Shown: positions 1-64,000 of the stretch, one piece after another
Numbering within the stretch: the first letter of the stretch is position 1
How the letters are laid out: every line of letters begins with the position of its first letter
From: an uncultured bacterium
GTDB taxonomy: Bacteria > Patescibacteriota > JACMRA01
Assembly: GCA_963784355.1 (NCBI GenBank)
Contig: CAWAQU010000009.1
Location: forward strand, 64,001 to 128,000
Reading direction: 5' to 3'
Length of the DNA: 64,000 bases
Notes under the pieces: model-generated
What the model was told of the DNA's origin: nothing
The model's input: the letters and a program-made list of their open reading frames with translations, nothing else
The model's database searches: none
Program-made: the position numbers and the translations under genes

Positions 1-1
1 C

Positions 2-1156
2 AAATCAAGGAGTAGAAATGCTCAAGAAGCCCATGAAGCTATCAGGCCTGTAAATATAAACTTACTTCCGGATAAATTAAGAGCTAAATTGGACCCTAAA
101 CTTTTCAAACTATATGAGTTGATATGGAAACAGACTGTAGCTTCTCAAATGACTGAGGAAATCCGCAAAAGATTGAGCTTTGTACTTCAAAATACCCGAA
201 AAGACGAATTTAGAGGTTCTATAAGCTGGACCATTGAACCTGGATTTAAAATTGTCACCGGAGATAACATGGAAACCGAGCCAAAAATATCTTTCAAGCA
301 GAATCAAAAATTATATTTACAAGAGATTTTGTATTTCCAAAAATTTACTCAACCACCAAGTAGGTATTCACCGGCTAGTCTAATCAAAAAACTTGAGGAA
401 CTAGGAATTGGTAGGCCAAGTACTTATGCTAGTATCATTACCACTCTTACTGACAGAGAATATGCTGAAATCAAACAAAATATTATTCACCCGACCACTC
501 TAGGCCTAAAAATCAATGATTTACTAACTGATAATTTTAAAGAGATCACTAGTGCAGACCTAACAGCCAAAATGGAGGAAAGTTTAGATGAAATAAGTCG
601 GGGAGAAAAAGAGTACAAGCAAGTTTTGAGCGATTTTTGGTGGGATTTCAAAAAAGAGGTAGAAGAAAAATCCAAGTCACTGACTCAAGACAAAAGCAAA
701 TATAAATCTACGGAAACTGACGAGGCTTGTCCGGTTTGTAACAATAAAATGGATTTAAGGATAGGTCGTTTTGGGGAGTATTATCAGTGCCAGACCAATA
801 AAGAACACATGTTCCCTAAAAACTTTAAGGAGTACGAACAGGCTTTAAAATTAGCAACTGAAGAATTTGCAGGCCAAACCAAAGATAAAACTTGTGAATT
901 TTGTGGTAAAGACCTGATTGTTCGAGTTTCTAAATCTTCTTTAAAACCATATATTGCCTGCCCGGAATATCAAGTCGGTAACAAACACACAGTTTCACCA
1001 ATTAGCCTTGGTCCATGCCCTAAATGCGCAAAAGAAGGTAGAATAAATAAGGAAGCAGGTGTACTAATTCAGAAAAAAGGTTTTAGGGGTAAGGGCTTTA
1101 TCGGCTGCTCCTTACCAAAAGAAACTTGTGGCTATATCCAGACTGAAAATCGCTAA
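2..1156 (+). CDS. topA: DNA topoisomerase I, 3' part (gene starts before the window)
   Basis: Frame open from the window edge (KSRSRNAQEAHEAIRP); GIGRPSTYA motif; C-terminal CxxC zinc ribbons. Confidence 0.95.
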   Translation, partial: KSRSRNAQEAHEAIRPVNINLLPDKLRAKLDPKLFKLYELIWKQTVASQMTEEIRKRLSFVLQNTRKDEFRGSISWTIEPGFKIVTGDNMETEPKISFKQNQKLYLQEILYFQKFTQPPSRYSPASLIKKLEELGIGRPSTYASIITTLTDREYAEIKQNIIHPTTLGLKINDLLTDNFKEITSADLTAKMEESLDEISRGEKEYKQVLSDFWWDFKKEVEEKSKSLTQDKSKYKSTETDEACPVCNNKMDLRIGRFGEYYQCQTNKEHMFPKNFKEYEQALKLATEEFAGQTKDKTCEFCGKDLIVRVSKSSLKPYIACPEYQVGNKHTVSPISLGPCPKCAKEGRINKEAGVLIQKKGFRGKGFIGCSLPKETCGYIQTENR

Positions 1157-1204
1157 TTAAATTCAAAATTGACTATACAAAATAACTAAATTACATTTAA
1201 TACT

Positions 1205-1603
1205 ATGCCCACTAAAAAAAGTAATAAATTGATTGTCATTGGAGCAATTCTAATAATTTTAATAGCTTTACCCATAGTTTTTATATTTAGTAACCTGCAA
1301 TATCAAAGCAAGCAAACTACACAAACAAAAGAAAATACAGAAGCAGTTAAAACCGACACTACACAAACTGAAACGCAAAAAACTCAAGCTGAAGAAACGA
1401 AGGAAACTAGTACAGCTATTCAAAGTAGTCAAAATACTAGTGTCAGTACAAAGGTTGGAACTCCAACTACACAAACGCAAACTAGCACTCCAAAATCAGA
1501 ATCCACTTCCACTGCTAAAACTGAGACCATGACGCAGACTGAATCTGATGATTGGGAACCGGTTATTCCCGGCAACGTAGATTCCGGAGCACCTCAAGGT
1601 TAA
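1205..1603 (+). CDS. Membrane-anchored Thr/Ser/Gln-rich surface protein
   Basis: N-terminal Lys + hydrophobic helix, then low-complexity tail; TTGACT-17-TACATT promoter directly upstream. Confidence 0.8.
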   Translation: MPTKKSNKLIVIGAILIILIALPIVFIFSNLQYQSKQTTQTKENTEAVKTDTTQTETQKTQAEETKETSTAIQSSQNTSVSTKVGTPTTQTQTSTPKSESTSTAKTETMTQTESDDWEPVIPGNVDSGAPQG

Positions 1604-1670
1604 GATTAAATGAAGCTTGTCACACTTTAGTACTATATTAGTGAATAGTAAAATATTATTTATTCTCTAT

Positions 1671-2231
1671 ATGTCTAAAGTACTTATACTTCTTATGGCA
1701 GTTATAACTTTATTAGTTGCTGCCCCAACACAAACCGCCTCCGCTCAGGAATCAGCAAAAGTCTATATTGTAGCTGCTGAAACCGGGTTAAATGTCAGAA
1801 ATAAAGACTGCAAGGTCATTGATACTGTGCAGTACAATAAACAAGTTTACCCAGAAAACGCCAGCGGGAAACAACCTGTAAATATAACATGTAATCTGAA
1901 TAATGACTATATTGTAGAGATGATTTTAGTATCATATAAGGCCATGAGCAGAGACACCGGCTATGTTGCCAAAGAGTTTTTATCTCCAGTACAGGGAACT
2001 TTAAAAGTCTCAGAAAAAATCAAAGCCAATTCTGCTGATGGTTTAAATATAAGGGATAGAAATTGTAAGAAAGTTGCTGCAGTTCCAAACAATACTATTC
2101 TTGAAAATATAACTCGCACAGATGATTTCATAGTTTGCAAAGTACGAAATAATTATTATCAAATGCAGCCTATAGCTCGCAATGGAAAAAGTTTTTTTGT
2201 ATCTTCCAGCTTTGTAGGTGAAGTAAAGTAA
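1671..2231 (+). CDS. Secreted protein with two SH3b-like repeats
   Basis: Signal peptide ending ASA; repeats GLNVRNKDCKVI and GLNIRDRNCKKV; ATG 1671 preferred over TTG 1617. Confidence 0.65.
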   Translation: MSKVLILLMAVITLLVAAPTQTASAQESAKVYIVAAETGLNVRNKDCKVIDTVQYNKQVYPENASGKQPVNITCNLNNDYIVEMILVSYKAMSRDTGYVAKEFLSPVQGTLKVSEKIKANSADGLNIRDRNCKKVAAVPNNTILENITRTDDFIVCKVRNNYYQMQPIARNGKSFFVSSSFVGEVK

Positions 2232-2258
2232 ATAACACCTTAACATTACAACAAAGTC

Positions 2259-2286
2259 AAAAAAAGCCCTCACAATGAGGGTTTAT
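2259..2286. terminator. Probable bidirectional intrinsic terminator
   Basis: A-run + GCCCTCA CAA TGAGGGT + TT between convergent ORFs. Confidence 0.65.
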
Positions 2287-2313
2287 ATATTTTGGTATGT
2301 AATTTATGCTTAA

Positions 2314-2430
2314 TCAAATCCTTCCCATAGCTTTTGCATATACAAAAAAAATGCCGATTCCCGCACTCATCCAAAACGCAGCAAATAATATTTGTGTAAA
2401 AATAATTTTTAATTCTTCCTTGATTGACAT
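2314..2430 (-). CDS. 38-aa single-TM small protein (absent from the ORF track)
   Basis: Hand translation MSIKEELKIIFTQILFAAFWMSAGIGIFFVYAKAMGRI*; fills an otherwise empty gap and ends just before the terminator. Confidence 0.55.
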   Translation of the reverse strand: MSIKEELKIIFTQILFAAFWMSAGIGIFFVYAKAMGRI

Positions 2431-2491
2431 AAAATGTTTGTTTTTGTTTAAAAATACTACATTATATAAATTGTAATATACTTTTTTACTC

Positions 2492-2980
2492 TTGTCTAAA
2501 AATATTGTTATCGGAATTGATCCGGGTACTGCTACAATTGGTTTTTCCTTAATTACCGGCAGTAAAAAAGATCCTGAGATACTTGAATATGGAGTTTTAA
2601 AGACAATGGCTTTACCTGTAGATATGATGCCCCAAAGGCTTTTAGAGATTGGTTCGGATCTTGAAACTTTGCTAAATACCTACAAACCTAATATGGCAGT
2701 AGTTGAAGATTTATTTTTCTTTAAAAATCATAAAACCGTCATTAGCGTAGCCCAAAGTCGCGGTGTAATTTTGTACCTACTTGCAAAACACGGAATTAAA
2801 ACCCGATCTGTAACACCTCTCCAGGTAAAACAAACAATTTGTGGTTATGGCCGTGCCGATAAAAATCAGGTACAGCAAATGGTTAAACGCATATTCAAAC
2901 TTGATGAAATGCCCAAACCTGATGATGCTGCTGACAGCTTGGCTATGGCTTGGGTTGGTTTAGATCAAAAAAGTTTCTAA
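2492..2980 (+). CDS. ruvC: Holliday junction resolvase RuvC
   Basis: IGIDPG, VVEDLFF, GYGRADK, PDDAADSLA motifs. Confidence 0.95.
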   Translation: MSKNIVIGIDPGTATIGFSLITGSKKDPEILEYGVLKTMALPVDMMPQRLLEIGSDLETLLNTYKPNMAVVEDLFFFKNHKTVISVAQSRGVILYLLAKHGIKTRSVTPLQVKQTICGYGRADKNQVQQMVKRIFKLDEMPKPDDAADSLAMAWVGLDQKSF

Positions 2981-3021
2981 CTTGACACAAGCTTAATAAT
3001 ACGTTATCCATAAAGTATCAT

Positions 3022-3096
3022 CGGGATGTGGTGCATCGGTAGCATGCTTGCTTTGGGAGCAAGAGGTACAGGGTTCAATTCCCTGCATCCCGACCA
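3022..3096 (+). tRNA. tRNA-Pro (TGG)
   Basis: Acceptor CGGGATG/CATCCCG-A-CCA; anticodon arm CTTGC tt TGG ga GCAAG; T-loop GTTCAATT. Confidence 0.95.
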
Positions 3097-3132
3097 TTAA
3101 ATTAATAATAATTATTTATATATAACAATATT

Positions 3133-3417
3133 ATGGCCAAGAGCGTAAAATACAAATATCACCCACACGCAACAGCTAAATGTGCTAACTGCCAAAGTAT
3201 TTACACATTAGGTTTAACCGTTGAAAATCTTTCACTAGAAATTTGCGGTAACTGCCATCCGTTCTATACAGGACAAGAGACCTTATTAGATACTGCAGGT
3301 AGAATTGAAAAGTTCCAAGCAAGATTAAATAAGATGAATGCTGAGGCAACAGAAAAGAGAGATAAAACAAAAGCTAGGAAAACAAAGCAAAGCTTGGCGG
3401 ATTTAAACCAAGAATAA
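3133..3417 (+). CDS. rpmE: 50S ribosomal protein L31 (Zn-type, C-terminal extension)
   Basis: CANC...CGNCHPFYTG...DTAGRIEKF. Confidence 0.95.
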   Translation: MAKSVKYKYHPHATAKCANCQSIYTLGLTVENLSLEICGNCHPFYTGQETLLDTAGRIEKFQARLNKMNAEATEKRDKTKARKTKQSLADLNQE

Positions 3418-3576
3418 TTTCTATTTTCTTTAGATACTTAAATTTTAACTCAAGCTTTGGACCTAAAATGTTGAGTTAAACTATTTTTAGTCTTCACAAC
3501 AAGTAAAATATAGCAAAACACTGTATAAAAATTAACTTTTAATTTAAAGCTATTAATATAAATCCAAAACTTGGAT

Positions 3577-4383
3577 ATGCTTTCCGGTAAACAAAAATCA
3601 CAAATAATTACAATTATAATACCAGCCTATAATGAAGAACAAAGAATAGGTGCCACACTTGAAAAATACTTGTCGTATTATACTCAGCAATACCAAGACA
3701 ACTACGAAATTTTAGTTGTTTTAAACGGCTGCAAAGATAAAACTGAGGAAATTGTAGCCAGTTATCACAAAAGCCACTCTAATTTAAAATATTTGGTCTT
3801 TAATGAGGCCATAGGTAAAGGTGGGGCCATCAAAGAAGGGCTTAAAGTTGCTAAAGGTGAATTAGTGGGTTTCACTGATGCTGATAGCTCAACTAGACCT
3901 GAAATATTACATAGACTTTTTGCGATATTGGAACTGGTGCCTAGTGTAGATTGTGTAGTGGGTTCTAGAAGAATGGCCGGATCTATAGTCACAGGTAAAA
4001 CTTTTAAACGGGAAGTACTAAGCTGGGGATTTAACTCTTTAGTTAATTTATTATTTAATCTTGGAATTAAGGATACTCAGTGCGGTGCTAAAGTTATTAG
4101 AAAACATTTGATACCTAGTATTTTACCTAACCTCAGTGTTTCCAATATGGCCTTTGATGTGAATTTTCTAGTGGACACTAAAAGATTGAAGGCTAAAATC
4201 TTAGAAATACCGATAGAATGGGAAGATGATGAAAGAAGCACTATTAAAAGCCCGTTTAAAACATCTACAGCTATGGCCTTTTCAATTATCAGATTGAAGA
4301 TAATGTATTCACCATTAAAAGTAATTTACCCTATACTCGAGCCGATTGGTAGGTTTTTATTGAAGATATTGGTAGGAGAATAA
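3577..4383 (+). CDS. GT2 polyprenyl/dolichyl-phosphate glycosyltransferase
   Basis: IIIPAYNEE, GKGGA, FTDAD, DTQCGAK, FDV motifs. Confidence 0.9.
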   Translation: MLSGKQKSQIITIIIPAYNEEQRIGATLEKYLSYYTQQYQDNYEILVVLNGCKDKTEEIVASYHKSHSNLKYLVFNEAIGKGGAIKEGLKVAKGELVGFTDADSSTRPEILHRLFAILELVPSVDCVVGSRRMAGSIVTGKTFKREVLSWGFNSLVNLLFNLGIKDTQCGAKVIRKHLIPSILPNLSVSNMAFDVNFLVDTKRLKAKILEIPIEWEDDERSTIKSPFKTSTAMAFSIIRLKIMYSPLKVIYPILEPIGRFLLKILVGE

Positions 4384-4386
4384 TAT

Positions 4387-4980
4387 CTACACTACATTTG
4401 TAGAAACAAATTCAACAAGTTTAGAATTCAAATTTTTTAGAGTATTTAAATCCTCAGAACTTAATTTTAGGTAAAGGTGGTATTGCTTTCTGCCCATGCC
4501 TTCAGCTAAAGTTTCTTTAGTTGTGTTGAAGTAATCCGTTTTTTGATCAGCAAGTTCTGGCCATACACTAATTAAATCTACTGGAGAAAAAGAGATCAAA
4601 TTCAAAGCTTCATACTGAATGCTGCCTGCTATATTAGGTCTGGTAAGGATTATTAAACTCTGTTCACTAAAATCAGCGAATATATGACTCAGAATTCTAT
4701 CCATCTGCCCCGGTCTTTTTGAAACTGTATGTCCAAGAGTATTTAACTTGATTCCATCTACCTCAAAAATGTAGTTAGGATCCACTATTGCAGCTGCAGA
4801 CAAATTTTTTTCCTCATCTTCCAACCAATAAATTGCACCATCTTTTTGGCTTAAAGATTTTAGATATGTTCTCTCTCTGGCTGAAAATATATCTCCATAA
4901 TATGAAATCAACTTATACAGTTGGCTTATCAAACTGCTTTGATTCCTTGAGCTAAGTTTAGAGAAGCTTTTAAACGCCAT
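4387..4980 (-). CDS. Hypothetical protein
   Basis: Long ORF; likely ATG at 4980 (MAFKSF); no motif recognised. Confidence 0.7.
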   Translation of the reverse strand: MAFKSFSKLSSRNQSSLISQLYKLISYYGDIFSARERTYLKSLSQKDGAIYWLEDEEKNLSAAAIVDPNYIFEVDGIKLNTLGHTVSKRPGQMDRILSHIFADFSEQSLIILTRPNIAGSIQYEALNLISFSPVDLISVWPELADQKTDYFNTTKETLAEGMGRKQYHLYLKLSSEDLNTLKNLNSKLVEFVSTNVV

Positions 4981-5113
4981 ATCAATTCTATAATTCCTTA
5001 TTCTATAACAAACTTTTCGGTTTTTGTAAAGCAATGAAGCCTTTCTTACCCAAATTATAATAAAAAATATAAATTGAGACTTACTGAAAGCAATCTTTAA
5101 GTTAATTGATAAT

Positions 5114-7801
5114 CTAAAATAGTAACTTTGCTCTATCTCTTATTTCTCTTTCTACTTCTTCTCTATTTTTACCATATCTTTGTTTACTATTTTCAATAAT
5201 CCTTTTCTTTTTAGCTTCAGCTTCCTTCATATCAATTTTAAAGAAGTCATCAAATTCAGCATTGATATTGAATGGAGTAGTCCTTTGGCCATCTACAAGT
5301 AAAATCGCATTGTATGTACGTGCCTCCGGATTAGCAATATCTTGAACTGTTAGTGGATTAAACTCCTTTTCCAAATAAGTAGCATCATCTGCACTACAGC
5401 GATAAATAAATTTAGATGCGCAGTTTGCCATAATAGAGTCTTTAATACGCTCATCACCTTGCACAACAACCTGTTTGATAAACTGGTGAGCTAGGTAAAA
5501 CCCTACTTTATATTTACGAATTTCCTCCAGAGCTTTTGGAATAGCATCAAATAAAAAGTTTTGCATCTCATCAATATATACAAAAAATGGAGTTCTTTCC
5601 TGTGGTGTTATTTCTGTAGTTGTACCGTCTAAATTATATTTTAAACCATCACTTCGGCCCATTCCGGCCATTAAAAGGCCTCCTAAAATAACCATACCTA
5701 CCAAATAGGCTGAATTTTCACCGATCAAACCTTTGGCTAAAGAAACTAAAATTATTTTCTTGTTATCCATTGCTTCACGCCAATTGATTGCTGATTTTTG
5801 TTGACCTATCATGGGTTTCAAAAAGTCATTAGTTACAAAAGGGGCCAATTTTGAAGTGATATAAGGTACCATATTTTCCAGACTAGCCTCTCCACCAGCT
5901 TTAGTAGCTTCCTTTTCCCAAAAGTCAATTACTTCTGGCTCATCACACATGGCTAATTTAAAACTTCTAAAATCTTCATCTGCTAAAACTTTGGAGATTT
6001 CCATTAAGGTGCTTCCACTTTCCGGATGGCTCATGACCAAGCGCATGGAGTTTTTCATGTAATTCTCAAACATCGGACCTCCTGTTTTCTTCAAATCATA
6101 TAACTTATCCCAAATCGTAAACAGAGTATCAATTACCAAGGTTTTTTGCGTCGGCTTTAATGGATCACTTTCAAGCATGTTCAAACCAAGTGGCATGTCT
6201 GTAATTGCCGGTGAAAACAAAACTACATCATCCATTCGATGCTCAGGAATACGTCGCAAAATGTCATCTACACCTTCTCCATGAGGATCTACAAAACAGA
6301 TTCCATTACCCATTTCTATGTCTTGTAGCATCACATTCATCATTTCTACAGTTTTACCCGAACCTGAACCACCTAATGAGTAAATATGTCTATAACGATC
6401 CTCCATTTTCATGTAACAGTCTTTACTTTGACCCCTACTTACAGCCCTACCTATATATACGCTGCCCTCAGAAGGACCTGGAACTTCCAGCGGGATGGCA
6501 GGTTTGCGGGCCAAAAGCCATTTAATATTTGGAGTTTGAGTTAGATAATTGGGCAAATGCCAGATCGAATTTACTTCTTCTGTATTCAAAATTTGACTTG
6601 CATCTAAGTTTTGAGTTCTCAGCAAAAAGTTAAGTACTGATTCTTTTACATCACCTTTAGCTTTTTTAAATCCGTTAAAGGGTTTGGTGTCATAAATCTG
6701 AAATGCGGGTACGACACCGTCTACAATTTGTTTTGCTCTTGCCTCAGTAGCTCCACTACCTACAATTCTCAAAGTAAAGTAGAATCCGGGTTTACTAGCT
6801 TTCTCTTCCAATTTTTTAATAATTTCTTGCTGCTGGGGAGTGAGTTGAATATTTTGTTTTTTTCCACTCAAATCTAAATTTTGCTCCCTATCTTTAAGTT
6901 GATTTTTGTTTTCGTCATCTTTTTTTTCTTTGAGAAATAGCTTAAAAAAACCACCAATAAATTTGAATGCCGCTTTCATGAAATCAAATTCAGGGAAAAG
7001 CACATCTTTAGGATTAAATCCTTGATTGATTTTTAGAGCTAGATTTCTAGGTTTCTTTTGCCACCAATCTTCGACAGGAGTTATAACTAACTGTATTCCT
7101 ACTGATTCTTCCTTTGATAATCCTCCCATAGCATTGGTAATACTGTTTAAAGGGTCACCATCAGCTAATTTATATGTTTTAAAGGGCAATTCATATCTCA
7201 AGTTTAATTTCAACTCCTGACAATATGCTACTGTATTTTCTTTAAAAAAGTTTAAATTGGTTATTCTAACAAGGTGGGCTTTATTATAAATAGCAACGAT
7301 TTGTTTTTCCATTACTTCAGCCATGCTTTTATTACATACAAGCCAAAACCTTATCTCCTGATCAATATTTACGATTTCTAAACTAAATCTGGTACCTCCA
7401 TATAGCCAAGTTTCCCTTTTCTTCTTAGCATACTCTGTCATGATACCATAAAGCTGTTCCCCCATTGAAAGCGCTTCTTTATCATCTTTTTTACTATTAT
7501 TTTCTTTCTGGGATTGCTCTGCAGTTTCTTTTGGCACGCTGATTTGGATAATTACAGTCTCTTCCCAATCTTTTATCCTTTTCTTTTCATAAGTTTTTTT
7601 CCTAAAGTATTTAATACCATACCAAATACCTCCAGCCAATAAACCGGCAAATACTAGAAACAACAAAAAGCCTATAAAAAACCCATCTAATCCTACTCCC
7701 GAAGAACTTTGCTGGCTGCTAGAAACTTCAGTAGTGGAGCTAAATGTAGCTGTAGGCCTAGAGTTGTTTGTATTCTGTTGAAAAAGATCATTATCTTCCA
7801 T
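5114..7801 (-). CDS. Membrane-anchored TraG/VirD4/HerA-like P-loop ATPase
   Basis: N-terminal TM; Walker A GGSGSGKT, DPHG, Walker B YIDE, RKYKV..AHQ; type common in CPR. Confidence 0.85.
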   Translation of the reverse strand: MEDNDLFQQNTNNSRPTATFSSTTEVSSSQQSSSGVGLDGFFIGFLLFLVFAGLLAGGIWYGIKYFRKKTYEKKRIKDWEETVIIQISVPKETAEQSQKENNSKKDDKEALSMGEQLYGIMTEYAKKKRETWLYGGTRFSLEIVNIDQEIRFWLVCNKSMAEVMEKQIVAIYNKAHLVRITNLNFFKENTVAYCQELKLNLRYELPFKTYKLADGDPLNSITNAMGGLSKEESVGIQLVITPVEDWWQKKPRNLALKINQGFNPKDVLFPEFDFMKAAFKFIGGFFKLFLKEKKDDENKNQLKDREQNLDLSGKKQNIQLTPQQQEIIKKLEEKASKPGFYFTLRIVGSGATEARAKQIVDGVVPAFQIYDTKPFNGFKKAKGDVKESVLNFLLRTQNLDASQILNTEEVNSIWHLPNYLTQTPNIKWLLARKPAIPLEVPGPSEGSVYIGRAVSRGQSKDCYMKMEDRYRHIYSLGGSGSGKTVEMMNVMLQDIEMGNGICFVDPHGEGVDDILRRIPEHRMDDVVLFSPAITDMPLGLNMLESDPLKPTQKTLVIDTLFTIWDKLYDLKKTGGPMFENYMKNSMRLVMSHPESGSTLMEISKVLADEDFRSFKLAMCDEPEVIDFWEKEATKAGGEASLENMVPYITSKLAPFVTNDFLKPMIGQQKSAINWREAMDNKKIILVSLAKGLIGENSAYLVGMVILGGLLMAGMGRSDGLKYNLDGTTTEITPQERTPFFVYIDEMQNFLFDAIPKALEEIRKYKVGFYLAHQFIKQVVVQGDERIKDSIMANCASKFIYRCSADDATYLEKEFNPLTVQDIANPEARTYNAILLVDGQRTTPFNINAEFDDFFKIDMKEAEAKKKRIIENSKQRYGKNREEVEREIRDRAKLLF

Positions 7802-7841
7802 TCACAGTAAGTATAGCTCAAAAGTGGTGGTTATGTCAAAA

Positions 7842-9317
7842 CTAGTCTTTTGGCCCTAAATTATACCTAGACAGTGCTTCTGATCTAGCTTTTTGATGAT
7901 CAATAATTAGTTTAGGAGAGTAATCAACAGGTAGCCATTTATTTCTGTAAATCGCACCCTGATCAAATTTATCTGCTTGTAAATAGGGATTAAATATCCT
8001 AATTGGCTTGGGATCAGCCCCTACTGAAGCAGCCCACTGCCAACCACCATTATTTGAAGCCTCATCGTGATCAAGCAAGGTATACCTAAAGTATTCTTGT
8101 CCCCAACGCCAATCCACACCAAAATTTTTGCAAAGCACGCTACCCACAACCATACGCATTCTATTATGCATCCAACCTGTTTTGAGCAATTGATTCATTC
8201 CCGCATCTACTAAATCGTATCCTGTTTGACCGTTTACCCAAGCAACAAATCTCTCAATAGCAATACTCTTTTCAGCCCAGCGTATTTTATTTTGATGCTT
8301 TTCCTGCAATTCCAAATCTAATACAAAAGGGAAGTGGTATAATATGTACCTATAAAACTCACGCCAAAGTAATTCCGAAATATATGACTCTATGTTTTCG
8401 TTTTCCAAAATACTCGTTTGATATTTGTTTTTCAATTTACGAACAATGGTCGTAGGTGAAATCAAACCCCATTTTAAAGCCAGACTTAGGTGACTTGTAG
8501 ATTGTTCTTCAGTATCTAACGCTAAACTATTTCTAGATTCTTTATATTCTAGTATATCGTGACTTACAAAATGGTCTAGTTTATCCAAGGCTTGCTCTTC
8601 AGTATAATACCAGCTATCAAGCAAAATCGGTATTTGTAAGTTTGATAAATCAATAGAAAAATCGCCTAAATGTAAATTGGTATCTTTTTTTGCTACTATG
8701 TTTTCAATTTGACTTCTTAGTTCGTTTTCTGAAACACGTGTTTCGATCATTTTCAGATGATTCTTGCCCTCAGATATATTTTGGATAAATTCAACCTGAT
8801 TTAGATCTGCCTCTAAATAATATTTAGCATTTATAAAATCATTGAGCACAACTTTTTTAAAGGGTGTAAATACCGTGTATACGTTACCTGTAGACGAAAC
8901 AACTTGTTTGTCTATTCTCAATTGGTCTGGGAAACAAAATGCTTTTGCAACACCACTAAGGTTAAATAAATCTACAACACTTCTATCTCTTTTAAGTGCA
9001 TATGGCTCAATATCCTCATTGAAATAAAGTTGAACATCGTAAATATCAAGCAATTCTTTAAATATATCCACAGGTTTTCCACAGAATATCCAAAAATTAG
9101 GAAATTGTTTAGCAAAATTAGCCAGAGCCTTAGCTAAGTAAAGCCTTCGATTAAAGCCAACGTTAGTTCTTGGGTCTACAAGCCCATCATCAATGATAAA
9201 AACCGGAGCAAATTTTACATTATTCTCTCTAGCATATTTCAATGCTTCAAATAAAGCTGGATTATCTAACAATCTAAAATCTCTTCTTGACCAAAAAACT
9301 ACTAGCTTCTGTTTCAC
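7842..9317 (-). CDS. phrB: Deoxyribodipyrimidine photolyase / cryptochrome family
   Basis: RRDFRLLDN, TSHLS, ELLWREF, GWMHNRMRM, ASNNGGWQW, RIFNP. Confidence 0.93.
   Translation of the reverse strand: MKQKLVVFWSRRDFRLLDNPALFEALKYARENNVKFAPVFIIDDGLVDPRTNVGFNRRLYLAKALANFAKQFPNFWIFCGKPVDIFKELLDIYDVQLYFNEDIEPYALKRDRSVVDLFNLSGVAKAFCFPDQLRIDKQVVSSTGNVYTVFTPFKKVVLNDFINAKYYLEADLNQVEFIQNISEGKNHLKMIETRVSENELRSQIENIVAKKDTNLHLGDFSIDLSNLQIPILLDSWYYTEEQALDKLDHFVSHDILEYKESRNSLALDTEEQSTSHLSLALKWGLISPTTIVRKLKNKYQTSILENENIESYISELLWREFYRYILYHFPFVLDLELQEKHQNKIRWAEKSIAIERFVAWVNGQTGYDLVDAGMNQLLKTGWMHNRMRMVVGSVLCKNFGVDWRWGQEYFRYTLLDHDEASNNGGWQWAASVGADPKPIRIFNPYLQADKFDQGAIYRNKWLPVDYSPKLIIDHQKARSEALSRYNLGPKD
8732..8743. 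repeat. Palindrome AAACACGTGTTT, copy 1 (inside photolyase)
   Basis: tg-AAACACGTGTTT-cg. Confidence 0.85.
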
Positions 9318-9342
9318 TTGCTAAATGATTTTACTTAAAAAA

Positions 9343-9972
9343 TTAATACTTCTTGCTGTACATCACATCCTCCCCTGTTCTAGAGTAGTCTAAACTTGCG
9401 TCATCGCCAAACCACAAATTGATTTCGTTATTTGCTTCTTCAAGTGTCTCGCTAGCATGAAATAAATTATGAATAGCTCTACCTTCCACATTAGCAACTG
9501 CTGGGCTATCAACAGAAAAATCACCTCTAATGGTACCCATTTCAGCTTTAAAAGGAAGTGTATGACCTGCTAATTTTCTCACCATATCAATAGCTTGAAT
9601 TCCTTCAATTACCAAACATACTACGGGGCCACTGGTCAAATAGTCTATTAGTGAATCTACTACTTTAGTACCTATTTTATTTTTGTCACTTGTTCCCAAA
9701 AACTCTTCTGCATTTAAATTTAAATCTGAAAAAGTGCTAAGACCCTTATCTCCCAATCTATCAACCCAACCTTGATTTTCCATAGGCAAGTGCTTCATTA
9801 CGATCTCTCTAGTTGGAACAACCATTTTTAATGAAACAATTTTTAAACCAGATTTTTCAATTCTAGAAATAATTTCTCCTACCAAACCTCTAGCCACGCC
9901 ATCTGGTTTGACCATGGCGTAAGTTCTTTGCTTCTTAATACCTTTTATTGTTGGGTGCATTGTGTTAGACAT
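9343..9972 (-). CDS. ndk: Nucleoside diphosphate kinase
   Basis: MVKPDGVARG, SGPVV, GTIRGDF, NLFHAS. Confidence 0.95.
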   Translation of the reverse strand: MSNTMHPTIKGIKKQRTYAMVKPDGVARGLVGEIISRIEKSGLKIVSLKMVVPTREIVMKHLPMENQGWVDRLGDKGLSTFSDLNLNAEEFLGTSDKNKIGTKVVDSLIDYLTSGPVVCLVIEGIQAIDMVRKLAGHTLPFKAEMGTIRGDFSVDSPAVANVEGRAIHNLFHASETLEEANNEINLWFGDDASLDYSRTGEDVMYSKKY

Positions 9973-10013
9973 ATAATACTAAATCAAGTGTATTTGTATG
10001 TTTTGTCAACTTA

Positions 10014-10025
10014 AAACACATGTTT
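10014..10025. repeat. Palindrome variant AAACACATGTTT (1 mismatch), intergenic
   Basis: ta-AAACACATGTTT-ca upstream of ndk. Confidence 0.7.
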
Positions 10026-10182
10026 CAACTTTAAAACCAAGCTTTTATACTAATACAAAAATAACAGGTTGCTTTTGACTCAAGCAAACTTTTTTTGTTT
10101 GAAATATTGAGCATCTTAGCCATCTTAGTTAGCACACTACATAGGTAGAGTTGGTCTTTGGAATATTCCAACTTAAAATAAG

Positions 10183-10896
10183 TTAGTTAAATTTTTTAGC
10201 ACAGGACCAATGTCCTTTTCCGCCATTAGCGAACATCCATGAAGTAATTTCGATTTGTTGATATGGATTCCAAATATCGGGGCTATCTGTTTTTAGTTTG
10301 CTTGCATAGCCGTAAAAAGTCCTATCACCGAACTGAAATAATCCTTTGTACAAACCGTTACTACTAAGTGCATTGGCTCTACCTCCGCTTTCGCAATACA
10401 TGGTACTAATGAGTTCCTCGGCAACACATCCGTTTTTTTGACAAGCTAAACGTATAGCTGATTCAAAATCCATTCCTGTATACGGCGTTTTTACTACAAC
10501 AGGTTCTTCAACTTTAATAACTGGCTTAATTTGGGCTTGAGCGGCTTTTACTGCAGCTTCCTGTTTAACTAATTCAAGTCTAGCTTTTTCTTCTGCTTCT
10601 TTCTGAGCTAAAATTTTAGCCTGAGCTTCTATTTCCGCTGCAATTTCAATTTGGCGTTGTTTTTCCTGAGCATCTTTTTCTTCTTGAATCTTTTTAGCTT
10701 GTTGTACTTCAAGTTCATTAATCAGTGGTTTAGAAACTGTATGATAGTAATGAAAGCTGTCTGTTTGAACAAGCGCTTTGGAATAACTTATCTGATTTAC
10801 CACTTCTTCTTTCTTTTGATCAACAAGTGATGAATTAACTGGTATGGTGATAAGGTTTAGAAGTGCTATCCCAATAATGAAATTTAAAGTCTTCAT
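10183..10896 (-). CDS. Secreted lytic transglycosylase / Rpf-like protein with coiled-coil stalk
   Basis: Signal peptide, KEAQ-rich coil, CESGG...GLFQF...HWSC; ATG 10896 downstream of TTTACA-16-TATAAT. Confidence 0.8.
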   Translation of the reverse strand: MKTLNFIIGIALLNLITIPVNSSLVDQKKEEVVNQISYSKALVQTDSFHYYHTVSKPLINELEVQQAKKIQEEKDAQEKQRQIEIAAEIEAQAKILAQKEAEEKARLELVKQEAAVKAAQAQIKPVIKVEEPVVVKTPYTGMDFESAIRLACQKNGCVAEELISTMYCESGGRANALSSNGLYKGLFQFGDRTFYGYASKLKTDSPDIWNPYQQIEITSWMFANGGKGHWSCAKKFN

Positions 10897-10944
10897 ATTT
10901 TCTTCAGGCGGCAAACCTGAATTACTTATTGCCTTTAGGGTCAA

Positions 10945-11325
10945 TTATACATAGATATAGTTTTTTGTAAAGTTTTGACAAATTAACCGATTTATTTTTA
11001 TCCACTAGGCTAGTTTTTATCTGATAAAAAATATTTATTAAATAATTTGAATAAGGTTGTGTTTAATCTGTGTATATCTTGAGTATATTATCTTGAGTAA
11101 TATTTTAATAATTACTGTTATTTTACAGTTGTACATTTTTTCCACAGGTAGACCAAAGTTATCCACAATCTTAACATTTCTTATTACTCAGCTTTATAGC
11201 AATGATTCAAGCTTATCCACAACTTTTATCGACATATATTATTATATTACAAATATTTATTTAAATAAGAATGTATTGACAATAATTACTAAAAATAAAA
11301 GATTGTACTACATAACAATTTAACT
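10945..11325. other. Putative chromosomal replication origin (oriC)
   Basis: DnaA boxes TTTTCCACA 11138, TTATCCACA 11159 and 11213, TTATCGACA 11226, TTATCCACT 10998; AT-rich TATTATTAT tract follows the last box. Confidence 0.7.
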
Positions 11326-12471
11326 ATGGCTAAAAAAGCAAATCAAAATAACGTTCAAATACCTACAGGTATAGAAGATAAGAAAAAGATGGCGGACTTG
11401 ATTATTTCCCAGATTAAAACCACATTTGGACAAGGTTCTATCATGAAGATGAATGAAATAGCAAATCCAGATGTAGAAGTTATTTCCACAGGATCTCTTT
11501 CTGTTGACTTAGCTTCTGGAATAGGGGGTTTACCTAAGGGAAGGGTTGTAGAAATCTATGGACCCGAAGCAAGTGGTAAGACAAGTTTGGCTTTATCTGC
11601 TATTGCTCAATCTCAAAAAGAAGGTGGAATTGCTGCCTTTATTGATGCTGAGCATGCTTTAGATCCTGCAAGAGCAGCAGCCTTTGGGGTTAATTTAAAT
11701 GATCTATACCTATCTCAACCTAATAACGGAGAAGAGGCTTTGGAGATTGTGGATAACTTGGTCAGATCGAATGCTTTTGATATTATAGTTGTAGACTCTG
11801 TTGCTGCATTGGTACCAAAAAGTGAAATTGAGGGCAGCATGGGTGATTCATCAATGGGCGTGCAAGCAAGGCTTATGAGTCAAGCGCTTAGAAAATTGAC
11901 CGGTATAATCTCCAAATCAAACACAGTAGTTATATTTATCAATCAGATACGTTTGAAAATTGGAGTCATGTTTGGAAATCCAGAAACTACCACTGGAGGA
12001 CAAGCACTAAAATTTTATGCATCTCAACGATTTGATGTGAGAAAGGTGGGAAATTTAACATCTAACAACGAAACTGTAGGTGTAAGAGTGAGAGTAAAAG
12101 TTGTGAAAAACAAGATGGCAGCTCCATTTAAGACTGTAGAGTTTGATATGATGAACAGTGAACCAGGTGTAATCTCTTTAGCAGGAGAGGTCGTAGATAT
12201 CGGAACTACTTACGAGGTAGTAGTCAAAACAGGAAATACCTACACTTTAAAATCTGAAAAGCAAGGCGAAGTAAAATTGGGAGTTGGGCGCGAGAATGCT
12301 AAAAAGTATTTATATGAGCGTAAAGAATTGCTTGAAGAGGCTAAAATTTTGATTTTAAAAGAATTTAAGAGGAGAATAAAGGAAGGGGTGATCAACCTTA
12401 CTGAGGTAAATGAGCCAAATGATGAAGATTTTACTAAAGTAAACAGTGATTCAGAAGATTCAGAAGAATAG
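11326..12471 (+). CDS. recA: Recombinase RecA
   Basis: [37 protein letters not shown]. Confidence 0.98.
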
Positions 12472-12553
12472 TAGCCTAATCAGTTGACAAATTCATTTAA
12501 ATATCTTTGATTAAAGAGTAGAAGATACATCTGTATAGTTGTATATCTACTTA

Positions 12554-12640
12554 CCGGAGTTGGCCGAGCGGTCAATGGCAGCAGACTGTAAATCTGTCGG
12601 GATTATCCCTACCCAAGTTCAAATCTTGGACTCCGGACCA
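12554..12640 (+). tRNA. tRNA-Tyr (GTA), C1:G72, long variable arm
   Basis: Acceptor CCGGAGT/ACTCCGG-A-CCA; GCAGA ct GTA aa TCTGT; variable arm GGGATTATCCC. Confidence 0.95.
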
Positions 12641-12644
12641 TCAA

Positions 12645-12719
12645 GCGGGATTTGTATAGTGGTTATTACCTCAGGTTTCCAACCTGATGAGAAGGGTTCG
12701 ATTCCCTTATCCCGCTCCA
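12645..12719 (+). tRNA. tRNA-Gly (TCC)
   Basis: Acceptor GCGGGAT/ATCCCGC-T-CCA; TCAGG tt TCC aa CCTGA. Confidence 0.95.
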
Positions 12720-12957
12720 ACAAAAAACTAAAAATCAAACAAAATTTAAAATAAAGTTAAGAATAAATATAGAAAACATAAACTTCTCCAAAATGAGCTT
12801 GTATCAGAAACTAAGGCAAGCTTTGGAAACAAACACTTACAGTTTTTAACCCGTTGCAAGCAACTAGGTATTCTAAGTATTAATAAAAACTTTTTTCTGA
12901 TAAAATCAAAGCTAACCTAGTTTTAGCAAGATTAGACGGCAATAATCAATAAAAATT

Positions 12958-13635
12958 ATGAGCAACCAAAAAGTCAGTAATTCCGATTTAGAGAAATTGA
13001 AAAAAAACACGAAAATTAATAGCGGGGATGAAGAAGATTTGGATAAGAACCAAAATATTGATCTAGAGCCTCAAGAAACAAAAGAAAATGAAGTACCAGA
13101 GGTCAATAATAGTAAAAATGAAGACCCTTACACTGATGTAGAAGTAAAATTACTTCAGGACCATATTGCTTCGCTGGAGAGTGAGTTAAGAGTAGCAAAA
13201 TTAGAGACTGATGATTGGAAAATTAGAACTTCCAGGCTAGCTGCCGATCTTCAAAACATGAGCAAGCAATTAGAATTGGATATAATTCAGGCTAAAAAAT
13301 CCAGTAAGAAAAATTCTATCCTTACAACCTTAGATTTTCTAAATACTTTAAATTTAGCTTTTCTGTATCTTCCACAAACTGAAGATGAGAGCATATTGAA
13401 GTTCTTTAACACTTTAAAATTCAGCTTTACTAAACTGATTGAAGATCTTAAAAGTGTTGGAATTGAAATAATTATTCCGGCTACAGGGGAAGTTTTTAAT
13501 CCGGAGTATATGAGTATCCTAAATCCCGAGAAAGCGCAAGAATATGAAAATTCAGATATTTTAGTTGATAAAGTAGTAAGTTGTGGACTAAAAATCGATG
13601 ATCAAGTGGTTAGACCTTCTAATATCCTAATTTAA
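12958..13635 (+). CDS. grpE: Nucleotide exchange factor GrpE
   Basis: Acidic N-terminus, coiled coil RLAADLQN, GEVFNPE, VVSCGLKIDDQVVRPS. Confidence 0.85.
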   Translation: MSNQKVSNSDLEKLKKNTKINSGDEEDLDKNQNIDLEPQETKENEVPEVNNSKNEDPYTDVEVKLLQDHIASLESELRVAKLETDDWKIRTSRLAADLQNMSKQLELDIIQAKKSSKKNSILTTLDFLNTLNLAFLYLPQTEDESILKFFNTLKFSFTKLIEDLKSVGIEIIIPATGEVFNPEYMSILNPEKAQEYENSDILVDKVVSCGLKIDDQVVRPSNILI

Positions 13636-13639
13636 TTCG

Positions 13640-13651
13640 AAACACGTGTTT
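13640..13651. repeat. Palindrome AAACACGTGTTT, copy 2 (intergenic)
   Basis: cg-AAACACGTGTTT-ga just after the grpE stop. Confidence 0.85.
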
Positions 13652-13827
13652 GAGATTATAACCATTTGAATTAACACAGATGATCCAATTTTTATTAAAA
13701 CTTTCAGGCACCTAAATAGCCTTTAATCTTGGTAAGAAATTATAAATTAGATACAATTCGATCTTTTGCAGTCAGTATCAAAGAGTATAGAATCCTAAAA
13801 ATATTAAAATAATATATAGTTACTCAG

Positions 13828-14850
13828 TTACTCTTGTAACATCCGTTGGTAGCTTTGATATCGATAAATATTAATTTCTCCTAGTTCAACTGCATTTTTA
13901 ACTCCACAACCAGGCTCATGATCATGCAAACAATTCTTGTACTTGCAATATTTTGAAAAATTTTCAAACTCAGGAAAAAAGAAGCGAATATCAGCTTTTA
14001 CAATATCTTCAATACCAAGTGAGCGGATTCCTGGTGTATCAATTATATAAGAATCATTGTCCCACCTATAAAGACTGGTTGCTGTAGTTGTATGTCGGCC
14101 TTTTCCTGTCCTCTGACTTACTTCACTAACTTCTAGGTTTACAGCCGGAATAATTGAGTTTGCAAGAGAAGATTTGCCCACTCCACTATTACCTACTAGT
14201 GCCGATATTGAACCTCGGAGTAAATTCTTAAGTGTATCAATCCCCATGTCGTTAACTACAGATGTTTCTATGACCGGAATTCCACTTGCCTTATAAAAAT
14301 CAATTATAGGGTGTCTCTCTGTAGTGAGCTCCGATTTGCTGATACAAATAACCGGCTTTACATTACCGTTTTGAAGTATCATCAGATACCGATCAATAAA
14401 TCGTGGATGGAACTCCGGATTCTTTGAGCTTGCTACAATCACGGCTATATCTAAATTTGCCACAAGAACATGTTGCTGAAGCGCAACTGGTGCATACCGA
14501 GTGCTATCACCTCTCATACGAGCAATAATAGTTTGTCGATCCTCTTTTTTTACTATATAACCTTGGTCCTGAGTTGTTTTTATAAAATGAACTCGATCAC
14601 CGACCACTAACTGCCCTATTGTTTGTAAATATATAAAATCACTTAAGGAACATTTAGTATAGTTGTCATTATTCATGACTATGAAATTTTTATTTCGAAT
14701 TGCAGCAACAGTTCCGATCAAAGTTGCTTCAGGTGGAAAGCTAGATTCTACTTTTAAATGTTCCCTAGAACCTTGTGGCTTAGTATATTTTTTCTTGGTG
14801 CGTGCTCTAGGATTCCCGTATCTATCCCAAAAATCAGTCTTATTGCTCAT
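13828..14850 (-). CDS. rsgA: Ribosome small subunit-dependent GTPase A
   Basis: VVGDRV, GNSGVGKSSL, GRHTTT, IDTPGIR, CKYKNCLHDHEPGC. Confidence 0.95.
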   Translation of the reverse strand: MSNKTDFWDRYGNPRARTKKKYTKPQGSREHLKVESSFPPEATLIGTVAAIRNKNFIVMNNDNYTKCSLSDFIYLQTIGQLVVGDRVHFIKTTQDQGYIVKKEDRQTIIARMRGDSTRYAPVALQQHVLVANLDIAVIVASSKNPEFHPRFIDRYLMILQNGNVKPVICISKSELTTERHPIIDFYKASGIPVIETSVVNDMGIDTLKNLLRGSISALVGNSGVGKSSLANSIIPAVNLEVSEVSQRTGKGRHTTTATSLYRWDNDSYIIDTPGIRSLGIEDIVKADIRFFFPEFENFSKYCKYKNCLHDHEPGCGVKNAVELGEINIYRYQSYQRMLQE

Positions 14851-14867
14851 AGGTTCCTACTATCTAA

Positions 14868-16157
14868 TTAAATTAACTTGTCTTCTTCTAAAAGTACTGC
14901 TTTCTCTTCTTTGCCAGATTCCAAGGTATCCATAGTGTTACTAACAGTTATTAGACTGCGATTGGCTAAATCATAATTTTGCTGTGCCTGTCTAATTTTA
15001 TCTCCGAGCTTTCTAAATTCATCCTGGAAAACCTTCACATTTTCTTTAATTTTGCTCAAACCTGCAATAATTTGCTCCGCATTTTGGTTGATATTGTATT
15101 TAAACTGGTAAGTTCTAATAATTAATACTAGAGGAAAAATCGTAATTGGTGAAACAGGTGCTACTTTCAGTTTTTGTAAAGCAGTTACAGTAGCTTCATC
15201 ATTGGCTACTTCAGAATACATTGAATCACTGGGAAGGTACATAAGTAAATGTTCCAAATAGCTATCTTTTTGGTATTTCTTTGAGATATCTTCAGCCATT
15301 TCTAATATACTTCGTAAAAAAGCTTTTAAGGCGGCCTTTTTATTATCTTTATCTGCTTCTAGGTAATCATTGTACTTAGTTGCAGGCAGCTTACAGTCTA
15401 TTCCAATTTTTTTGCCGTCAATTTTTATAACAAAATCAATTTTATCATTTGTTCCTGGAATCACTACTTGTTTTTCCCATGAATTAGGATTTAGATTCTC
15501 TGCTAAAATACTTTCCAAATACTTTTCACCAAAATCACCAATTGCTTTACTGTTAGTACGGCTAAAAATAGAATTTAATTTATCAATAGATGTAGTTGAG
15601 TCAATCATAGTTTGGGCAGCAACTTTCATCTCACCCAAATTTCTTGTAACATCCTCAAAAGACTTTAAATGCTGTAAAAAGTTATCATTAAGCCTTTTTT
15701 GCACATCCTGATTAATTTGTTCTAGTTTATCTTGATTTGTTTTACTTAAAAGTTCAAAGTTTTTGTTTGTCATTTCTTGAAGCTTCCCAAGTTCTGTTCT
15801 ATTCATCTCCGAAATTCCTAAAAGAGCTTGTTGCAACCTTTCCTGTACAGAATTTTGAATATTTGAGAGGCCAGTATTTAAACTTTCTTGGGTGGCTGTT
15901 TGTAATAGACTAAATCTTTGTTCCAACTTGATCTGATTATCTTTGATTTCATTTATTTGCTTGGTACTACCCTCTTGTATAGCCTCAAGTAAGCGGCTGA
16001 GACTACTCATTTGAAAATCACCCATCTTCATGATAATAGAGTTGACTATATTAGTTTGATCAGGTTCAAATTGTTTACCAGGACCTTTTACAATCAGCCA
16101 AGCAAGGATCAAAAGTCCGACTAAATTTACTAAGGATATGAATAACAATAAGTCCAT
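14868..16157 (-). CDS. rmuC: DNA recombination protein RmuC
   Basis: N-terminal TM, coiled coil, GDFGEKYLE, IDCK, ISKKY, MYLPSDSMY. Confidence 0.85.
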   Translation of the reverse strand: MDLLLFISLVNLVGLLILAWLIVKGPGKQFEPDQTNIVNSIIMKMGDFQMSSLSRLLEAIQEGSTKQINEIKDNQIKLEQRFSLLQTATQESLNTGLSNIQNSVQERLQQALLGISEMNRTELGKLQEMTNKNFELLSKTNQDKLEQINQDVQKRLNDNFLQHLKSFEDVTRNLGEMKVAAQTMIDSTTSIDKLNSIFSRTNSKAIGDFGEKYLESILAENLNPNSWEKQVVIPGTNDKIDFVIKIDGKKIGIDCKLPATKYNDYLEADKDNKKAALKAFLRSILEMAEDISKKYQKDSYLEHLLMYLPSDSMYSEVANDEATVTALQKLKVAPVSPITIFPLVLIIRTYQFKYNINQNAEQIIAGLSKIKENVKVFQDEFRKLGDKIRQAQQNYDLANRSLITVSNTMDTLESGKEEKAVLLEEDKLI

Positions 16158-16545
16158 AATTATATATCTTGATACTACTTTAGAGATCTATGAAGGTGAT
16201 ATTGTCAATTGGCAGTATAAGCAACTGTACAAAATTTTGCCTGAAAACGGTCGGCTCAACTTAATTGATAGATTTCAAGATATTTGGATAAATATAAAAG
16301 CAACTTTAGACGAAAAAGAAATATATTTTGTTGTAGCAAAACATGCCGGATTTACGGACTCTAGGGTAGTTTATATTTGGCTTGAGACTAATTTTCTGTT
16401 TGAAAATAAAACTTTTAAAGTAGTCAATTTGCCTGAGGGCTTAACTTTTATTGATTTAGATACTTCGAGCTTTACACAGCTGAATAAAGAATCCTCTAAA
16501 AACTCGAGTATATATTCTGCAAAACCCAGGATCGGCCTAAAATAA
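16138..16545 (+). CDS. Short, divergent TsaB/YeaZ-like protein
   Basis: IYLDTT resembles LAIDTS; AGFTDSRV resembles GSFTGLRI; C-terminal YSAKPRIG as in short CPR TsaB forms. Confidence 0.5.
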   Translation: MNNNKSIIIYLDTTLEIYEGDIVNWQYKQLYKILPENGRLNLIDRFQDIWINIKATLDEKEIYFVVAKHAGFTDSRVVYIWLETNFLFENKTFKVVNLPEGLTFIDLDTSSFTQLNKESSKNSSIYSAKPRIGLK

Positions 16546-16603
16546 CTTGACAAAAAGAGTATATAGCAACATTATTCAACAACTTATCATAAGCAAATAA
16601 ACT

Positions 16604-17137
16604 ATGGCTGTTTCCCATGCAAAAAAAGTGGAAATCTTAGATCTACTGCAAAATTCAGCAGCAACCCAAAAAGCTGTACTTTTACTTACAACAAAAGGTG
16701 CTGAAGAGAGCTTAGGATCTGAGAAAAACACTAAAATTAGAAAAGAGGCTAGAAAGCAAGGGGTAGTTATTAAGGTAATTAAAAATACTTTAATCTCTAA
16801 AACCTTCACTGGTGTTCCCGAACTTACTGGTCAAACCTATGTAGCATTTCTTGATCAAGGAGAGCAAGGAGATGAAGTAAGAGTTCCTAAAACTATATCT
16901 GGTTTAGTTTCAAAGGATTTCAAAGAAAATTTTTTGATTCTTGGCTCTGTTGTAAACGGTGAATTTTTTGACTCAGTCAAAACACAACTGTTGGCAACTA
17001 CCCCAAGCCTAGATCAGTCTATAAGCATGATAGCGGGCTCGATTAATCAAATTGCTACTAAATTAGCTTTGGTTATTAAAGAAATACCATCAGGAGTTGC
17101 TAGGGGGGTATCAGAGGTACAGAAAATTAAGTCTTGA
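16604..17137 (+). CDS. rplJ: 50S ribosomal protein L10
   Basis: MAVSHAKK, KVIKNTL, LTGQT; precedes rplL. Confidence 0.9.
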   Translation: MAVSHAKKVEILDLLQNSAATQKAVLLLTTKGAEESLGSEKNTKIRKEARKQGVVIKVIKNTLISKTFTGVPELTGQTYVAFLDQGEQGDEVRVPKTISGLVSKDFKENFLILGSVVNGEFFDSVKTQLLATTPSLDQSISMIAGSINQIATKLALVIKEIPSGVARGVSEVQKIKS

Positions 17138-17232
17138 CAAAAAACTATCTTTTGGATTATATCTAGAGATTAGTTGTAGTCCTATATTTATTATACATAC
17201 ATAAGCGCTAAATACTATCATCATTAATTTAT

Positions 17233-17613
17233 ATGTCTAAAGTTCAAACTATTGTAGATGAGTTAAAAACTCTAAGTCTTTTGGAAGCTGCCGAATTGGT
17301 TAAAGCTATTGAAGAAACATTTGGTGTAAGTGCTGCTGCTCCTGTAGCTGTAGCTGCTCCTGTAGCTGGCGGTGCTGCCGCTCCTGCAGAAGAAGAAAAA
17401 ACATCTTTTAATGTAAAAGTTTCAGATGTTCCTGCTGATAAAAAAATCGCAGTAATCAAAGTGGTTAAAAACATTTTAAACATCGGTTTGGCTGAAGCTA
17501 AAACTAAAGTCGAATCAGCCCCATTTGTATTAATTGAAGGCGCATCTAAGGATGATGCTAACAAATACAAGGAAGAGCTTGTAGGTGCTGGTGCTGGTGT
17601 TTCATTAGAATAA
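17233..17613 (+). CDS. rplL: 50S ribosomal protein L7/L12
   Basis: EETFGVSAAAPVA, KIAVIKVV, GLAEAK. Confidence 0.97.
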   Translation: MSKVQTIVDELKTLSLLEAAELVKAIEETFGVSAAAPVAVAAPVAGGAAAPAEEEKTSFNVKVSDVPADKKIAVIKVVKNILNIGLAEAKTKVESAPFVLIEGASKDDANKYKEELVGAGAGVSLE

Positions 17614-17633
17614 TTTCAACTAAATTTTAGGTC

Positions 17634-18398
17634 ATGAATAAGCAATTAAGTCTAATGAGTCTTTTTGAAGTAGGAGCTCATAGGGGAAATAAAAAATCTA
17701 AGTTAAATCCAAGATTAAAATCAAAAGTCTACGGCTTTGACAAAAGCTTGTGTTTAATTGATTTGGTAGAGGCAAAAGCCTCAATGGAAAGAGCTGCTGA
17801 ATTAATTTACAAATTAGGCCAAAAAAGAAAGCAAATTTTAATTGTTGGTACTTCTAGACACATCAAGGACTACGTTGTTGAATTTGCATCAACTTTTCAA
17901 AATGGTGCAATGCCTTACGTAGATAATCGATGGTTAGGTGGTACTTTGACTAACTGGTCAACAGTTAAAAAGACCTTAAAAACTTTGGAGAAGTTAGACA
18001 ACATTGAGTCTAACAAAGAATTCTTTCAAAAGCTTGCTCGTAATGAACAGTTAAATATTACAAGAAAAAAAGCTAAAATAAGTAAATTGTTCAAGGGTTT
18101 AGTTAATTTAAAAAATAATAAACCTGGTGCTATTCTAGTTTTGGATGCTAATCAGAACGATATGGCAATTAAAGAAGCTGATAATATGAATATTCCTGTT
18201 ATCACTTTAACCAACACTAATACTCTTGCTTTACCTAAAAACTTGAACTATACTATTGTTACGAACATCAACTCAATCAATGCTATAAAGCTCATTACTG
18301 AACATTTAGGTGCATCTTACAATTTAGGATTAGAAGCCGGTGTTCCACAAGCTATAGAGCAAAAAAATCAAGAAGTAAAACCTAAAGTAGTAGCTTAA
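17634..18398 (+). CDS. rpsB: 30S ribosomal protein S2
   Basis: GAHRG, ILIVGT, RWLGGTLTNW, AIKEA. Confidence 0.95.
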   Translation: MNKQLSLMSLFEVGAHRGNKKSKLNPRLKSKVYGFDKSLCLIDLVEAKASMERAAELIYKLGQKRKQILIVGTSRHIKDYVVEFASTFQNGAMPYVDNRWLGGTLTNWSTVKKTLKTLEKLDNIESNKEFFQKLARNEQLNITRKKAKISKLFKGLVNLKNNKPGAILVLDANQNDMAIKEADNMNIPVITLTNTNTLALPKNLNYTIVTNINSINAIKLITEHLGASYNLGLEAGVPQAIEQKNQEVKPKVVA

Positions 18399-18400
18399 TT

Positions 18401-18598
18401 ATGGCTTGGCAAAAAACTAAAATATTATTGATTTCTGTAGAAACTGATGAAAGTACAGGAAAGAAAGTTATTCACAGATACGTTGTAAACAAATCTAAGG
18501 GTAAGGGTAAAAACCAGCAAAGTGCAAAACTAGCTATCAAAAAATATAACCCGATACTTAGAAAACACGTTGTTTACACCGAAAGCAAGTATAAATAA
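18401..18598 (+). CDS. rpmG: 50S ribosomal protein L33 (no Zn cysteines)
   Basis: KLAIKKYNPILRKHVVYTE. Confidence 0.9.
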   Translation: MAWQKTKILLISVETDESTGKKVIHRYVVNKSKGKGKNQQSAKLAIKKYNPILRKHVVYTESKYK

Positions 18599-18620
18599 AT
18601 AATCTAAAATTGATGTAACC

Positions 18621-18839
18621 ATGTCTATTAAAAAAATGAGAGCAAAGAGCCATAAAGGAGCCTCTAAGAGAATTAAAGTTACCAATGGAGGTGACATGGA
18701 CAGTGGTAAATTAATCACTAATAGAATAAATAAAGGTCACAGAAATATCAAAAAACAGCGTGAAAGATCTTTAAAAGCTAAGAGAAGTACTACTTTATCA
18801 GCTATTCACAATAAATTAAAGTCTATCTTATCCATTTAA
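18621..18839 (+). CDS. rpmI: 50S ribosomal protein L35
   Basis: KSHKGASKRIKVT; upstream of rplT. Confidence 0.88.
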   Translation: MSIKKMRAKSHKGASKRIKVTNGGDMDSGKLITNRINKGHRNIKKQRERSLKAKRSTTLSAIHNKLKSILSI

Positions 18840-18857
18840 GAGTAAATTCTAAATAAA

Positions 18858-19211
18858 ATGTCTAGAGTAAAAAAAGGATTATCCGCAAGAAAACATAGAA
18901 AATATTTACTATCCCGTGCTAAGGGTTATTTAAATGGTGCTAGTACAAAATTTAGACAAGCTAAAGAAAGACTTTTAAAAGCTGAATCTAATTCTTATAA
19001 AAGTAGAAGGCTGAGAAAAAGAGATTTCAGAAGTTTATGGATTACTCGTATTAATGGTGCCTTAGACCAAATCAATAGTGATTTAAACTACAGCAAATTC
19101 ATTAATCTTTTGAATAAATCCGAAATCAATTTAAACCGTAAATCTATCTCTGAAATGGCGATAGTAGATATCAATTCTTTCAGTGAATTAGTTAGCACAT
19201 TGCAAAAATAA
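18858..19211 (+). CDS. rplT: 50S ribosomal protein L20
   Basis: MSRVK, AKGY, KRDFRSLWITRIN, LNRK. Confidence 0.97.
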   Translation: MSRVKKGLSARKHRKYLLSRAKGYLNGASTKFRQAKERLLKAESNSYKSRRLRKRDFRSLWITRINGALDQINSDLNYSKFINLLNKSEINLNRKSISEMAIVDINSFSELVSTLQK

Positions 19212-19237
19212 GAGTTTATATTTGTATATTTTATATT

Positions 19238-19261
19238 TCCCCATTTTTTGGGGATTTTTTT
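19238..19261 (+). terminator. Intrinsic terminator of the r-protein cluster
   Basis: TCCCCA TTTTT TGGGGA + T7. Confidence 0.75.
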
Positions 19262-19351
19262 ATGGCAAACGTTAATTTCTCAAAATTACATAAAACCACT
19301 GTTTTTAATCTTTTTTGACTGTATCAAAATATTGTAGTTTAGTATACAAAT

Positions 19352-20119
19352 ATGACAACAAAAATAAAGCCAGATTATAAAGAATACACAGATCCAAAGA
19401 TGGCTTCAATGTATGACTTTCATAATCAGCACTATCCTTTGGAAAAACAATTCTATTTTGAGTTTGCCAGTGAAATTAAAGCTAAAAAAATTATAGATTT
19501 GGGTTGTGGAACTGGATTACTTACAATTCCTTTGTCTGAATTTGGATATGAAATGATAGGGGTAGAACCTGCTAAATCAATGCTAGATATCGCTAAACAA
19601 AATCCGAACTCAAATAAGGTAAAATGGATAAATGGTGACGCACTTGATCTATCGGAAGAAAATGTGGACTTAACAATTATGACTGCTCATGTTGCACAAT
19701 TTCTATTAGATGATGAATATTTCTTTGATTGCTTAAAATCTATTAATAAATCTTTAAAAAATGGTGGATATTTAGTTTTTGATAGTAGAAATACTTTTAA
19801 ATCGGTTGATGAACTAGGTTGGCCAACAAAAAATAACCCTAAGGAAAGTTATGATCCTATAAATGGAAAAATGCAGTGGTGGGTAAATATTTTACAGGTA
19901 AACGGCAATAGAGTCATCTATGAGATTCATACAATGATTATTGAGACCCAAAAGTTGTTAATATCTATAAATGAATTAATTTTTAGAACCAAAGAAGAAA
20001 TAACTAACTTTCTTTTACAATCAAATTTTGTAGTAGAAAAAGTTTATGGAGATTGGGATAAGCAAGATGTGAAAGAAAGTTCTCCTGAATTCATTTTTAT
20101 AGCCAAAAAGTCTGTTTAA
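19352..20119 (+). CDS. Class I SAM-dependent methyltransferase
   Basis: IDLGCGTG, GVEPAKSML, LKNGGYLVFD. Confidence 0.9.
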   Translation: MTTKIKPDYKEYTDPKMASMYDFHNQHYPLEKQFYFEFASEIKAKKIIDLGCGTGLLTIPLSEFGYEMIGVEPAKSMLDIAKQNPNSNKVKWINGDALDLSEENVDLTIMTAHVAQFLLDDEYFFDCLKSINKSLKNGGYLVFDSRNTFKSVDELGWPTKNNPKESYDPINGKMQWWVNILQVNGNRVIYEIHTMIIETQKLLISINELIFRTKEEITNFLLQSNFVVEKVYGDWDKQDVKESSPEFIFIAKKSV

Positions 20120-20211
20120 ATAGACAGTAATGGTGCTGTACCAGAAATTGAAGGTATTTGATACTCCACCTCTACATTTATCCCACTCAGTACTTGAAAC
20201 CTAAATGTAAT

Positions 20212-22140
20212 CTACTTCACTACAGTTTCATCGTAGGACTCTAAAATGTCTCCTACCTGTACTTTACCTTTACCTGTCACAGAAACTCCAAATTGCTGGC
20301 TTATATTTACTTCACTGGACTTAGATTTATTACGTTGAAGTTCTTGGATTTCTAGTTTACCTATCTCTTCATCGTTTCTAATCAATTTTAGATTCTTATT
20401 TGAAAAGATCTTACCTTCTTTCACCTCGGCTCCAAGTACTTGAATAGTCGGTTTTTCACTCTTGAAAATAGCCAGCACTTCAGCCCTACCCAAAACTTGT
20501 GTTTTGATTTCATGTTTAACATTTTTCAAGATAGTCTCTTCTACCCATTCTAATAATTCATAGATTACATCGCTTTGAACTAACCCGATCCCGGTGGTTT
20601 TTAAAGAATATGTAGCCTTAGGACTTATTTTGGTATGAAAAGCAAGAATTGTAGAATTGGTTGTCTTAGCAAACTCAACATCATTTTCATTTATTTCTCC
20701 AACAGACTCAGCTTTTATATTAATCTTGACTTTTTCCTGAGGAATTTTGATAATACTCTCTTTTAAAGCCTCTAAAGATCCTAATACGTCTGCTTTTAGC
20801 ATCAAATTGATCTCTGCATCATCTCCGGAAGTAGAGCCCCCTAAAATGAGTGTTTTCTTATTCAGCTTTTTAGCTTTTTCAATACTTGCTGATACTTGAG
20901 CTTCTTTTTGACTAGGATATACTAATACAGCTTCACCTATATCACAGACCTCTGGTAATCCGACTAACATTACAGGCTCACTGATTTCAGCTACTTGTAT
21001 ATTTTTACCTTCGCTATTCTCCATTTTTCTAACCTTGCCTACATACTCAGAACATCTTATATAATCACCTACTTTAATTGTATCTTTGGTAACAAGAATT
21101 GAGGCTACTACTCCTAGCTGCCTGTCTAAGTGACTTTCGATTATGATACCTTGACCTTTACAATTTATCTGGCCCTTTAAATCAGCTACTTCAGCATGCA
21201 ATAAAATGGTATCAAGTAATTTGTCGATATTAAGGTTATTTCTAGCTGAAATAGGTATAAATGGGGTATCTCCACCCCAATCTTCCGGAACTAATCCAAA
21301 ACCTGCAATATCTTGTTTTACCCTTTCGATATCACTTTCAGGTAAATCTATTTTATTTATAGCCACAATTACTGAGCTTTTGCTAAGCTTTGCTCTTTCA
21401 ATTACTTCTACTGTTTGAGGTTTTGGTCCTTCTACTGCAGAAACTACCAAGATTATGAAATCGGCTAATTGACTACCTCTAGCTCTCATAGCTGTAAAAG
21501 CTGAATGCCCCGGGGTATCTACAAAAGTAATTTTTTCGTTTTTGTAAGTAATTTGGTAGCTGGAAATATGTTGAGTAATGGCTCCTGCTTCTGTGGCTAC
21601 TACATTTGTTTTCCTGATTGTATCTAGTAAAGTGGTCTTCCCATGATCTACATGTCCCATTATAGTAACTACTGGAGATCTGTGTACATAAGCCTTTTCA
21701 ATTCCTGGAGTATCATCATATTCAACATTTTTTATAAGTTGTAGATCCTGGCTGTTACCCCTATCAAACATTTCAGGGTTCTCCGGAAAAACTTCCACTT
21801 TTAATTCTTCTGCAATCAACGAAGCAGTATCATAATCAATCTTCTCGTTCAAAGTAGCCATTATACCATTCAATAGAAGGGTTTTAACTACACTACCTAC
21901 AGGTCTCCCTATTGCTTCTGCAAACTCATTTACTGTAAGACTGTTAGGTAAATAAATTTTATCGTCATTTTGCAGCTTTGATAGCTTATCAGGTTTTAAG
22001 ACTTTGGTGATTTCTACAGCTGAATTGTAAGGAATACGTGTATTTCGGCCTGAAAATCCATAAATTTCTTTCTTGGTACCAGTTTCTCTTAGTTCATTTA
22101 TACTAACTCCAAGAATTTTGGCTAAGGTGGATATATTCAT
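20212..22140 (-). CDS. infB: Translation initiation factor IF-2
   Basis: GHVDHGKTT, DTPGH, NKID, KADVLGSLEAL. Confidence 0.97.
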   Translation of the reverse strand: MNISTLAKILGVSINELRETGTKKEIYGFSGRNTRIPYNSAVEITKVLKPDKLSKLQNDDKIYLPNSLTVNEFAEAIGRPVGSVVKTLLLNGIMATLNEKIDYDTASLIAEELKVEVFPENPEMFDRGNSQDLQLIKNVEYDDTPGIEKAYVHRSPVVTIMGHVDHGKTTLLDTIRKTNVVATEAGAITQHISSYQITYKNEKITFVDTPGHSAFTAMRARGSQLADFIILVVSAVEGPKPQTVEVIERAKLSKSSVIVAINKIDLPESDIERVKQDIAGFGLVPEDWGGDTPFIPISARNNLNIDKLLDTILLHAEVADLKGQINCKGQGIIIESHLDRQLGVVASILVTKDTIKVGDYIRCSEYVGKVRKMENSEGKNIQVAEISEPVMLVGLPEVCDIGEAVLVYPSQKEAQVSASIEKAKKLNKKTLILGGSTSGDDAEINLMLKADVLGSLEALKESIIKIPQEKVKINIKAESVGEINENDVEFAKTTNSTILAFHTKISPKATYSLKTTGIGLVQSDVIYELLEWVEETILKNVKHEIKTQVLGRAEVLAIFKSEKPTIQVLGAEVKEGKIFSNKNLKLIRNDEEIGKLEIQELQRNKSKSSEVNISQQFGVSVTGKGKVQVGDILESYDETVVK

Positions 22141-22250
22141 ATATAATCAAATATACCCTGAAAATTAATAAAATGTCAATTTAATTGAGCTAAAACCTGA
22201 GGCTGTATATAACTTATTAGAGCTATCTCATTAGTTTAGTTCAAAATTCT

Positions 22251-22688
22251 TTATTGTTGAGTAGTGTCTTTTAAATATTCTGCTTGTACTTTACTAAGAA
22301 TAGCGTGGACTAATGCTACATTTTGACCTCCAATATGGTCCTCACTTAAGCGTATGTACTTTGTAATTATAGTGTCTAAAGCTGGTTGAGGGTCTGTGGA
22401 TGATAGTTCTTCAATTTCTAGTATATAGGTGTAGAGACAAGCTTTTACAACAGCAAAAGTTTTATCCCAGTCTTTTAAATAAGTTTTTAAAGTATCAGTA
22501 TATTCTGCCTTTTTATCAAAAAATCTTGCTATAACTAAAGTTAGCTTGTCTTTATCAGGTTTTTCTTCATCCTTCAAATTTTCTAGAATTACATCTAAGT
22601 TAAATTCTTCTGATCCTGTAGTTTCGTTCCAAAAAAGTACTTGGTATAAAGCAGCAAAAACTGAATATCTAAAACTTTTTTCCCACAC
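22251..22688 (-). CDS. nusB: NusB-like antitermination protein (divergent)
   Basis: R..VFAALYQ N-terminus, W-D core, LVHAILSK resembling FVNGVL; follows rpmF as in many CPR. Confidence 0.6.
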   Translation of the reverse strand: MWEKSFRYSVFAALYQVLFWNETTGSEEFNLDVILENLKDEEKPDKDKLTLVIARFFDKKAEYTDTLKTYLKDWDKTFAVVKACLYTYILEIEELSSTDPQPALDTIITKYIRLSEDHIGGQNVALVHAILSKVQAEYLKDTTQQ

Positions 22689-22692
22689 AAGA

Positions 22693-22878
22693 CTAAATTA
22701 GTTTAGCTAAAACCTTTTTTCCTTTATAGAAGCCACATACACCACATACTCTGTGGGCCATGACTCTGTTGTTGCAGTTGGAGCAAATAGCAGGTTGAAC
22801 TAGAGAAAACTTACCATGTTTATGGTTTCTTCTTTCACCTTGTCTTCTTTTTGTAATGCGTCTTTTTGGTACAGCCAT
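22693..22878 (-). CDS. rpmF: 50S ribosomal protein L32
   Basis: MAVPKRR, CSNC...HRVCGVCGFYKG. Confidence 0.96.
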   Translation of the reverse strand: MAVPKRRITKRRQGERRNHKHGKFSLVQPAICSNCNNRVMAHRVCGVCGFYKGKKVLAKLI

Positions 22879-22879
22879 A

Positions 22880-23437
22880 TTATTTTAATTTGATTACTGA
22901 TGTATATGATAAGAGATCGTGAATAGTTTGATTTTTTTCTGTTAGAAGCGCTGTCATTGAATCAATTATTAAGATTAGCATGAGAATTAAGTTTATGTAA
23001 TTCAGATCTATTAGGTTAATAGTAGAGTTGATTTGTAAGCTAGCTATAGTTAAAATCAAAACTGATTCTCTGGCAAATGATTGTAAAAAATTGATTTGTT
23101 TTCCTTTTTGATTTATTACCTTGAGCTTCAAAAATATTTTTCCTATAGTACCATGTAGTTTTGTAATTGGTAATATAGAAAAATAAATGAAAAGTAGGCT
23201 TATGGATATTGTTAAATTAATTTTTGTATCAGGGCCTATAAAATTTGTTATTATATAATATAAACAAAAGTATATTCCCAAATCAATCATTTTTGCAAAA
23301 AGTCTTTTTTCTACTACATCTAAACTATTTTTGTTATTTTCCGGAGTAGGACTAGCTAAAATTACCTTTGGTTCAGAATTGATAATTTTGGCTAATTCGT
23401 CTTCATCTATGGGCTTTTTCAAGACCTCCTCCGCCAT
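22880..23437 (-). CDS. RDD family membrane protein
   Basis: KRLFAKMID, TIGK..LKLKV, QTIHDLL. Confidence 0.85.
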   Translation of the reverse strand: MAEEVLKKPIDEDELAKIINSEPKVILASPTPENNKNSLDVVEKRLFAKMIDLGIYFCLYYIITNFIGPDTKINLTISISLLFIYFSILPITKLHGTIGKIFLKLKVINQKGKQINFLQSFARESVLILTIASLQINSTINLIDLNYINLILMLILIIDSMTALLTEKNQTIHDLLSYTSVIKLK

Positions 23438-23447
23438 AATATTAAAT

Positions 23448-23735
23448 TTAGTTAGATTCTTCTGCGACGACTTCTAAAAATGTTCTAGTTTGTAAATTTG
23501 AATTGAAAGCAACAACCTTTTTCTTTATAAATCTGACAGTTCCGTCAATTAAAGAAATAAGAGTGTCGTCACTTGTCCTTTTTACATTTTTGCCTGCATG
23601 AAATTTTGTACCTCTCTGCCTTATTAAAATGTTTCCGGCTTGAACTTTCTCACTTCCAAACTTTTTTACACCCAATCTTTTTGATACTGAATCACGATTA
23701 TTTTTTACCGAGCCTCCTGCTTTTTTATGTGCCAT
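23448..23735 (-). CDS. rpmA: 50S ribosomal protein L27
   Basis: [27 protein letters not shown]. Confidence 0.97.
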
Positions 23736-23764
23736 AATATTTAATTAAAATGAATTATAAGATA

Positions 23765-24163
23765 TTAACGTTTACTCCACTGCTCTCTCTTTCTAGCTTT
23801 TCTAAGTCCAGGTCTCTTAGGTAAAACTTTCCTAATATCTGTGCTTAAATAGCCAAAAGATCTGAGTACAGGTCTAAAACCTTCATCTTGAACTAGTAAT
23901 GCTTTGGATATAGCTAATCTGGCAGCTTCCGCTTGGCCCATAATACCTCCTCCGATCACAAAAATATCAATTTTACCGGTTCTAATACCAATATTTCCAA
24001 GACTTGTTAAGATGATTTGCTTATACATCTCCTGAAAATAATCAGTGATATTTTTCTTGTTTACATTTATCTCTAAGTCATTTTGACCAGGATAATATTT
24101 AGCTCTTGCTGTTGCAGCTTTTCGCCTTCCTACGCCATAGTAGTATTTGGTGACAGTACTCAT
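23765..24163 (-). CDS. rpsI: 30S ribosomal protein S9
   Basis: GRRKAATAR, GGGIMGQAEA, KARKREQWSKR. Confidence 0.96.
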   Translation of the reverse strand: MSTVTKYYYGVGRRKAATARAKYYPGQNDLEINVNKKNITDYFQEMYKQIILTSLGNIGIRTGKIDIFVIGGGIMGQAEAARLAISKALLVQDEGFRPVLRSFGYLSTDIRKVLPKRPGLRKARKREQWSKR

Positions 24164-24328
24164 ATTAGTTAACAATGTTTGAATTTTAGACAGAAGAAGA
24201 TGCTTTTGTCAAGCGGGCTTCAGCTTTCGTATCAGTATTTTTATATTTCATTCCTGTATAATAATATTGGGAGAGTAGATTTTTGATTTTAATTTAAGAT
24301 TTTAAGAAAAACAAAATCCATTATCTAA

Positions 24329-26935
24329 TTAACTAGAACATGCCTCGCAGCCTTCTTCCAAATTACAAACCATACCGTTTGCTAGTATTTTAATGGGCTG
24401 TACTTCTGCGACTGTTGCTAATTTCTCTTCCTTTATTTCAATCTTTAGCTCTGGTTTTTGGTTGGATGAAGTAAATGATCCACCTAATTCTTTTTTAGCA
24501 TTGCTTGCGGTTTCAGTGTGCATGTAGTAAGAAATACTTTTTAATCCCTTTTTCCAAGCATATACAACTTTTTGAGTGAAAGCAGTTGGTCCTGCCTCTT
24601 CATATTTGGTATAGTGATTGAAACTACCTGACTGAGATACAAAAGCACTTCTATCAGCCATCATATCAATTAATTGCTTCCAGTCAAGTTCATATACAGT
24701 TTGATAGCGATCACGTATATCTGCAGGAATGTCCATAATACCTTGAATACTTCCTTCCAAAGTCAAGATTTTATCATACATTTCCTGATTCCACAAATTC
24801 AATTCCTGTAATTCTTCCACAAGGTATTTGTTTACAACTTGAATTGAGCCACCAATGTATTGTCTGACATAAATATTTCTAGTGAAAGGTTCGTGCATTT
24901 CGTTTTGGGCCATGCGAATAGAAGCGTTAGCTGTTGGGGCAATTGCAGTAACTTCTGAATTACGCACTCCATATTTTGCAACTAGATCTTTTAATTCGTT
25001 CCAGGGATTATTCCCAAATTCTGCTAATAGAGGTAGATCGTTGTTATTTAAGAATGTTGCACTATCTTCAATATTCCACATATTATGTTGAAAAATACCT
25101 TTACTTACTGGGCTACCTTCAAATCCATCATACGCTCCCTCAACTTTAGCTAGCTCCATACTTTCCCACATGCAGCCAAAATAAATACACTCATAAATTT
25201 TTTTATTGATCTCTTTAGCTTTATCTGAGATAAAACTGATTCGCAGCAAATGAAATAGATCAGCTAATCCCTGACAACCAACTCCGATTGCTCTTCTTTT
25301 AAGACAAGAATTTCTAGTCTCAGGGGTAGGGTAAAACTGAAGATCGATAACTTGGTTTAAATGTCTGGTTGCCATGCGGGCCACATTGATAATTTTTTCG
25401 TAATCAATTTTATCAGGTTTTGTGGGATCAAAGTAGCGCGAAATACAGATTGAAGAAAGTACACAAACTGCAGTTTCATCTTCATTAGCTACAAGAGCAA
25501 TCTCAGTACAGACATTAGAGCTTTTCACAGTTCCAATATTTTGCTGGTTGCTCTTTAAATTCATAGCATCTTTGCTGACAATGTAAGGCACACCTACAGT
25601 TTGGAATAAATGACAGATTCTACCCCAGATTTCCATTAGTGGGACAGTTTTTCCAATACCTAAAGACTCCAGGTACTCATATTTTTCGTTAAATTCCTGG
25701 CCATAGTAGTCAGAAAGTGGTTTATCAAGATAATTGGATACAATTGCAGGGTCAAATAGCGTCCATTTAGCCTCAGCCTTATCATTAGTTAGTCTTTCAA
25801 AAAATAAATCATTGGCCCACAGTGCGTAAAATAAATTTTTACAACGTTTTTCCTCAATTGTAAAATGATTTGCTGCATCTAAAAATTCCAAAATGTCCGC
25901 ATGCCAAGGCTCAAGATAGATAGTACAAACTCCAGCTCTTTTACCACTCTGATTTACAGCACTGATAGCTGCATCAAACATTTTCATGAATGGCAGAATT
26001 CCATTGCTTTTTCCGTTGCTACTTCTAATTGTGCTTCCATCAGATCTAATTTCGTGAAAGGCCACTGCAGTTCCTGCGCCACCTTGAGATTGTTTTGCAA
26101 GTTGGGTAAGAGCTTTCATGATACCTCCGACTTTTCCGGTAACGGGATATTCTTCACCAGTCAGCGAATCTGAGCAATATTCAAGGAAACAGCTTGCCAT
26201 CTGGTTTTTTTCAGAACCTGCATGCATTATAATTGGTCCGGGTAAAGAAAGTTCACGCTTAGATAAAATTTCGTAGTAAGCTTGGATATTTTTTAGTCTC
26301 TGCTCGTCGTCCATGCCTTTAAGATGTTTAAAATCAGGCCTCCAGCCGGAATGCTTTTCAAACTCATCCATTTCTTTTTCACTTCTATCCTGAAATACGT
26401 TTAGCCCTAATGATACTCTTAAGAACATTTGACTAGGTACCTCAGCAGTTTGATTATCAATTGTTTCCAAGCCTCTTCTCATCATTCCGGTCAATGCAAA
26501 ATAATCATAATCCTCGAAATCTCTTTCGTAATTAATAATTGATTCAAGTTTAGCGGCATTTCTTTTAGCAAATTGATAAACTGCTTCTGATACTCTAGTG
26601 GACCTTTTACCATTCACTTGATGACTATACAATCTAGTTAAATTTTCGAAAAAAGTTTTATTTGGTATATCCAGAGTCTTATGTAATCTGCTCATCAAGA
26701 TTCTAGAACCTAAAATAGCGTAATCCGGATGACTACTAACCATATTGGCAGCAATTCTAGCAGAAAGCTCATCTAGCTCTTTAGTGCTGATGCCTTCCGC
26801 CATTCCCTGAATGGTTTTTTGGGCAATTATACCCGGGTCTACAACTTTATCCAAACCGTAGCTATATTTAGTGATCTTTTCTAAAATTTTGTTAAAATCT
26901 ACTGCTTCGATTCCGTTACTTGTTTTTACTTGCAT
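24329..26935 (-). CDS. nrdA: Class Ia ribonucleotide reductase alpha subunit with ATP cone
   Basis: SCF, EPWHAD, SNVCTEI, APTAN, YY, C-terminal CEACSS. Confidence 0.96.
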   Translation of the reverse strand: MQVKTSNGIEAVDFNKILEKITKYSYGLDKVVDPGIIAQKTIQGMAEGISTKELDELSARIAANMVSSHPDYAILGSRILMSRLHKTLDIPNKTFFENLTRLYSHQVNGKRSTRVSEAVYQFAKRNAAKLESIINYERDFEDYDYFALTGMMRRGLETIDNQTAEVPSQMFLRVSLGLNVFQDRSEKEMDEFEKHSGWRPDFKHLKGMDDEQRLKNIQAYYEILSKRELSLPGPIIMHAGSEKNQMASCFLEYCSDSLTGEEYPVTGKVGGIMKALTQLAKQSQGGAGTAVAFHEIRSDGSTIRSSNGKSNGILPFMKMFDAAISAVNQSGKRAGVCTIYLEPWHADILEFLDAANHFTIEEKRCKNLFYALWANDLFFERLTNDKAEAKWTLFDPAIVSNYLDKPLSDYYGQEFNEKYEYLESLGIGKTVPLMEIWGRICHLFQTVGVPYIVSKDAMNLKSNQQNIGTVKSSNVCTEIALVANEDETAVCVLSSICISRYFDPTKPDKIDYEKIINVARMATRHLNQVIDLQFYPTPETRNSCLKRRAIGVGCQGLADLFHLLRISFISDKAKEINKKIYECIYFGCMWESMELAKVEGAYDGFEGSPVSKGIFQHNMWNIEDSATFLNNNDLPLLAEFGNNPWNELKDLVAKYGVRNSEVTAIAPTANASIRMAQNEMHEPFTRNIYVRQYIGGSIQVVNKYLVEELQELNLWNQEMYDKILTLEGSIQGIMDIPADIRDRYQTVYELDWKQLIDMMADRSAFVSQSGSFNHYTKYEEAGPTAFTQKVVYAWKKGLKSISYYMHTETASNAKKELGGSFTSSNQKPELKIEIKEEKLATVAEVQPIKILANGMVCNLEEGCEACSS

Positions 26936-26948
26936 AATAGTTGATAAA

Positions 26949-27911
26949 TTAAAAGTTTATAGCACTAAAGTCCAAAGTTTTGGTCTCAGTTTGTCTTGCA
27001 TAATTTGTACGAGTTTTTTCAAAGAAGTTGTCTTTTCTTTTTTGCCCAATTGTAGTCATAAAATCAAAAGGCTGCTCTACATTAAACATTTTATCACAAC
27101 CAAGTGAAGTCAACCAAGCATCTGCAACAAACTCCAAGTACTGATTCATTAGTTCGTTATTCATACCGAAAAGTCTGTCCGGCAGGGCATGTCTAGTAAA
27201 TTCTTTTTCTAGCTCCAAAGCTGATACAATTATTTCTTTGATAGTTTCTTGGCTTAAATCATTGCAGTATTCTTTGTAGATGGTGCAGGCAAATTCGGCA
27301 TGCAAGCTTTCATCTCTAGAAATATATTCATTAGCTACACCTAGACTATTTGCTAAAATACCTCTATCTCGCAACCAAAATATTGCAGCAAAGGAACCTG
27401 CAAAAAAGATTCCTTCTACAGCTAGAAAAGCTACAAGTCGTTGGCTAAAAGGAGCGTCTTTATGCATCCATTTAAAACACCAGTCGGCTTTCTTTTTTAT
27501 AATAGGGTGGTTGTTGATAGCATCAAACAAATCTTCTCTCTCAGTATTGGATGTGATAAAGGTGTGGATAAGTTGTGAATAAACTTTACTATGCACTGCC
27601 TCCATCATACACTGGAAATAGTAAAAGTACCTTATTTCCGGAATTTGCACCTCCTGCAAAAAATTCATAGCAATATTTTCCCCTACAATACCGTCAGATG
27701 CAGCAAAAAAAGCCAAGATTTGTTTAATATATGATTGTTCTTGCTCATTTAGTTTTAACCAATCTCTACTATCGTGAGTTAAATTTATATCAGAGGCTAA
27801 CCATATATTAGCTTCCTGTTTATCACACATCTCTGTAATTACTTGATTTGCATCTTCAGTAAAAACCGTATACTTATTTTTGCCGGGTTTTAATAGTGTG
27901 GTGGTACTCAT
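26949..27911 (-). CDS. nrdB: Class Ia ribonucleotide reductase beta subunit
   Basis: FFAASDGIV, EAVHSKVY, EGIFF, RDESLH, NFFE. Confidence 0.96.
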   Translation of the reverse strand: MSTTTLLKPGKNKYTVFTEDANQVITEMCDKQEANIWLASDINLTHDSRDWLKLNEQEQSYIKQILAFFAASDGIVGENIAMNFLQEVQIPEIRYFYYFQCMMEAVHSKVYSQLIHTFITSNTEREDLFDAINNHPIIKKKADWCFKWMHKDAPFSQRLVAFLAVEGIFFAGSFAAIFWLRDRGILANSLGVANEYISRDESLHAEFACTIYKEYCNDLSQETIKEIIVSALELEKEFTRHALPDRLFGMNNELMNQYLEFVADAWLTSLGCDKMFNVEQPFDFMTTIGQKRKDNFFEKTRTNYARQTETKTLDFSAINF

Positions 27912-27934
27912 AATTATTAATTATTTAGTTTTAA

Positions 27935-28387
27935 TTAGTCTTTTGTTACTTCTTTAAGTAGTTTATTAAATTCATCTGCACTGGAAAAATTACCAAACAT
28001 AGCCCAATAACATATATAGGCAGCTTCGTCTACTTCTCTAAGGTTTTTTAGTACAATTCGTCCGATTCTGGTTGATTTTATAGGGTTTTTATCAACTTCA
28101 GTAATATTTTCAATTACTCTTTGTAGCAAGCTTGAGATTTTTTCATTATCTATTCTGCGCTTATTAAAAGCTTTTCTAATGCCTCTTTCCAATTTGTCTT
28201 CTGAGAAGAGCTCCACCTGTCCATTTTTCTTTTCAACGTATAAATCTAATATTTTCACTTCTTCTAATGTGCTAAAGCGGTATTCACATTCCTCACACTC
28301 TCTTCTACGTCTTGTTGTTCTGCCATTTTGGGTTACTCTAGTATCATATACTTTAGTGTTTTTATTGTGACATTTTGGGCAAATCAT
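27935..28387 (-). CDS. nrdR: Transcriptional repressor NrdR
   Basis: CPKC...RRRREC..C..RFSTLE plus ATP cone. Confidence 0.96.
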   Translation of the reverse strand: MICPKCHNKNTKVYDTRVTQNGRTTRRRRECEECEYRFSTLEEVKILDLYVEKKNGQVELFSEDKLERGIRKAFNKRRIDNEKISSLLQRVIENITEVDKNPIKSTRIGRIVLKNLREVDEAAYICYWAMFGNFSSADEFNKLLKEVTKD

Positions 28388-28432
28388 ATTTAAGCAAGTT
28401 TTAGCTCAAGTAGTGTTTGGGATGGGCGGAGA

Positions 28433-28465
28433 CCACTATATTTAGAAAAAATCTATATGTAGTAG
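28433..28465. promoter_or_regulatory. Two putative NrdR boxes upstream of nrdR-nrdB-nrdA
   Basis: CCACTATATTTAGAAA and AATCTATATGTAGTAG match the acaCwAtATaTwGtg core. Confidence 0.6.
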
Positions 28466-28602
28466 TATTAACAGTTCTCTAAGTACTACAGTAAGTAGTA
28501 AGAATAAGAATAGAGGAGTTGTCAAGTAATTTAATCAAATATAAAAATAGCCGATAAACGGCTTAAATACGGGATTATTCCAACTGTATCTTATCTAATT
28601 GA

Positions 28603-28887
28603 CTAGTTATTGGGTTTTGGTAATTCTACATTTGGAGGCTGAGGAGCTTCTGGTGCTTTAAAATCTTGCTCGTTTGACTTTTTGATTTCTGACTCAGTAC
28701 TTTTCTTTTCAGAAGACTGATTGGTTTCAGTTGTATTGTTATTAGTATTGGTTGTATTATTTATTTTAGGTTTAGTACTATTGTAAATAATTAATCCCGT
28801 TACAGCCAAAATTGCTACTGTAGCAACAATAATTGCCAGTTTAATTTTCTGATTGTAGGTGTAGCCCAGTATATTTTTTTGAGACAT
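28603..28887 (-). CDS. Small membrane-anchored low-complexity protein
   Basis: TM helix then Asn/Thr/Ser- and Pro-rich tail. Confidence 0.75.
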   Translation of the reverse strand: MSQKNILGYTYNQKIKLAIIVATVAILAVTGLIIYNSTKPKINNTTNTNNNTTETNQSSEKKSTESEIKKSNEQDFKAPEAPQPPNVELPKPNN

Positions 28888-28943
28888 GGTGATTTACATT
28901 TTTAAACTAAAAACTTAACTAATTGTCAACTAAGTTCTAAAAA

Positions 28944-30395
28944 TTATAGATTTAATTTAGGTCCAGCGCTTAAAATCAGATTGTACTCTTGAATTGCTTG
29001 GTTGATGCTATCAGACAAGGGTTGTTTTTCAAAATGAACTCTATACATCATTTGGCCCCACATTCTCTCGACTTTTTGGACATCAGGCTTGTAGTAGTTG
29101 TCTGCATAAAGACTGCCGGCAGCAAAAACTTTTAGATCATCATTACGCTTTAATTGTTCTTGGATAACATATTTATTTGCAGATGGTAAATTAGTATTGG
29201 CAGCAAAAGTGCTTTGCGCAGATTTGGTAGTTAAAAACTTTAAAAAATCTTCAGAAGCTTGTAATTTTTTCTGACTCACCGGATCTTTTGGGTTATTTTC
29301 TGCATTTGTAGCTAATTGTCTATTTAAACCATCCATAAAAAAGAATCCATAAGTTTTTTTAGCATCCTGATCGAGCTGTGGTAAATCAGTTATACCATAG
29401 TTTAACCTATTATTTCTTTGATTGATAGTATCTTTAAAATAGCTATAGTGGATTATATATGCAAGCTTTCCTTCTAAAAATGCCTCCACATTGCTTTTCT
29501 GACTATCATTCCAGCTATATCTATTGGTAGTGATGTCACTAAAATCTGAATAAAATTTAACTGCATTGTAAGTAGCGTTGTCATTACTTAAGTCACCTTG
29601 TAAATTTGATTTAATATCTGTTTTAGCAGAACCACTACCGAATATACTGGTACCAGTTTGATAGTCATATAGCTGGGCTCCATTTTGAAATATTAAGGTA
29701 GCAAGTATGTCCTGAAAGCGGTTTATGTTGCCGCCTTCAGATTTACTGTCAAAACCTGTTCCTAGAGAAATAGCACTTTGTTTGAAATTACCACTCAAGT
29801 CTTTTTTATTTAAGTAGCTTAATTGCTTATCCAAATCTTTCCACGAAGTTGGAGGTAAGGGTATGGAAGCTTGTGACAATAGATTTGTGTTGTAATATAG
29901 CTGCAAGTTATCTACATAGGAAGTTACTGCATAGACTTTATCTTTTACCATTGTATCTCTAACAGCCAAGGGTACAAAATCTCTTTTATATTGATTAAGT
30001 TCATTTTCGGTAAAGGAAGATATGGGAGTCATATACTTCTGGTAGGCAGGTAGATCATCATTCTTTAAAGTGAAAATATCTGGGCCGGAGTTGGAAGCAA
30101 TGTCGGTAATTAAATTTTTGTAATAGTCGTTGTTGTAATTTTTGTTTACTATGTTTATAGTTACGTTTTGATTTCCCGGAGTAGCTTTAAACTCGGTAAT
30201 AATATCTTTGTAAATACTTTCGTCATAAAAAGCTTGCCACCAGGTTAAAGTAACGGGAGTATTATTTACAGCCGCAACTTTGGGCTTAGTAGTATTATTT
30301 TGGGGAAAAGCAATCAGCGCTAGCAAAGCTATTAATAAAAACAAAATAAAACCACCACCAATCAGCAAAATCTTATTTTTAAAAATACCAGGCAT
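28944..30395 (-). CDS. Extracellular solute-binding protein family 1 (orphan)
   Basis: TM anchor, LTWW, GPDIF, LYYN, AFLEGK. Confidence 0.85.
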   Translation of the reverse strand: MPGIFKNKILLIGGGFILFLLIALLALIAFPQNNTTKPKVAAVNNTPVTLTWWQAFYDESIYKDIITEFKATPGNQNVTINIVNKNYNNDYYKNLITDIASNSGPDIFTLKNDDLPAYQKYMTPISSFTENELNQYKRDFVPLAVRDTMVKDKVYAVTSYVDNLQLYYNTNLLSQASIPLPPTSWKDLDKQLSYLNKKDLSGNFKQSAISLGTGFDSKSEGGNINRFQDILATLIFQNGAQLYDYQTGTSIFGSGSAKTDIKSNLQGDLSNDNATYNAVKFYSDFSDITTNRYSWNDSQKSNVEAFLEGKLAYIIHYSYFKDTINQRNNRLNYGITDLPQLDQDAKKTYGFFFMDGLNRQLATNAENNPKDPVSQKKLQASEDFLKFLTTKSAQSTFAANTNLPSANKYVIQEQLKRNDDLKVFAAGSLYADNYYKPDVQKVERMWGQMMYRVHFEKQPLSDSINQAIQEYNLILSAGPKLNL

Positions 30396-30439
30396 ATGTT
30401 TTTTGATTATACATAGTTTACTTCATTTTATTACCTATG

Positions 30440-31531
30440 TCAATCAGTGTTTTGCTCGGAATTTGCATGCTTCATAGCCCAAATAAAAGGCATAAGCTCA
30501 CCTTTTTCCAAGACATTCTCTACATCTGAGCTTTCGTAATTACTCCTATGGTCCTTAACTAATTTATAAGGGTGTAAAACATAGCTACGAATCTGGCTAC
30601 CCCACTGAGGAGATGAAAACTCCCCCTTAATCTCTTCTTTTAAAGCTTGATTTTGTTTAAGCTGATATACAGCTAATCTATTGGTCAGATATTTTAATGC
30701 CTGTTGCTTATTTTGAACTTGACTTCGTTCGTTTTGGCAGCTGACACTAATATTTGTCGGGATATGTATTACCTTAACGGCGCTATAAGTTGTGTTCACA
30801 CTTTGTCCACCTTTTCCGGACGAGGTTGAGTATTCCCATCTCAAATCTTTTTCAGGTATTTCAGTAATTTTAGCTACTTCATTTATATTAGCTGGTATAA
30901 GCTCTACTAAAGCAAATGAGGTTTCTCGAGTTTTACCTGCATTAAATGGAGAAATTCTAACTAATCTATGTACTCCAGCCTCTTCTTTAAGATAACCATA
31001 AACATACTCGCCTTTAATATCTAAAAAAACAGATTTTGTCCCCCCTTCCTCCCCGGCGGAAAAAGAAATGACCTCCCATTCCCAGCCCTGTTTTGTGCAA
31101 AATGTCTGATACATACTGGTTAGCATACTTGCCCAATCTTGTGCGTCTAGCCCGCCAGCGCCAGCGTGAATAGATAATTGTGCCCCATCTCTATCAAATT
31201 TACCATTGAAATGATTTTTTATTTGTAGTGAATTGTATTCTTTAAGGAGATTATTATAAATTTTATGTATTTCTACTTCTTCATTCAATTCAATGGCAAT
31301 TTGTAGATTATCAAGCTCAGCACTTACACGCTCAAAATATTTTATTTTATCTTCCAAAAACTTTAACTCCTTACTAGTTTCTGTACTTTTCTCAATATTT
31401 GACCAAATTTCAGGATCATTTAACGTATTTTGCTTCTTTAAAATCTCTATTTTAACATTTTCCAGATTAATTTCTTCTAGAGTATCTTTAAAATTTTTTA
31501 TGAAACTGGCGTATTCCTGTTGGGTCAGCAT
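30440..31531 (-). CDS. prfB: Peptide chain release factor 2 (no internal frameshift)
   Basis: GAGG..AQDWA, SPF, GGQ, QIRSYVLHPY; continuous ORF. Confidence 0.96.
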   Translation of the reverse strand: MLTQQEYASFIKNFKDTLEEINLENVKIEILKKQNTLNDPEIWSNIEKSTETSKELKFLEDKIKYFERVSAELDNLQIAIELNEEVEIHKIYNNLLKEYNSLQIKNHFNGKFDRDGAQLSIHAGAGGLDAQDWASMLTSMYQTFCTKQGWEWEVISFSAGEEGGTKSVFLDIKGEYVYGYLKEEAGVHRLVRISPFNAGKTRETSFALVELIPANINEVAKITEIPEKDLRWEYSTSSGKGGQSVNTTYSAVKVIHIPTNISVSCQNERSQVQNKQQALKYLTNRLAVYQLKQNQALKEEIKGEFSSPQWGSQIRSYVLHPYKLVKDHRSNYESSDVENVLEKGELMPFIWAMKHANSEQNTD

Positions 31532-31532
31532 A

Positions 31533-33359
31533 TTATTCTTTTTCCTTCACCACTCTTAAATCTATGTTAGATTTTATGCCTGGCATATTAATACCAGAGT
31601 CCTTTTTATCAATATTGGTAATCTCGGGACAATCTTTAGATAAGTTCTTTTTCGCGTCGTCAAACTCTGTACTATTAACTAAATCAACAAATTTTTTCTT
31701 ATCAAAACATGAAGTTTCTAATTTATAATTGTAGAGTATTTTCAATTTAATAGAATCTGTAACTCTTGGGTTGGATTGTATATCTAAAATGTTTATATTA
31801 CTAATTTCTATTTCCTTTGGCCTAGAATCATTTGAGGATAAAATTGTATTTTTTAACTGATCCTGAGTGAGATAGTAGATATCTAGATCAGTTTGAGCTT
31901 TGGCAACTAATTTTTCACTACGGTCCCCGGGAACATTGCTATAACTATATTTTGTATCTTTATATTTGTACCATTCAGAATTTGTATAAACTTTTTCTTT
32001 TTGAATATTTTTAATCTCTTTTTGAATATTTTCAGCTAATTTGGCATCTACTTTTTGAGTTACAAAATTTTTATCTTGCTCGCTTACATAGCTTTCACCT
32101 GAAGTGTAAGTATTCTCAATTGGTGAAATTGTAATTGCATAGCAACTTAAACAAACTCTCTGATTTCTTAAGTTCAAAATGTCTAATTTAGTATTTACAG
32201 GTAAATTGCTATTTATAGACTCTGATTGCACTTCAAACACGTAGGTGTCAGTTGATTTATATTTACCTGGTATAGAAAAACTGGAAGGTAATTGTTTGTT
32301 GGGATTTACTTGATAGTATATATTATTATCGGAAACAAGCTTAAATCTACCATTATCTAAATCTACTTCACCACCACCATTATTGACTAAACTTACCTGT
32401 CCTATAGCTCTATCTGTCTTTAGTTCTTTTTTACCCCTAACTTCTACAGAGTCTTCACCAGTTAACTGAATATTGGTTTTCTGAAAATCAGCTACACTAA
32501 TATTTATATCAGCCACGCCCTCTAAGCTCACAGGTGTAATTTCTATAGTATAAACTTTTGTAGGAAAAAACATCAAGACCATTATTGAAAATAAACTTAA
32601 ACCCGCAGACAATGAAAATATTTTAAATAAATTTATCTTGGGTTTACTATAACTATTCTCCAAATCTATAGAACCAGGGCTATAATGCTTATCCTGATTC
32701 CTAATGTTCTCCAAAGCTGTTTTTGCACTTGTGATTCTATCAAGGAGACTATCAAGATTTTGTTTTGGATCAAGACTTGCGGCATTTTCTTGGTTTAAGC
32801 GATCAAGCAATACGCTGGAATTAAAATCCTGTTTCTTTAGTAAAGTCTCTGCTGATAAGGTCTCTGTTGGATAAGTACTAAACTCTTTTAAATTAAAATT
32901 AAAGTTGGGCTGAGGGTTTGTAAGCTCCGTATTATTTCTAAAAAAACTTTTTGAATTTGGTGCTTGTTGATTGTAATTCGGCTGATTTGATTGTACTTTT
33001 TCGGTCTGATAGCTTACTTCTTCAAAATTCTGAAAACTAGCATGCTGAGTGACCAAATTGTTATTAAATTGCGTAGGAAGAAGGTATTGATTTTTTGTAT
33101 ATATATTTATATCTGATTGTGTGGCAATATTTGCACTACACTCTTTTAAAAACTCTAAGATCTTAATTTCCTTGCTATACCACAAAATTTTTCTAGGGTA
33201 TTTGCTTATTTGATAATTAAATACAGTAAAAGCAATTTTGGTATTTAAAAATACAGGTAAATTTTGTATGTACAATATAAGATCACCAGTCTTGTCCGCT
33301 TCTATTTCCAATACTTTTATTAAATCTTGTTTGCTTGTGTAAGCACTAATAGTTAACAT
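31533..33359 (-). CDS. Single-TM hypothetical protein, possibly baseplate-J/gp47-like CPR family
   Basis: Cytoplasmic N-domain, central TM, A.G.V.LVN beta-rich extracellular part. Confidence 0.5.
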   Translation of the reverse strand: MLTISAYTSKQDLIKVLEIEADKTGDLILYIQNLPVFLNTKIAFTVFNYQISKYPRKILWYSKEIKILEFLKECSANIATQSDINIYTKNQYLLPTQFNNNLVTQHASFQNFEEVSYQTEKVQSNQPNYNQQAPNSKSFFRNNTELTNPQPNFNFNLKEFSTYPTETLSAETLLKKQDFNSSVLLDRLNQENAASLDPKQNLDSLLDRITSAKTALENIRNQDKHYSPGSIDLENSYSKPKINLFKIFSLSAGLSLFSIMVLMFFPTKVYTIEITPVSLEGVADINISVADFQKTNIQLTGEDSVEVRGKKELKTDRAIGQVSLVNNGGGEVDLDNGRFKLVSDNNIYYQVNPNKQLPSSFSIPGKYKSTDTYVFEVQSESINSNLPVNTKLDILNLRNQRVCLSCYAITISPIENTYTSGESYVSEQDKNFVTQKVDAKLAENIQKEIKNIQKEKVYTNSEWYKYKDTKYSYSNVPGDRSEKLVAKAQTDLDIYYLTQDQLKNTILSSNDSRPKEIEISNINILDIQSNPRVTDSIKLKILYNYKLETSCFDKKKFVDLVNSTEFDDAKKNLSKDCPEITNIDKKDSGINMPGIKSNIDLRVVKEKE

Positions 33360-33380
33360 AAAGTGGATATAGATTAATTT

Positions 33381-33455
33381 TGGTAGCGCTACGGGGAGTC
33401 GAACCCCGCTTGCAGGAATGAGAATCCTGAGTCCTAACCGATAGACGATAGCGCC
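33381..33455 (-). tRNA. tRNA-Glu (CTC)
   Basis: Reverse complement GGCGCTA...CAGGA tt CTC at TCCTG...GGTTCGACTCC...TAGCGCT-A-CCA. Confidence 0.95.
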
Positions 33456-33626
33456 ACTTTAAATTGAAGAACCACTCCTAATATGCAGTATAAGTTAGAG
33501 GTTTGTCAAGGTCAGATTTGATGAGTAGTTTACAGTAGCTGTGTTTGTTTAACAAAATAAAATTTTTGAGATCAGCTAAATTTAAGAGTAGTTTTGTGTT
33601 ATTCAATTTACCAATCAAGTAGTGCT

Positions 33627-34052
33627 TTAATTAAATTTATTAATTCTTCTTATGTGTCTCTGGCTATTATCAAAAGTTGTTCTTAAAAATTCATTTACCA
33701 ATAAAACTGCTTTCTCATAAGTAATAAACCTTCCTGCCAGGCAAAGAACATTGGCGTTATTATGTTTTTTGATCAAATCAACAATTTCGGGATTATCAGT
33801 AGCTCCTGCTCTAATCCAAGGGTGCCGATTTAAAGCCATGCAAATGCCTTGTCCAGTACCACAAAACACTATAGCCAAACTTTCTGGCTCTTTTTTTAAA
33901 ACCTCGGCCACTTCCTTTGCCCTGTCCGGATAGTCGTCATTTGAATCATAAATGGGTGCAAGGTCAAAATGCTGGAGCTGTATTTCTGCTAAATAAAGTT
34001 TTATTTTTTCCTTTAGATCAAAGCCTGCATGGTCCGCCGATAAAAAAATCAT
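33627..34052 (-). CDS. rpiB: Ribose-5-phosphate isomerase B
   Basis: ADHAG, DYPD, CGTGQG, HNNANVL, RHIRRI. Confidence 0.95.
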   Translation of the reverse strand: MIFLSADHAGFDLKEKIKLYLAEIQLQHFDLAPIYDSNDDYPDRAKEVAEVLKKEPESLAIVFCGTGQGICMALNRHPWIRAGATDNPEIVDLIKKHNNANVLCLAGRFITYEKAVLLVNEFLRTTFDNSQRHIRRINKFN

Positions 34053-34084
34053 ATTTTGACAATCTAAAAATTTAAAGTATCTAT

Positions 34085-34096
34085 AAACACGTGTTT
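34085..34096. repeat. Palindrome AAACACGTGTTT, copy 3 (intergenic)
   Basis: at-AAACACGTGTTT-ta between divergent rpiB and trmD. Confidence 0.85.
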
Positions 34097-34118
34097 TAGT
34101 TTAACTTTTTTTTGTCCA

Positions 34119-34974
34119 GTGCTATTTAATATTTTCACTCTTCATCCTAATATATTTCACTCTTTTTATTGCTGAAAGCTTAATTGCCAGAGGAATCTCC
34201 AAACACGTGTTTCAGATAAATTTTTGTAATTGGAGAGAAAATTTTGGCATAGGAAATTATAAACAAGTTGATGACAAACCCTACGGCGGCGGTACTGGAA
34301 TGGTACTTAAGCCAGAGCCAATTTTTGAGGCTCTAAAATCATACAATGCTATAAGCGATCTCTATCAAGCACCAAATGAACCGCAAGTACACCATAAAAT
34401 ATTACCTAATAATCTTAAGTTTTATAATCAAGTGCAAGCTACCGGAAAATTTGATAAGGTGACAATTATGATGACTCCCCGAGGCTATAAACTTAATCAA
34501 CAAACTGCCCAGTGGCTTACAAAATTTGATAAAATAAATATTTTATGTGGCAGGTACGAGGGTTTTGATAGTCGTATATCTGACACAGTTGACTTAGAAA
34601 TTTCTATAGGTGATTTTGTTTTAAATGGTGGTGAGGTAGGAGCTATGGCTACAATCGAAACTGTAGCAAGACTTTTACCAGGGTTTATAACTAAAGAAAA
34701 TTCGGTACTACATGATTCTTTCTCTGAGGAACTAAATTATTATAAAGAACACGAAAATTTTTTCTTGAAAACTAAAAATAACCAAAAAATAGAAAATACC
34801 AACACTCTTTTTGACGAACAACAATGGATAGAAAAAACCTTGCCCTTAATTGAGCATCCACAGTATACTAGACCGCTAATTTGGGGAAATTATGAGGTAC
34901 CTCAAGTGTTGTTGTCAGGCAGCCATAAGCAAGTGCAATCTTGGCGTCAAGCTGAGTGGAGATTTGACAAGTAA
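34119..34974 (+). CDS. trmD: tRNA (m1G37) methyltransferase with a +1 frameshift near codon 16
   Basis: VDDKPYGGGTGM, CGRYEG, SIGDFVLNGGE, HPQYTRP; conserved N-terminus (GTG 34119, LFNIFTLHPNIF) is in a different frame. Confidence 0.9.
34201..34212. repeat. Palindrome AAACACGTGTTT, copy 4 (inside trmD)
   Basis: cc-AAACACGTGTTT-ca. Confidence 0.85.
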
Positions 34975-35030
34975 TATTAATTTGCCTATATTTATGATTG
35001 TCTAGTTTGCATTTGCCTTTAAGCATAACT

Positions 35031-36656
35031 ATGCCCTTCGAGTTTCATTTAAACCAACCCAACTTTAATTTAAATAGTAACATAAGTTTATCTGACAGTT
35101 TTCATTACCAGCCTAATTTTGTATTAGTCGGAGATGGAAATTCAGCTAAAACCTCTATGGGTTCTATTTTTGGAGATATATTACCTATATATCCATCATA
35201 TCAGGAATTGACCAGTACAATAGTCACATCTTTTGATAGTTTTATAAGCTTAATTTTGCTTAGCAAGACTTTCTCAATATGTTTATTAAGTTTTTTAAAT
35301 ACCGTTTTAAGTAATAGTATATACCAGACTTTTGTACTTGCCAGTTCAGTATATGAACAAGTTAGAGAAATACCTAGTATATATTCTGCTACTTACAAAA
35401 AAGTTCTTGACCTGACTGACTTATTTGCAAGCCAACAAGGAAGAGAATTATGGTGGTTAGAGGTAAAACTAGATATTAAAAACTTAGTAAATAAAGCCCA
35501 TAGTATAATTTCTCTAATTTTAGAGGTTACTAAAAAGTTTTATTTAGCATTTGTAATTTTCTTGGCCATAGGTTTCTTAAACTATGCCACTATATATAAT
35601 AGTCTATCGGCAAGTTCAAGCAGCTTTTTGTCCAGGTTTATACAAAATTATAGTTTGAATGCTGCATATACTCCGGTAAATAACAGTTATTCATATGCAA
35701 ACTCAACCTCCTCAATTCCAGTCTATTCTTCAACCAATATTTCTCCAATTCAAATAATTACAGAATACGAGGTAAGTGAAGATGAAAATCTGCAACAAAT
35801 TTCTAATGAATTTGGTATAAAAACTGAGACTATTAAATTAAATAACCCTACCATTCAGACAGATGTAAATGCTGGTCAGAAAATATATATACCTTGGACA
35901 GACGGCTATCTTTTGAATTCACCTAAAAAAATTACTCCAGAAGACTTAGAAACATTATATGGAGTTAAAAAAGATTTATTAGTTGCCCAAAATTTTGCTG
36001 CCTACAACTCAACTGAGAACAGTTTCCCTCAAGATTCTATCATTCTAATACCAACTGACGATTTAAATAAAATTGAAAACGGAAATAAGATGCTAGAGTC
36101 TCAAAAGAAAATGGCAAAAGAGGCTGAAAAGCAAACCGGATCAACGACAAAACAGGCTGAACCTCAGAAACAAACTGAAGCTGAAGCTGAACAGAAAAAA
36201 ACTCAGAACTTGAGTAATATATCTACCCAATCCTCCAAGAAAATTATTAAAGAGCAAAAATCTGTAGCTGTAGAAGCTAGTAAGGAAGGGTTTATTTGGC
36301 CAACTACAGGTGCTATAAGTAGATGTTTCTCAAGTGGCCACCGAGGTTGTGACATTACAAATTCATCCGAACCTGATATCATTGCAGCAAAAAGTGGTGT
36401 TATAAAAACGGTAGGATATGAAGCCGGTGGTTATGGAAACTTTGTGGTAATTAATCACGGCAACAATCTATATACTCTCTATGCACACATGCAAAAAGTG
36501 TATGTTTCAGAAGGTGCAGTTGTTTCTCAAGGAAAAGCTATTGGTCAAATGGGTTGCGTAGGTAGGTGCACTGGTACTCATCTTCACTTCGAAGTTCGTT
36601 CAGGTAGTGATAGTAAATCCAACTCAGTAAATCCACTTCCTTATTTAAAAGGGTAG
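35031..36656 (+). CDS. LysM + M23 peptidase (murein endopeptidase); start uncertain
   Basis: LysM-like YEVSEDENLQQIS; FIWP, HRGCD, YAH, HLHFE. Confidence 0.88.
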   Translation: MPFEFHLNQPNFNLNSNISLSDSFHYQPNFVLVGDGNSAKTSMGSIFGDILPIYPSYQELTSTIVTSFDSFISLILLSKTFSICLLSFLNTVLSNSIYQTFVLASSVYEQVREIPSIYSATYKKVLDLTDLFASQQGRELWWLEVKLDIKNLVNKAHSIISLILEVTKKFYLAFVIFLAIGFLNYATIYNSLSASSSSFLSRFIQNYSLNAAYTPVNNSYSYANSTSSIPVYSSTNISPIQIITEYEVSEDENLQQISNEFGIKTETIKLNNPTIQTDVNAGQKIYIPWTDGYLLNSPKKITPEDLETLYGVKKDLLVAQNFAAYNSTENSFPQDSIILIPTDDLNKIENGNKMLESQKKMAKEAEKQTGSTTKQAEPQKQTEAEAEQKKTQNLSNISTQSSKKIIKEQKSVAVEASKEGFIWPTTGAISRCFSSGHRGCDITNSSEPDIIAAKSGVIKTVGYEAGGYGNFVVINHGNNLYTLYAHMQKVYVSEGAVVSQGKAIGQMGCVGRCTGTHLHFEVRSGSDSKSNSVNPLPYLKG

Positions 36657-36657
36657 T

Positions 36658-36727
36658 TTGACAAATTCTGTTAAGTACGTTAAATTTAAATTAATATCAG
36701 TTTCGCATTTCGCGGAACTTTTTCATT
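36658..36727 (+). promoter_or_regulatory. nusA promoter and leader terminator-like hairpin
   Basis: TTGACA-17-TAAATT, then AGTTTCGC ATTTC GCGGAACT TTTTCATT. Confidence 0.6.
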
Positions 36728-36796
36728 GATGTAAGTTAAAATTTTACATACTTTTACATACAAACCTTATTATAAAAACTTATTGCAACCATAATT

Positions 36797-37900
36797 ATGT
36801 CTTTAAATTCAGAAGAACTAAAACAACAGATAGAGCTTATTTGTATAGAAAGAGGTCTAGAGCCTGACGAGGTGATGAAAGCTATTGAAGTAGCTCTAGC
36901 TAGCGCCTACCGTAAAGAATTTGGTGAAAAAGAAAAAGCTTATGAAGCTAAATTTGATGAATTGACCGGCCAATACTCTATATACGAAACCACAGCAATT
37001 GTAGAAGAGGTTTTGAATCCTGCTAGAGAAATTACTTTAATTGATGCTAAACTGTTTGATCCAAATGCTCAGTCAGGTGATATCATTAGAAAAGAGATTG
37101 CTATTGATAAGGAGATTGAATTTGGTAGAATTGCAGCCCAAGTAGCTAGGCAAGTTTTGTTCCAAGCTATAAATAGCGTAAGACATACCAAAGTATTACA
37201 ACAATTCAAGGATAAAATTGGAGATATTGTAACAGTGGAGATTGATTTCTATAAAAAAGGTGGCTACAATGTAAAACTCGCTCAAACTACAGGCTATATA
37301 AATAAAGAAAACTTATTGCCTATTGATAAATTCAAACCTGGACAGATAGTTAAAGCACTAGTTGTTGATATTGCTGAAGATATCCATGGTAATTCAAAAA
37401 TCGTTTTATCTAGAGCTCATCCAGATTTTGTAAAAGCTATAATTACGCACGAAATACCTGAAGTTGCTGCAGGAATTGTAAGTATTAATAAAATTGTAAG
37501 GGAACCAGGTAGCAGAAGTAAAATTTTGGTTTCGGCCGGTGAAGAAGAAAATATTGATCCTGTTGGTACAATTCTGGGAAGAAAAAATGTTAGAATCACT
37601 AATATAATGCGTGAAATCAGCAATTCTCTCCAGGAAAAGATTGATGTAATTGAAGATAGACCAGATGATTTAGAAGGAATGGTAATGGACGCCTTAGAGC
37701 CTGCTGAAATTGATCGTGTGGAAATCAATAAAGACGCTAAAACTGCAGATGTATATTGCTATGCAGATGAAGCTTCATTAGCAGTTGGTAGAAGAGGTGT
37801 AAATATTAGACTAGCTGGTGAGCTTTTGGGTCTTACTTTAAGTATCAAGGTAATAGAAGAAGATGCGCGGACTTCACAAGGTCCTACAATCGTAGCCTAA
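36797..37900 (+). CDS. nusA: Transcription termination factor NusA
   Basis: FGRIAAQVARQ, S1 domain, REPGSRSKI, AVGRRGVNIRLA. Confidence 0.96.
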   Translation: MSLNSEELKQQIELICIERGLEPDEVMKAIEVALASAYRKEFGEKEKAYEAKFDELTGQYSIYETTAIVEEVLNPAREITLIDAKLFDPNAQSGDIIRKEIAIDKEIEFGRIAAQVARQVLFQAINSVRHTKVLQQFKDKIGDIVTVEIDFYKKGGYNVKLAQTTGYINKENLLPIDKFKPGQIVKALVVDIAEDIHGNSKIVLSRAHPDFVKAIITHEIPEVAAGIVSINKIVREPGSRSKILVSAGEEENIDPVGTILGRKNVRITNIMREISNSLQEKIDVIEDRPDDLEGMVMDALEPAEIDRVEINKDAKTADVYCYADEASLAVGRRGVNIRLAGELLGLTLSIKVIEEDARTSQGPTIVA

Positions 37901-38020
37901 AATACTAAAAAGATAATTCTAAAAATAGAAAAGGAGGTTTTTTAATCCTATTTATTACATTAAAGTCTAAAAACTAAGCGACTAAAATCTTTAATGGCTA
38001 TTTATCTAAATTAACTTTGC

Positions 38021-38710
38021 TTATTTACTACCAAACCAAATTCTACCTAGACTGTTTTCTGGTATCTCAATTTCTGTTTCTGAGTCATTTTCGCAGTTTT
38101 TGGATTGATTTACTTGAATAGCATCAGATATTTTACATCGATTGGAGTCCTTTTTTGACACATCTTTATCTTTGTTTACAATCTCTTTACCAAAATGTTG
38201 TACTACAAATATGGTTGGCCTATCATCCAATTTACCATAAGAAATACCAATCCCGGTCTCTTCTACCTCTTTATTTAAAATGTTTTCTCGATGTGAGGGT
38301 GAGTTCATCCAGGCTTCAACCATCTTACTCACTGACTCAAAACCATTAGCTAAATTTTCCCCTGCAATTATGTATTCATAACTGGACTCCTTTATAAAAT
38401 CAGACCATTTTTTGCCTGATGGACTAACGTGCGAAAAATATGGTACTTTATAATTTGCCATATCCTCAGCTTTAGCCTGAGCAGAATTGTTGAGTTTTGT
38501 GTTAAGCTTAAGTACAGGTAGCTGTTTTTTTGTCCTTTCTTGATTGACAGCAGATAAAACCTGCTCCTTACTGTAACTACTAGCTAAGGCAATATTTTGA
38601 GTTTTGGTAGTTTGGGTCAGAAAAAAACTAAATACAACCACAGATATAAGACAGGCAATACCTGAAACCAAAAGTAGCAATTGATTTTTCACAAAATTTC
38701 TAAGAGACAC
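38021..38710 (-). CDS. CAP/SCP domain protein
   Basis: NQER, AQAKAEDM, YFSH, AGENLA, WMNSPSHRENIL. Confidence 0.92.
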   Translation of the reverse strand: MSLRNFVKNQLLLLVSGIACLISVVVFSFFLTQTTKTQNIALASSYSKEQVLSAVNQERTKKQLPVLKLNTKLNNSAQAKAEDMANYKVPYFSHVSPSGKKWSDFIKESSYEYIIAGENLANGFESVSKMVEAWMNSPSHRENILNKEVEETGIGISYGKLDDRPTIFVVQHFGKEIVNKDKDVSKKDSNRCKISDAIQVNQSKNCENDSETEIEIPENSLGRIWFGSK

Positions 38711-38754
38711 CTTATACTAATTGTATCACACAAAATCATTTGTAGCAAACTTAT

Positions 38755-39174
38755 ATGGAAATAAAAAATATTTGGTTTTTACCATTAAAAGTCTATAGCG
38801 ACGAGGTTTTAAGGGTTAGCTACTTAAAGATATTAACTAGAGATAAATTTGAAACTATCAAACTACCTACAAGTCTAGAAAATTATAAGTTTAGCTATAA
38901 TCTAACTCCACAAAATTTACTTTTTGGTGAATTAATAAAAACTAGAAAAAATTGGATTCTTAAAAACATACTAGAGACAAAAAATTTGGTCGAACTCGAA
39001 AATTTTGAAGCCTATCTAAAATTGAGTGAAATGGTAAAAATAATTCTAAAATATTTTCAAGATGACTTGGAAGCTGATATTTTGGATAACACTATAAGTA
39101 TGCTAAGTGAAAATAAACACTTTGACACGACAAATTTTGAAGAGTTTTTGGAGAAAAAAATGGGATTTAAATAG
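38755..39174 (+). CDS. Hypothetical protein, possibly a degenerate RecO
   Basis: ILTRD and NLTP pattern with a helical C-part loosely resemble the RecO OB fold. Confidence 0.35.
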   Translation: MEIKNIWFLPLKVYSDEVLRVSYLKILTRDKFETIKLPTSLENYKFSYNLTPQNLLFGELIKTRKNWILKNILETKNLVELENFEAYLKLSEMVKIILKYFQDDLEADILDNTISMLSENKHFDTTNFEEFLEKKMGFK

Positions 39175-39419
39175 AATTAAATTTATACTCACTCGACTAA
39201 TGTGATGACGGCAATTTTAAAGACCTAAAATTAGATGAAATGTAAAATTATTTTAGGTAAGTTTTAGAAATTTAAAGTATGTATTAAAAACAAGTTTTGA
39301 TACCGTGGCTGCTGAGGCTTAGTAATTACTGGTGTTAAAGATAAAAAAGAAAAATATCTTGACAAAAGTCTGAAAATATATATAGATATATATCACTACG
39401 ATAAAACGAAAAACGTAGT

Positions 39420-39440
39420 AGATTTACAGCTGGATTCTAA
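39420..39440 (+). other. 5' strand of the 23S pre-rRNA processing stem (pairs with 42652-42672)
   Basis: AGATTTACAGCTGGATTCTAA pairs with TTAGAATTCAGCTGTAAGTCT (two G-U). Confidence 0.85.
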
Positions 39441-39522
39441 TAATAAAATAAACGCACGACTCATTATTTAAATCTTTAAGTAAAGAGCGGGTGTGTAAGT
39501 TCATATACAAAAGTTTACTAAA

Positions 39523-42615
<3,093 letters not shown>

Positions 42616-42683
42616 TATTAAATTTTTGATATTGAAATAAAAACATATTATTTAGAATTCAGCTGTAAGTCTTGATACAAGAT

Positions 42684-42706
42684 TAGCTCCAAAAGAGCTA
42701 TTTTTT
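42684..42706 (+). terminator. Intrinsic terminator of the 23S unit
   Basis: TAGCTC CAAAA GAGCTA TTTTTT. Confidence 0.75.
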
Positions 42707-42921
42707 GTTGTCTTAAAAATGAAGATATATTTATCTCATTACTCCAGTAAATAAGCCATTAAACTATAGAATAAACATAGGTCTCATTTAGTAAGCTTTT
42801 GACAAAAAGAAAATTTTGTGATTTTGAGTTGAGAATGTTTGTACTAGACTCAAGAAAATATTTAGAGATTGGTGATATTTTTAGGATACTGGCTAAGCGG
42901 TTCATCCTAAATCTATTCTCC

Positions 42922-42933
42922 AAACACGTGTTT
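42922..42933. repeat. Palindrome AAACACGTGTTT, copy 5 (intergenic)
   Basis: cc-AAACACGTGTTT-ca. Confidence 0.85.
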
Positions 42934-42973
42934 CAAAGAGGCCTAAAGTTAAGTAAAAATAGGACTTTTTGAT

Positions 42974-43750
42974 ATGGCTGTTTTACTTTTGAGAGTGGTA
43001 AAATATAGTTTTTTGAGATATTTAGCTTATCCGTGGGAAATATTTTTCTATTTACTAAAGCAAATTTTACAAATATTTTTTCTGTTATTTTTCTGGAGTT
43101 TAGTCTTAGGGCCGAATGGGAATATTAGGGATTTAAGTGCATATTTTTTTATTGCGGTAGGGGTTAAAGATTTAGTTATGTTTGATTTGAGAGACTATGG
43201 TAGATTTCTGAGAAAAAGTATTAAATTCGGTAATTTTAACAATTATTTAATCAAGCCAATTCAGGTTATTCCCTACACTTTTGCTACTGTTTTGGGTCAG
43301 AACTTACTCAATTATATTGTAGCAATTTTGTATATAATTATTGGGATATTTATGAGGCCCCCCTCGAATATTTTAGGGTTTTTGTACTTTGGATTGTTTT
43401 TAATCGTTGCTATTTGTATTTCTTTTGCAATAAATTTGTTTGAAGGAGCTTTAACTTTTGTATTTGTGGAGGCTACAGGTATTGTTAATTCGATTTACCA
43501 TGTGGCAAGAATCTTGTCAGGGGCTGTAATTCCACTTTATTATTTTCCTGAAAATATTAGATATTTAGCCGAGCTTACACCTTTTCCGGCGATTGTATAC
43601 GGGCCGGCGAATAGCTTGAGGCTTGAAAATATTGTGGGACATGATTTAGTAATTTTGCTTTCTGGAATATTTTGGGCAGTAGTTTTGAATATAGGTGTAA
43701 TTATTTTTTGGTATAAAAATTTAAAAAGTTATGAAGCTGTCGGAATTTAA
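42974..43750 (+). CDS. ABC-2 type exporter permease (DUF990-like)
   Basis: Multiple TMs, G...YLIKP, LSGAVIPL..FP. Confidence 0.88.
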   Translation: MAVLLLRVVKYSFLRYLAYPWEIFFYLLKQILQIFFLLFFWSLVLGPNGNIRDLSAYFFIAVGVKDLVMFDLRDYGRFLRKSIKFGNFNNYLIKPIQVIPYTFATVLGQNLLNYIVAILYIIIGIFMRPPSNILGFLYFGLFLIVAICISFAINLFEGALTFVFVEATGIVNSIYHVARILSGAVIPLYYFPENIRYLAELTPFPAIVYGPANSLRLENIVGHDLVILLSGIFWAVVLNIGVIIFWYKNLKSYEAVGI

Positions 43751-44558
43751 AGAATATTTCAGAATCAGAATTGCTATTCTTAAAATTGGCATACTAGATG
43801 CCTGGCAAAATGATTTTGCTTACTGGGCCAATAATTGGGGCAATATAGCTTCTACACTTGCCTATACAGGGGCTTTTATACTCTATACCAATATTTTATA
43901 TGCTAAGACAAAGTTGATTGCAGGTTATACAAGAGATGAAATGCTAATTTTTACTTTTTTTGCACAATTGGCTTTCTACATAAATGGTGGTATTTTTTGG
44001 AAAAATCTGGAAAATTTAGTGGAAAGAGTGAATACCGGCAGCTTAGATCTGATTTTGATTAAACCCTTTCCTTCGTTATTTTATGTCATTTATCAAAAAA
44101 TCAGTTTGTTCTCACTTTTCAGAGATGCTCTACCACCGTTAATATTGTTATTGTTGGTTACCAATTGGCAAAACCTTAGCTTGAATCCTGTGAATGTAGT
44201 TGTAGGATTTTTGATTAGCATATTAGGTGTAATGATAATTACCATCTTTCAATTTTTTGCTGCTTTGCCAGTATTTTGGCTTGGGGAAAGTGATAAAATT
44301 ATGAGACTCTCAGCTTTTTTTGAGCATCAGGCCGGTAAAACTGTTCCACTAGAAGGATATGATAAACTTTTTCAGATATTGTTTTCTACACTCATACCAG
44401 TTTTATTTACCACAGGAATCTCCAGTTCTGTATTTTTAGGCAAAACTCCCGCTTTTGAAATGTTATCTTATACTATAATTGTGCTCACTATACTTATATT
44501 TCTACAAAAATATTTCTGGAAAATTGCACTTAAAAATTATACATCAGCTTCATCATAA
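43731..44558 (+). CDS. ABC-2 type exporter permease (DUF990-like)
   Basis: GSLDLILIKP, C-terminal YTSASS. Confidence 0.88.
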   Translation: MKLSEFKEYFRIRIAILKIGILDAWQNDFAYWANNWGNIASTLAYTGAFILYTNILYAKTKLIAGYTRDEMLIFTFFAQLAFYINGGIFWKNLENLVERVNTGSLDLILIKPFPSLFYVIYQKISLFSLFRDALPPLILLLLVTNWQNLSLNPVNVVVGFLISILGVMIITIFQFFAALPVFWLGESDKIMRLSAFFEHQAGKTVPLEGYDKLFQILFSTLIPVLFTTGISSSVFLGKTPAFEMLSYTIIVLTILIFLQKYFWKIALKNYTSASS

Positions 44559-44560
44559 TT

Positions 44561-45517
44561 ATGTCTGTTATCTCACTAAAAAATGTATCCAAAATTTATA
44601 AAAAGAAAGTAAAAAATGGTTTTATTAAAGGTATATTCCGGCCTGAGTTTAGCTCGATTTATGCAGTAAAGGGGATTTCATTTGAAATTAACCAGGGTGA
44701 GTCTGTAGCTTTTCTCGGTAAAAATGGCGCCGGTAAAACCACAACTATTAAGATGCTTTCAGGCCTTGTTTTTCCAAATGAAGGAGAGATAAATATTTTA
44801 GGGTTTAATCCTTTTGATCGCAAAGCTGAGTTTCTGCAAAATATCGGATTAGTTATGGGCAATAAAGCAGGACTAAATTGGGATTTAACTGCCAAACAAA
44901 GTTTTGAGCTACTAAAACAAATTTACAGAATTCCAGACGATATCTTTAAGGAGCGCCTAGATAAACTTACTGAACTTCTTGAAATTAAAAAGTTTTTAGA
45001 TACTCAGGTGCGTAGGATGTCACTAGGCGAAAGAATGAAGATGGAAATAATCGGTTCGCTTTTACACCATCCGAAAATACTGTTTTTAGATGAGCCTACA
45101 ATTGGTTTAGATATTTATTCTAAAAAGAAAATTAGAGAATTTTTAAGGCAAGTACAAAATGACTACGGTGTAACTATACTGCTAACTAGTCACGATATGG
45201 ATGATGTGGAAAATGTTTGTGATAGGGTAATTATCATTGATCAGGGCCAGAAAATTTACGACAACACACTAGAAAGCCTGACGGAGCAATATAAACAGGA
45301 GAGGTATGTAAAATTTGTATTTGAGGGTGCTATAAAGAATTTAGATATACAAGATATAAAAGCCGAAGTAATTGCTTCAGAAGCTTATTCTATAACATAC
45401 AAAGTCAATCAAAGTGAAATGCCCAAGCTGATTAGTCTAGTTACCTCAAAATATAAACTAAAAGATATAGAAATTCTTAGTGTACCGCTGGAAGAAATAG
45501 TTATGAAAGTTGTTTGA
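44561..45517 (+). CDS. ABC transporter ATP-binding protein
   Basis: GKNGAGKT, MSLGERM, LDEPT, TSH. Confidence 0.95.
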   Translation: MSVISLKNVSKIYKKKVKNGFIKGIFRPEFSSIYAVKGISFEINQGESVAFLGKNGAGKTTTIKMLSGLVFPNEGEINILGFNPFDRKAEFLQNIGLVMGNKAGLNWDLTAKQSFELLKQIYRIPDDIFKERLDKLTELLEIKKFLDTQVRRMSLGERMKMEIIGSLLHHPKILFLDEPTIGLDIYSKKKIREFLRQVQNDYGVTILLTSHDMDDVENVCDRVIIIDQGQKIYDNTLESLTEQYKQERYVKFVFEGAIKNLDIQDIKAEVIASEAYSITYKVNQSEMPKLISLVTSKYKLKDIEILSVPLEEIVMKVV

Positions 45518-45528
45518 TTTACAACAAA

Positions 45529-46722
45529 CTATTTTTTAATCTGAGCAACTACCAGAGCATTTGATAAACTTTTATCAAGTTTTAAGTCTAGTAATCTGAG
45601 ATCTGCTTGTTCTAGCTCGAAAATAAACTGGGTTTCGGAAATTAGATAGTGTTTCCAGATAACTATTTCATCCCCACTAAATAATTCTAACTCCCTCTTC
45701 TCGCCTAAAATATTGAAATAAAGTACATAGTCTTTATCAAGTTTTAAAGTTTTAATTTTTGCATTGATTTCATTGTTATACCATACTCTAATTTCACATT
45801 TATCAATATCAACTCCAAGCTCACTTAAAGCCCATGTATCTTGTAAATCTGATTCAACACCCTTTACATAATTAAGCGCTGATCGGTTTTCTATAGTATC
45901 AAGGGTGAAGGTAGTCACAAAAATATCCTCCTTTATCATACCACTTCTCAAATTCTTTAAAATTTGTATCCTATCATCATGATTACCCATAGTATTACCT
46001 ATATGTAAAATGATATTAGATATTTTCTGAGATATAGAACTATTTTCTAAAAAAATTGTGTTAAATCTGCTAGTTTCGATATCAGCTTCATAGCTTTTAT
46101 AAACTATACCCTTAAACCATTCCTGAATGTTGCGTTCAGCAATATCTAAAATTTCCTTACTTAGGTCAATTGTAATATATTTATTTAATAGACTAAGATT
46201 GTTCAATTCAGAAATGATATTTTTAACGGGGTAAGCATTACCTGGGCCAATATCAACTAAATTCATCCTACTATCTGGGCCAATAAAATATAAAATATCT
46301 TTTAGTGTATTATCTAATAGATCAGTATTTGCAGTTTTTAAAAGTGATGTACTGCTATGATAATACACATCCCAAAATTTTGCACCAGCATCTTTATAAG
46401 AATACTTAAGTTTAATCTCCTTTTTAATATCTAAACCGTTAAATATATCAATAATTTGGTCAACGGTGAATAAGTCGTAAATTTTTTTACTTATATTAAC
46501 TCTTTTACAATCAATATTACTTCTATATTTTTTACCATCATCTACAAGCCTGGCTATTTCTGCTCTGTTATGCGGGTTATCTAAAATTAAAAATTTATCA
46601 CTGTCAGTCTTATAAAGCTGGAGATTGTTTTTCTGTTCCTGAGCCAGTTGGACCCATCTGGTTACAGTTGAGGAAGATACATTGTATTCCCTAGCGATTT
46701 CAATATTTTTAAAAGTGTTCAT
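45529..46722 (-). CDS. HTH + EgtD-like (Methyltransf_33) SAM methyltransferase
   Basis: N-terminal IAREYNVSSSTVTRW helix-turn-helix; KYSY...GA..WD, VDIGPGN, IGNTMGN. Confidence 0.8.
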   Translation of the reverse strand: MNTFKNIEIAREYNVSSSTVTRWVQLAQEQKNNLQLYKTDSDKFLILDNPHNRAEIARLVDDGKKYRSNIDCKRVNISKKIYDLFTVDQIIDIFNGLDIKKEIKLKYSYKDAGAKFWDVYYHSSTSLLKTANTDLLDNTLKDILYFIGPDSRMNLVDIGPGNAYPVKNIISELNNLSLLNKYITIDLSKEILDIAERNIQEWFKGIVYKSYEADIETSRFNTIFLENSSISQKISNIILHIGNTMGNHDDRIQILKNLRSGMIKEDIFVTTFTLDTIENRSALNYVKGVESDLQDTWALSELGVDIDKCEIRVWYNNEINAKIKTLKLDKDYVLYFNILGEKRELELFSGDEIVIWKHYLISETQFIFELEQADLRLLDLKLDKSLSNALVVAQIKK

Positions 46723-46990
46723 AAAATTAAGTCGGTACCAGTATAACAAAAAATTTAATTTTGGCAAGCGAAACTCTGTCCAAGTCAAATCAAATGATTT
46801 GAGGTATTGCGGTTTGAACTGAAAATTTACAAAGGCCTATAGTGTAATTATAGCTGATTTTCCTGTACATGTCAAAACTTTATTTTTGGGGTTGAAGCGC
46901 TAACAATATAAAATCCATTATCTTATTTACAAGATGCAATTTAACAGCTACACTTAAGTTACACAAATAAAAAAATAAACAAAAATTATT

Positions 46991-47173
46991 ATGATTGATT
47001 TAAACACATTTTCTTTTTACAGTGCTTTATTTTTAACCGCAACTATTTCCCTCTCATTTTGTCTTGGTTATTACATGGGTCGCTACGAAGAAAGAACAGA
47101 CGAGGACTTTTCTATTCATCACTTCTTATTTGATAGATCTAAAAAAGATTTGATAGTTAAGAGTAAGAAATAA
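46991..47173 (+). CDS. Small single-TM protein
   Basis: 60-aa ORF with hydrophobic N-terminus and charged tail. Confidence 0.55.
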   Translation: MIDLNTFSFYSALFLTATISLSFCLGYYMGRYEERTDEDFSIHHFLFDRSKKDLIVKSKK

Positions 47174-47247
47174 GTATAGTATAAGTACATCGACAGGTGT
47201 TGACGGAATTTAGTTTAGAGCTAAAAATTTTTGAAAACACCAAACTT

Positions 47248-49086
47248 ATGCAAAATATCCATGATTTAACTAAACTAGTTCGTTATTACATACTTAAATC
47301 TACAACGGTTGCCGGTTCAGGGCATCCTACTTCATCGTTATCGGCTGCTGATATCATGTCAGTTTTAATGTTTGACGGCTATTTTAGAGCGGATTTGGAA
47401 AAGCCTAACTACGAGAACAATGACAGATTGATTTTTTCTAAAGGTCATGCTGCCCCACTTTTTTATTCGCTATATACTGTAGCTGGGAAAGTAACTGAGC
47501 AAGAACTTTTAACGCTTAGATTACTCAATAGCCGACTCGAAGGGCATCCTACCATGAAATTTCCATATACAGAGGCTGCAACCGGATCTTTGGGTCAAGG
47601 ACTGTCAATTGGGCTTGGAATGGCTCTAAATGCAAAATTGGAGGGCCTGGACTATAAAACTTATGTACTCATGGGTGATAGTGAAATGGCAGAGGGATCT
47701 GTTTGGGAAGCTATGCAAATTGCAAGTCACTACAAAGTTGATAATTTGGTTGGTATAATTGATGTAAATAGATTGGGGCAAAGAGGGGAGACAATGCAAG
47801 GACACAATTTGGATGACTATAAGGCAAAGTGTGAAGCTTTCGGTTGGGAAACTTTTGTGATTGATGGACATAATTTGGCTGAAATTAAAGAAACTTTTGA
47901 AAAAGTAGTTAAAAGCGGTAAGACAGCACCCAAAATGATTGTTGCTAAAACATTAAAAGGAGGGGGTATAAGCTTTTTGGCAGATAAAGAAGGCTGGCAT
48001 GGAAAAGCTCTCAAACAAGATGAATTTGAAAAAGCTGTTTTAGAACTTGGTGAAGTAAATACTGAAATGGTTGGCGTAGTGGCCAGTCCTACTAAGGTAT
48101 CATCAAAAAATGATTCTAATTACACTAAAACAGAAGTTACAAAATACACTTCAGGTGAAAAAGTTGCTACCAGAAAGGCCTATGGGAATGCTTTAGTTAA
48201 TTTGGGTAAAGTAAACGAAAATATAGTGGTTCTGGATGCCGAGACAAGTAATTCTACCTTTGCAGACGGGTTTAAAAAATTGTACCCACAAAGATTTTTC
48301 GAGATGTATATTGCCGAGCAAAACATGGCCGGAGCTGCTCTCGGGTTTTCCAGGCGCAATCACATACCCTTTATTTCCACCTTTGCAGCTTTTTTCAGCA
48401 GGGCTTATGATCAAATCAGAATGTCCCAGTACTCAAGCTCGAATATTAAATTTGTGGGTTCTCATGCCGGAGTTTCTATTGGGGAAGACGGGTCCTCACA
48501 AATGGCTTTAGAAGACATTGCCATGTTTAGAGCAGTTTCAGACATGGTTGTGTTTTATCCAAGTGATGCTATTTCCTGTGAAAGATTGGTTTATAAGGCA
48601 GCGGAACATAAAGGTAATGTTTATATCCGTACAACCAGAGCCGAAACTAATGTAATTTATAGCGAAAACGAAGAATTTGAGATTGGGGGAAGTAAAACAA
48701 TAAAGTCATCTGAGACTGACATGGTAACTATTATTGCCGCCGGAATTACCTTGTCGGAGTCGTTAAAAGCTTATGAGGAATTGCAAAAATCAAACATAAA
48801 TGCTAGAATAGTAGATCTATATTCTGTAAAACCTGCAGATAAAAATACTCTTATAAAGGCTGCTCAAGAGACAAAAGCTTTAGTAGTAGTAGAGGATCAT
48901 TATAAAGAAGGTGGTTTGTTTAGTAGTGTGGTAGAGGCCTTGGCATTGGCATTGGATATTAAAGCTACGCCAATTTATTCACTGGCTGTTAATAAAATGC
49001 CGATGAGTGGAAAACCTCAAGAGTTGTTGGAGTATGAGCAGATAGACGCTAAGGCCATTGTAGAGTTGGTTAAAAAGATTGTTTAA
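47248..49086 (+). CDS. tkt: Transketolase (short, single-chain type)
   Basis: SGHPTS, SKGHAAP, GDSEMAEG TPP motif, GEDGSSQ, VVEDH. Confidence 0.95.
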   Translation: MQNIHDLTKLVRYYILKSTTVAGSGHPTSSLSAADIMSVLMFDGYFRADLEKPNYENNDRLIFSKGHAAPLFYSLYTVAGKVTEQELLTLRLLNSRLEGHPTMKFPYTEAATGSLGQGLSIGLGMALNAKLEGLDYKTYVLMGDSEMAEGSVWEAMQIASHYKVDNLVGIIDVNRLGQRGETMQGHNLDDYKAKCEAFGWETFVIDGHNLAEIKETFEKVVKSGKTAPKMIVAKTLKGGGISFLADKEGWHGKALKQDEFEKAVLELGEVNTEMVGVVASPTKVSSKNDSNYTKTEVTKYTSGEKVATRKAYGNALVNLGKVNENIVVLDAETSNSTFADGFKKLYPQRFFEMYIAEQNMAGAALGFSRRNHIPFISTFAAFFSRAYDQIRMSQYSSSNIKFVGSHAGVSIGEDGSSQMALEDIAMFRAVSDMVVFYPSDAISCERLVYKAAEHKGNVYIRTTRAETNVIYSENEEFEIGGSKTIKSSETDMVTIIAAGITLSESLKAYEELQKSNINARIVDLYSVKPADKNTLIKAAQETKALVVVEDHYKEGGLFSSVVEALALALDIKATPIYSLAVNKMPMSGKPQELLEYEQIDAKAIVELVKKIV

Positions 49087-49204
49087 CTAGGTTTAAAATT
49101 TATAAGTTTCAGATATTATTGGTCCCAAAACTGTACATAATTAGGGCGCAATATAATCGTATCTGGTTTTGACAAGAATTCAACAAAAAGATTAGTGTTT
49201 ACTA

Positions 49205-50065
49205 ATGACTAAAAAAGATAATCAATCAATTCCAATTATTTTAGCTGTAGTGGTATTTTTAGCTGTAGTCCTTTTTTACTTTTTATATATAAGCACACTT
49301 AATTTATTTCCCGGTGAGAAGATACAAACTGTAATTCATTGGCAAGATGTTTTGGTAGGTCTTACTATTTATCTGAAAACCTCCGTTGATTTTGCTCTAT
49401 TGATAGGTTTGTTGATGAAGCAATTTCCTGGAGTTAAAAATAGAATAGCTATTGAAACTGGTACGGCTGTAGGTAATGCTTTGGGTACTATTGTTGTACT
49501 TACAATTTGGTATTTCTTTAAAGAAGTTGTTTGGTTATTAGCAGGTATGATATTTTTGGCTTCCGTGGTACTTTTAAAATTAGCCCAGACCAGTTTAGAT
49601 CATGTTAACGAAGCTGATGAAGATAAAAATGATGGTATAGAGGTGTCGTCCAGTTTAAAAAAAGTGACTTCTGCTCTAGAGTCTTTTTTGAATCCTATAA
49701 ACAAGCTGACTGCTCCTGTACTCTCGAAAATTGTACCTGATTTGAGCTTTAAAACAGCCAATATAACCACTTTTATGGGCTTGGTTGCCAGTTCATTTAG
49801 TATACCCTTTATTTTAGGGTTAGATGACTTTGCCGGCTATGTACCGTTGTTTAATGTAGTAAATGTTTTTGGGTTTGGAACAGGAGTATTTTTAGGCCAT
49901 ATGGTTTTAAACCTATTCTTATTTATAAATCCTGATAGAACAATTAAAATAGTAAAAAATCCGATAATTGGTGTGATAGGCTCTATTGTGTTCGTAGGCC
50001 TTGCTCTTTGGGGATTTTACGAGGTATTTCACATCTTGGAAGCAAGCTATTTTCACCACAAATAG
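49205..50065 (+). CDS. Integral membrane protein, CadD/LysE-superfamily-like
   Basis: Two hydrophobic halves with KTSVDF and GLDDFAGYVPLF. Confidence 0.55.
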   Translation: MTKKDNQSIPIILAVVVFLAVVLFYFLYISTLNLFPGEKIQTVIHWQDVLVGLTIYLKTSVDFALLIGLLMKQFPGVKNRIAIETGTAVGNALGTIVVLTIWYFFKEVVWLLAGMIFLASVVLLKLAQTSLDHVNEADEDKNDGIEVSSSLKKVTSALESFLNPINKLTAPVLSKIVPDLSFKTANITTFMGLVASSFSIPFILGLDDFAGYVPLFNVVNVFGFGTGVFLGHMVLNLFLFINPDRTIKIVKNPIIGVIGSIVFVGLALWGFYEVFHILEASYFHHK

Positions 50066-50074
50066 ACTCACGCT

Positions 50075-51547
50075 TTACTCATTAAGTTCATAAACATATA
50101 GAATCAGTTTAGGGGAAAACTCTTTTTGCTCTAAAAGTTTGTAGTTGTATTTGAAATAATCCTCTACTTTTGCTTGATATCCTTGGTCATAGCTCATCAG
50201 TAACCAAACTTTTTTATACTTACTTTCCATTTGAGTGACTTCAGTTTTTAATTCTTGATCATCAAGGTTTGGAATTGCACTATTTGCTAGTCTGTCCCAA
50301 TAAGGAATGGTAGTAACTTTAGCTTTACCCCTATAATAATATTCCACTGGGTATACTATAAAAGGTGCTGAAAGTGCTACTACATCTTGATTTGTTGCAC
50401 GCTCACTTATGTATACAGTGGCTTCTCTAAAATTTTCTTTAGCAGGAGTATTTATGCTGAATGTTTGATGAATAAGACCAAATAGCATAATGGCCAGCAC
50501 ACCAAATCTAGCATAGCGTAATAGATTCTGTTTTTGCATGTTTGGATTGTAAAGCAATCTACTGACAATAATATACATGGATGGTATTACAAAAATCAAA
50601 TAACGGCTCAAAAGCACGGGTCTCAAAAATAAGCTAATCAAAAATGCTAAAATAATCGGCAAAAAGCTAACATACAGAAAAAACTTAAATTCGTCTTTTA
50701 TACCCTTAGTTTTTTGAGTCCAGAAGAAAATAACAAGCGCTGCAAGTGGCCAGAAAGCAATAATTAAAGTATTTACATAATCACTTTGGTATCCAAACAG
50801 ATACTGGCTAAAAATGTTAAACAAATCTATAGCTTTCGGCCTGGTAATGAGTGGACGAGCGTAATTTTTACTTAGTTGCTGTATTACAAGGTATATCCAA
50901 GGTGCAAAACTTGCTGCGATTAATAGCCCAGTTCCAACTATTTTCGGTATCCAAAGCCTTGCATTGAATTTGTGTAAAAACAAAAAGACAACTTCTGTAA
51001 TCAACAGTAAAAAGAAGAAATAGTGAGTGTATATACCTAATAGAGCGGTGATAAGGAAAGGTATAAATGTTTTCCATCTAAATGCTTTCCAAGTTTGTAT
51101 AAAAAAGGTTTGGTTTAGAATCGTAAGCAAAGTAAATAAAGAATACATTCTCAGCTCACTAGCATACCAGTTCATATAAGCCGAAATGGTGAGTAGCAAA
51201 CTGCTAAAAAGCGCCATCTTTTTGTCACCAAAAGCTTCTTTAGCCAAAAAATAAATTGCAGGTATACACAGTAAGTAAAAAAATACAGACAATAATCTCA
51301 AGTAATCAATATTTTGGCCTACAATCAGCATCCAATAATGCAGTAAGATGTGGTAAAAAGGTACATGTACATCGGTAGCCACTACACTCAAAATTTTTGG
51401 TGCTGAGTAAGTAACTTGCCAAATACTTTGAGCCTCATCTAATCTTAGACTTTGCTTTATCAAATAAGTGTAGTTAAAAATGGCGGCTGTTAGGACAAGT
51501 ATAGCTAAAATAACCTTAGCACTTATATCGTTTTGTTTTTCGGGCAT
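50075..51547 (-). CDS. GT-C (GT39/GT83-like) membrane glycosyltransferase
   Basis: LRLDEA, DVHVPFY, ELRMY, YTHY, many TMs. Confidence 0.88.
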   Translation of the reverse strand: MPEKQNDISAKVILAILVLTAAIFNYTYLIKQSLRLDEAQSIWQVTYSAPKILSVVATDVHVPFYHILLHYWMLIVGQNIDYLRLLSVFFYLLCIPAIYFLAKEAFGDKKMALFSSLLLTISAYMNWYASELRMYSLFTLLTILNQTFFIQTWKAFRWKTFIPFLITALLGIYTHYFFFLLLITEVVFLFLHKFNARLWIPKIVGTGLLIAASFAPWIYLVIQQLSKNYARPLITRPKAIDLFNIFSQYLFGYQSDYVNTLIIAFWPLAALVIFFWTQKTKGIKDEFKFFLYVSFLPIILAFLISLFLRPVLLSRYLIFVIPSMYIIVSRLLYNPNMQKQNLLRYARFGVLAIMLFGLIHQTFSINTPAKENFREATVYISERATNQDVVALSAPFIVYPVEYYYRGKAKVTTIPYWDRLANSAIPNLDDQELKTEVTQMESKYKKVWLLMSYDQGYQAKVEDYFKYNYKLLEQKEFSPKLILYVYELNE

Positions 51548-51578
51548 AATATTGTTTGTTGTCGATTTTTGTTTTGTT

Positions 51579-53150
51579 TTAGAAGAGGAAGCTTATTAAT
51601 TCTGAGGCCTTCTTACTAAAGTTGAAGTTTGGCTTGAGGCTACTTAAGGATAGGCTTGGAAGCTTGTTGACTGCAGCTTCGATAAATGGAACAAAGAAGG
51701 ATATATTTAACACGGCCCAGGAAATATTGGTGATTACTGAAGCATTTAAACCTTCTCTTTGAGCAGCTGCAAAAAAGCCACCTATAGCAAGAGCTATATA
51801 ACAAAGATGTGGCCATGCTAGATAATAAAAACTACCATCTATTTTTGTTTTGGAAGTTACGGCAAATTTAGCCTTTTTACCTCCTAATACTCCCCAAAGA
51901 GCAGTTACAAATATACTAAATGAACTCACTGAAAAAGCCAAAGCTCTAAAAGTGTAATTTAAATTATTTGATAACCTTAAAGCATACATATTGAAGAATA
52001 TATAAGGTAGGAATATCAGAGCTAAAGCCAGGGTTGAGGTATTTAAAGGTGCTCTTCCTGTGTATAAATAAGCCAAAGGCAATAAAGCATCAATTGCTAC
52101 CACGATTCCTGACAAATAAAAACTCGCTGAGGCTAGATATTGAATTTTTTGAGCAAAAGTTAGATGTTTGCTAAACAAAGGATTATATTTAAAAACTATT
52201 TCCAGACTGCCTCTAGCCCATCTTAGTTGCTGTTTGTAATAAGATAAGAAATCTTCAGGAGCCAACCCTTTTGCAAGAATTTTTGGTACATATATAGATT
52301 TCCATCCTCTTTTATGAATGAATAAAGATGTAATAAAGTCTTCTGCAATGTTGGTTTCACACATACCACCTACTTCTTCCAAAGCAGATCGTTTGATGAT
52401 CACGTTAGTTCCGCACATGAAAGTGGAGTTTAGACGGTTTTTACCTCTGCAGATAGGTTCAAAAAACAATTCTTGTTGCTCCCAGGCACTTTTTGTTAAT
52501 TCATTTGTTAGGTAATTTTCATAAAATTGAGGAGTTTGCACAAAAGCAACCTTTTCATCAGAAAAATGACCGACAGTTTCTTTTAAAAAATCTCTATGTG
52601 GTTGATGATCTGCATCAAAAATTACAACAAACGGATTTTTAGTTTGTCTTAACGCGTTGTTGACGTTGCCTGCTTTTGCTCCACCGGGTTGAGTACGAGT
52701 AATGCAGTTTATTCCTTCCTGCATAGCCATATCCTCAATTTGCTCCCAGTTATCTTTTTTGGCTACAAAACCGTCATTTAGAATATGTACTTTAAAATGG
52801 GGATAATCTATATTTTTTGCTGCAATGACTGTTTCTCTGACAAGTTCTACCGGTTCTCCGGCTACTGTAATAAAAATATCCACCCAAGGTTTAAGACTTG
52901 AATCAAATTTAGGTTTGTAATCCATTTCCCAAATAGTATAAATATAGGTGATTGTTTGCCAAACATGGAAAATTTCGCCAAATACCAGCAATCCGAATAA
53001 AATAGGGTCTCCTGGCGGCAGTAAAAATACTATAAATATAAAGTATAATAAAGTTAAGAATATATTTAGAACTAGTAACCATTTTGGTACTGAAATTCCT
53101 TTTTGATTGTCTTTTCCGAATTTATTTTCAATGAATCTTTCTGTTGTCAT
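51579..53150 (-). CDS. Cellulose synthase-like processive GT2 (BcsA-like, no PilZ)
   Basis: LNDG, AKAGN, DADH, QTPQ, FMCGT, AED, QQLRW. Confidence 0.92.
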   Translation of the reverse strand: MTTERFIENKFGKDNQKGISVPKWLLVLNIFLTLLYFIFIVFLLPPGDPILFGLLVFGEIFHVWQTITYIYTIWEMDYKPKFDSSLKPWVDIFITVAGEPVELVRETVIAAKNIDYPHFKVHILNDGFVAKKDNWEQIEDMAMQEGINCITRTQPGGAKAGNVNNALRQTKNPFVVIFDADHQPHRDFLKETVGHFSDEKVAFVQTPQFYENYLTNELTKSAWEQQELFFEPICRGKNRLNSTFMCGTNVIIKRSALEEVGGMCETNIAEDFITSLFIHKRGWKSIYVPKILAKGLAPEDFLSYYKQQLRWARGSLEIVFKYNPLFSKHLTFAQKIQYLASASFYLSGIVVAIDALLPLAYLYTGRAPLNTSTLALALIFLPYIFFNMYALRLSNNLNYTFRALAFSVSSFSIFVTALWGVLGGKKAKFAVTSKTKIDGSFYYLAWPHLCYIALAIGGFFAAAQREGLNASVITNISWAVLNISFFVPFIEAAVNKLPSLSLSSLKPNFNFSKKASELISFLF

Positions 53151-54394
53151 ATTAATTTTGTTAAAATCTTTAATTTTGTGTTATTTTCTATATTTTCGGC
53201 CAAATTTACAGTTAGACCATTATATAAAGCAGTTCCAAACCAAGCCCAATTAGAGTTGTAGTAACCCAGATCAGTTTCCCAGTTAGAAATGTCTCTGTTG
53301 TAAGCTTTTTCCAATTTTTGTTTGTATATTTGTTCAGCTAAGCCTTTATCCTTTGCCATAAAATAAGCTATACTACTTCCATACATTGCGAGACTTTCCT
53401 CTTTCTCTACTACAATTCCGTCATGAGTATAATTTCTGTAAATAGCCTGATTATTTGTCCACTCTTGATCCAAAAAATTTAGTTTACTTAGATATTGCAG
53501 AGCCTTTTCTTCTTTAAACCACATCCAATCTAAGTATATTCTCCAAGGTACTCGAAGTGCATCGTAGCTGAAATTTGTGTTTAAATCAGTATTCTCTGCT
53601 GCTTTCCAACTTTGATCAGACTTATTAAGTATAACCCAGTTTGGAGGAAGATTACTACTTTTGCCTTTATCCAAATTTAAAACAGTGACTTCATCTAAAG
53701 TGCTATATGTATCAGTCGCAAGTTGTGACCAGGCATTTTCAGGATTTAATTTAGCAAATACTTTGTAAGCATAGGGACTGAAATAAGAAGGGTTTACAAT
53801 CACTTCATTTTTTACTGCCTCTTTTTCCAAGCTGTTGCTAAGTAGTACATACCTATTTCCAATTTTTGCCACCTCCACAGCCCAAACACTACTAATAATT
53901 TTTTTAGCCTCGGCTAGGTACTCTGGATTGCTCCAGCGATTAGCCGCCATGACCAGGGCTAGTGCAATATCTGTATCACCATCAGTTGCAGTGTTTTTAC
54001 CACCTCTTTCTTCCAAAATAGCCCATTCTCCGTTTGATTTTTTGCCGTATAACCAAGAAAATAAATTATCTTCTTTTCTCTGCAAATTTTCTTTTGTCCA
54101 CTTCCAGCTTTTGTCAAAAGTATCTTTATCATCTATCCAAACCGCACTTAGCATAGTGTAGGATTGTCCTTCAGAAGTTGTAATATCAGCCTGTTGTCTA
54201 TCTAGTGTCCTTCCGGTAGATTCTATATAATTTTTTTTGTAATAGTACCAGGTGTTTTCCAAAACTTCTGCATTAGAAAAAACCACTTTAGGTTCATTTA
54301 AAAAAACATTTTTTACAAACTGCAAATTGACCCCGATTAGGATAATAATGCTTAACAGAGCTGTAATTAAAGTGACTTTATGAGCTTTATTCAT
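53147..54394 (-). CDS. GH8 endoglucanase (BcsZ-like)
   Basis: TTSEGQSY, ATDGD, NPSY, YDALRVPW. Confidence 0.92.
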   Translation of the reverse strand: MNKAHKVTLITALLSIIILIGVNLQFVKNVFLNEPKVVFSNAEVLENTWYYYKKNYIESTGRTLDRQQADITTSEGQSYTMLSAVWIDDKDTFDKSWKWTKENLQRKEDNLFSWLYGKKSNGEWAILEERGGKNTATDGDTDIALALVMAANRWSNPEYLAEAKKIISSVWAVEVAKIGNRYVLLSNSLEKEAVKNEVIVNPSYFSPYAYKVFAKLNPENAWSQLATDTYSTLDEVTVLNLDKGKSSNLPPNWVILNKSDQSWKAAENTDLNTNFSYDALRVPWRIYLDWMWFKEEKALQYLSKLNFLDQEWTNNQAIYRNYTHDGIVVEKEESLAMYGSSIAYFMAKDKGLAEQIYKQKLEKAYNRDISNWETDLGYYNSNWAWFGTALYNGLTVNLAENIENNTKLKILTKLI

Positions 54395-54611
54395 ATATTT
54401 GTTTTTGATCTAAATTTTGTATTAATTTCGTTCTCATTATAAAGCCACACCTAAAAACCACGTTTTGTCAACAAATTTTTTATTCACGAGTCTGAGGGTC
54501 TTATAAATTTATAAAGGCTGCTACAAGTAACTAGGTATTCTGATTACTAACAACAAAAAAAGCCCCTAAGGGCCAAAATATTTTTTAATTTACTAATTAC
54601 TGTTAAAACTA

Positions 54612-55103
54612 CTACTTTTTTCTTCCAATTCTTGCTGCAAGGTGAGCAAAAGCTTTGTTACCTGCTGCTGTCTGGTGCACTGAGTTTCTCTTTGCTACAG
54701 CAGGACCCTCTCCTTTATATGATTCAATCAGGATTTGCTTTAACTTTTGACTCATTGGTCTACCTTTGATATTTCGGGCAGAATTCACGATCCAAGTCAA
54801 GCCTAATCTAAGAGATCTAGCAGGATAAGGCTCCATAGGAACTTGATAACTTGCACCACCGACTCTCATACTTTTTACCTCTACCTGTGGTCTCACATTA
54901 TCAATTGCAGTTTCGATAACTTCTAAAGGAGCTACTTGTAATTCTACGCTAGCTTCAGTTATAGCATCTATTACGATTCTGTTTGCGACAGTTTTTTTGC
55001 CATCCCACATCAAACGATTGATTAATCTGGAAATCAAAGCACTACCGAAGGTTTTATCAGGTAAAATAGTAGGTCGTTTTAGAACTCTTTTGCGTCTTGC
55101 CAT
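54612..55103 (-). CDS. rpsG: 30S ribosomal protein S7 (orphan)
   Basis: LMWDGKK, RVGGASYQVP, NKAFAH. Confidence 0.96.
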   Translation of the reverse strand: MARRKRVLKRPTILPDKTFGSALISRLINRLMWDGKKTVANRIVIDAITEASVELQVAPLEVIETAIDNVRPQVEVKSMRVGGASYQVPMEPYPARSLRLGLTWIVNSARNIKGRPMSQKLKQILIESYKGEGPAVAKRNSVHQTAAGNKAFAHLAARIGRKK

Positions 55104-55249
55104 ATAATGAATGTATAATAGTATAAAATAATCTGATTATTTGCAGAATGTCAAGTTAAATTGTTTTAGAGTAGGCATAAAAATGAGTTTACAATTAAAG
55201 ATTAGCTACAAAACTTTTTAGAGTATGTATTTGAATCAGTGGAAAATAA

Positions 55250-56401
55250 CTAATTTACGGCGAAAGTCACTAGTTTATTTGGAATGACTTTGTGAAATTT
55301 AATATCTTTCCCTTCGAGCCACTTGCTCACTGCCTCTTTAGCTTTTTCAATGACTAAATTTTCCTCAGAATCTGTATCAATTTCAAATGTACCTCTCAAT
55401 TTACCGTTTACCTGGACTGCTATGGTGACCACCTCGTCTAAAACTAAAAGAGGATCGTAGATATGCCAACTAGTTAAATGGATTGATTTAGTATGATCGT
55501 TTTGATCAAAATTGTGATGCTTGTACCATAACTCTTCAGTGATATGAGGTGTAAAAGGGGCTAAAATTTGTAAGTATCCTGTCCAGATACTGCCCGGAAT
55601 TATTTCTTGATCCTTTAAAATATTGTTGAAAGTCATTATTTCAGCTACTGCAACATTATTTTTTTGCAGTTCAAGGTGCTCAGTAATCTTTTTCACTGTT
55701 TTATGGTAGCTTGATAGTAACTTTTTATCTATATTGGTTATTGTCTTATCTACCTTAGACTCTAACCTAAATAAACCATCAATTAGTTTTTTACAGGCTA
55801 TTAAACCACCTTCTTGCCAGGATACTGTAGCTTCGTATGGTCCAATAAAATTTACATACAATCTTAGAGCATCTGCTCCTACAGTATTTAATTTTTCATC
55901 AGGACTGATTACATTCCCTTTAGATTTGCTCATTTTACTACCGTCGCTAGCTAGCAATATTCCTCCATTAGTTCTTTTATTGTAAGGCTCGGAAGTAGGC
56001 ACGTGGCCTAATTTATGTAGAGCTTTGTGCCAAAAACGAGAATACAGAAGGTGAAGAGTTGTATGTTCACTGCCACCGAAATAGTGATCAACCGGTAGCC
56101 AATATTTCAAATTTTCTTGGGAAGCAAATTCCTGACTATTTTTTGGATCAGTATAACGCAGATAGTACCAGCTAGAACCTGCCCAGTTTGGCATAGTATC
56201 AGCTTCTCTTCTTCCTATAATTTCACCCTTTTCATCTCTTACATTTATCCAGTCCGATTTTATTAGTGGAGAGCGACCATCTTTAGAAGGCTCAAAATCT
56301 TGCACATCAGGCAATTCTAAAGGCAATTCCTCCTTACCTAGTAATCTAATTTCATATTCCTCTCCGTCAATAATGGTTTTTTTAGGTACTCCGTTGTCCA
56401 T
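55250..56401 (-). CDS. leuS: Leucyl-tRNA synthetase, C-terminal half (KMSKS + anticodon-binding)
   Basis: ELPLELP, DTMPNWAGSSWYYLRY, GGSEH..LHLLYSRFW, KMSKSKGN, QVNGKLRG. Confidence 0.93.
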   Translation of the reverse strand: MDNGVPKKTIIDGEEYEIRLLGKEELPLELPDVQDFEPSKDGRSPLIKSDWINVRDEKGEIIGRREADTMPNWAGSSWYYLRYTDPKNSQEFASQENLKYWLPVDHYFGGSEHTTLHLLYSRFWHKALHKLGHVPTSEPYNKRTNGGILLASDGSKMSKSKGNVISPDEKLNTVGADALRLYVNFIGPYEATVSWQEGGLIACKKLIDGLFRLESKVDKTITNIDKKLLSSYHKTVKKITEHLELQKNNVAVAEIMTFNNILKDQEIIPGSIWTGYLQILAPFTPHITEELWYKHHNFDQNDHTKSIHLTSWHIYDPLLVLDEVVTIAVQVNGKLRGTFEIDTDSEENLVIEKAKEAVSKWLEGKDIKFHKVIPNKLVTFAVN

Positions 56402-56449
56402 AATAATGGTATAAATCAAGTATTTATTTTTAATTCAGTCAAATCGTGG

Positions 56450-57028
56450 TTAAAGTTTAGATTTTCCAGTTAAGTGTTCCAGTAACTTAGGAAACTCTTC
56501 TTGATTAAAATGTCCTTTGGCATCAAAAAAATTAGTTTTGGCTAGAGGTAAGCTACTTTTGTATTTTACCGCATCCTGGAAATCCACCACAAAATCGTCT
56601 TTGGAATGCCAAATAAAAATCTCATTGCAATTTTGTGAGAGTATGTTAAAGTTTTTAACTTGTTTAAATTTGCCGCAGGTTTCATATGGTGCAGCAATTA
56701 AATGTAATTCAGAAATTTTGAGCTTAACTTCGCTCAGATATTTAGCTAAAAATATTCCTCCCAGACTATGTCCAATTAAAATATCACTTGGTTTAAGGCT
56801 AGAAGCAATTTTATCAAAAACTATTTTCCACTCCCGATACTGAGCATTTTGCTTGTTTGGCATATTAGGTAATAGTACCTCGAAATTTTTTTCTTGAAGT
56901 TTGGGGACTGCTGATAATTTCCAGTCTGAACGCTTAGTAAATTTGGGTTCGATAGAATTTAAGTAGGCGAGGTAGTCCTTATAGGAATTAAAGCTGTCAC
57001 CACCGTGGATTATAACAATTTTGGTCAT
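56450..57028 (-). CDS. RBBP9/YdeN-family alpha/beta hydrolase
   Basis: IIHG, GHSLGG, HSKDD, GHF. Confidence 0.9.
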   Translation of the reverse strand: MTKIVIIHGGDSFNSYKDYLAYLNSIEPKFTKRSDWKLSAVPKLQEKNFEVLLPNMPNKQNAQYREWKIVFDKIASSLKPSDILIGHSLGGIFLAKYLSEVKLKISELHLIAAPYETCGKFKQVKNFNILSQNCNEIFIWHSKDDFVVDFQDAVKYKSSLPLAKTNFFDAKGHFNQEEFPKLLEHLTGKSKL

Positions 57029-57313
57029 AAATAGATTGTAAATTGGTTTATGGAATTAGGATTAATTGATGCTAACAGGTAAGAAATTAAAAATCAAGAC
57101 TGAATTCAAAAAAGCAAAAATCTGTTGAGTCGAATCATTTAATTTAACTTTAGCCCTATTTTATATAGCGATTTAGTTAGATTGAGCAGCTATAAAGCTA
57201 AAATATTGTACTTAAGTAAAGTAACTATATATCATAATCTCTTAAAATATATCTTGACATATCTCGAAAATTATGGTAAGAGTTTAATAATACCCAAATT
57301 TAATACAATTTTT

Positions 57314-57682
57314 ATGTCTTTCGAAAAACATCTAAATCAGCCCACAAAAAAAACTGCGGAAACAGCAAAAAGTATTGATTATGCAAATTACGTAACAGTT
57401 TTAGGCTCTGCTTTATTAACTCTAGGACTAACCGCACAACCAAGCATTGCTCCCGGCTTTGCACCTGAGCTACCAGCGAATTTAGTTAGTCAGGGTAAAA
57501 AACAACAACCTGCTCCAAAAACAGAGCGACCTAAAGACCAATCTCCTCATAGGGGTTTTGGAAGGAGAGAGCTATATCCAAAACAAGATTTAGAATCAAC
57601 TTTGACAGCTGTCAATCCGTCTACAGGAGAAAAGAATGTTATCGAGCTTAATGCTCCTAAGCAATTTCCTACTGCTGCATAA
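57314..57682 (+). CDS. Secreted Pro-rich protein with PatX-like PHRGFGRRE motif
   Basis: ATG 57314; hydrophobic segment ending AQPSIA; upstream TTGACA at 57254; terminator downstream. Confidence 0.7.
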   Translation: MSFEKHLNQPTKKTAETAKSIDYANYVTVLGSALLTLGLTAQPSIAPGFAPELPANLVSQGKKQQPAPKTERPKDQSPHRGFGRRELYPKQDLESTLTAVNPSTGEKNVIELNAPKQFPTAA

Positions 57683-57711
57683 ATCAATTTTTGTTAATAG
57701 CGCTAAAATTA

Positions 57712-57739
57712 TCTGCTCTAACCGGGGCAGGTTTTTTTT
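57712..57739. terminator. Terminator between the convergent PatX-like gene and the leuS N-half
   Basis: CTGCTCT AACC GGGGCAG G + T8. Confidence 0.7.
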
Positions 57740-57749
57740 ATGAGATCTA

Positions 57750-60700
57750 TTACAAACTCTTCTTTATATATTCTACCGGAAATGGTTCTCCCCAATATCT
57801 TTGTCTTGAAAATACCCAGTCTCTAAATTTATAATTGATTTGCTTATTGCCTCTACCTAAATTAATTAATTTTTGAGCAATTTTTCCTCTGGCCTCTTCT
57901 GATCTCAACCCGTTAAATTCAGCAGAATTGTATAAAATTCCGTCACCAGTCACTGGTTTGTAGCTAAACGTTTGAATATTGTTTGTGGTATCTAAATTTA
58001 GAGTAATTGCTTGATTTATAGCTCTGCGAAAAATTTCAAATTGATGAGGATTGTTTTCCTGATTTAACTTTTGTAAAATTATTTCAGCAGTTTCCCAACC
58101 AAAATTAAAGGCTTCATGGCTTTCGAGTTGAGTTTCACCTTCGGAGTTAGAGTCTGCAATTACCAAAAATGGATAAGTAAGAGCAAACCTATTAATTTTT
58201 TTCAGGCTATTGTAATAATGTGCATAAACAGGGCCGCCAAGCGGAATAACTTCAGAAATCTCTTGCAAACCAGTCTCTTCAATGACTTCTCTTTCTGCTG
58301 CTTTATTTATTTCCTCACCTTCTTTAATTCCTCCTCCGACCATGATAAATTTATCATCTTCATGTTTCTGCAAATAGCCGTATTTTTGTGTGCTAGGGTC
58401 AAAAACGACTGCACAAATTCCCTCCACAAAAGTTTCATTTTCGGCAGCTTTACCAAATTCAGGTGCGATGACTTCTTTTAAAGGAACATCATACTTTTTA
58501 GCCATTTCATTATCTCTTTCATCGTGAGCATTAGCCATAACCGCACCAGTGCCATATCCGGGTAATACAAAATCGGAGATCCATACAGGTAATTTTGCAC
58601 CGGTCAAAGGATGATAGACGTAACCACCGGTAAAAGCACCTGTTTTTTCTTTATCAATTTGCCTGTCCAGCTCACTTTTATTTTTAGTCTTTTCGATGTA
58701 GTCTTCTACAATCTGTTTCTGAGCTCTTGTAGTGATTTTTGATACTAAAGGATGTTCTGGAGCCAGTACCAAAAAAGTTGTGGAGTATATAGTGTCCACT
58801 CTGGTTGTGAAAGTCTGAATAGTATTTGCCTCAGCATCTTCTATTTTGCCTAAAGCCCACAAAGCCTGCTCTGTTGCATGCTCTTTTATATATTCCGGGC
58901 CAGCTAAAAAGCACTCAATATCTTTTTCAATACCAGGTTTTCTCTGATTCCAATTTTCCAGTGAGCATTCAAAATAGTAAAAATGGTCTAGTTTGTGAAT
59001 AATTCCTGTTTTATTAGGATTCCAATTGTAAAAACCATGTGAAGTACCCAAATATTTTTTAAATTCCAATCCAGTCAATCCGACCTCTTCTTCAGTTTCG
59101 CGGATAGCGGCAGCCAAGCCATCCTCTCCCGGATCAATGTGGCCACCCGGAAACCGTACTCTTAAATCACCCCGTACTTTTTTATCGTAAATTACAAACT
59201 GGCCTGTTTCCTTTATTTTAATAACTGCAATTCCACGCTCACCTTGAGAAATGTTGAAATCAATGTCACCAATTTTTTCAGCAAAACTAGGGTATAAATT
59301 TTGAGTCATTTTACTCATGACCTTTGTTGTGTTTTCATTCCACAGTAGTTCCTTGGCTTCAGCAAAACTTACCCATTTATACTCATCGTGTTCCCAATTT
59401 AGGGTAGGCTGCTTGTCTGTAAAAGCGTAAAAATTGAAAGCTCTGATTACATTTCCTTTTGGTGAGGTAAAACCCCAGGAATAAGTATAATTTAGATTAG
59501 TTACACTAATTCCTGTCTCTTCAAAAACTTCTCTTTGCGTACCTGAAATTATATCTTCACCTTTATCAATCGAACCCCCTGCCAAATCCCATAATCCAGC
59601 CCCGTCATCTTCTTGAGAGCGTTTCATAATCAGTACTTGTTGATCTGAGTTAATCAAAAAACAAGAACCGTAGACTTTATTTAATTTATCCAGATCTTTT
59701 ATTTTCTCGGAAAATTCGGTCGCTAACAGAGCCTTTGAACATTTTTGAAACACGTGTTTGACTACGTCTTTGTGGTCCTCCCAATTTAACAATTCAAGAG
59801 TTTCTGCATAATTTACCCATTTATACTCACTATGTTCACTACTTACTTTGACCTCATCATTTGCTTGAGTAAAAAAATAGACATTGCCAATTTCTTTATT
59901 TGAACTGTGATGTAGAAAGCTGTGGGAATACAAAAGCTCAATATTTTCTACCTCTAGGCCTGTTTCCTCTAAAACTTCCCTTTTAGCCTCAGCAAAAATA
60001 TCCTGAAAATCATCAATTCCACCACCCGGTAACTCCCAGACATTTGGTGAACTATCACTACTACTACGCTTCAATACTAAAACCTGATTTTGCTTATTTA
60101 GTACCACCGTAGTTGTCTTGGCTTTTTCAAATTCCGTGGCATCAATTATATGCTCCGGTGCAATTTTCCAATCTACAACCACTCCTTCACTTTTACCGAT
60201 CCAATTGCGTTGCATGTCTTTAATGTGTTCCGGAAAGTTGGTTTCATCCAGCCCCGCAAGTAATTCTTCAGCGTATTCAGGCATTTTCAAAATCCACTGC
60301 ATCATTTTCTTTTTTTCTACAGGATGTTCGCCACGCTCACTCACTTTTTGCCCATTAATTTCGATAATTTCTTCATTAGATAGTACAGTTCCCAATTTTT
60401 CACACCACCAAAGCTCAACTTCTTTTTGTTCAGCTAGCCCCGCTTTATAAAGCTCTGTGAAAATCCATTGAGTCCATTTGTAATATTCAGGATCGGTTGT
60501 AGCAAACTCTCTATTCCAGTCAAAACCAAAGCCGAATCCGTTAAATATATCACGAAAATTATCAATATTTTGTTTGTTTACTATTTTGGGATTAATCCCT
60601 GTTTTTCTGGCGTATTCTTCAGTAGGCAAACCAAAAGCATCCCAACCCATAGGAAAAAGTACATTGTATCCCCTCATTCTCAAAAATCTGCTGTAAACAT

Positions 60701-60890
60701 CAGGTATGGTATAACGGAAAAAATGCCCCATATGCAGGCTGGCACCGGAAGGAAAAGGAAATTCCATTAGAATATATTTCTTCTCTTTAGTTGAGTCATT
60801 ATCCACGGCAGCGTAGATATTATTTTTATACCACAAATTTTGCCACTTTTTTTCGATATCAGAATACGGATTGGAGGAATTGTTTTCCAT
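57750..60890 (-). CDS. leuS: Leucyl-tRNA synthetase, N-terminal half with four inserted Nudix domains
   Basis: FPFPSGASLHMGH, GWDAFGLP, MQRNWIGKSEG, TTRVDT, GYGTGAVM..AHDERD, RDWVFSRQRYWGEP, then TAA TAG. Confidence 0.93.
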   Translation of the reverse strand: MENNSSNPYSDIEKKWQNLWYKNNIYAAVDNDSTKEKKYILMEFPFPSGASLHMGHFFRYTIPDVYSRFLRMRGYNVLFPMGWDAFGLPTEEYARKTGINPKIVNKQNIDNFRDIFNGFGFGFDWNREFATTDPEYYKWTQWIFTELYKAGLAEQKEVELWWCEKLGTVLSNEEIIEINGQKVSERGEHPVEKKKMMQWILKMPEYAEELLAGLDETNFPEHIKDMQRNWIGKSEGVVVDWKIAPEHIIDATEFEKAKTTTVVLNKQNQVLVLKRSSSDSSPNVWELPGGGIDDFQDIFAEAKREVLEETGLEVENIELLYSHSFLHHSSNKEIGNVYFFTQANDEVKVSSEHSEYKWVNYAETLELLNWEDHKDVVKHVFQKCSKALLATEFSEKIKDLDKLNKVYGSCFLINSDQQVLIMKRSQEDDGAGLWDLAGGSIDKGEDIISGTQREVFEETGISVTNLNYTYSWGFTSPKGNVIRAFNFYAFTDKQPTLNWEHDEYKWVSFAEAKELLWNENTTKVMSKMTQNLYPSFAEKIGDIDFNISQGERGIAVIKIKETGQFVIYDKKVRGDLRVRFPGGHIDPGEDGLAAAIRETEEEVGLTGLEFKKYLGTSHGFYNWNPNKTGIIHKLDHFYYFECSLENWNQRKPGIEKDIECFLAGPEYIKEHATEQALWALGKIEDAEANTIQTFTTRVDTIYSTTFLVLAPEHPLVSKITTRAQKQIVEDYIEKTKNKSELDRQIDKEKTGAFTGGYVYHPLTGAKLPVWISDFVLPGYGTGAVMANAHDERDNEMAKKYDVPLKEVIAPEFGKAAENETFVEGICAVVFDPSTQKYGYLQKHEDDKFIMVGGGIKEGEEINKAAEREVIEETGLQEISEVIPLGGPVYAHYYNSLKKINRFALTYPFLVIADSNSEGETQLESHEAFNFGWETAEIILQKLNQENNPHQFEIFRRAINQAITLNLDTTNNIQTFSYKPVTGDGILYNSAEFNGLRSEEARGKIAQKLINLGRGNKQINYKFRDWVFSRQRYWGEPFPVEYIKKSL
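59748..59759. repeat. Palindrome AAACACGTGTTT, copy 6 (inside the leuS Nudix insert)
   Basis: tg-AAACACGTGTTT-ga. Confidence 0.85.
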
Positions 60891-61202
60891 AATAAATGAT
60901 TAATTTAGCTAAAAATCAGCGATTATTCCAAGAATGTCAACATTTAGACCGCAATTTTGCCACTAACTAAAATATTGTTTGTGGTTAGCCTTTGGATTTT
61001 GAATTAAGCTTGTATTTTTCGGCTGTTATAAGACTTGTCAAAGACTATTACGTAGCTTCGGCGTATATTGCAAATGCTTAATTTTAAACTTAAATTAAAA
61101 ATATTACTACCTCCTCTTTTTTAGGGGTTTTGCTTTTGTATACTAGGATTTAAACCTAAATTTGCCAAAGTTCATATTTTATCTAAAACTTTAGTGAATT
61201 AA

Positions 61203-62348
61203 ATGCCTAAAATTTTTGAAATACATACTACCTGTAGTACTACTAGAGCTAGGACCGGTAGCTTGACTTTACCCAATGGACAAGTACAAACTCCTGTATT
61301 TATGCCTATTGGTACAGCAGGTTCCGTAAAATCCTTGTCTGTCGGGGAGTTGGAAAAACTCGAAGCTCAAATCATTCTTGGAAATACTTATCATCTATGG
61401 ATAAAGCCTGATTTAGAAGTATTGAGACGTGCTGGAGGATTACATAAATTTAATGCTTGGCAAAAACCGATTTTAACTGATTCAGGGGGCTTTCAAGCTT
61501 TTAGTTTGAGCAAAATCAGAAAATTTACGGAAGAAGGTGTTACTTTTAGAGTACCAACCACTGGTGAAAAAAGGTTCTTAAGTCCGGAAAAATCAATGGA
61601 AATACAAACTGTGTTGGGTTCAGATATTGCTTTAGTTTTGGATGAGGCTTTAGCTGCTGAAGTAGACGAAACAGAGGCTAGAAGAGCTATGCACAGGACT
61701 CATAGGTGGGCTAAAAGAAGCCAAGAAGAATTTGAAAGACTAAGATCAATCAATCCACATGAGAATCTATTATTTGGAATTCCTCAAGGAGCTCAATTTA
61801 TAAATCTCAGGAAAGAATCTGCCGAATTAACTATGGAGCTGGATTTACCAGGTTATTCTATAGGTGGAGTAGCTAACGGTGGCGAGCCTGAAGAGATTAT
61901 GTATGCTCAGGTATTAGCTCAAACAGAGGTCCTGGAAAATCATAAACCCAGACATTTACTTGGGGTAGGGACTCCTATGGATATTGTACAAATGGTAGCT
62001 AGAGGCATAGACATGTTTGATTGTGTTTACCCAACTAGAAATGCCAGGCACGGCACACTTTTCTTTGAAATGGATGAGTATAGCTATACTGCAGAAAAGA
62101 TTTTGAGTAAAAAGTTTGAAATGGATTTTAGCCCGATTAACCCGGAATCTGAATTTGAAGAGCTAAGAATTTACACCAAAGCTTATTTGAGGCATCTATT
62201 TAAAGCCAGGGAATTACTTGCTCTACGTCTGGCTACTCTACATAATTTGGAATTTTACCTTAATCTAATGAGAGCTATCAGACAAAAAATAACCGATGAT
62301 ACTTATAAGGACTGGTGGGAGAAGTACAGTTTAGTTAGGGTTGACTAA
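61203..62348 (+). CDS. tgt: tRNA-guanine transglycosylase
   Basis: TPVFMPIGT, NTYHL, TDSGGFQ, DMFDCVYPTRNAR, HNL. Confidence 0.95.
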   Translation: MPKIFEIHTTCSTTRARTGSLTLPNGQVQTPVFMPIGTAGSVKSLSVGELEKLEAQIILGNTYHLWIKPDLEVLRRAGGLHKFNAWQKPILTDSGGFQAFSLSKIRKFTEEGVTFRVPTTGEKRFLSPEKSMEIQTVLGSDIALVLDEALAAEVDETEARRAMHRTHRWAKRSQEEFERLRSINPHENLLFGIPQGAQFINLRKESAELTMELDLPGYSIGGVANGGEPEEIMYAQVLAQTEVLENHKPRHLLGVGTPMDIVQMVARGIDMFDCVYPTRNARHGTLFFEMDEYSYTAEKILSKKFEMDFSPINPESEFEELRIYTKAYLRHLFKARELLALRLATLHNLEFYLNLMRAIRQKITDDTYKDWWEKYSLVRVD

Positions 62349-62375
62349 CCGATACATTGAGCTTATAAATACTTC

Positions 62376-63587
62376 ATGGCGCTCCCAGCCTCAAAAACCT
62401 TTGCCCCAAAACAAAAACTAACAGCCGATCAGCCGGCAAAAAACTCCTTTTGGAAAAAAATATTTGGAGGTAAACCTGAAAATAGTGGTATCAAATTCTC
62501 AAAAAATACCATAAAAATTAAAAATTATTATCGCAAAAGTCGTTTTGAACAAAAAACAAGTGACAGTTTTAAGATATTTAAACCCTCCCCGGAAAATTTA
62601 TTAAAAGAAAAAGTAAGGACACAATTGAGACTAAATCCGGGCAAAAAATTCACTTTTGGTAATAAAAACCTACAGTTTGTTACCAGGACCACAAACTTTT
62701 TGCAATTTGGAAACTTGGTTAGGGAAGTCAAGTTTTATATAGTAAAATGGCGCATAATTCAGCGTATAAATCAAATTATAGCTTCTGTTTTGGTTTTAAG
62801 CTCGGTCCTATTTCTTATCTATCTCACTTTTTTTGACACTATTTTTTTGGTAAAAAGCTATGCTATCACTTTTACGGATGGATCCTATTTGGATAACAAA
62901 CAAGTGCAGGAACTTACTCAAAACATACGCCAGCAAAAACTGTATGGCATTTTCCCCAACAATCAATATTGGTTTTTAAATAGTAACAACCTGACAGTAA
63001 TTGCAAAAAGTACATTACCTGAAATCAAAAACATAGAAGTAGTAAATCGAAACTGGCCTAATGAAGTAGAACTAAAAATCCAGACTGAACCAATTTTGCT
63101 TACTCTAGGAATTGTGGAAAATAGCCAAAAAAAGTACTGGAGAATTAATCAGCTGGGTAAAGTATTGTCTGAAGATGATTTGAATTTACGGGAAAATTTG
63201 GTAGAAGTGGAAAAAATTGTTTCTTTTGACAGGCCGGGTGCTAGCTTGAAAGATTATCCACTAGAGCAAAACAAAGAACAATTGAATCGATTTTGGTTTG
63301 TGTTGTGGCTCTGGGAGGTTTTGAAGGCTACAGACAGTATTACAATAGTCAAAACAACCTTACCGACTATTTTAGATACAGATGTGGAAGTAATGACTTT
63401 GGAGGGCACTAGGTTGTTATTTGATTCAGCTTCTATACCCAAAGAAAATCAGAAAAAAAGAATTGCCAACGTGCTTAATAGCCAGAGAATTCAGGAAGAA
63501 TTGAAACAGGGTAAATTGGCCTATATTGACTTTAGAATACCTAAAAAAGTATTTGTGTGCCGTAAAGGTACAGAGTGTGAGGTGTAG
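62376..63587 (+). CDS. FtsQ/DivIB-like cell division protein
   Basis: Basic N-terminus, single TM, POTRA-like WPNEVELKIQ, C-terminal YIDFR. Confidence 0.65.
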   Translation: MALPASKTFAPKQKLTADQPAKNSFWKKIFGGKPENSGIKFSKNTIKIKNYYRKSRFEQKTSDSFKIFKPSPENLLKEKVRTQLRLNPGKKFTFGNKNLQFVTRTTNFLQFGNLVREVKFYIVKWRIIQRINQIIASVLVLSSVLFLIYLTFFDTIFLVKSYAITFTDGSYLDNKQVQELTQNIRQQKLYGIFPNNQYWFLNSNNLTVIAKSTLPEIKNIEVVNRNWPNEVELKIQTEPILLTLGIVENSQKKYWRINQLGKVLSEDDLNLRENLVEVEKIVSFDRPGASLKDYPLEQNKEQLNRFWFVLWLWEVLKATDSITIVKTTLPTILDTDVEVMTLEGTRLLFDSASIPKENQKKRIANVLNSQRIQEELKQGKLAYIDFRIPKKVFVCRKGTECEV

Positions 63588-63705
63588 GTGGTTTGTATTG
63601 CTACAGTTTGCCTATATTTTAAAAACCTGAAGAGCAAAAACCTGTTTTGACAGAAGGAGCAATTAATCGCTTAATAAATTAAATAGCAACTAAGCAATAA
63701 AGCCT

Positions 63706-64000
63706 ATGAGTCACACTCCCAAAGAACAGGAAATAATTCAAAACACACTAAAATTCGTGCAGTCACATCAACAAAAAGCTGAAAGTGCTCATGACTATTG
63801 GCATGTTATTAGAGTATGGAACAATGCTAAACTTATATCTAAAACTGAAAGTGTAGATACTTTTGTTGTGGAACTAGCTGCTTTACTTCATGATATAGCT
63901 GACTCTAAATTTAATAATGGTGATGAAGAAATCGGCGCTACTGTAGCAGGTAATTATTTAAATAGCCAAAAAATTGACTCTGAAAAAGTACAACATATCC
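63706..64000 (+). CDS. HD-domain phosphohydrolase (partial, runs off the window)
   Basis: Hand translation AHDYWHVIRV...AALLHDIAD. Confidence 0.88.
   Translation, partial: MSHTPKEQEIIQNTLKFVQSHQQKAESAHDYWHVIRVWNNAKLISKTESVDTFVVELAALLHDIADSKFNNGDEEIGATVAGNYLNSQKIDSEKVQHI

Follow-up and report, generated by a model that had tools for sequence, protein, structure and literature searches.

A repeated origin-proximal palindrome as a probable non-canonical parS in a class-level lineage of Patescibacteria

The palindrome AAACACGTGTTT recurs throughout the window, the whole stretch of 64,000 nucleotides analysed here (C9:64,001-128,000 of the 1.139-Mb assembly G000), and probably represents a lineage-specific, non-canonical parS that would be bound by a chromosomal ParB of switched specificity. 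The interpretation as a non-canonical centromere, put forward in the preliminary description of this DNA, is backed by the statistics of the sites, their origin-proximal clustering, their restriction to one lineage, the absence of canonical parS and a changed ParB recognition helix that covaries with the sites. From these we infer that ParB, the candidate binder, recognises the palindrome, and likewise all steps downstream of binding.

All copies reported previously, six exact and one with a single mismatch (AAACACATGTTT), were re-found at their positions and are given here with the putative origin:

8732-8743, no strand: exact AAACACGTGTTT, situated 2.3 kb away from the DnaA-box cluster and internal to the minus-strand photolyase gene (7842-9317)
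10014-10025, no strand: one-mismatch AAACACATGTTT, in the intergenic DNA that separates the NDK gene from the transglycosylase gene
10945-11325, plus strand: putative oriC or DnaA platform at the centromere, a 381-bp divergent intergenic region upstream of recA
13640-13651, no strand: exact AAACACGTGTTT, in the gap between grpE and rsgA, which converge, 5 nt past the stop codon of grpE
34085-34096, no strand: exact AAACACGTGTTT, 33 bp ahead of rpiB in the intergenic region from which rpiB and trmD diverge
34201-34212, no strand: exact AAACACGTGTTT, overlapping the predicted GTG start of trmD
42922-42933, no strand: exact AAACACGTGTTT, flanked by the 23S rRNA gene (39523-42615) and a gene for an ABC-2 permease (42974)
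59748-59759, no strand: exact AAACACGTGTTT, within the leuS gene (57750-60890, minus strand)

The sites at 34085 and 34201 form a pair with a spacing of 116 bp; a comparable close pair, spaced by 170 bp, is present in the relative G006. The CG-to-CA/TG change of the site at 10014 is also present in G001 and G019. The flanks had been described as leaning towards a 16-mer with TG...CA ends. Such flanks are only weakly present in G000, and the class consensus differs: it reads A-AAACACGTGTTT-T, frequently tCA...TGa, and 53 of 58 half-sites have A at position +/-7; G000 departs from the class at this position, with C or G in 14 of its 16 half-sites. Genetic code 25 was tried because database relatives are labelled SR1, and was rejected: in-frame TGA codons in the window are limited to the very ends of extended ORFs, and table 11 stands.

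Dinucleotide-preserving shuffles of the window (n = 100) gave a mean of 0.26 matches at up to one mismatch, and none of the 100 reached seven. Given that the zero-order expectation for AAACACGTGTTT is 0.134 copies per G000 genome, the earlier rough estimate of around 0.01 copies per 64 kb was about right. By observed over expected counts AAACACGTGTTT is the top 12-mer palindrome of G000 (60x), and it alone among the top-ranked palindromes is confined to one contig: all eight exact copies of the genome lie at C9:39,777-123,759, and the occurrence of 8/8 copies within these 84 kb of 1.139 Mb has p ~1e-7 by a scan-statistic approximation. One-mismatch copies number only two in the whole genome, at window position 10014 and at C12:195,486. 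Mapped genome-wide, the sites are non-uniform and occupy an origin-proximal zone only, both in G000 and in the single-contig relative G018.

The origin context of the zone in G000 is provided by the intergenic region upstream of recA, which carries five co-oriented DnaA boxes (10998, 11138, 11159, 11213 and 11226), two of them perfect, and a stretch of 90% A+T at 11251-11300, and which is the densest DnaA-box cluster of the whole assembly (5 per 600 bp vs a background of 0.41 per kb). Three copies had been placed within 3 kb of the putative oriC, which holds for the cluster at 10,998-11,234: their offsets from it are -2.3 kb, +2.4 kb and, for the one-mismatch copy, -1.0 kb; this cluster may be a centromere-associated DnaA platform instead of oriC. 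In G018, 5/5 copies lie at 243,883-291,079, where they coincide with the plateau of the cumulative GC-skew minimum (247-295 kb) and with the minus-to-plus switch of ORF strand bias; the skew maximum near 900 kb gives balanced replichores, in an analysis that took in 842 kb of 1,273 kb. AAACACGTGTTT is again the top 12-mer palindrome in G018 (50x), and its 14-mer reaches 456x. The 66% of the G018 genome examined yielded no convincing DnaA-box cluster, the only boxes being imperfect ones within ORFs, and dnaA lies near the skew-predicted terminus. In G016, G008 and G002, DnaA-box groups are less than 1 kb from sites, an arrangement also seen for canonical parS in the outgroup G033, and the distance from recA to a site is 1-9 kb in four of the five relatives checked. 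A terminus organiser of the matS/MatP type was considered and rejected, as the G018 sites lie at the skew minimum and at a divergent switch in gene orientation and the G000 sites lie beside DnaA boxes.

Within a class-level lineage of Patescibacteria, at least one exact copy is present in 16 of 27 genomes and at least two in nine, the remaining 11 having none; among 285 other genomes of the phylum, a single copy occurs in six and two or more copies in none, and a reversed-pattern control matches in 26 of these 285 (counted from the table). In some of the motif-less class genomes, searches for variant sites gave nothing above control: five with the free-centre pattern AAACANNTGTTT (G015, G021, G023, G024 and G017) and three at one mismatch (G015, G021 and G012). 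The class genomes without a signal above control have similar ParB helices, and their assemblies are fragmented and 64-85% complete. The positions of the sites turn over: neither of the two alignable sites is kept between G000 and the congeneric G001, the other seven site flanks having given no blastn alignment over the motif. Synonymous conservation of the in-gene copies, which had been suggested as a check, gave a negative result because these copies are not positionally conserved in relatives. What is conserved is the region, which is syntenic in relatives, while the positions of the sites within it shift. Coding constraint on the in-gene sites was rejected as an explanation, since the photolyase-region sites of G000 and G018 fall in different proteins and reading frames.

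Compared with the canonical consensus TGTTNCACGTGAAACA, the window motif shares the central CACGTG only and has inverted arms. The canonical site itself, whose absence had been proposed as a check, is indeed absent: the strict 14-mer was found in none of the 26 class genomes scanned (the 27 without G041), and G000 has no match to the 16-mer at up to two mismatches, the best having three or more. Elsewhere in the phylum the canonical 14-mer is present in 41/285 genomes, as tight arrays of ~1 kb. In the outgroup G028, whose ParB has Val173, the whole 785,860-bp contig holds neither canonical parS at up to two mismatches nor an origin-clustered palindrome.

The presumed binder and its partner are encoded on another contig of G000:

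C7:30,687-31,541, outside the window: chromosomal ParB, 285 aa, the presumed binder
C7:53,120-53,905: Soj/ParA-type ATPase

This ParB scores 77 bits with PF02195 and 138.3 with TIGR00180, thereby passing the cut-off of 58.45 (its precomputed domain assignments are PF17762 and PF02195). The N-terminal CTP-binding boxes (GERRLRA and ENLQRE) and the HTH fold are kept, and the protein matches H. pylori Spo0J 4UMK at E = 1e-35, the HTH aligning free of gaps. It is the sole classical ParB of G000. A second ParB_N protein (C10) was rejected as a centromere protein, being a ParB_N/DNA-methyltransferase fusion in a phage-like context. A Noc/NBS nucleoid-occlusion system was likewise rejected, given that the TIGR04285 (Noc) score of 183.7 is below the cut-off of 315, that there is one classical ParB and that the sites are clustered.

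The literature portrays the parS sequence of the chromosome, together with the residues of ParB that recognise it, as all but invariant among bacteria (PMC7022226; Jalal et al. 2020, PMC7383237), and Arg173 (Caulobacter numbering) is described in the latter work as reading guanine 1 of parS, as absolutely conserved and as needed for parS specificity. The HTH specificity residues had been singled out for inspection, and the recognition helix proves to be altered at this key residue: Arg is found at the aligned position in 0/25 class ParBs, the residue in G000 being Ile, while Gln174 and Tyr/His175 are each present in 25/25 and N178 is kept in 24/25. The helix reads x-S-x-Q-Y-[IV]-K-N-Y in G000 vs the classical K-S-R-x-x-[IV]-A-N-[TS], is conserved in the class as Q-Y/H-[IV]-K/R-N-Y and is common to 114 of 118 anchored database homologues. 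Three of the 11 aligned outgroups have canonical parS, and Arg173 is kept in all three. As regards residue 177, at least two copies of the site are present in nine of the 15 genomes with Lys177 vs none of the 10 without it (Fisher p = 0.003, uncorrected for phylogeny); six of the 15 have fewer than two exact copies, and G001 and G019 among these have clustered one-mismatch sites. The recA neighbourhoods of genomes without Lys177, on short contigs, revealed no shared alternative palindrome.

The half-site of the motif is N/A1 A2 A3 A4 C5 A6 C7, against G1 T2 T3 T4 C5 A6 C7 in parS. The kept inner CAC would match the retained G201 and R204, to which a G-Q-A-R segment of the G000 ParB aligns (a mapping by alignment only), and the inverted outer arm would match the disappearance of Arg173, which reads guanine 1, together with the gain of Q174, Y175, K177 and Y179. 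It is envisaged that ParB dimers would nucleate on 5-10 palindromes spread over ~50-85 kb round the replication origin and load as CTP-dependent clamps, giving a partition complex that the Soj/ParA-type ATPase would use to segregate origins.

It also seems fairly likely that the chromosomal centromere, elsewhere almost universal, has been rewired across the class: the only ParB would have lost Arg173 and gained Q174/Y175/K177/Y179, AAAACACGTGTTTT would have replaced canonical parS, Lys177 would mark the sub-lineages with exact sites, and the whole would constitute the first natural ParB/parS switch on a primary chromosome, in distinction to Noc as a paralogue and to secondary replicons. A search of main texts in one paper library returned no occurrence of the motif string and nothing joining parS, ParB and Patescibacteria, the term 'candidate phyla radiation' giving irrelevant matches only. 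The lineage may, in addition, be without a recognisable SMC and have dnaA displaced far from the origin. As to SMC, the SMC_hinge query matched in 0/27 class genomes but in the control also missed Caulobacter and Bacteroides; PF02463 matches in G000 were rejected as SMC, being ABC transporters.

Given that origin-proximal clustering by itself does not name the binder, it is possible that a different origin-domain organiser (a lineage-specific nucleoid or anchoring protein, analogous to RacA with ram or to a replication-control factor) binds the palindromes and that ParB uses another site. The dispersal over 50-85 kb, unlike the ~1-kb arrays of canonical parS elsewhere in the phylum, is in keeping with this, as are the lack of the motif in class genomes with a similar ParB helix and the absence of any site adjoining parB, none being found within ~1.5 kb at any of 25 class loci and parB of G000 lying on a different contig from the sites. 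However, such an organiser is unlikely on several grounds: first, a palindrome over-representation scan found no second clustered palindrome that ParB could use in G000 or G018. Second, the motif retains the parS core CACGTG, its phylogenetic appearance goes together with the disappearance of canonical parS and with the altered ParB helix, and its multi-copy presence follows ParB residue 177. Furthermore, these are genomes of 1.1-1.3 Mb with few DNA-binding proteins.

Four of the six exact sites in the window are intergenic, and three of these four have a start codon (that of rpiB, trmD or the ABC-2 permease gene) no more than ~55 bp away, which raises the question of a transcription-factor operator whose regulon lies near the origin by chance. 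This scenario is very improbable: the other two in-window sites and four of the five G018 sites are inside genes and that at 13640 is between convergent gene ends, giving a mixed gene context of different proteins and reading frames, convergent ends and promoter regions. The genes next to the sites are unrelated in function and vary from one relative to another, the sites shift while the region stays, and all copies are in one chromosomal zone. Least probable of all are a target of restriction-modification or methylation, a sequence for DNA uptake and a remnant of a repeated mobile element. The scarcity of CACGTG across G000 (28 observed vs ~100 expected) could mean restriction avoidance, and the cluster region contains a gene for a TraG-like coupling protein. 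However, such motifs spread genome-wide, whereas 8/8 and 5/5 copies here occupy less than 8% of the chromosome, the flanks lack similarity beyond 14-18 bp, and the region has core genes (23S rRNA, recA, nusA, leuS and grpE) and is syntenic in relatives.

Should the palindrome indeed be the parS of a switched ParB, the class would provide an independent evolutionary replicate of the co-evolution of DNA-binding specificity and genomic sites without loss of an important function, parS-based prediction of origins and centromeres would fail without any warning for a portion of the Candidate Phyla Radiation, and an orthogonal ParB/parS pair would be available for DNA-labelling tools. The motif would also mark the origin region at the sequence level in the uncultured, fragmented genomes of this lineage.

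In comparison with canonical parS (TGTTNCACGTGAAACA) and ParB/Spo0J, the present system is alike in its 12-16 bp palindrome with an identical CACGTG centre, in the low copy number (5-10), origin-proximal placement and indifference to gene context of its sites, and in the encoding of one chromosomal ParB (GERRxRA, HTH) and a ParA-type ATPase. It is unlike it in having AAA...TTT arms instead of TTT...AAA, A/T (C/G in G000) in place of the outer G1/C, a class ParB with a changed recognition helix that lacks Arg173, sites dispersed over 50-85 kb rather than in the ~1-kb arrays found elsewhere in the phylum, and no variant site adjoining parB. RacA/ram of Bacillus subtilis, which is sporulation-specific, comprises an inverted repeat of ~14 bp in multiple copies enriched in the origin region; the likeness lies in these traits, and the protein family and the sequence differ.

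Noc exists alongside ParB and parS as a paralogue, with sites across the chromosome except at the terminus, whereas here the only ParB appears to have switched, no canonical parS is left and clustering of the sites is at the origin; furthermore, the changed bases are 1-4 here and positions 1 and 6 in Noc/NBS. Nevertheless, Noc with NBS (tATTTCCCGGGAAATa) is the known natural specificity switch in the ParB family (Jalal et al. 2020, PMC7383237), and in both cases a ParB-family protein has lost Arg173, has acquired residues of a basic or permissive kind within the recognition helix or close to it, and recognises, or for the class ParB as candidate binder would recognise, a parS-derived palindrome. 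Secondary replicons, exemplified by the Burkholderia cenocepacia chrII site gTTTATGCGCATAAAc (PMC7022226), similarly pair divergent palindromic centromere sites with divergent ParBs, as the candidate binder would be here. Those pairs serve secondary chromosomes or plasmids while the main chromosome keeps canonical parS; the present variant, by contrast, is on the main and only chromosome, and in a whole class.

A pattern search of the window recovered all seven copies that the preliminary description had claimed of a 12-mer palindrome with a CACGTG centre and arms inverted relative to canonical parS: exact AAACACGTGTTT at 8732, 13640, 34085, 34201, 42922 and 59748, and a copy with one mismatch at 10014. 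Dinucleotide-preserving shuffles of the window gave a mean of 0.26 matches and none of 100 reached seven. The whole source assembly, G000 (1,138,885 bp in 13 contigs, 33% G+C, estimated 81% complete), holds eight exact copies, every one on contig C9 between 39,777 and 123,759, and only two copies with one mismatch, that at window position 10014 included; the window is C9:64,001-128,000. Among all 12-mer palindromes of G000, AAACACGTGTTT has the highest ratio of observed to expected copies (8 against 0.134, 60-fold), and no other top-ranked palindrome is confined to a single contig. The 10-mer core of the motif occurs eight times, always within AAACACGTGTTT, and eight of the 28 CACGTG hexamers of the assembly lie within the motif. 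By a scan-statistic approximation, the clustering of the copies has a probability of about 1e-7.

The sites are found both within and between genes, in a window whose core genes include recA, grpE, rsgA, rmuC, rpiB, trmD, nusA, 23S rRNA, leuS and tgt.

Sites and other features of the window
Photolyase gene: one in-gene site
leuS: one in-gene site
Convergent grpE/rsgA spacer: one site
Divergent rpiB-trmD spacer: two sites, 116 bp apart
Between the 23S rRNA gene and an ABC-2 permease gene: one site
10,998-11,234: DnaA-box cluster
5114-7801, minus strand: 895-aa protein with a TraG/TrwB-type coupling-protein C-terminal region
39523-42615: 23S rRNA gene
57750-60890, minus strand: leuS ORF, 1046 aa

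Conservation of the in-gene copies in relatives, proposed earlier as a check, was not borne out: the protein and the reading frame differ from one in-gene site to another, and neither of the two sites that can be aligned between G000 and its congener G001 has kept its position. It is at the level of the region that the presence of sites is conserved, the behaviour expected of a position-independent loading site. TGA acts as a stop codon in the window and the genetic code is therefore table 11. The leuS product has strong NUDIX matches (PF00293, 210 bits, four stretches), for example at residues 261-379; they separate the catalytic core from the editing domain, and an insertion or fusion of this kind is unusual. 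The 23S rRNA gene measures 3093 nt against a model of 2925 positions and has no adjoining 16S gene in the window, which points to insertions and to an rRNA operon whose genes are unlinked. The TraG/TrwB-type gene, 3.1 kb from the putative oriC, is 78% identical in G001, which marks it as conserved and chromosomal and not as a recent mobile element.

The densest DnaA boxes of the whole G000 assembly form a cluster of five in the same orientation, including two perfect ones, within the 381-bp divergent spacer that lies upstream of recA; a stretch of 90% A+T follows. Three copies of the motif had been placed within 3 kb of a putative oriC, and they do lie at -2.3, -1.0 (the one-mismatch copy) and +2.4 kb from this cluster; the full set of copies extends from roughly -35 to +49 kb relative to it. 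Clustering at a putative origin was likewise found in G018, a class relative in one contig (1,272,640 bp, of which the skew and palindrome scans covered 842 kb), where all five copies fall within 243,883-291,079. Over the 842 kb, cumulative GC skew bottoms out in a plateau at ~247-295 kb and peaks near 900 kb, and the strand bias of ORFs flips from minus to plus at ~245 kb. When palindromes were scanned without bias over these 842 kb, the motif again came out as the top 12-mer (50-fold), and AAAACACGTGTTTT was the only 14-mer palindrome to have at least three copies (456-fold). In both G000 and G018 the 23S rRNA gene and nusA are next to the motif cluster. The distance from recA to a site is 1-9 kb in G001 and in the class relatives G016, G008 and G014, and 55 kb in G018. 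Groups of three to four DnaA boxes, local groups unranked genome-wide, occur less than 1 kb from a site in G016, G008 and G002. The DnaA-box cluster near recA may be oriC, or may instead be a DnaA platform associated with the centromere. The 81% complete G000 assembly yielded no dnaA. The dnaA of G018 is at C1:856,615, near the skew maximum and predicted terminus (~900 kb) and ~600 kb away from the skew minimum and the motif zone, and in G016 and G014 dnaA and the recA/DnaA-box region are on different contigs.

The order and the class of G000 contain the identical set of 27 species genomes, of which 16 contain the exact motif once or more and nine at least twice (ten in G016, nine in G014, eight in G000, five in G018, three in G008 and two each in G002, G005, G006 and G013). 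Among 301 genomes of the phylum with completeness of at least 80 (285 outside the class, 16 within), a single copy was found in 6 of the 285 and two or more in none, while a reversed-pattern control matched in 26 by a hand count of the table. The strict canonical parS core, GTTNCACGTGAAAC, is present in 41 of the 285, typically as 2-12 copies within ~1 kb. The absence of canonical parS from the class, a further proposed check, was confirmed: the strict core occurs in 0/16 class genomes of the phylum sample and 0/26 of the relatives sample, and the best match to the canonical 16-mer in G000 has three mismatches. In the outgroup G033, three canonical parS sites adjoin a group of DnaA boxes, and canonical parS and the motif therefore share the same genomic niche. 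Eleven of the 27 class genomes have no exact copy; a free-centre pattern gave nothing above control in the five of them that were probed, and no alternative palindrome emerged from the recA contigs of such genomes, which are short. In 14 other class genomes (29 exact sites), 53 of 58 half-sites have A as the base directly flanking the 12-mer, giving the consensus AAAACACGTGTTTT, often tCA...TGa, from which G000 deviates by a genome-specific shift at ±7 to C or G in 14 of 16 half-sites. The congener G001 has one exact copy; allowing at most one mismatch gives 11 sites, and 2 with the control pattern. Nine of the 11 are on the two contigs syntenic with the G000 cluster, and the variants are mostly AAACAYRTGTTT or changes of the outermost base.

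A single classical ParB is encoded in G000 (C7:30,687-31,541, 285 aa), with GERRLRA and ENLQRE, scoring above the cut-off of TIGR00180 and below that of the Noc model; its best named database relatives are from 'Patescibacteria group bacterium' and 'candidate division SR1 bacterium'. G000 also encodes ParA-type ATPases, and the gene of one lies 22 kb from parB. In the other ParB_N protein (C10:39,682-40,920, or 1495-2733 of locus L002; 412 aa), whose gene neighbourhood is phage-like, the domain is fused to a phage-type DNA methyltransferase-like region. The HTH of the classical ParB aligns without gaps (HMMER) to that of H. pylori Spo0J (4UMK), and the classical K-S-R-A-H-V-A-N-I is replaced by N-S-I-Q-Y-I-K-N-Y. 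Inspection of the specificity residues in 36 ParB proteins, 25 from the class and 11 from outgroups, found the recognition helix altered throughout the class.

Recognition-helix residues in the ParB alignment (Caulobacter numbering)
173: Arg in 0/25 of the class and in 8/11 outgroup proteins, those of all 3 genomes with canonical parS among them
174: Gln in 25/25 of the class
175: Tyr or His in 25/25 of the class
178: Asn in 24/25 of the class
179: Tyr in 23/25 of the class

Gln174 and Tyr179 are present in 114 of the 118 anchored sequences from the best 120 database homologues. All nine class genomes with at least two exact copies have Lys177; such copy numbers are found in 9 of 15 genomes with Lys177 and in 0 of 10 with Arg, Asn, Tyr, Cys or Asp (Fisher p = 0.003, kinship between genomes ignored). 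Arg173 is reported to be absolutely conserved and needed for parS specificity, and G201 and R204 are described as further DNA contacts of ParB (Jalal et al., PMC7383237). The new half-site, numbered from outer arm to centre, keeps C5-A6-C7 and is changed at positions 1-4, a pattern that would fit retention of the G201/R204 contacts together with loss of R173. No site lies within ~1.5 kb of parB across the 25 class loci. The SMC hinge (PF06470) had no match in the 27 class genomes, single-contig G018 included, in a search that also missed its Caulobacter and Bacteroides controls. The proposal that a ParB-family protein of switched specificity binds these sites has gained computational support, with the class ParB as the candidate binder, and it is likely that the motif and this protein constitute a specificity-switched ParB/parS pair.

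Three of the 11 outgroup ParBs also have no Arg173 (L038 of G028, Val; L033 of G036, Glu; L029 of G034, Val). Given this, and given that the strict canonical core is absent from 244 of the 285 outgroup genomes, further parS/ParB variants may exist in the phylum. No origin-clustered palindrome was found in G028 (Val173), and the link between helix change and site change is therefore not replicated there. On G028:C1, a perfect ~28-bp palindrome centred on AATACATCGATGTATT occurs in 11 places (e.g. 84,102; 238,029; 697,029), dispersed around the complete 786-kb genome, its 16-mer more than 10,000-fold over expectation.

Neither the motif string nor parS and ParB together with Patescibacteria was found in the searchable literature, whose texts come without supplements. 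A review describes chromosomal parS as strongly conserved, for the most part TGTTNCACGTGAAACA, and lists divergent sites for secondary replicons (PMC7022226). In comparison with canonical ParB/parS, the site departs from the sequence by which parS is defined and the class ParB lacks the Arg173 that marks a parS-specific ParB, while architecture, position and protein family are all those of ParB/parS. Judged by its sequences, the system behaves as a variant of ParB/parS.
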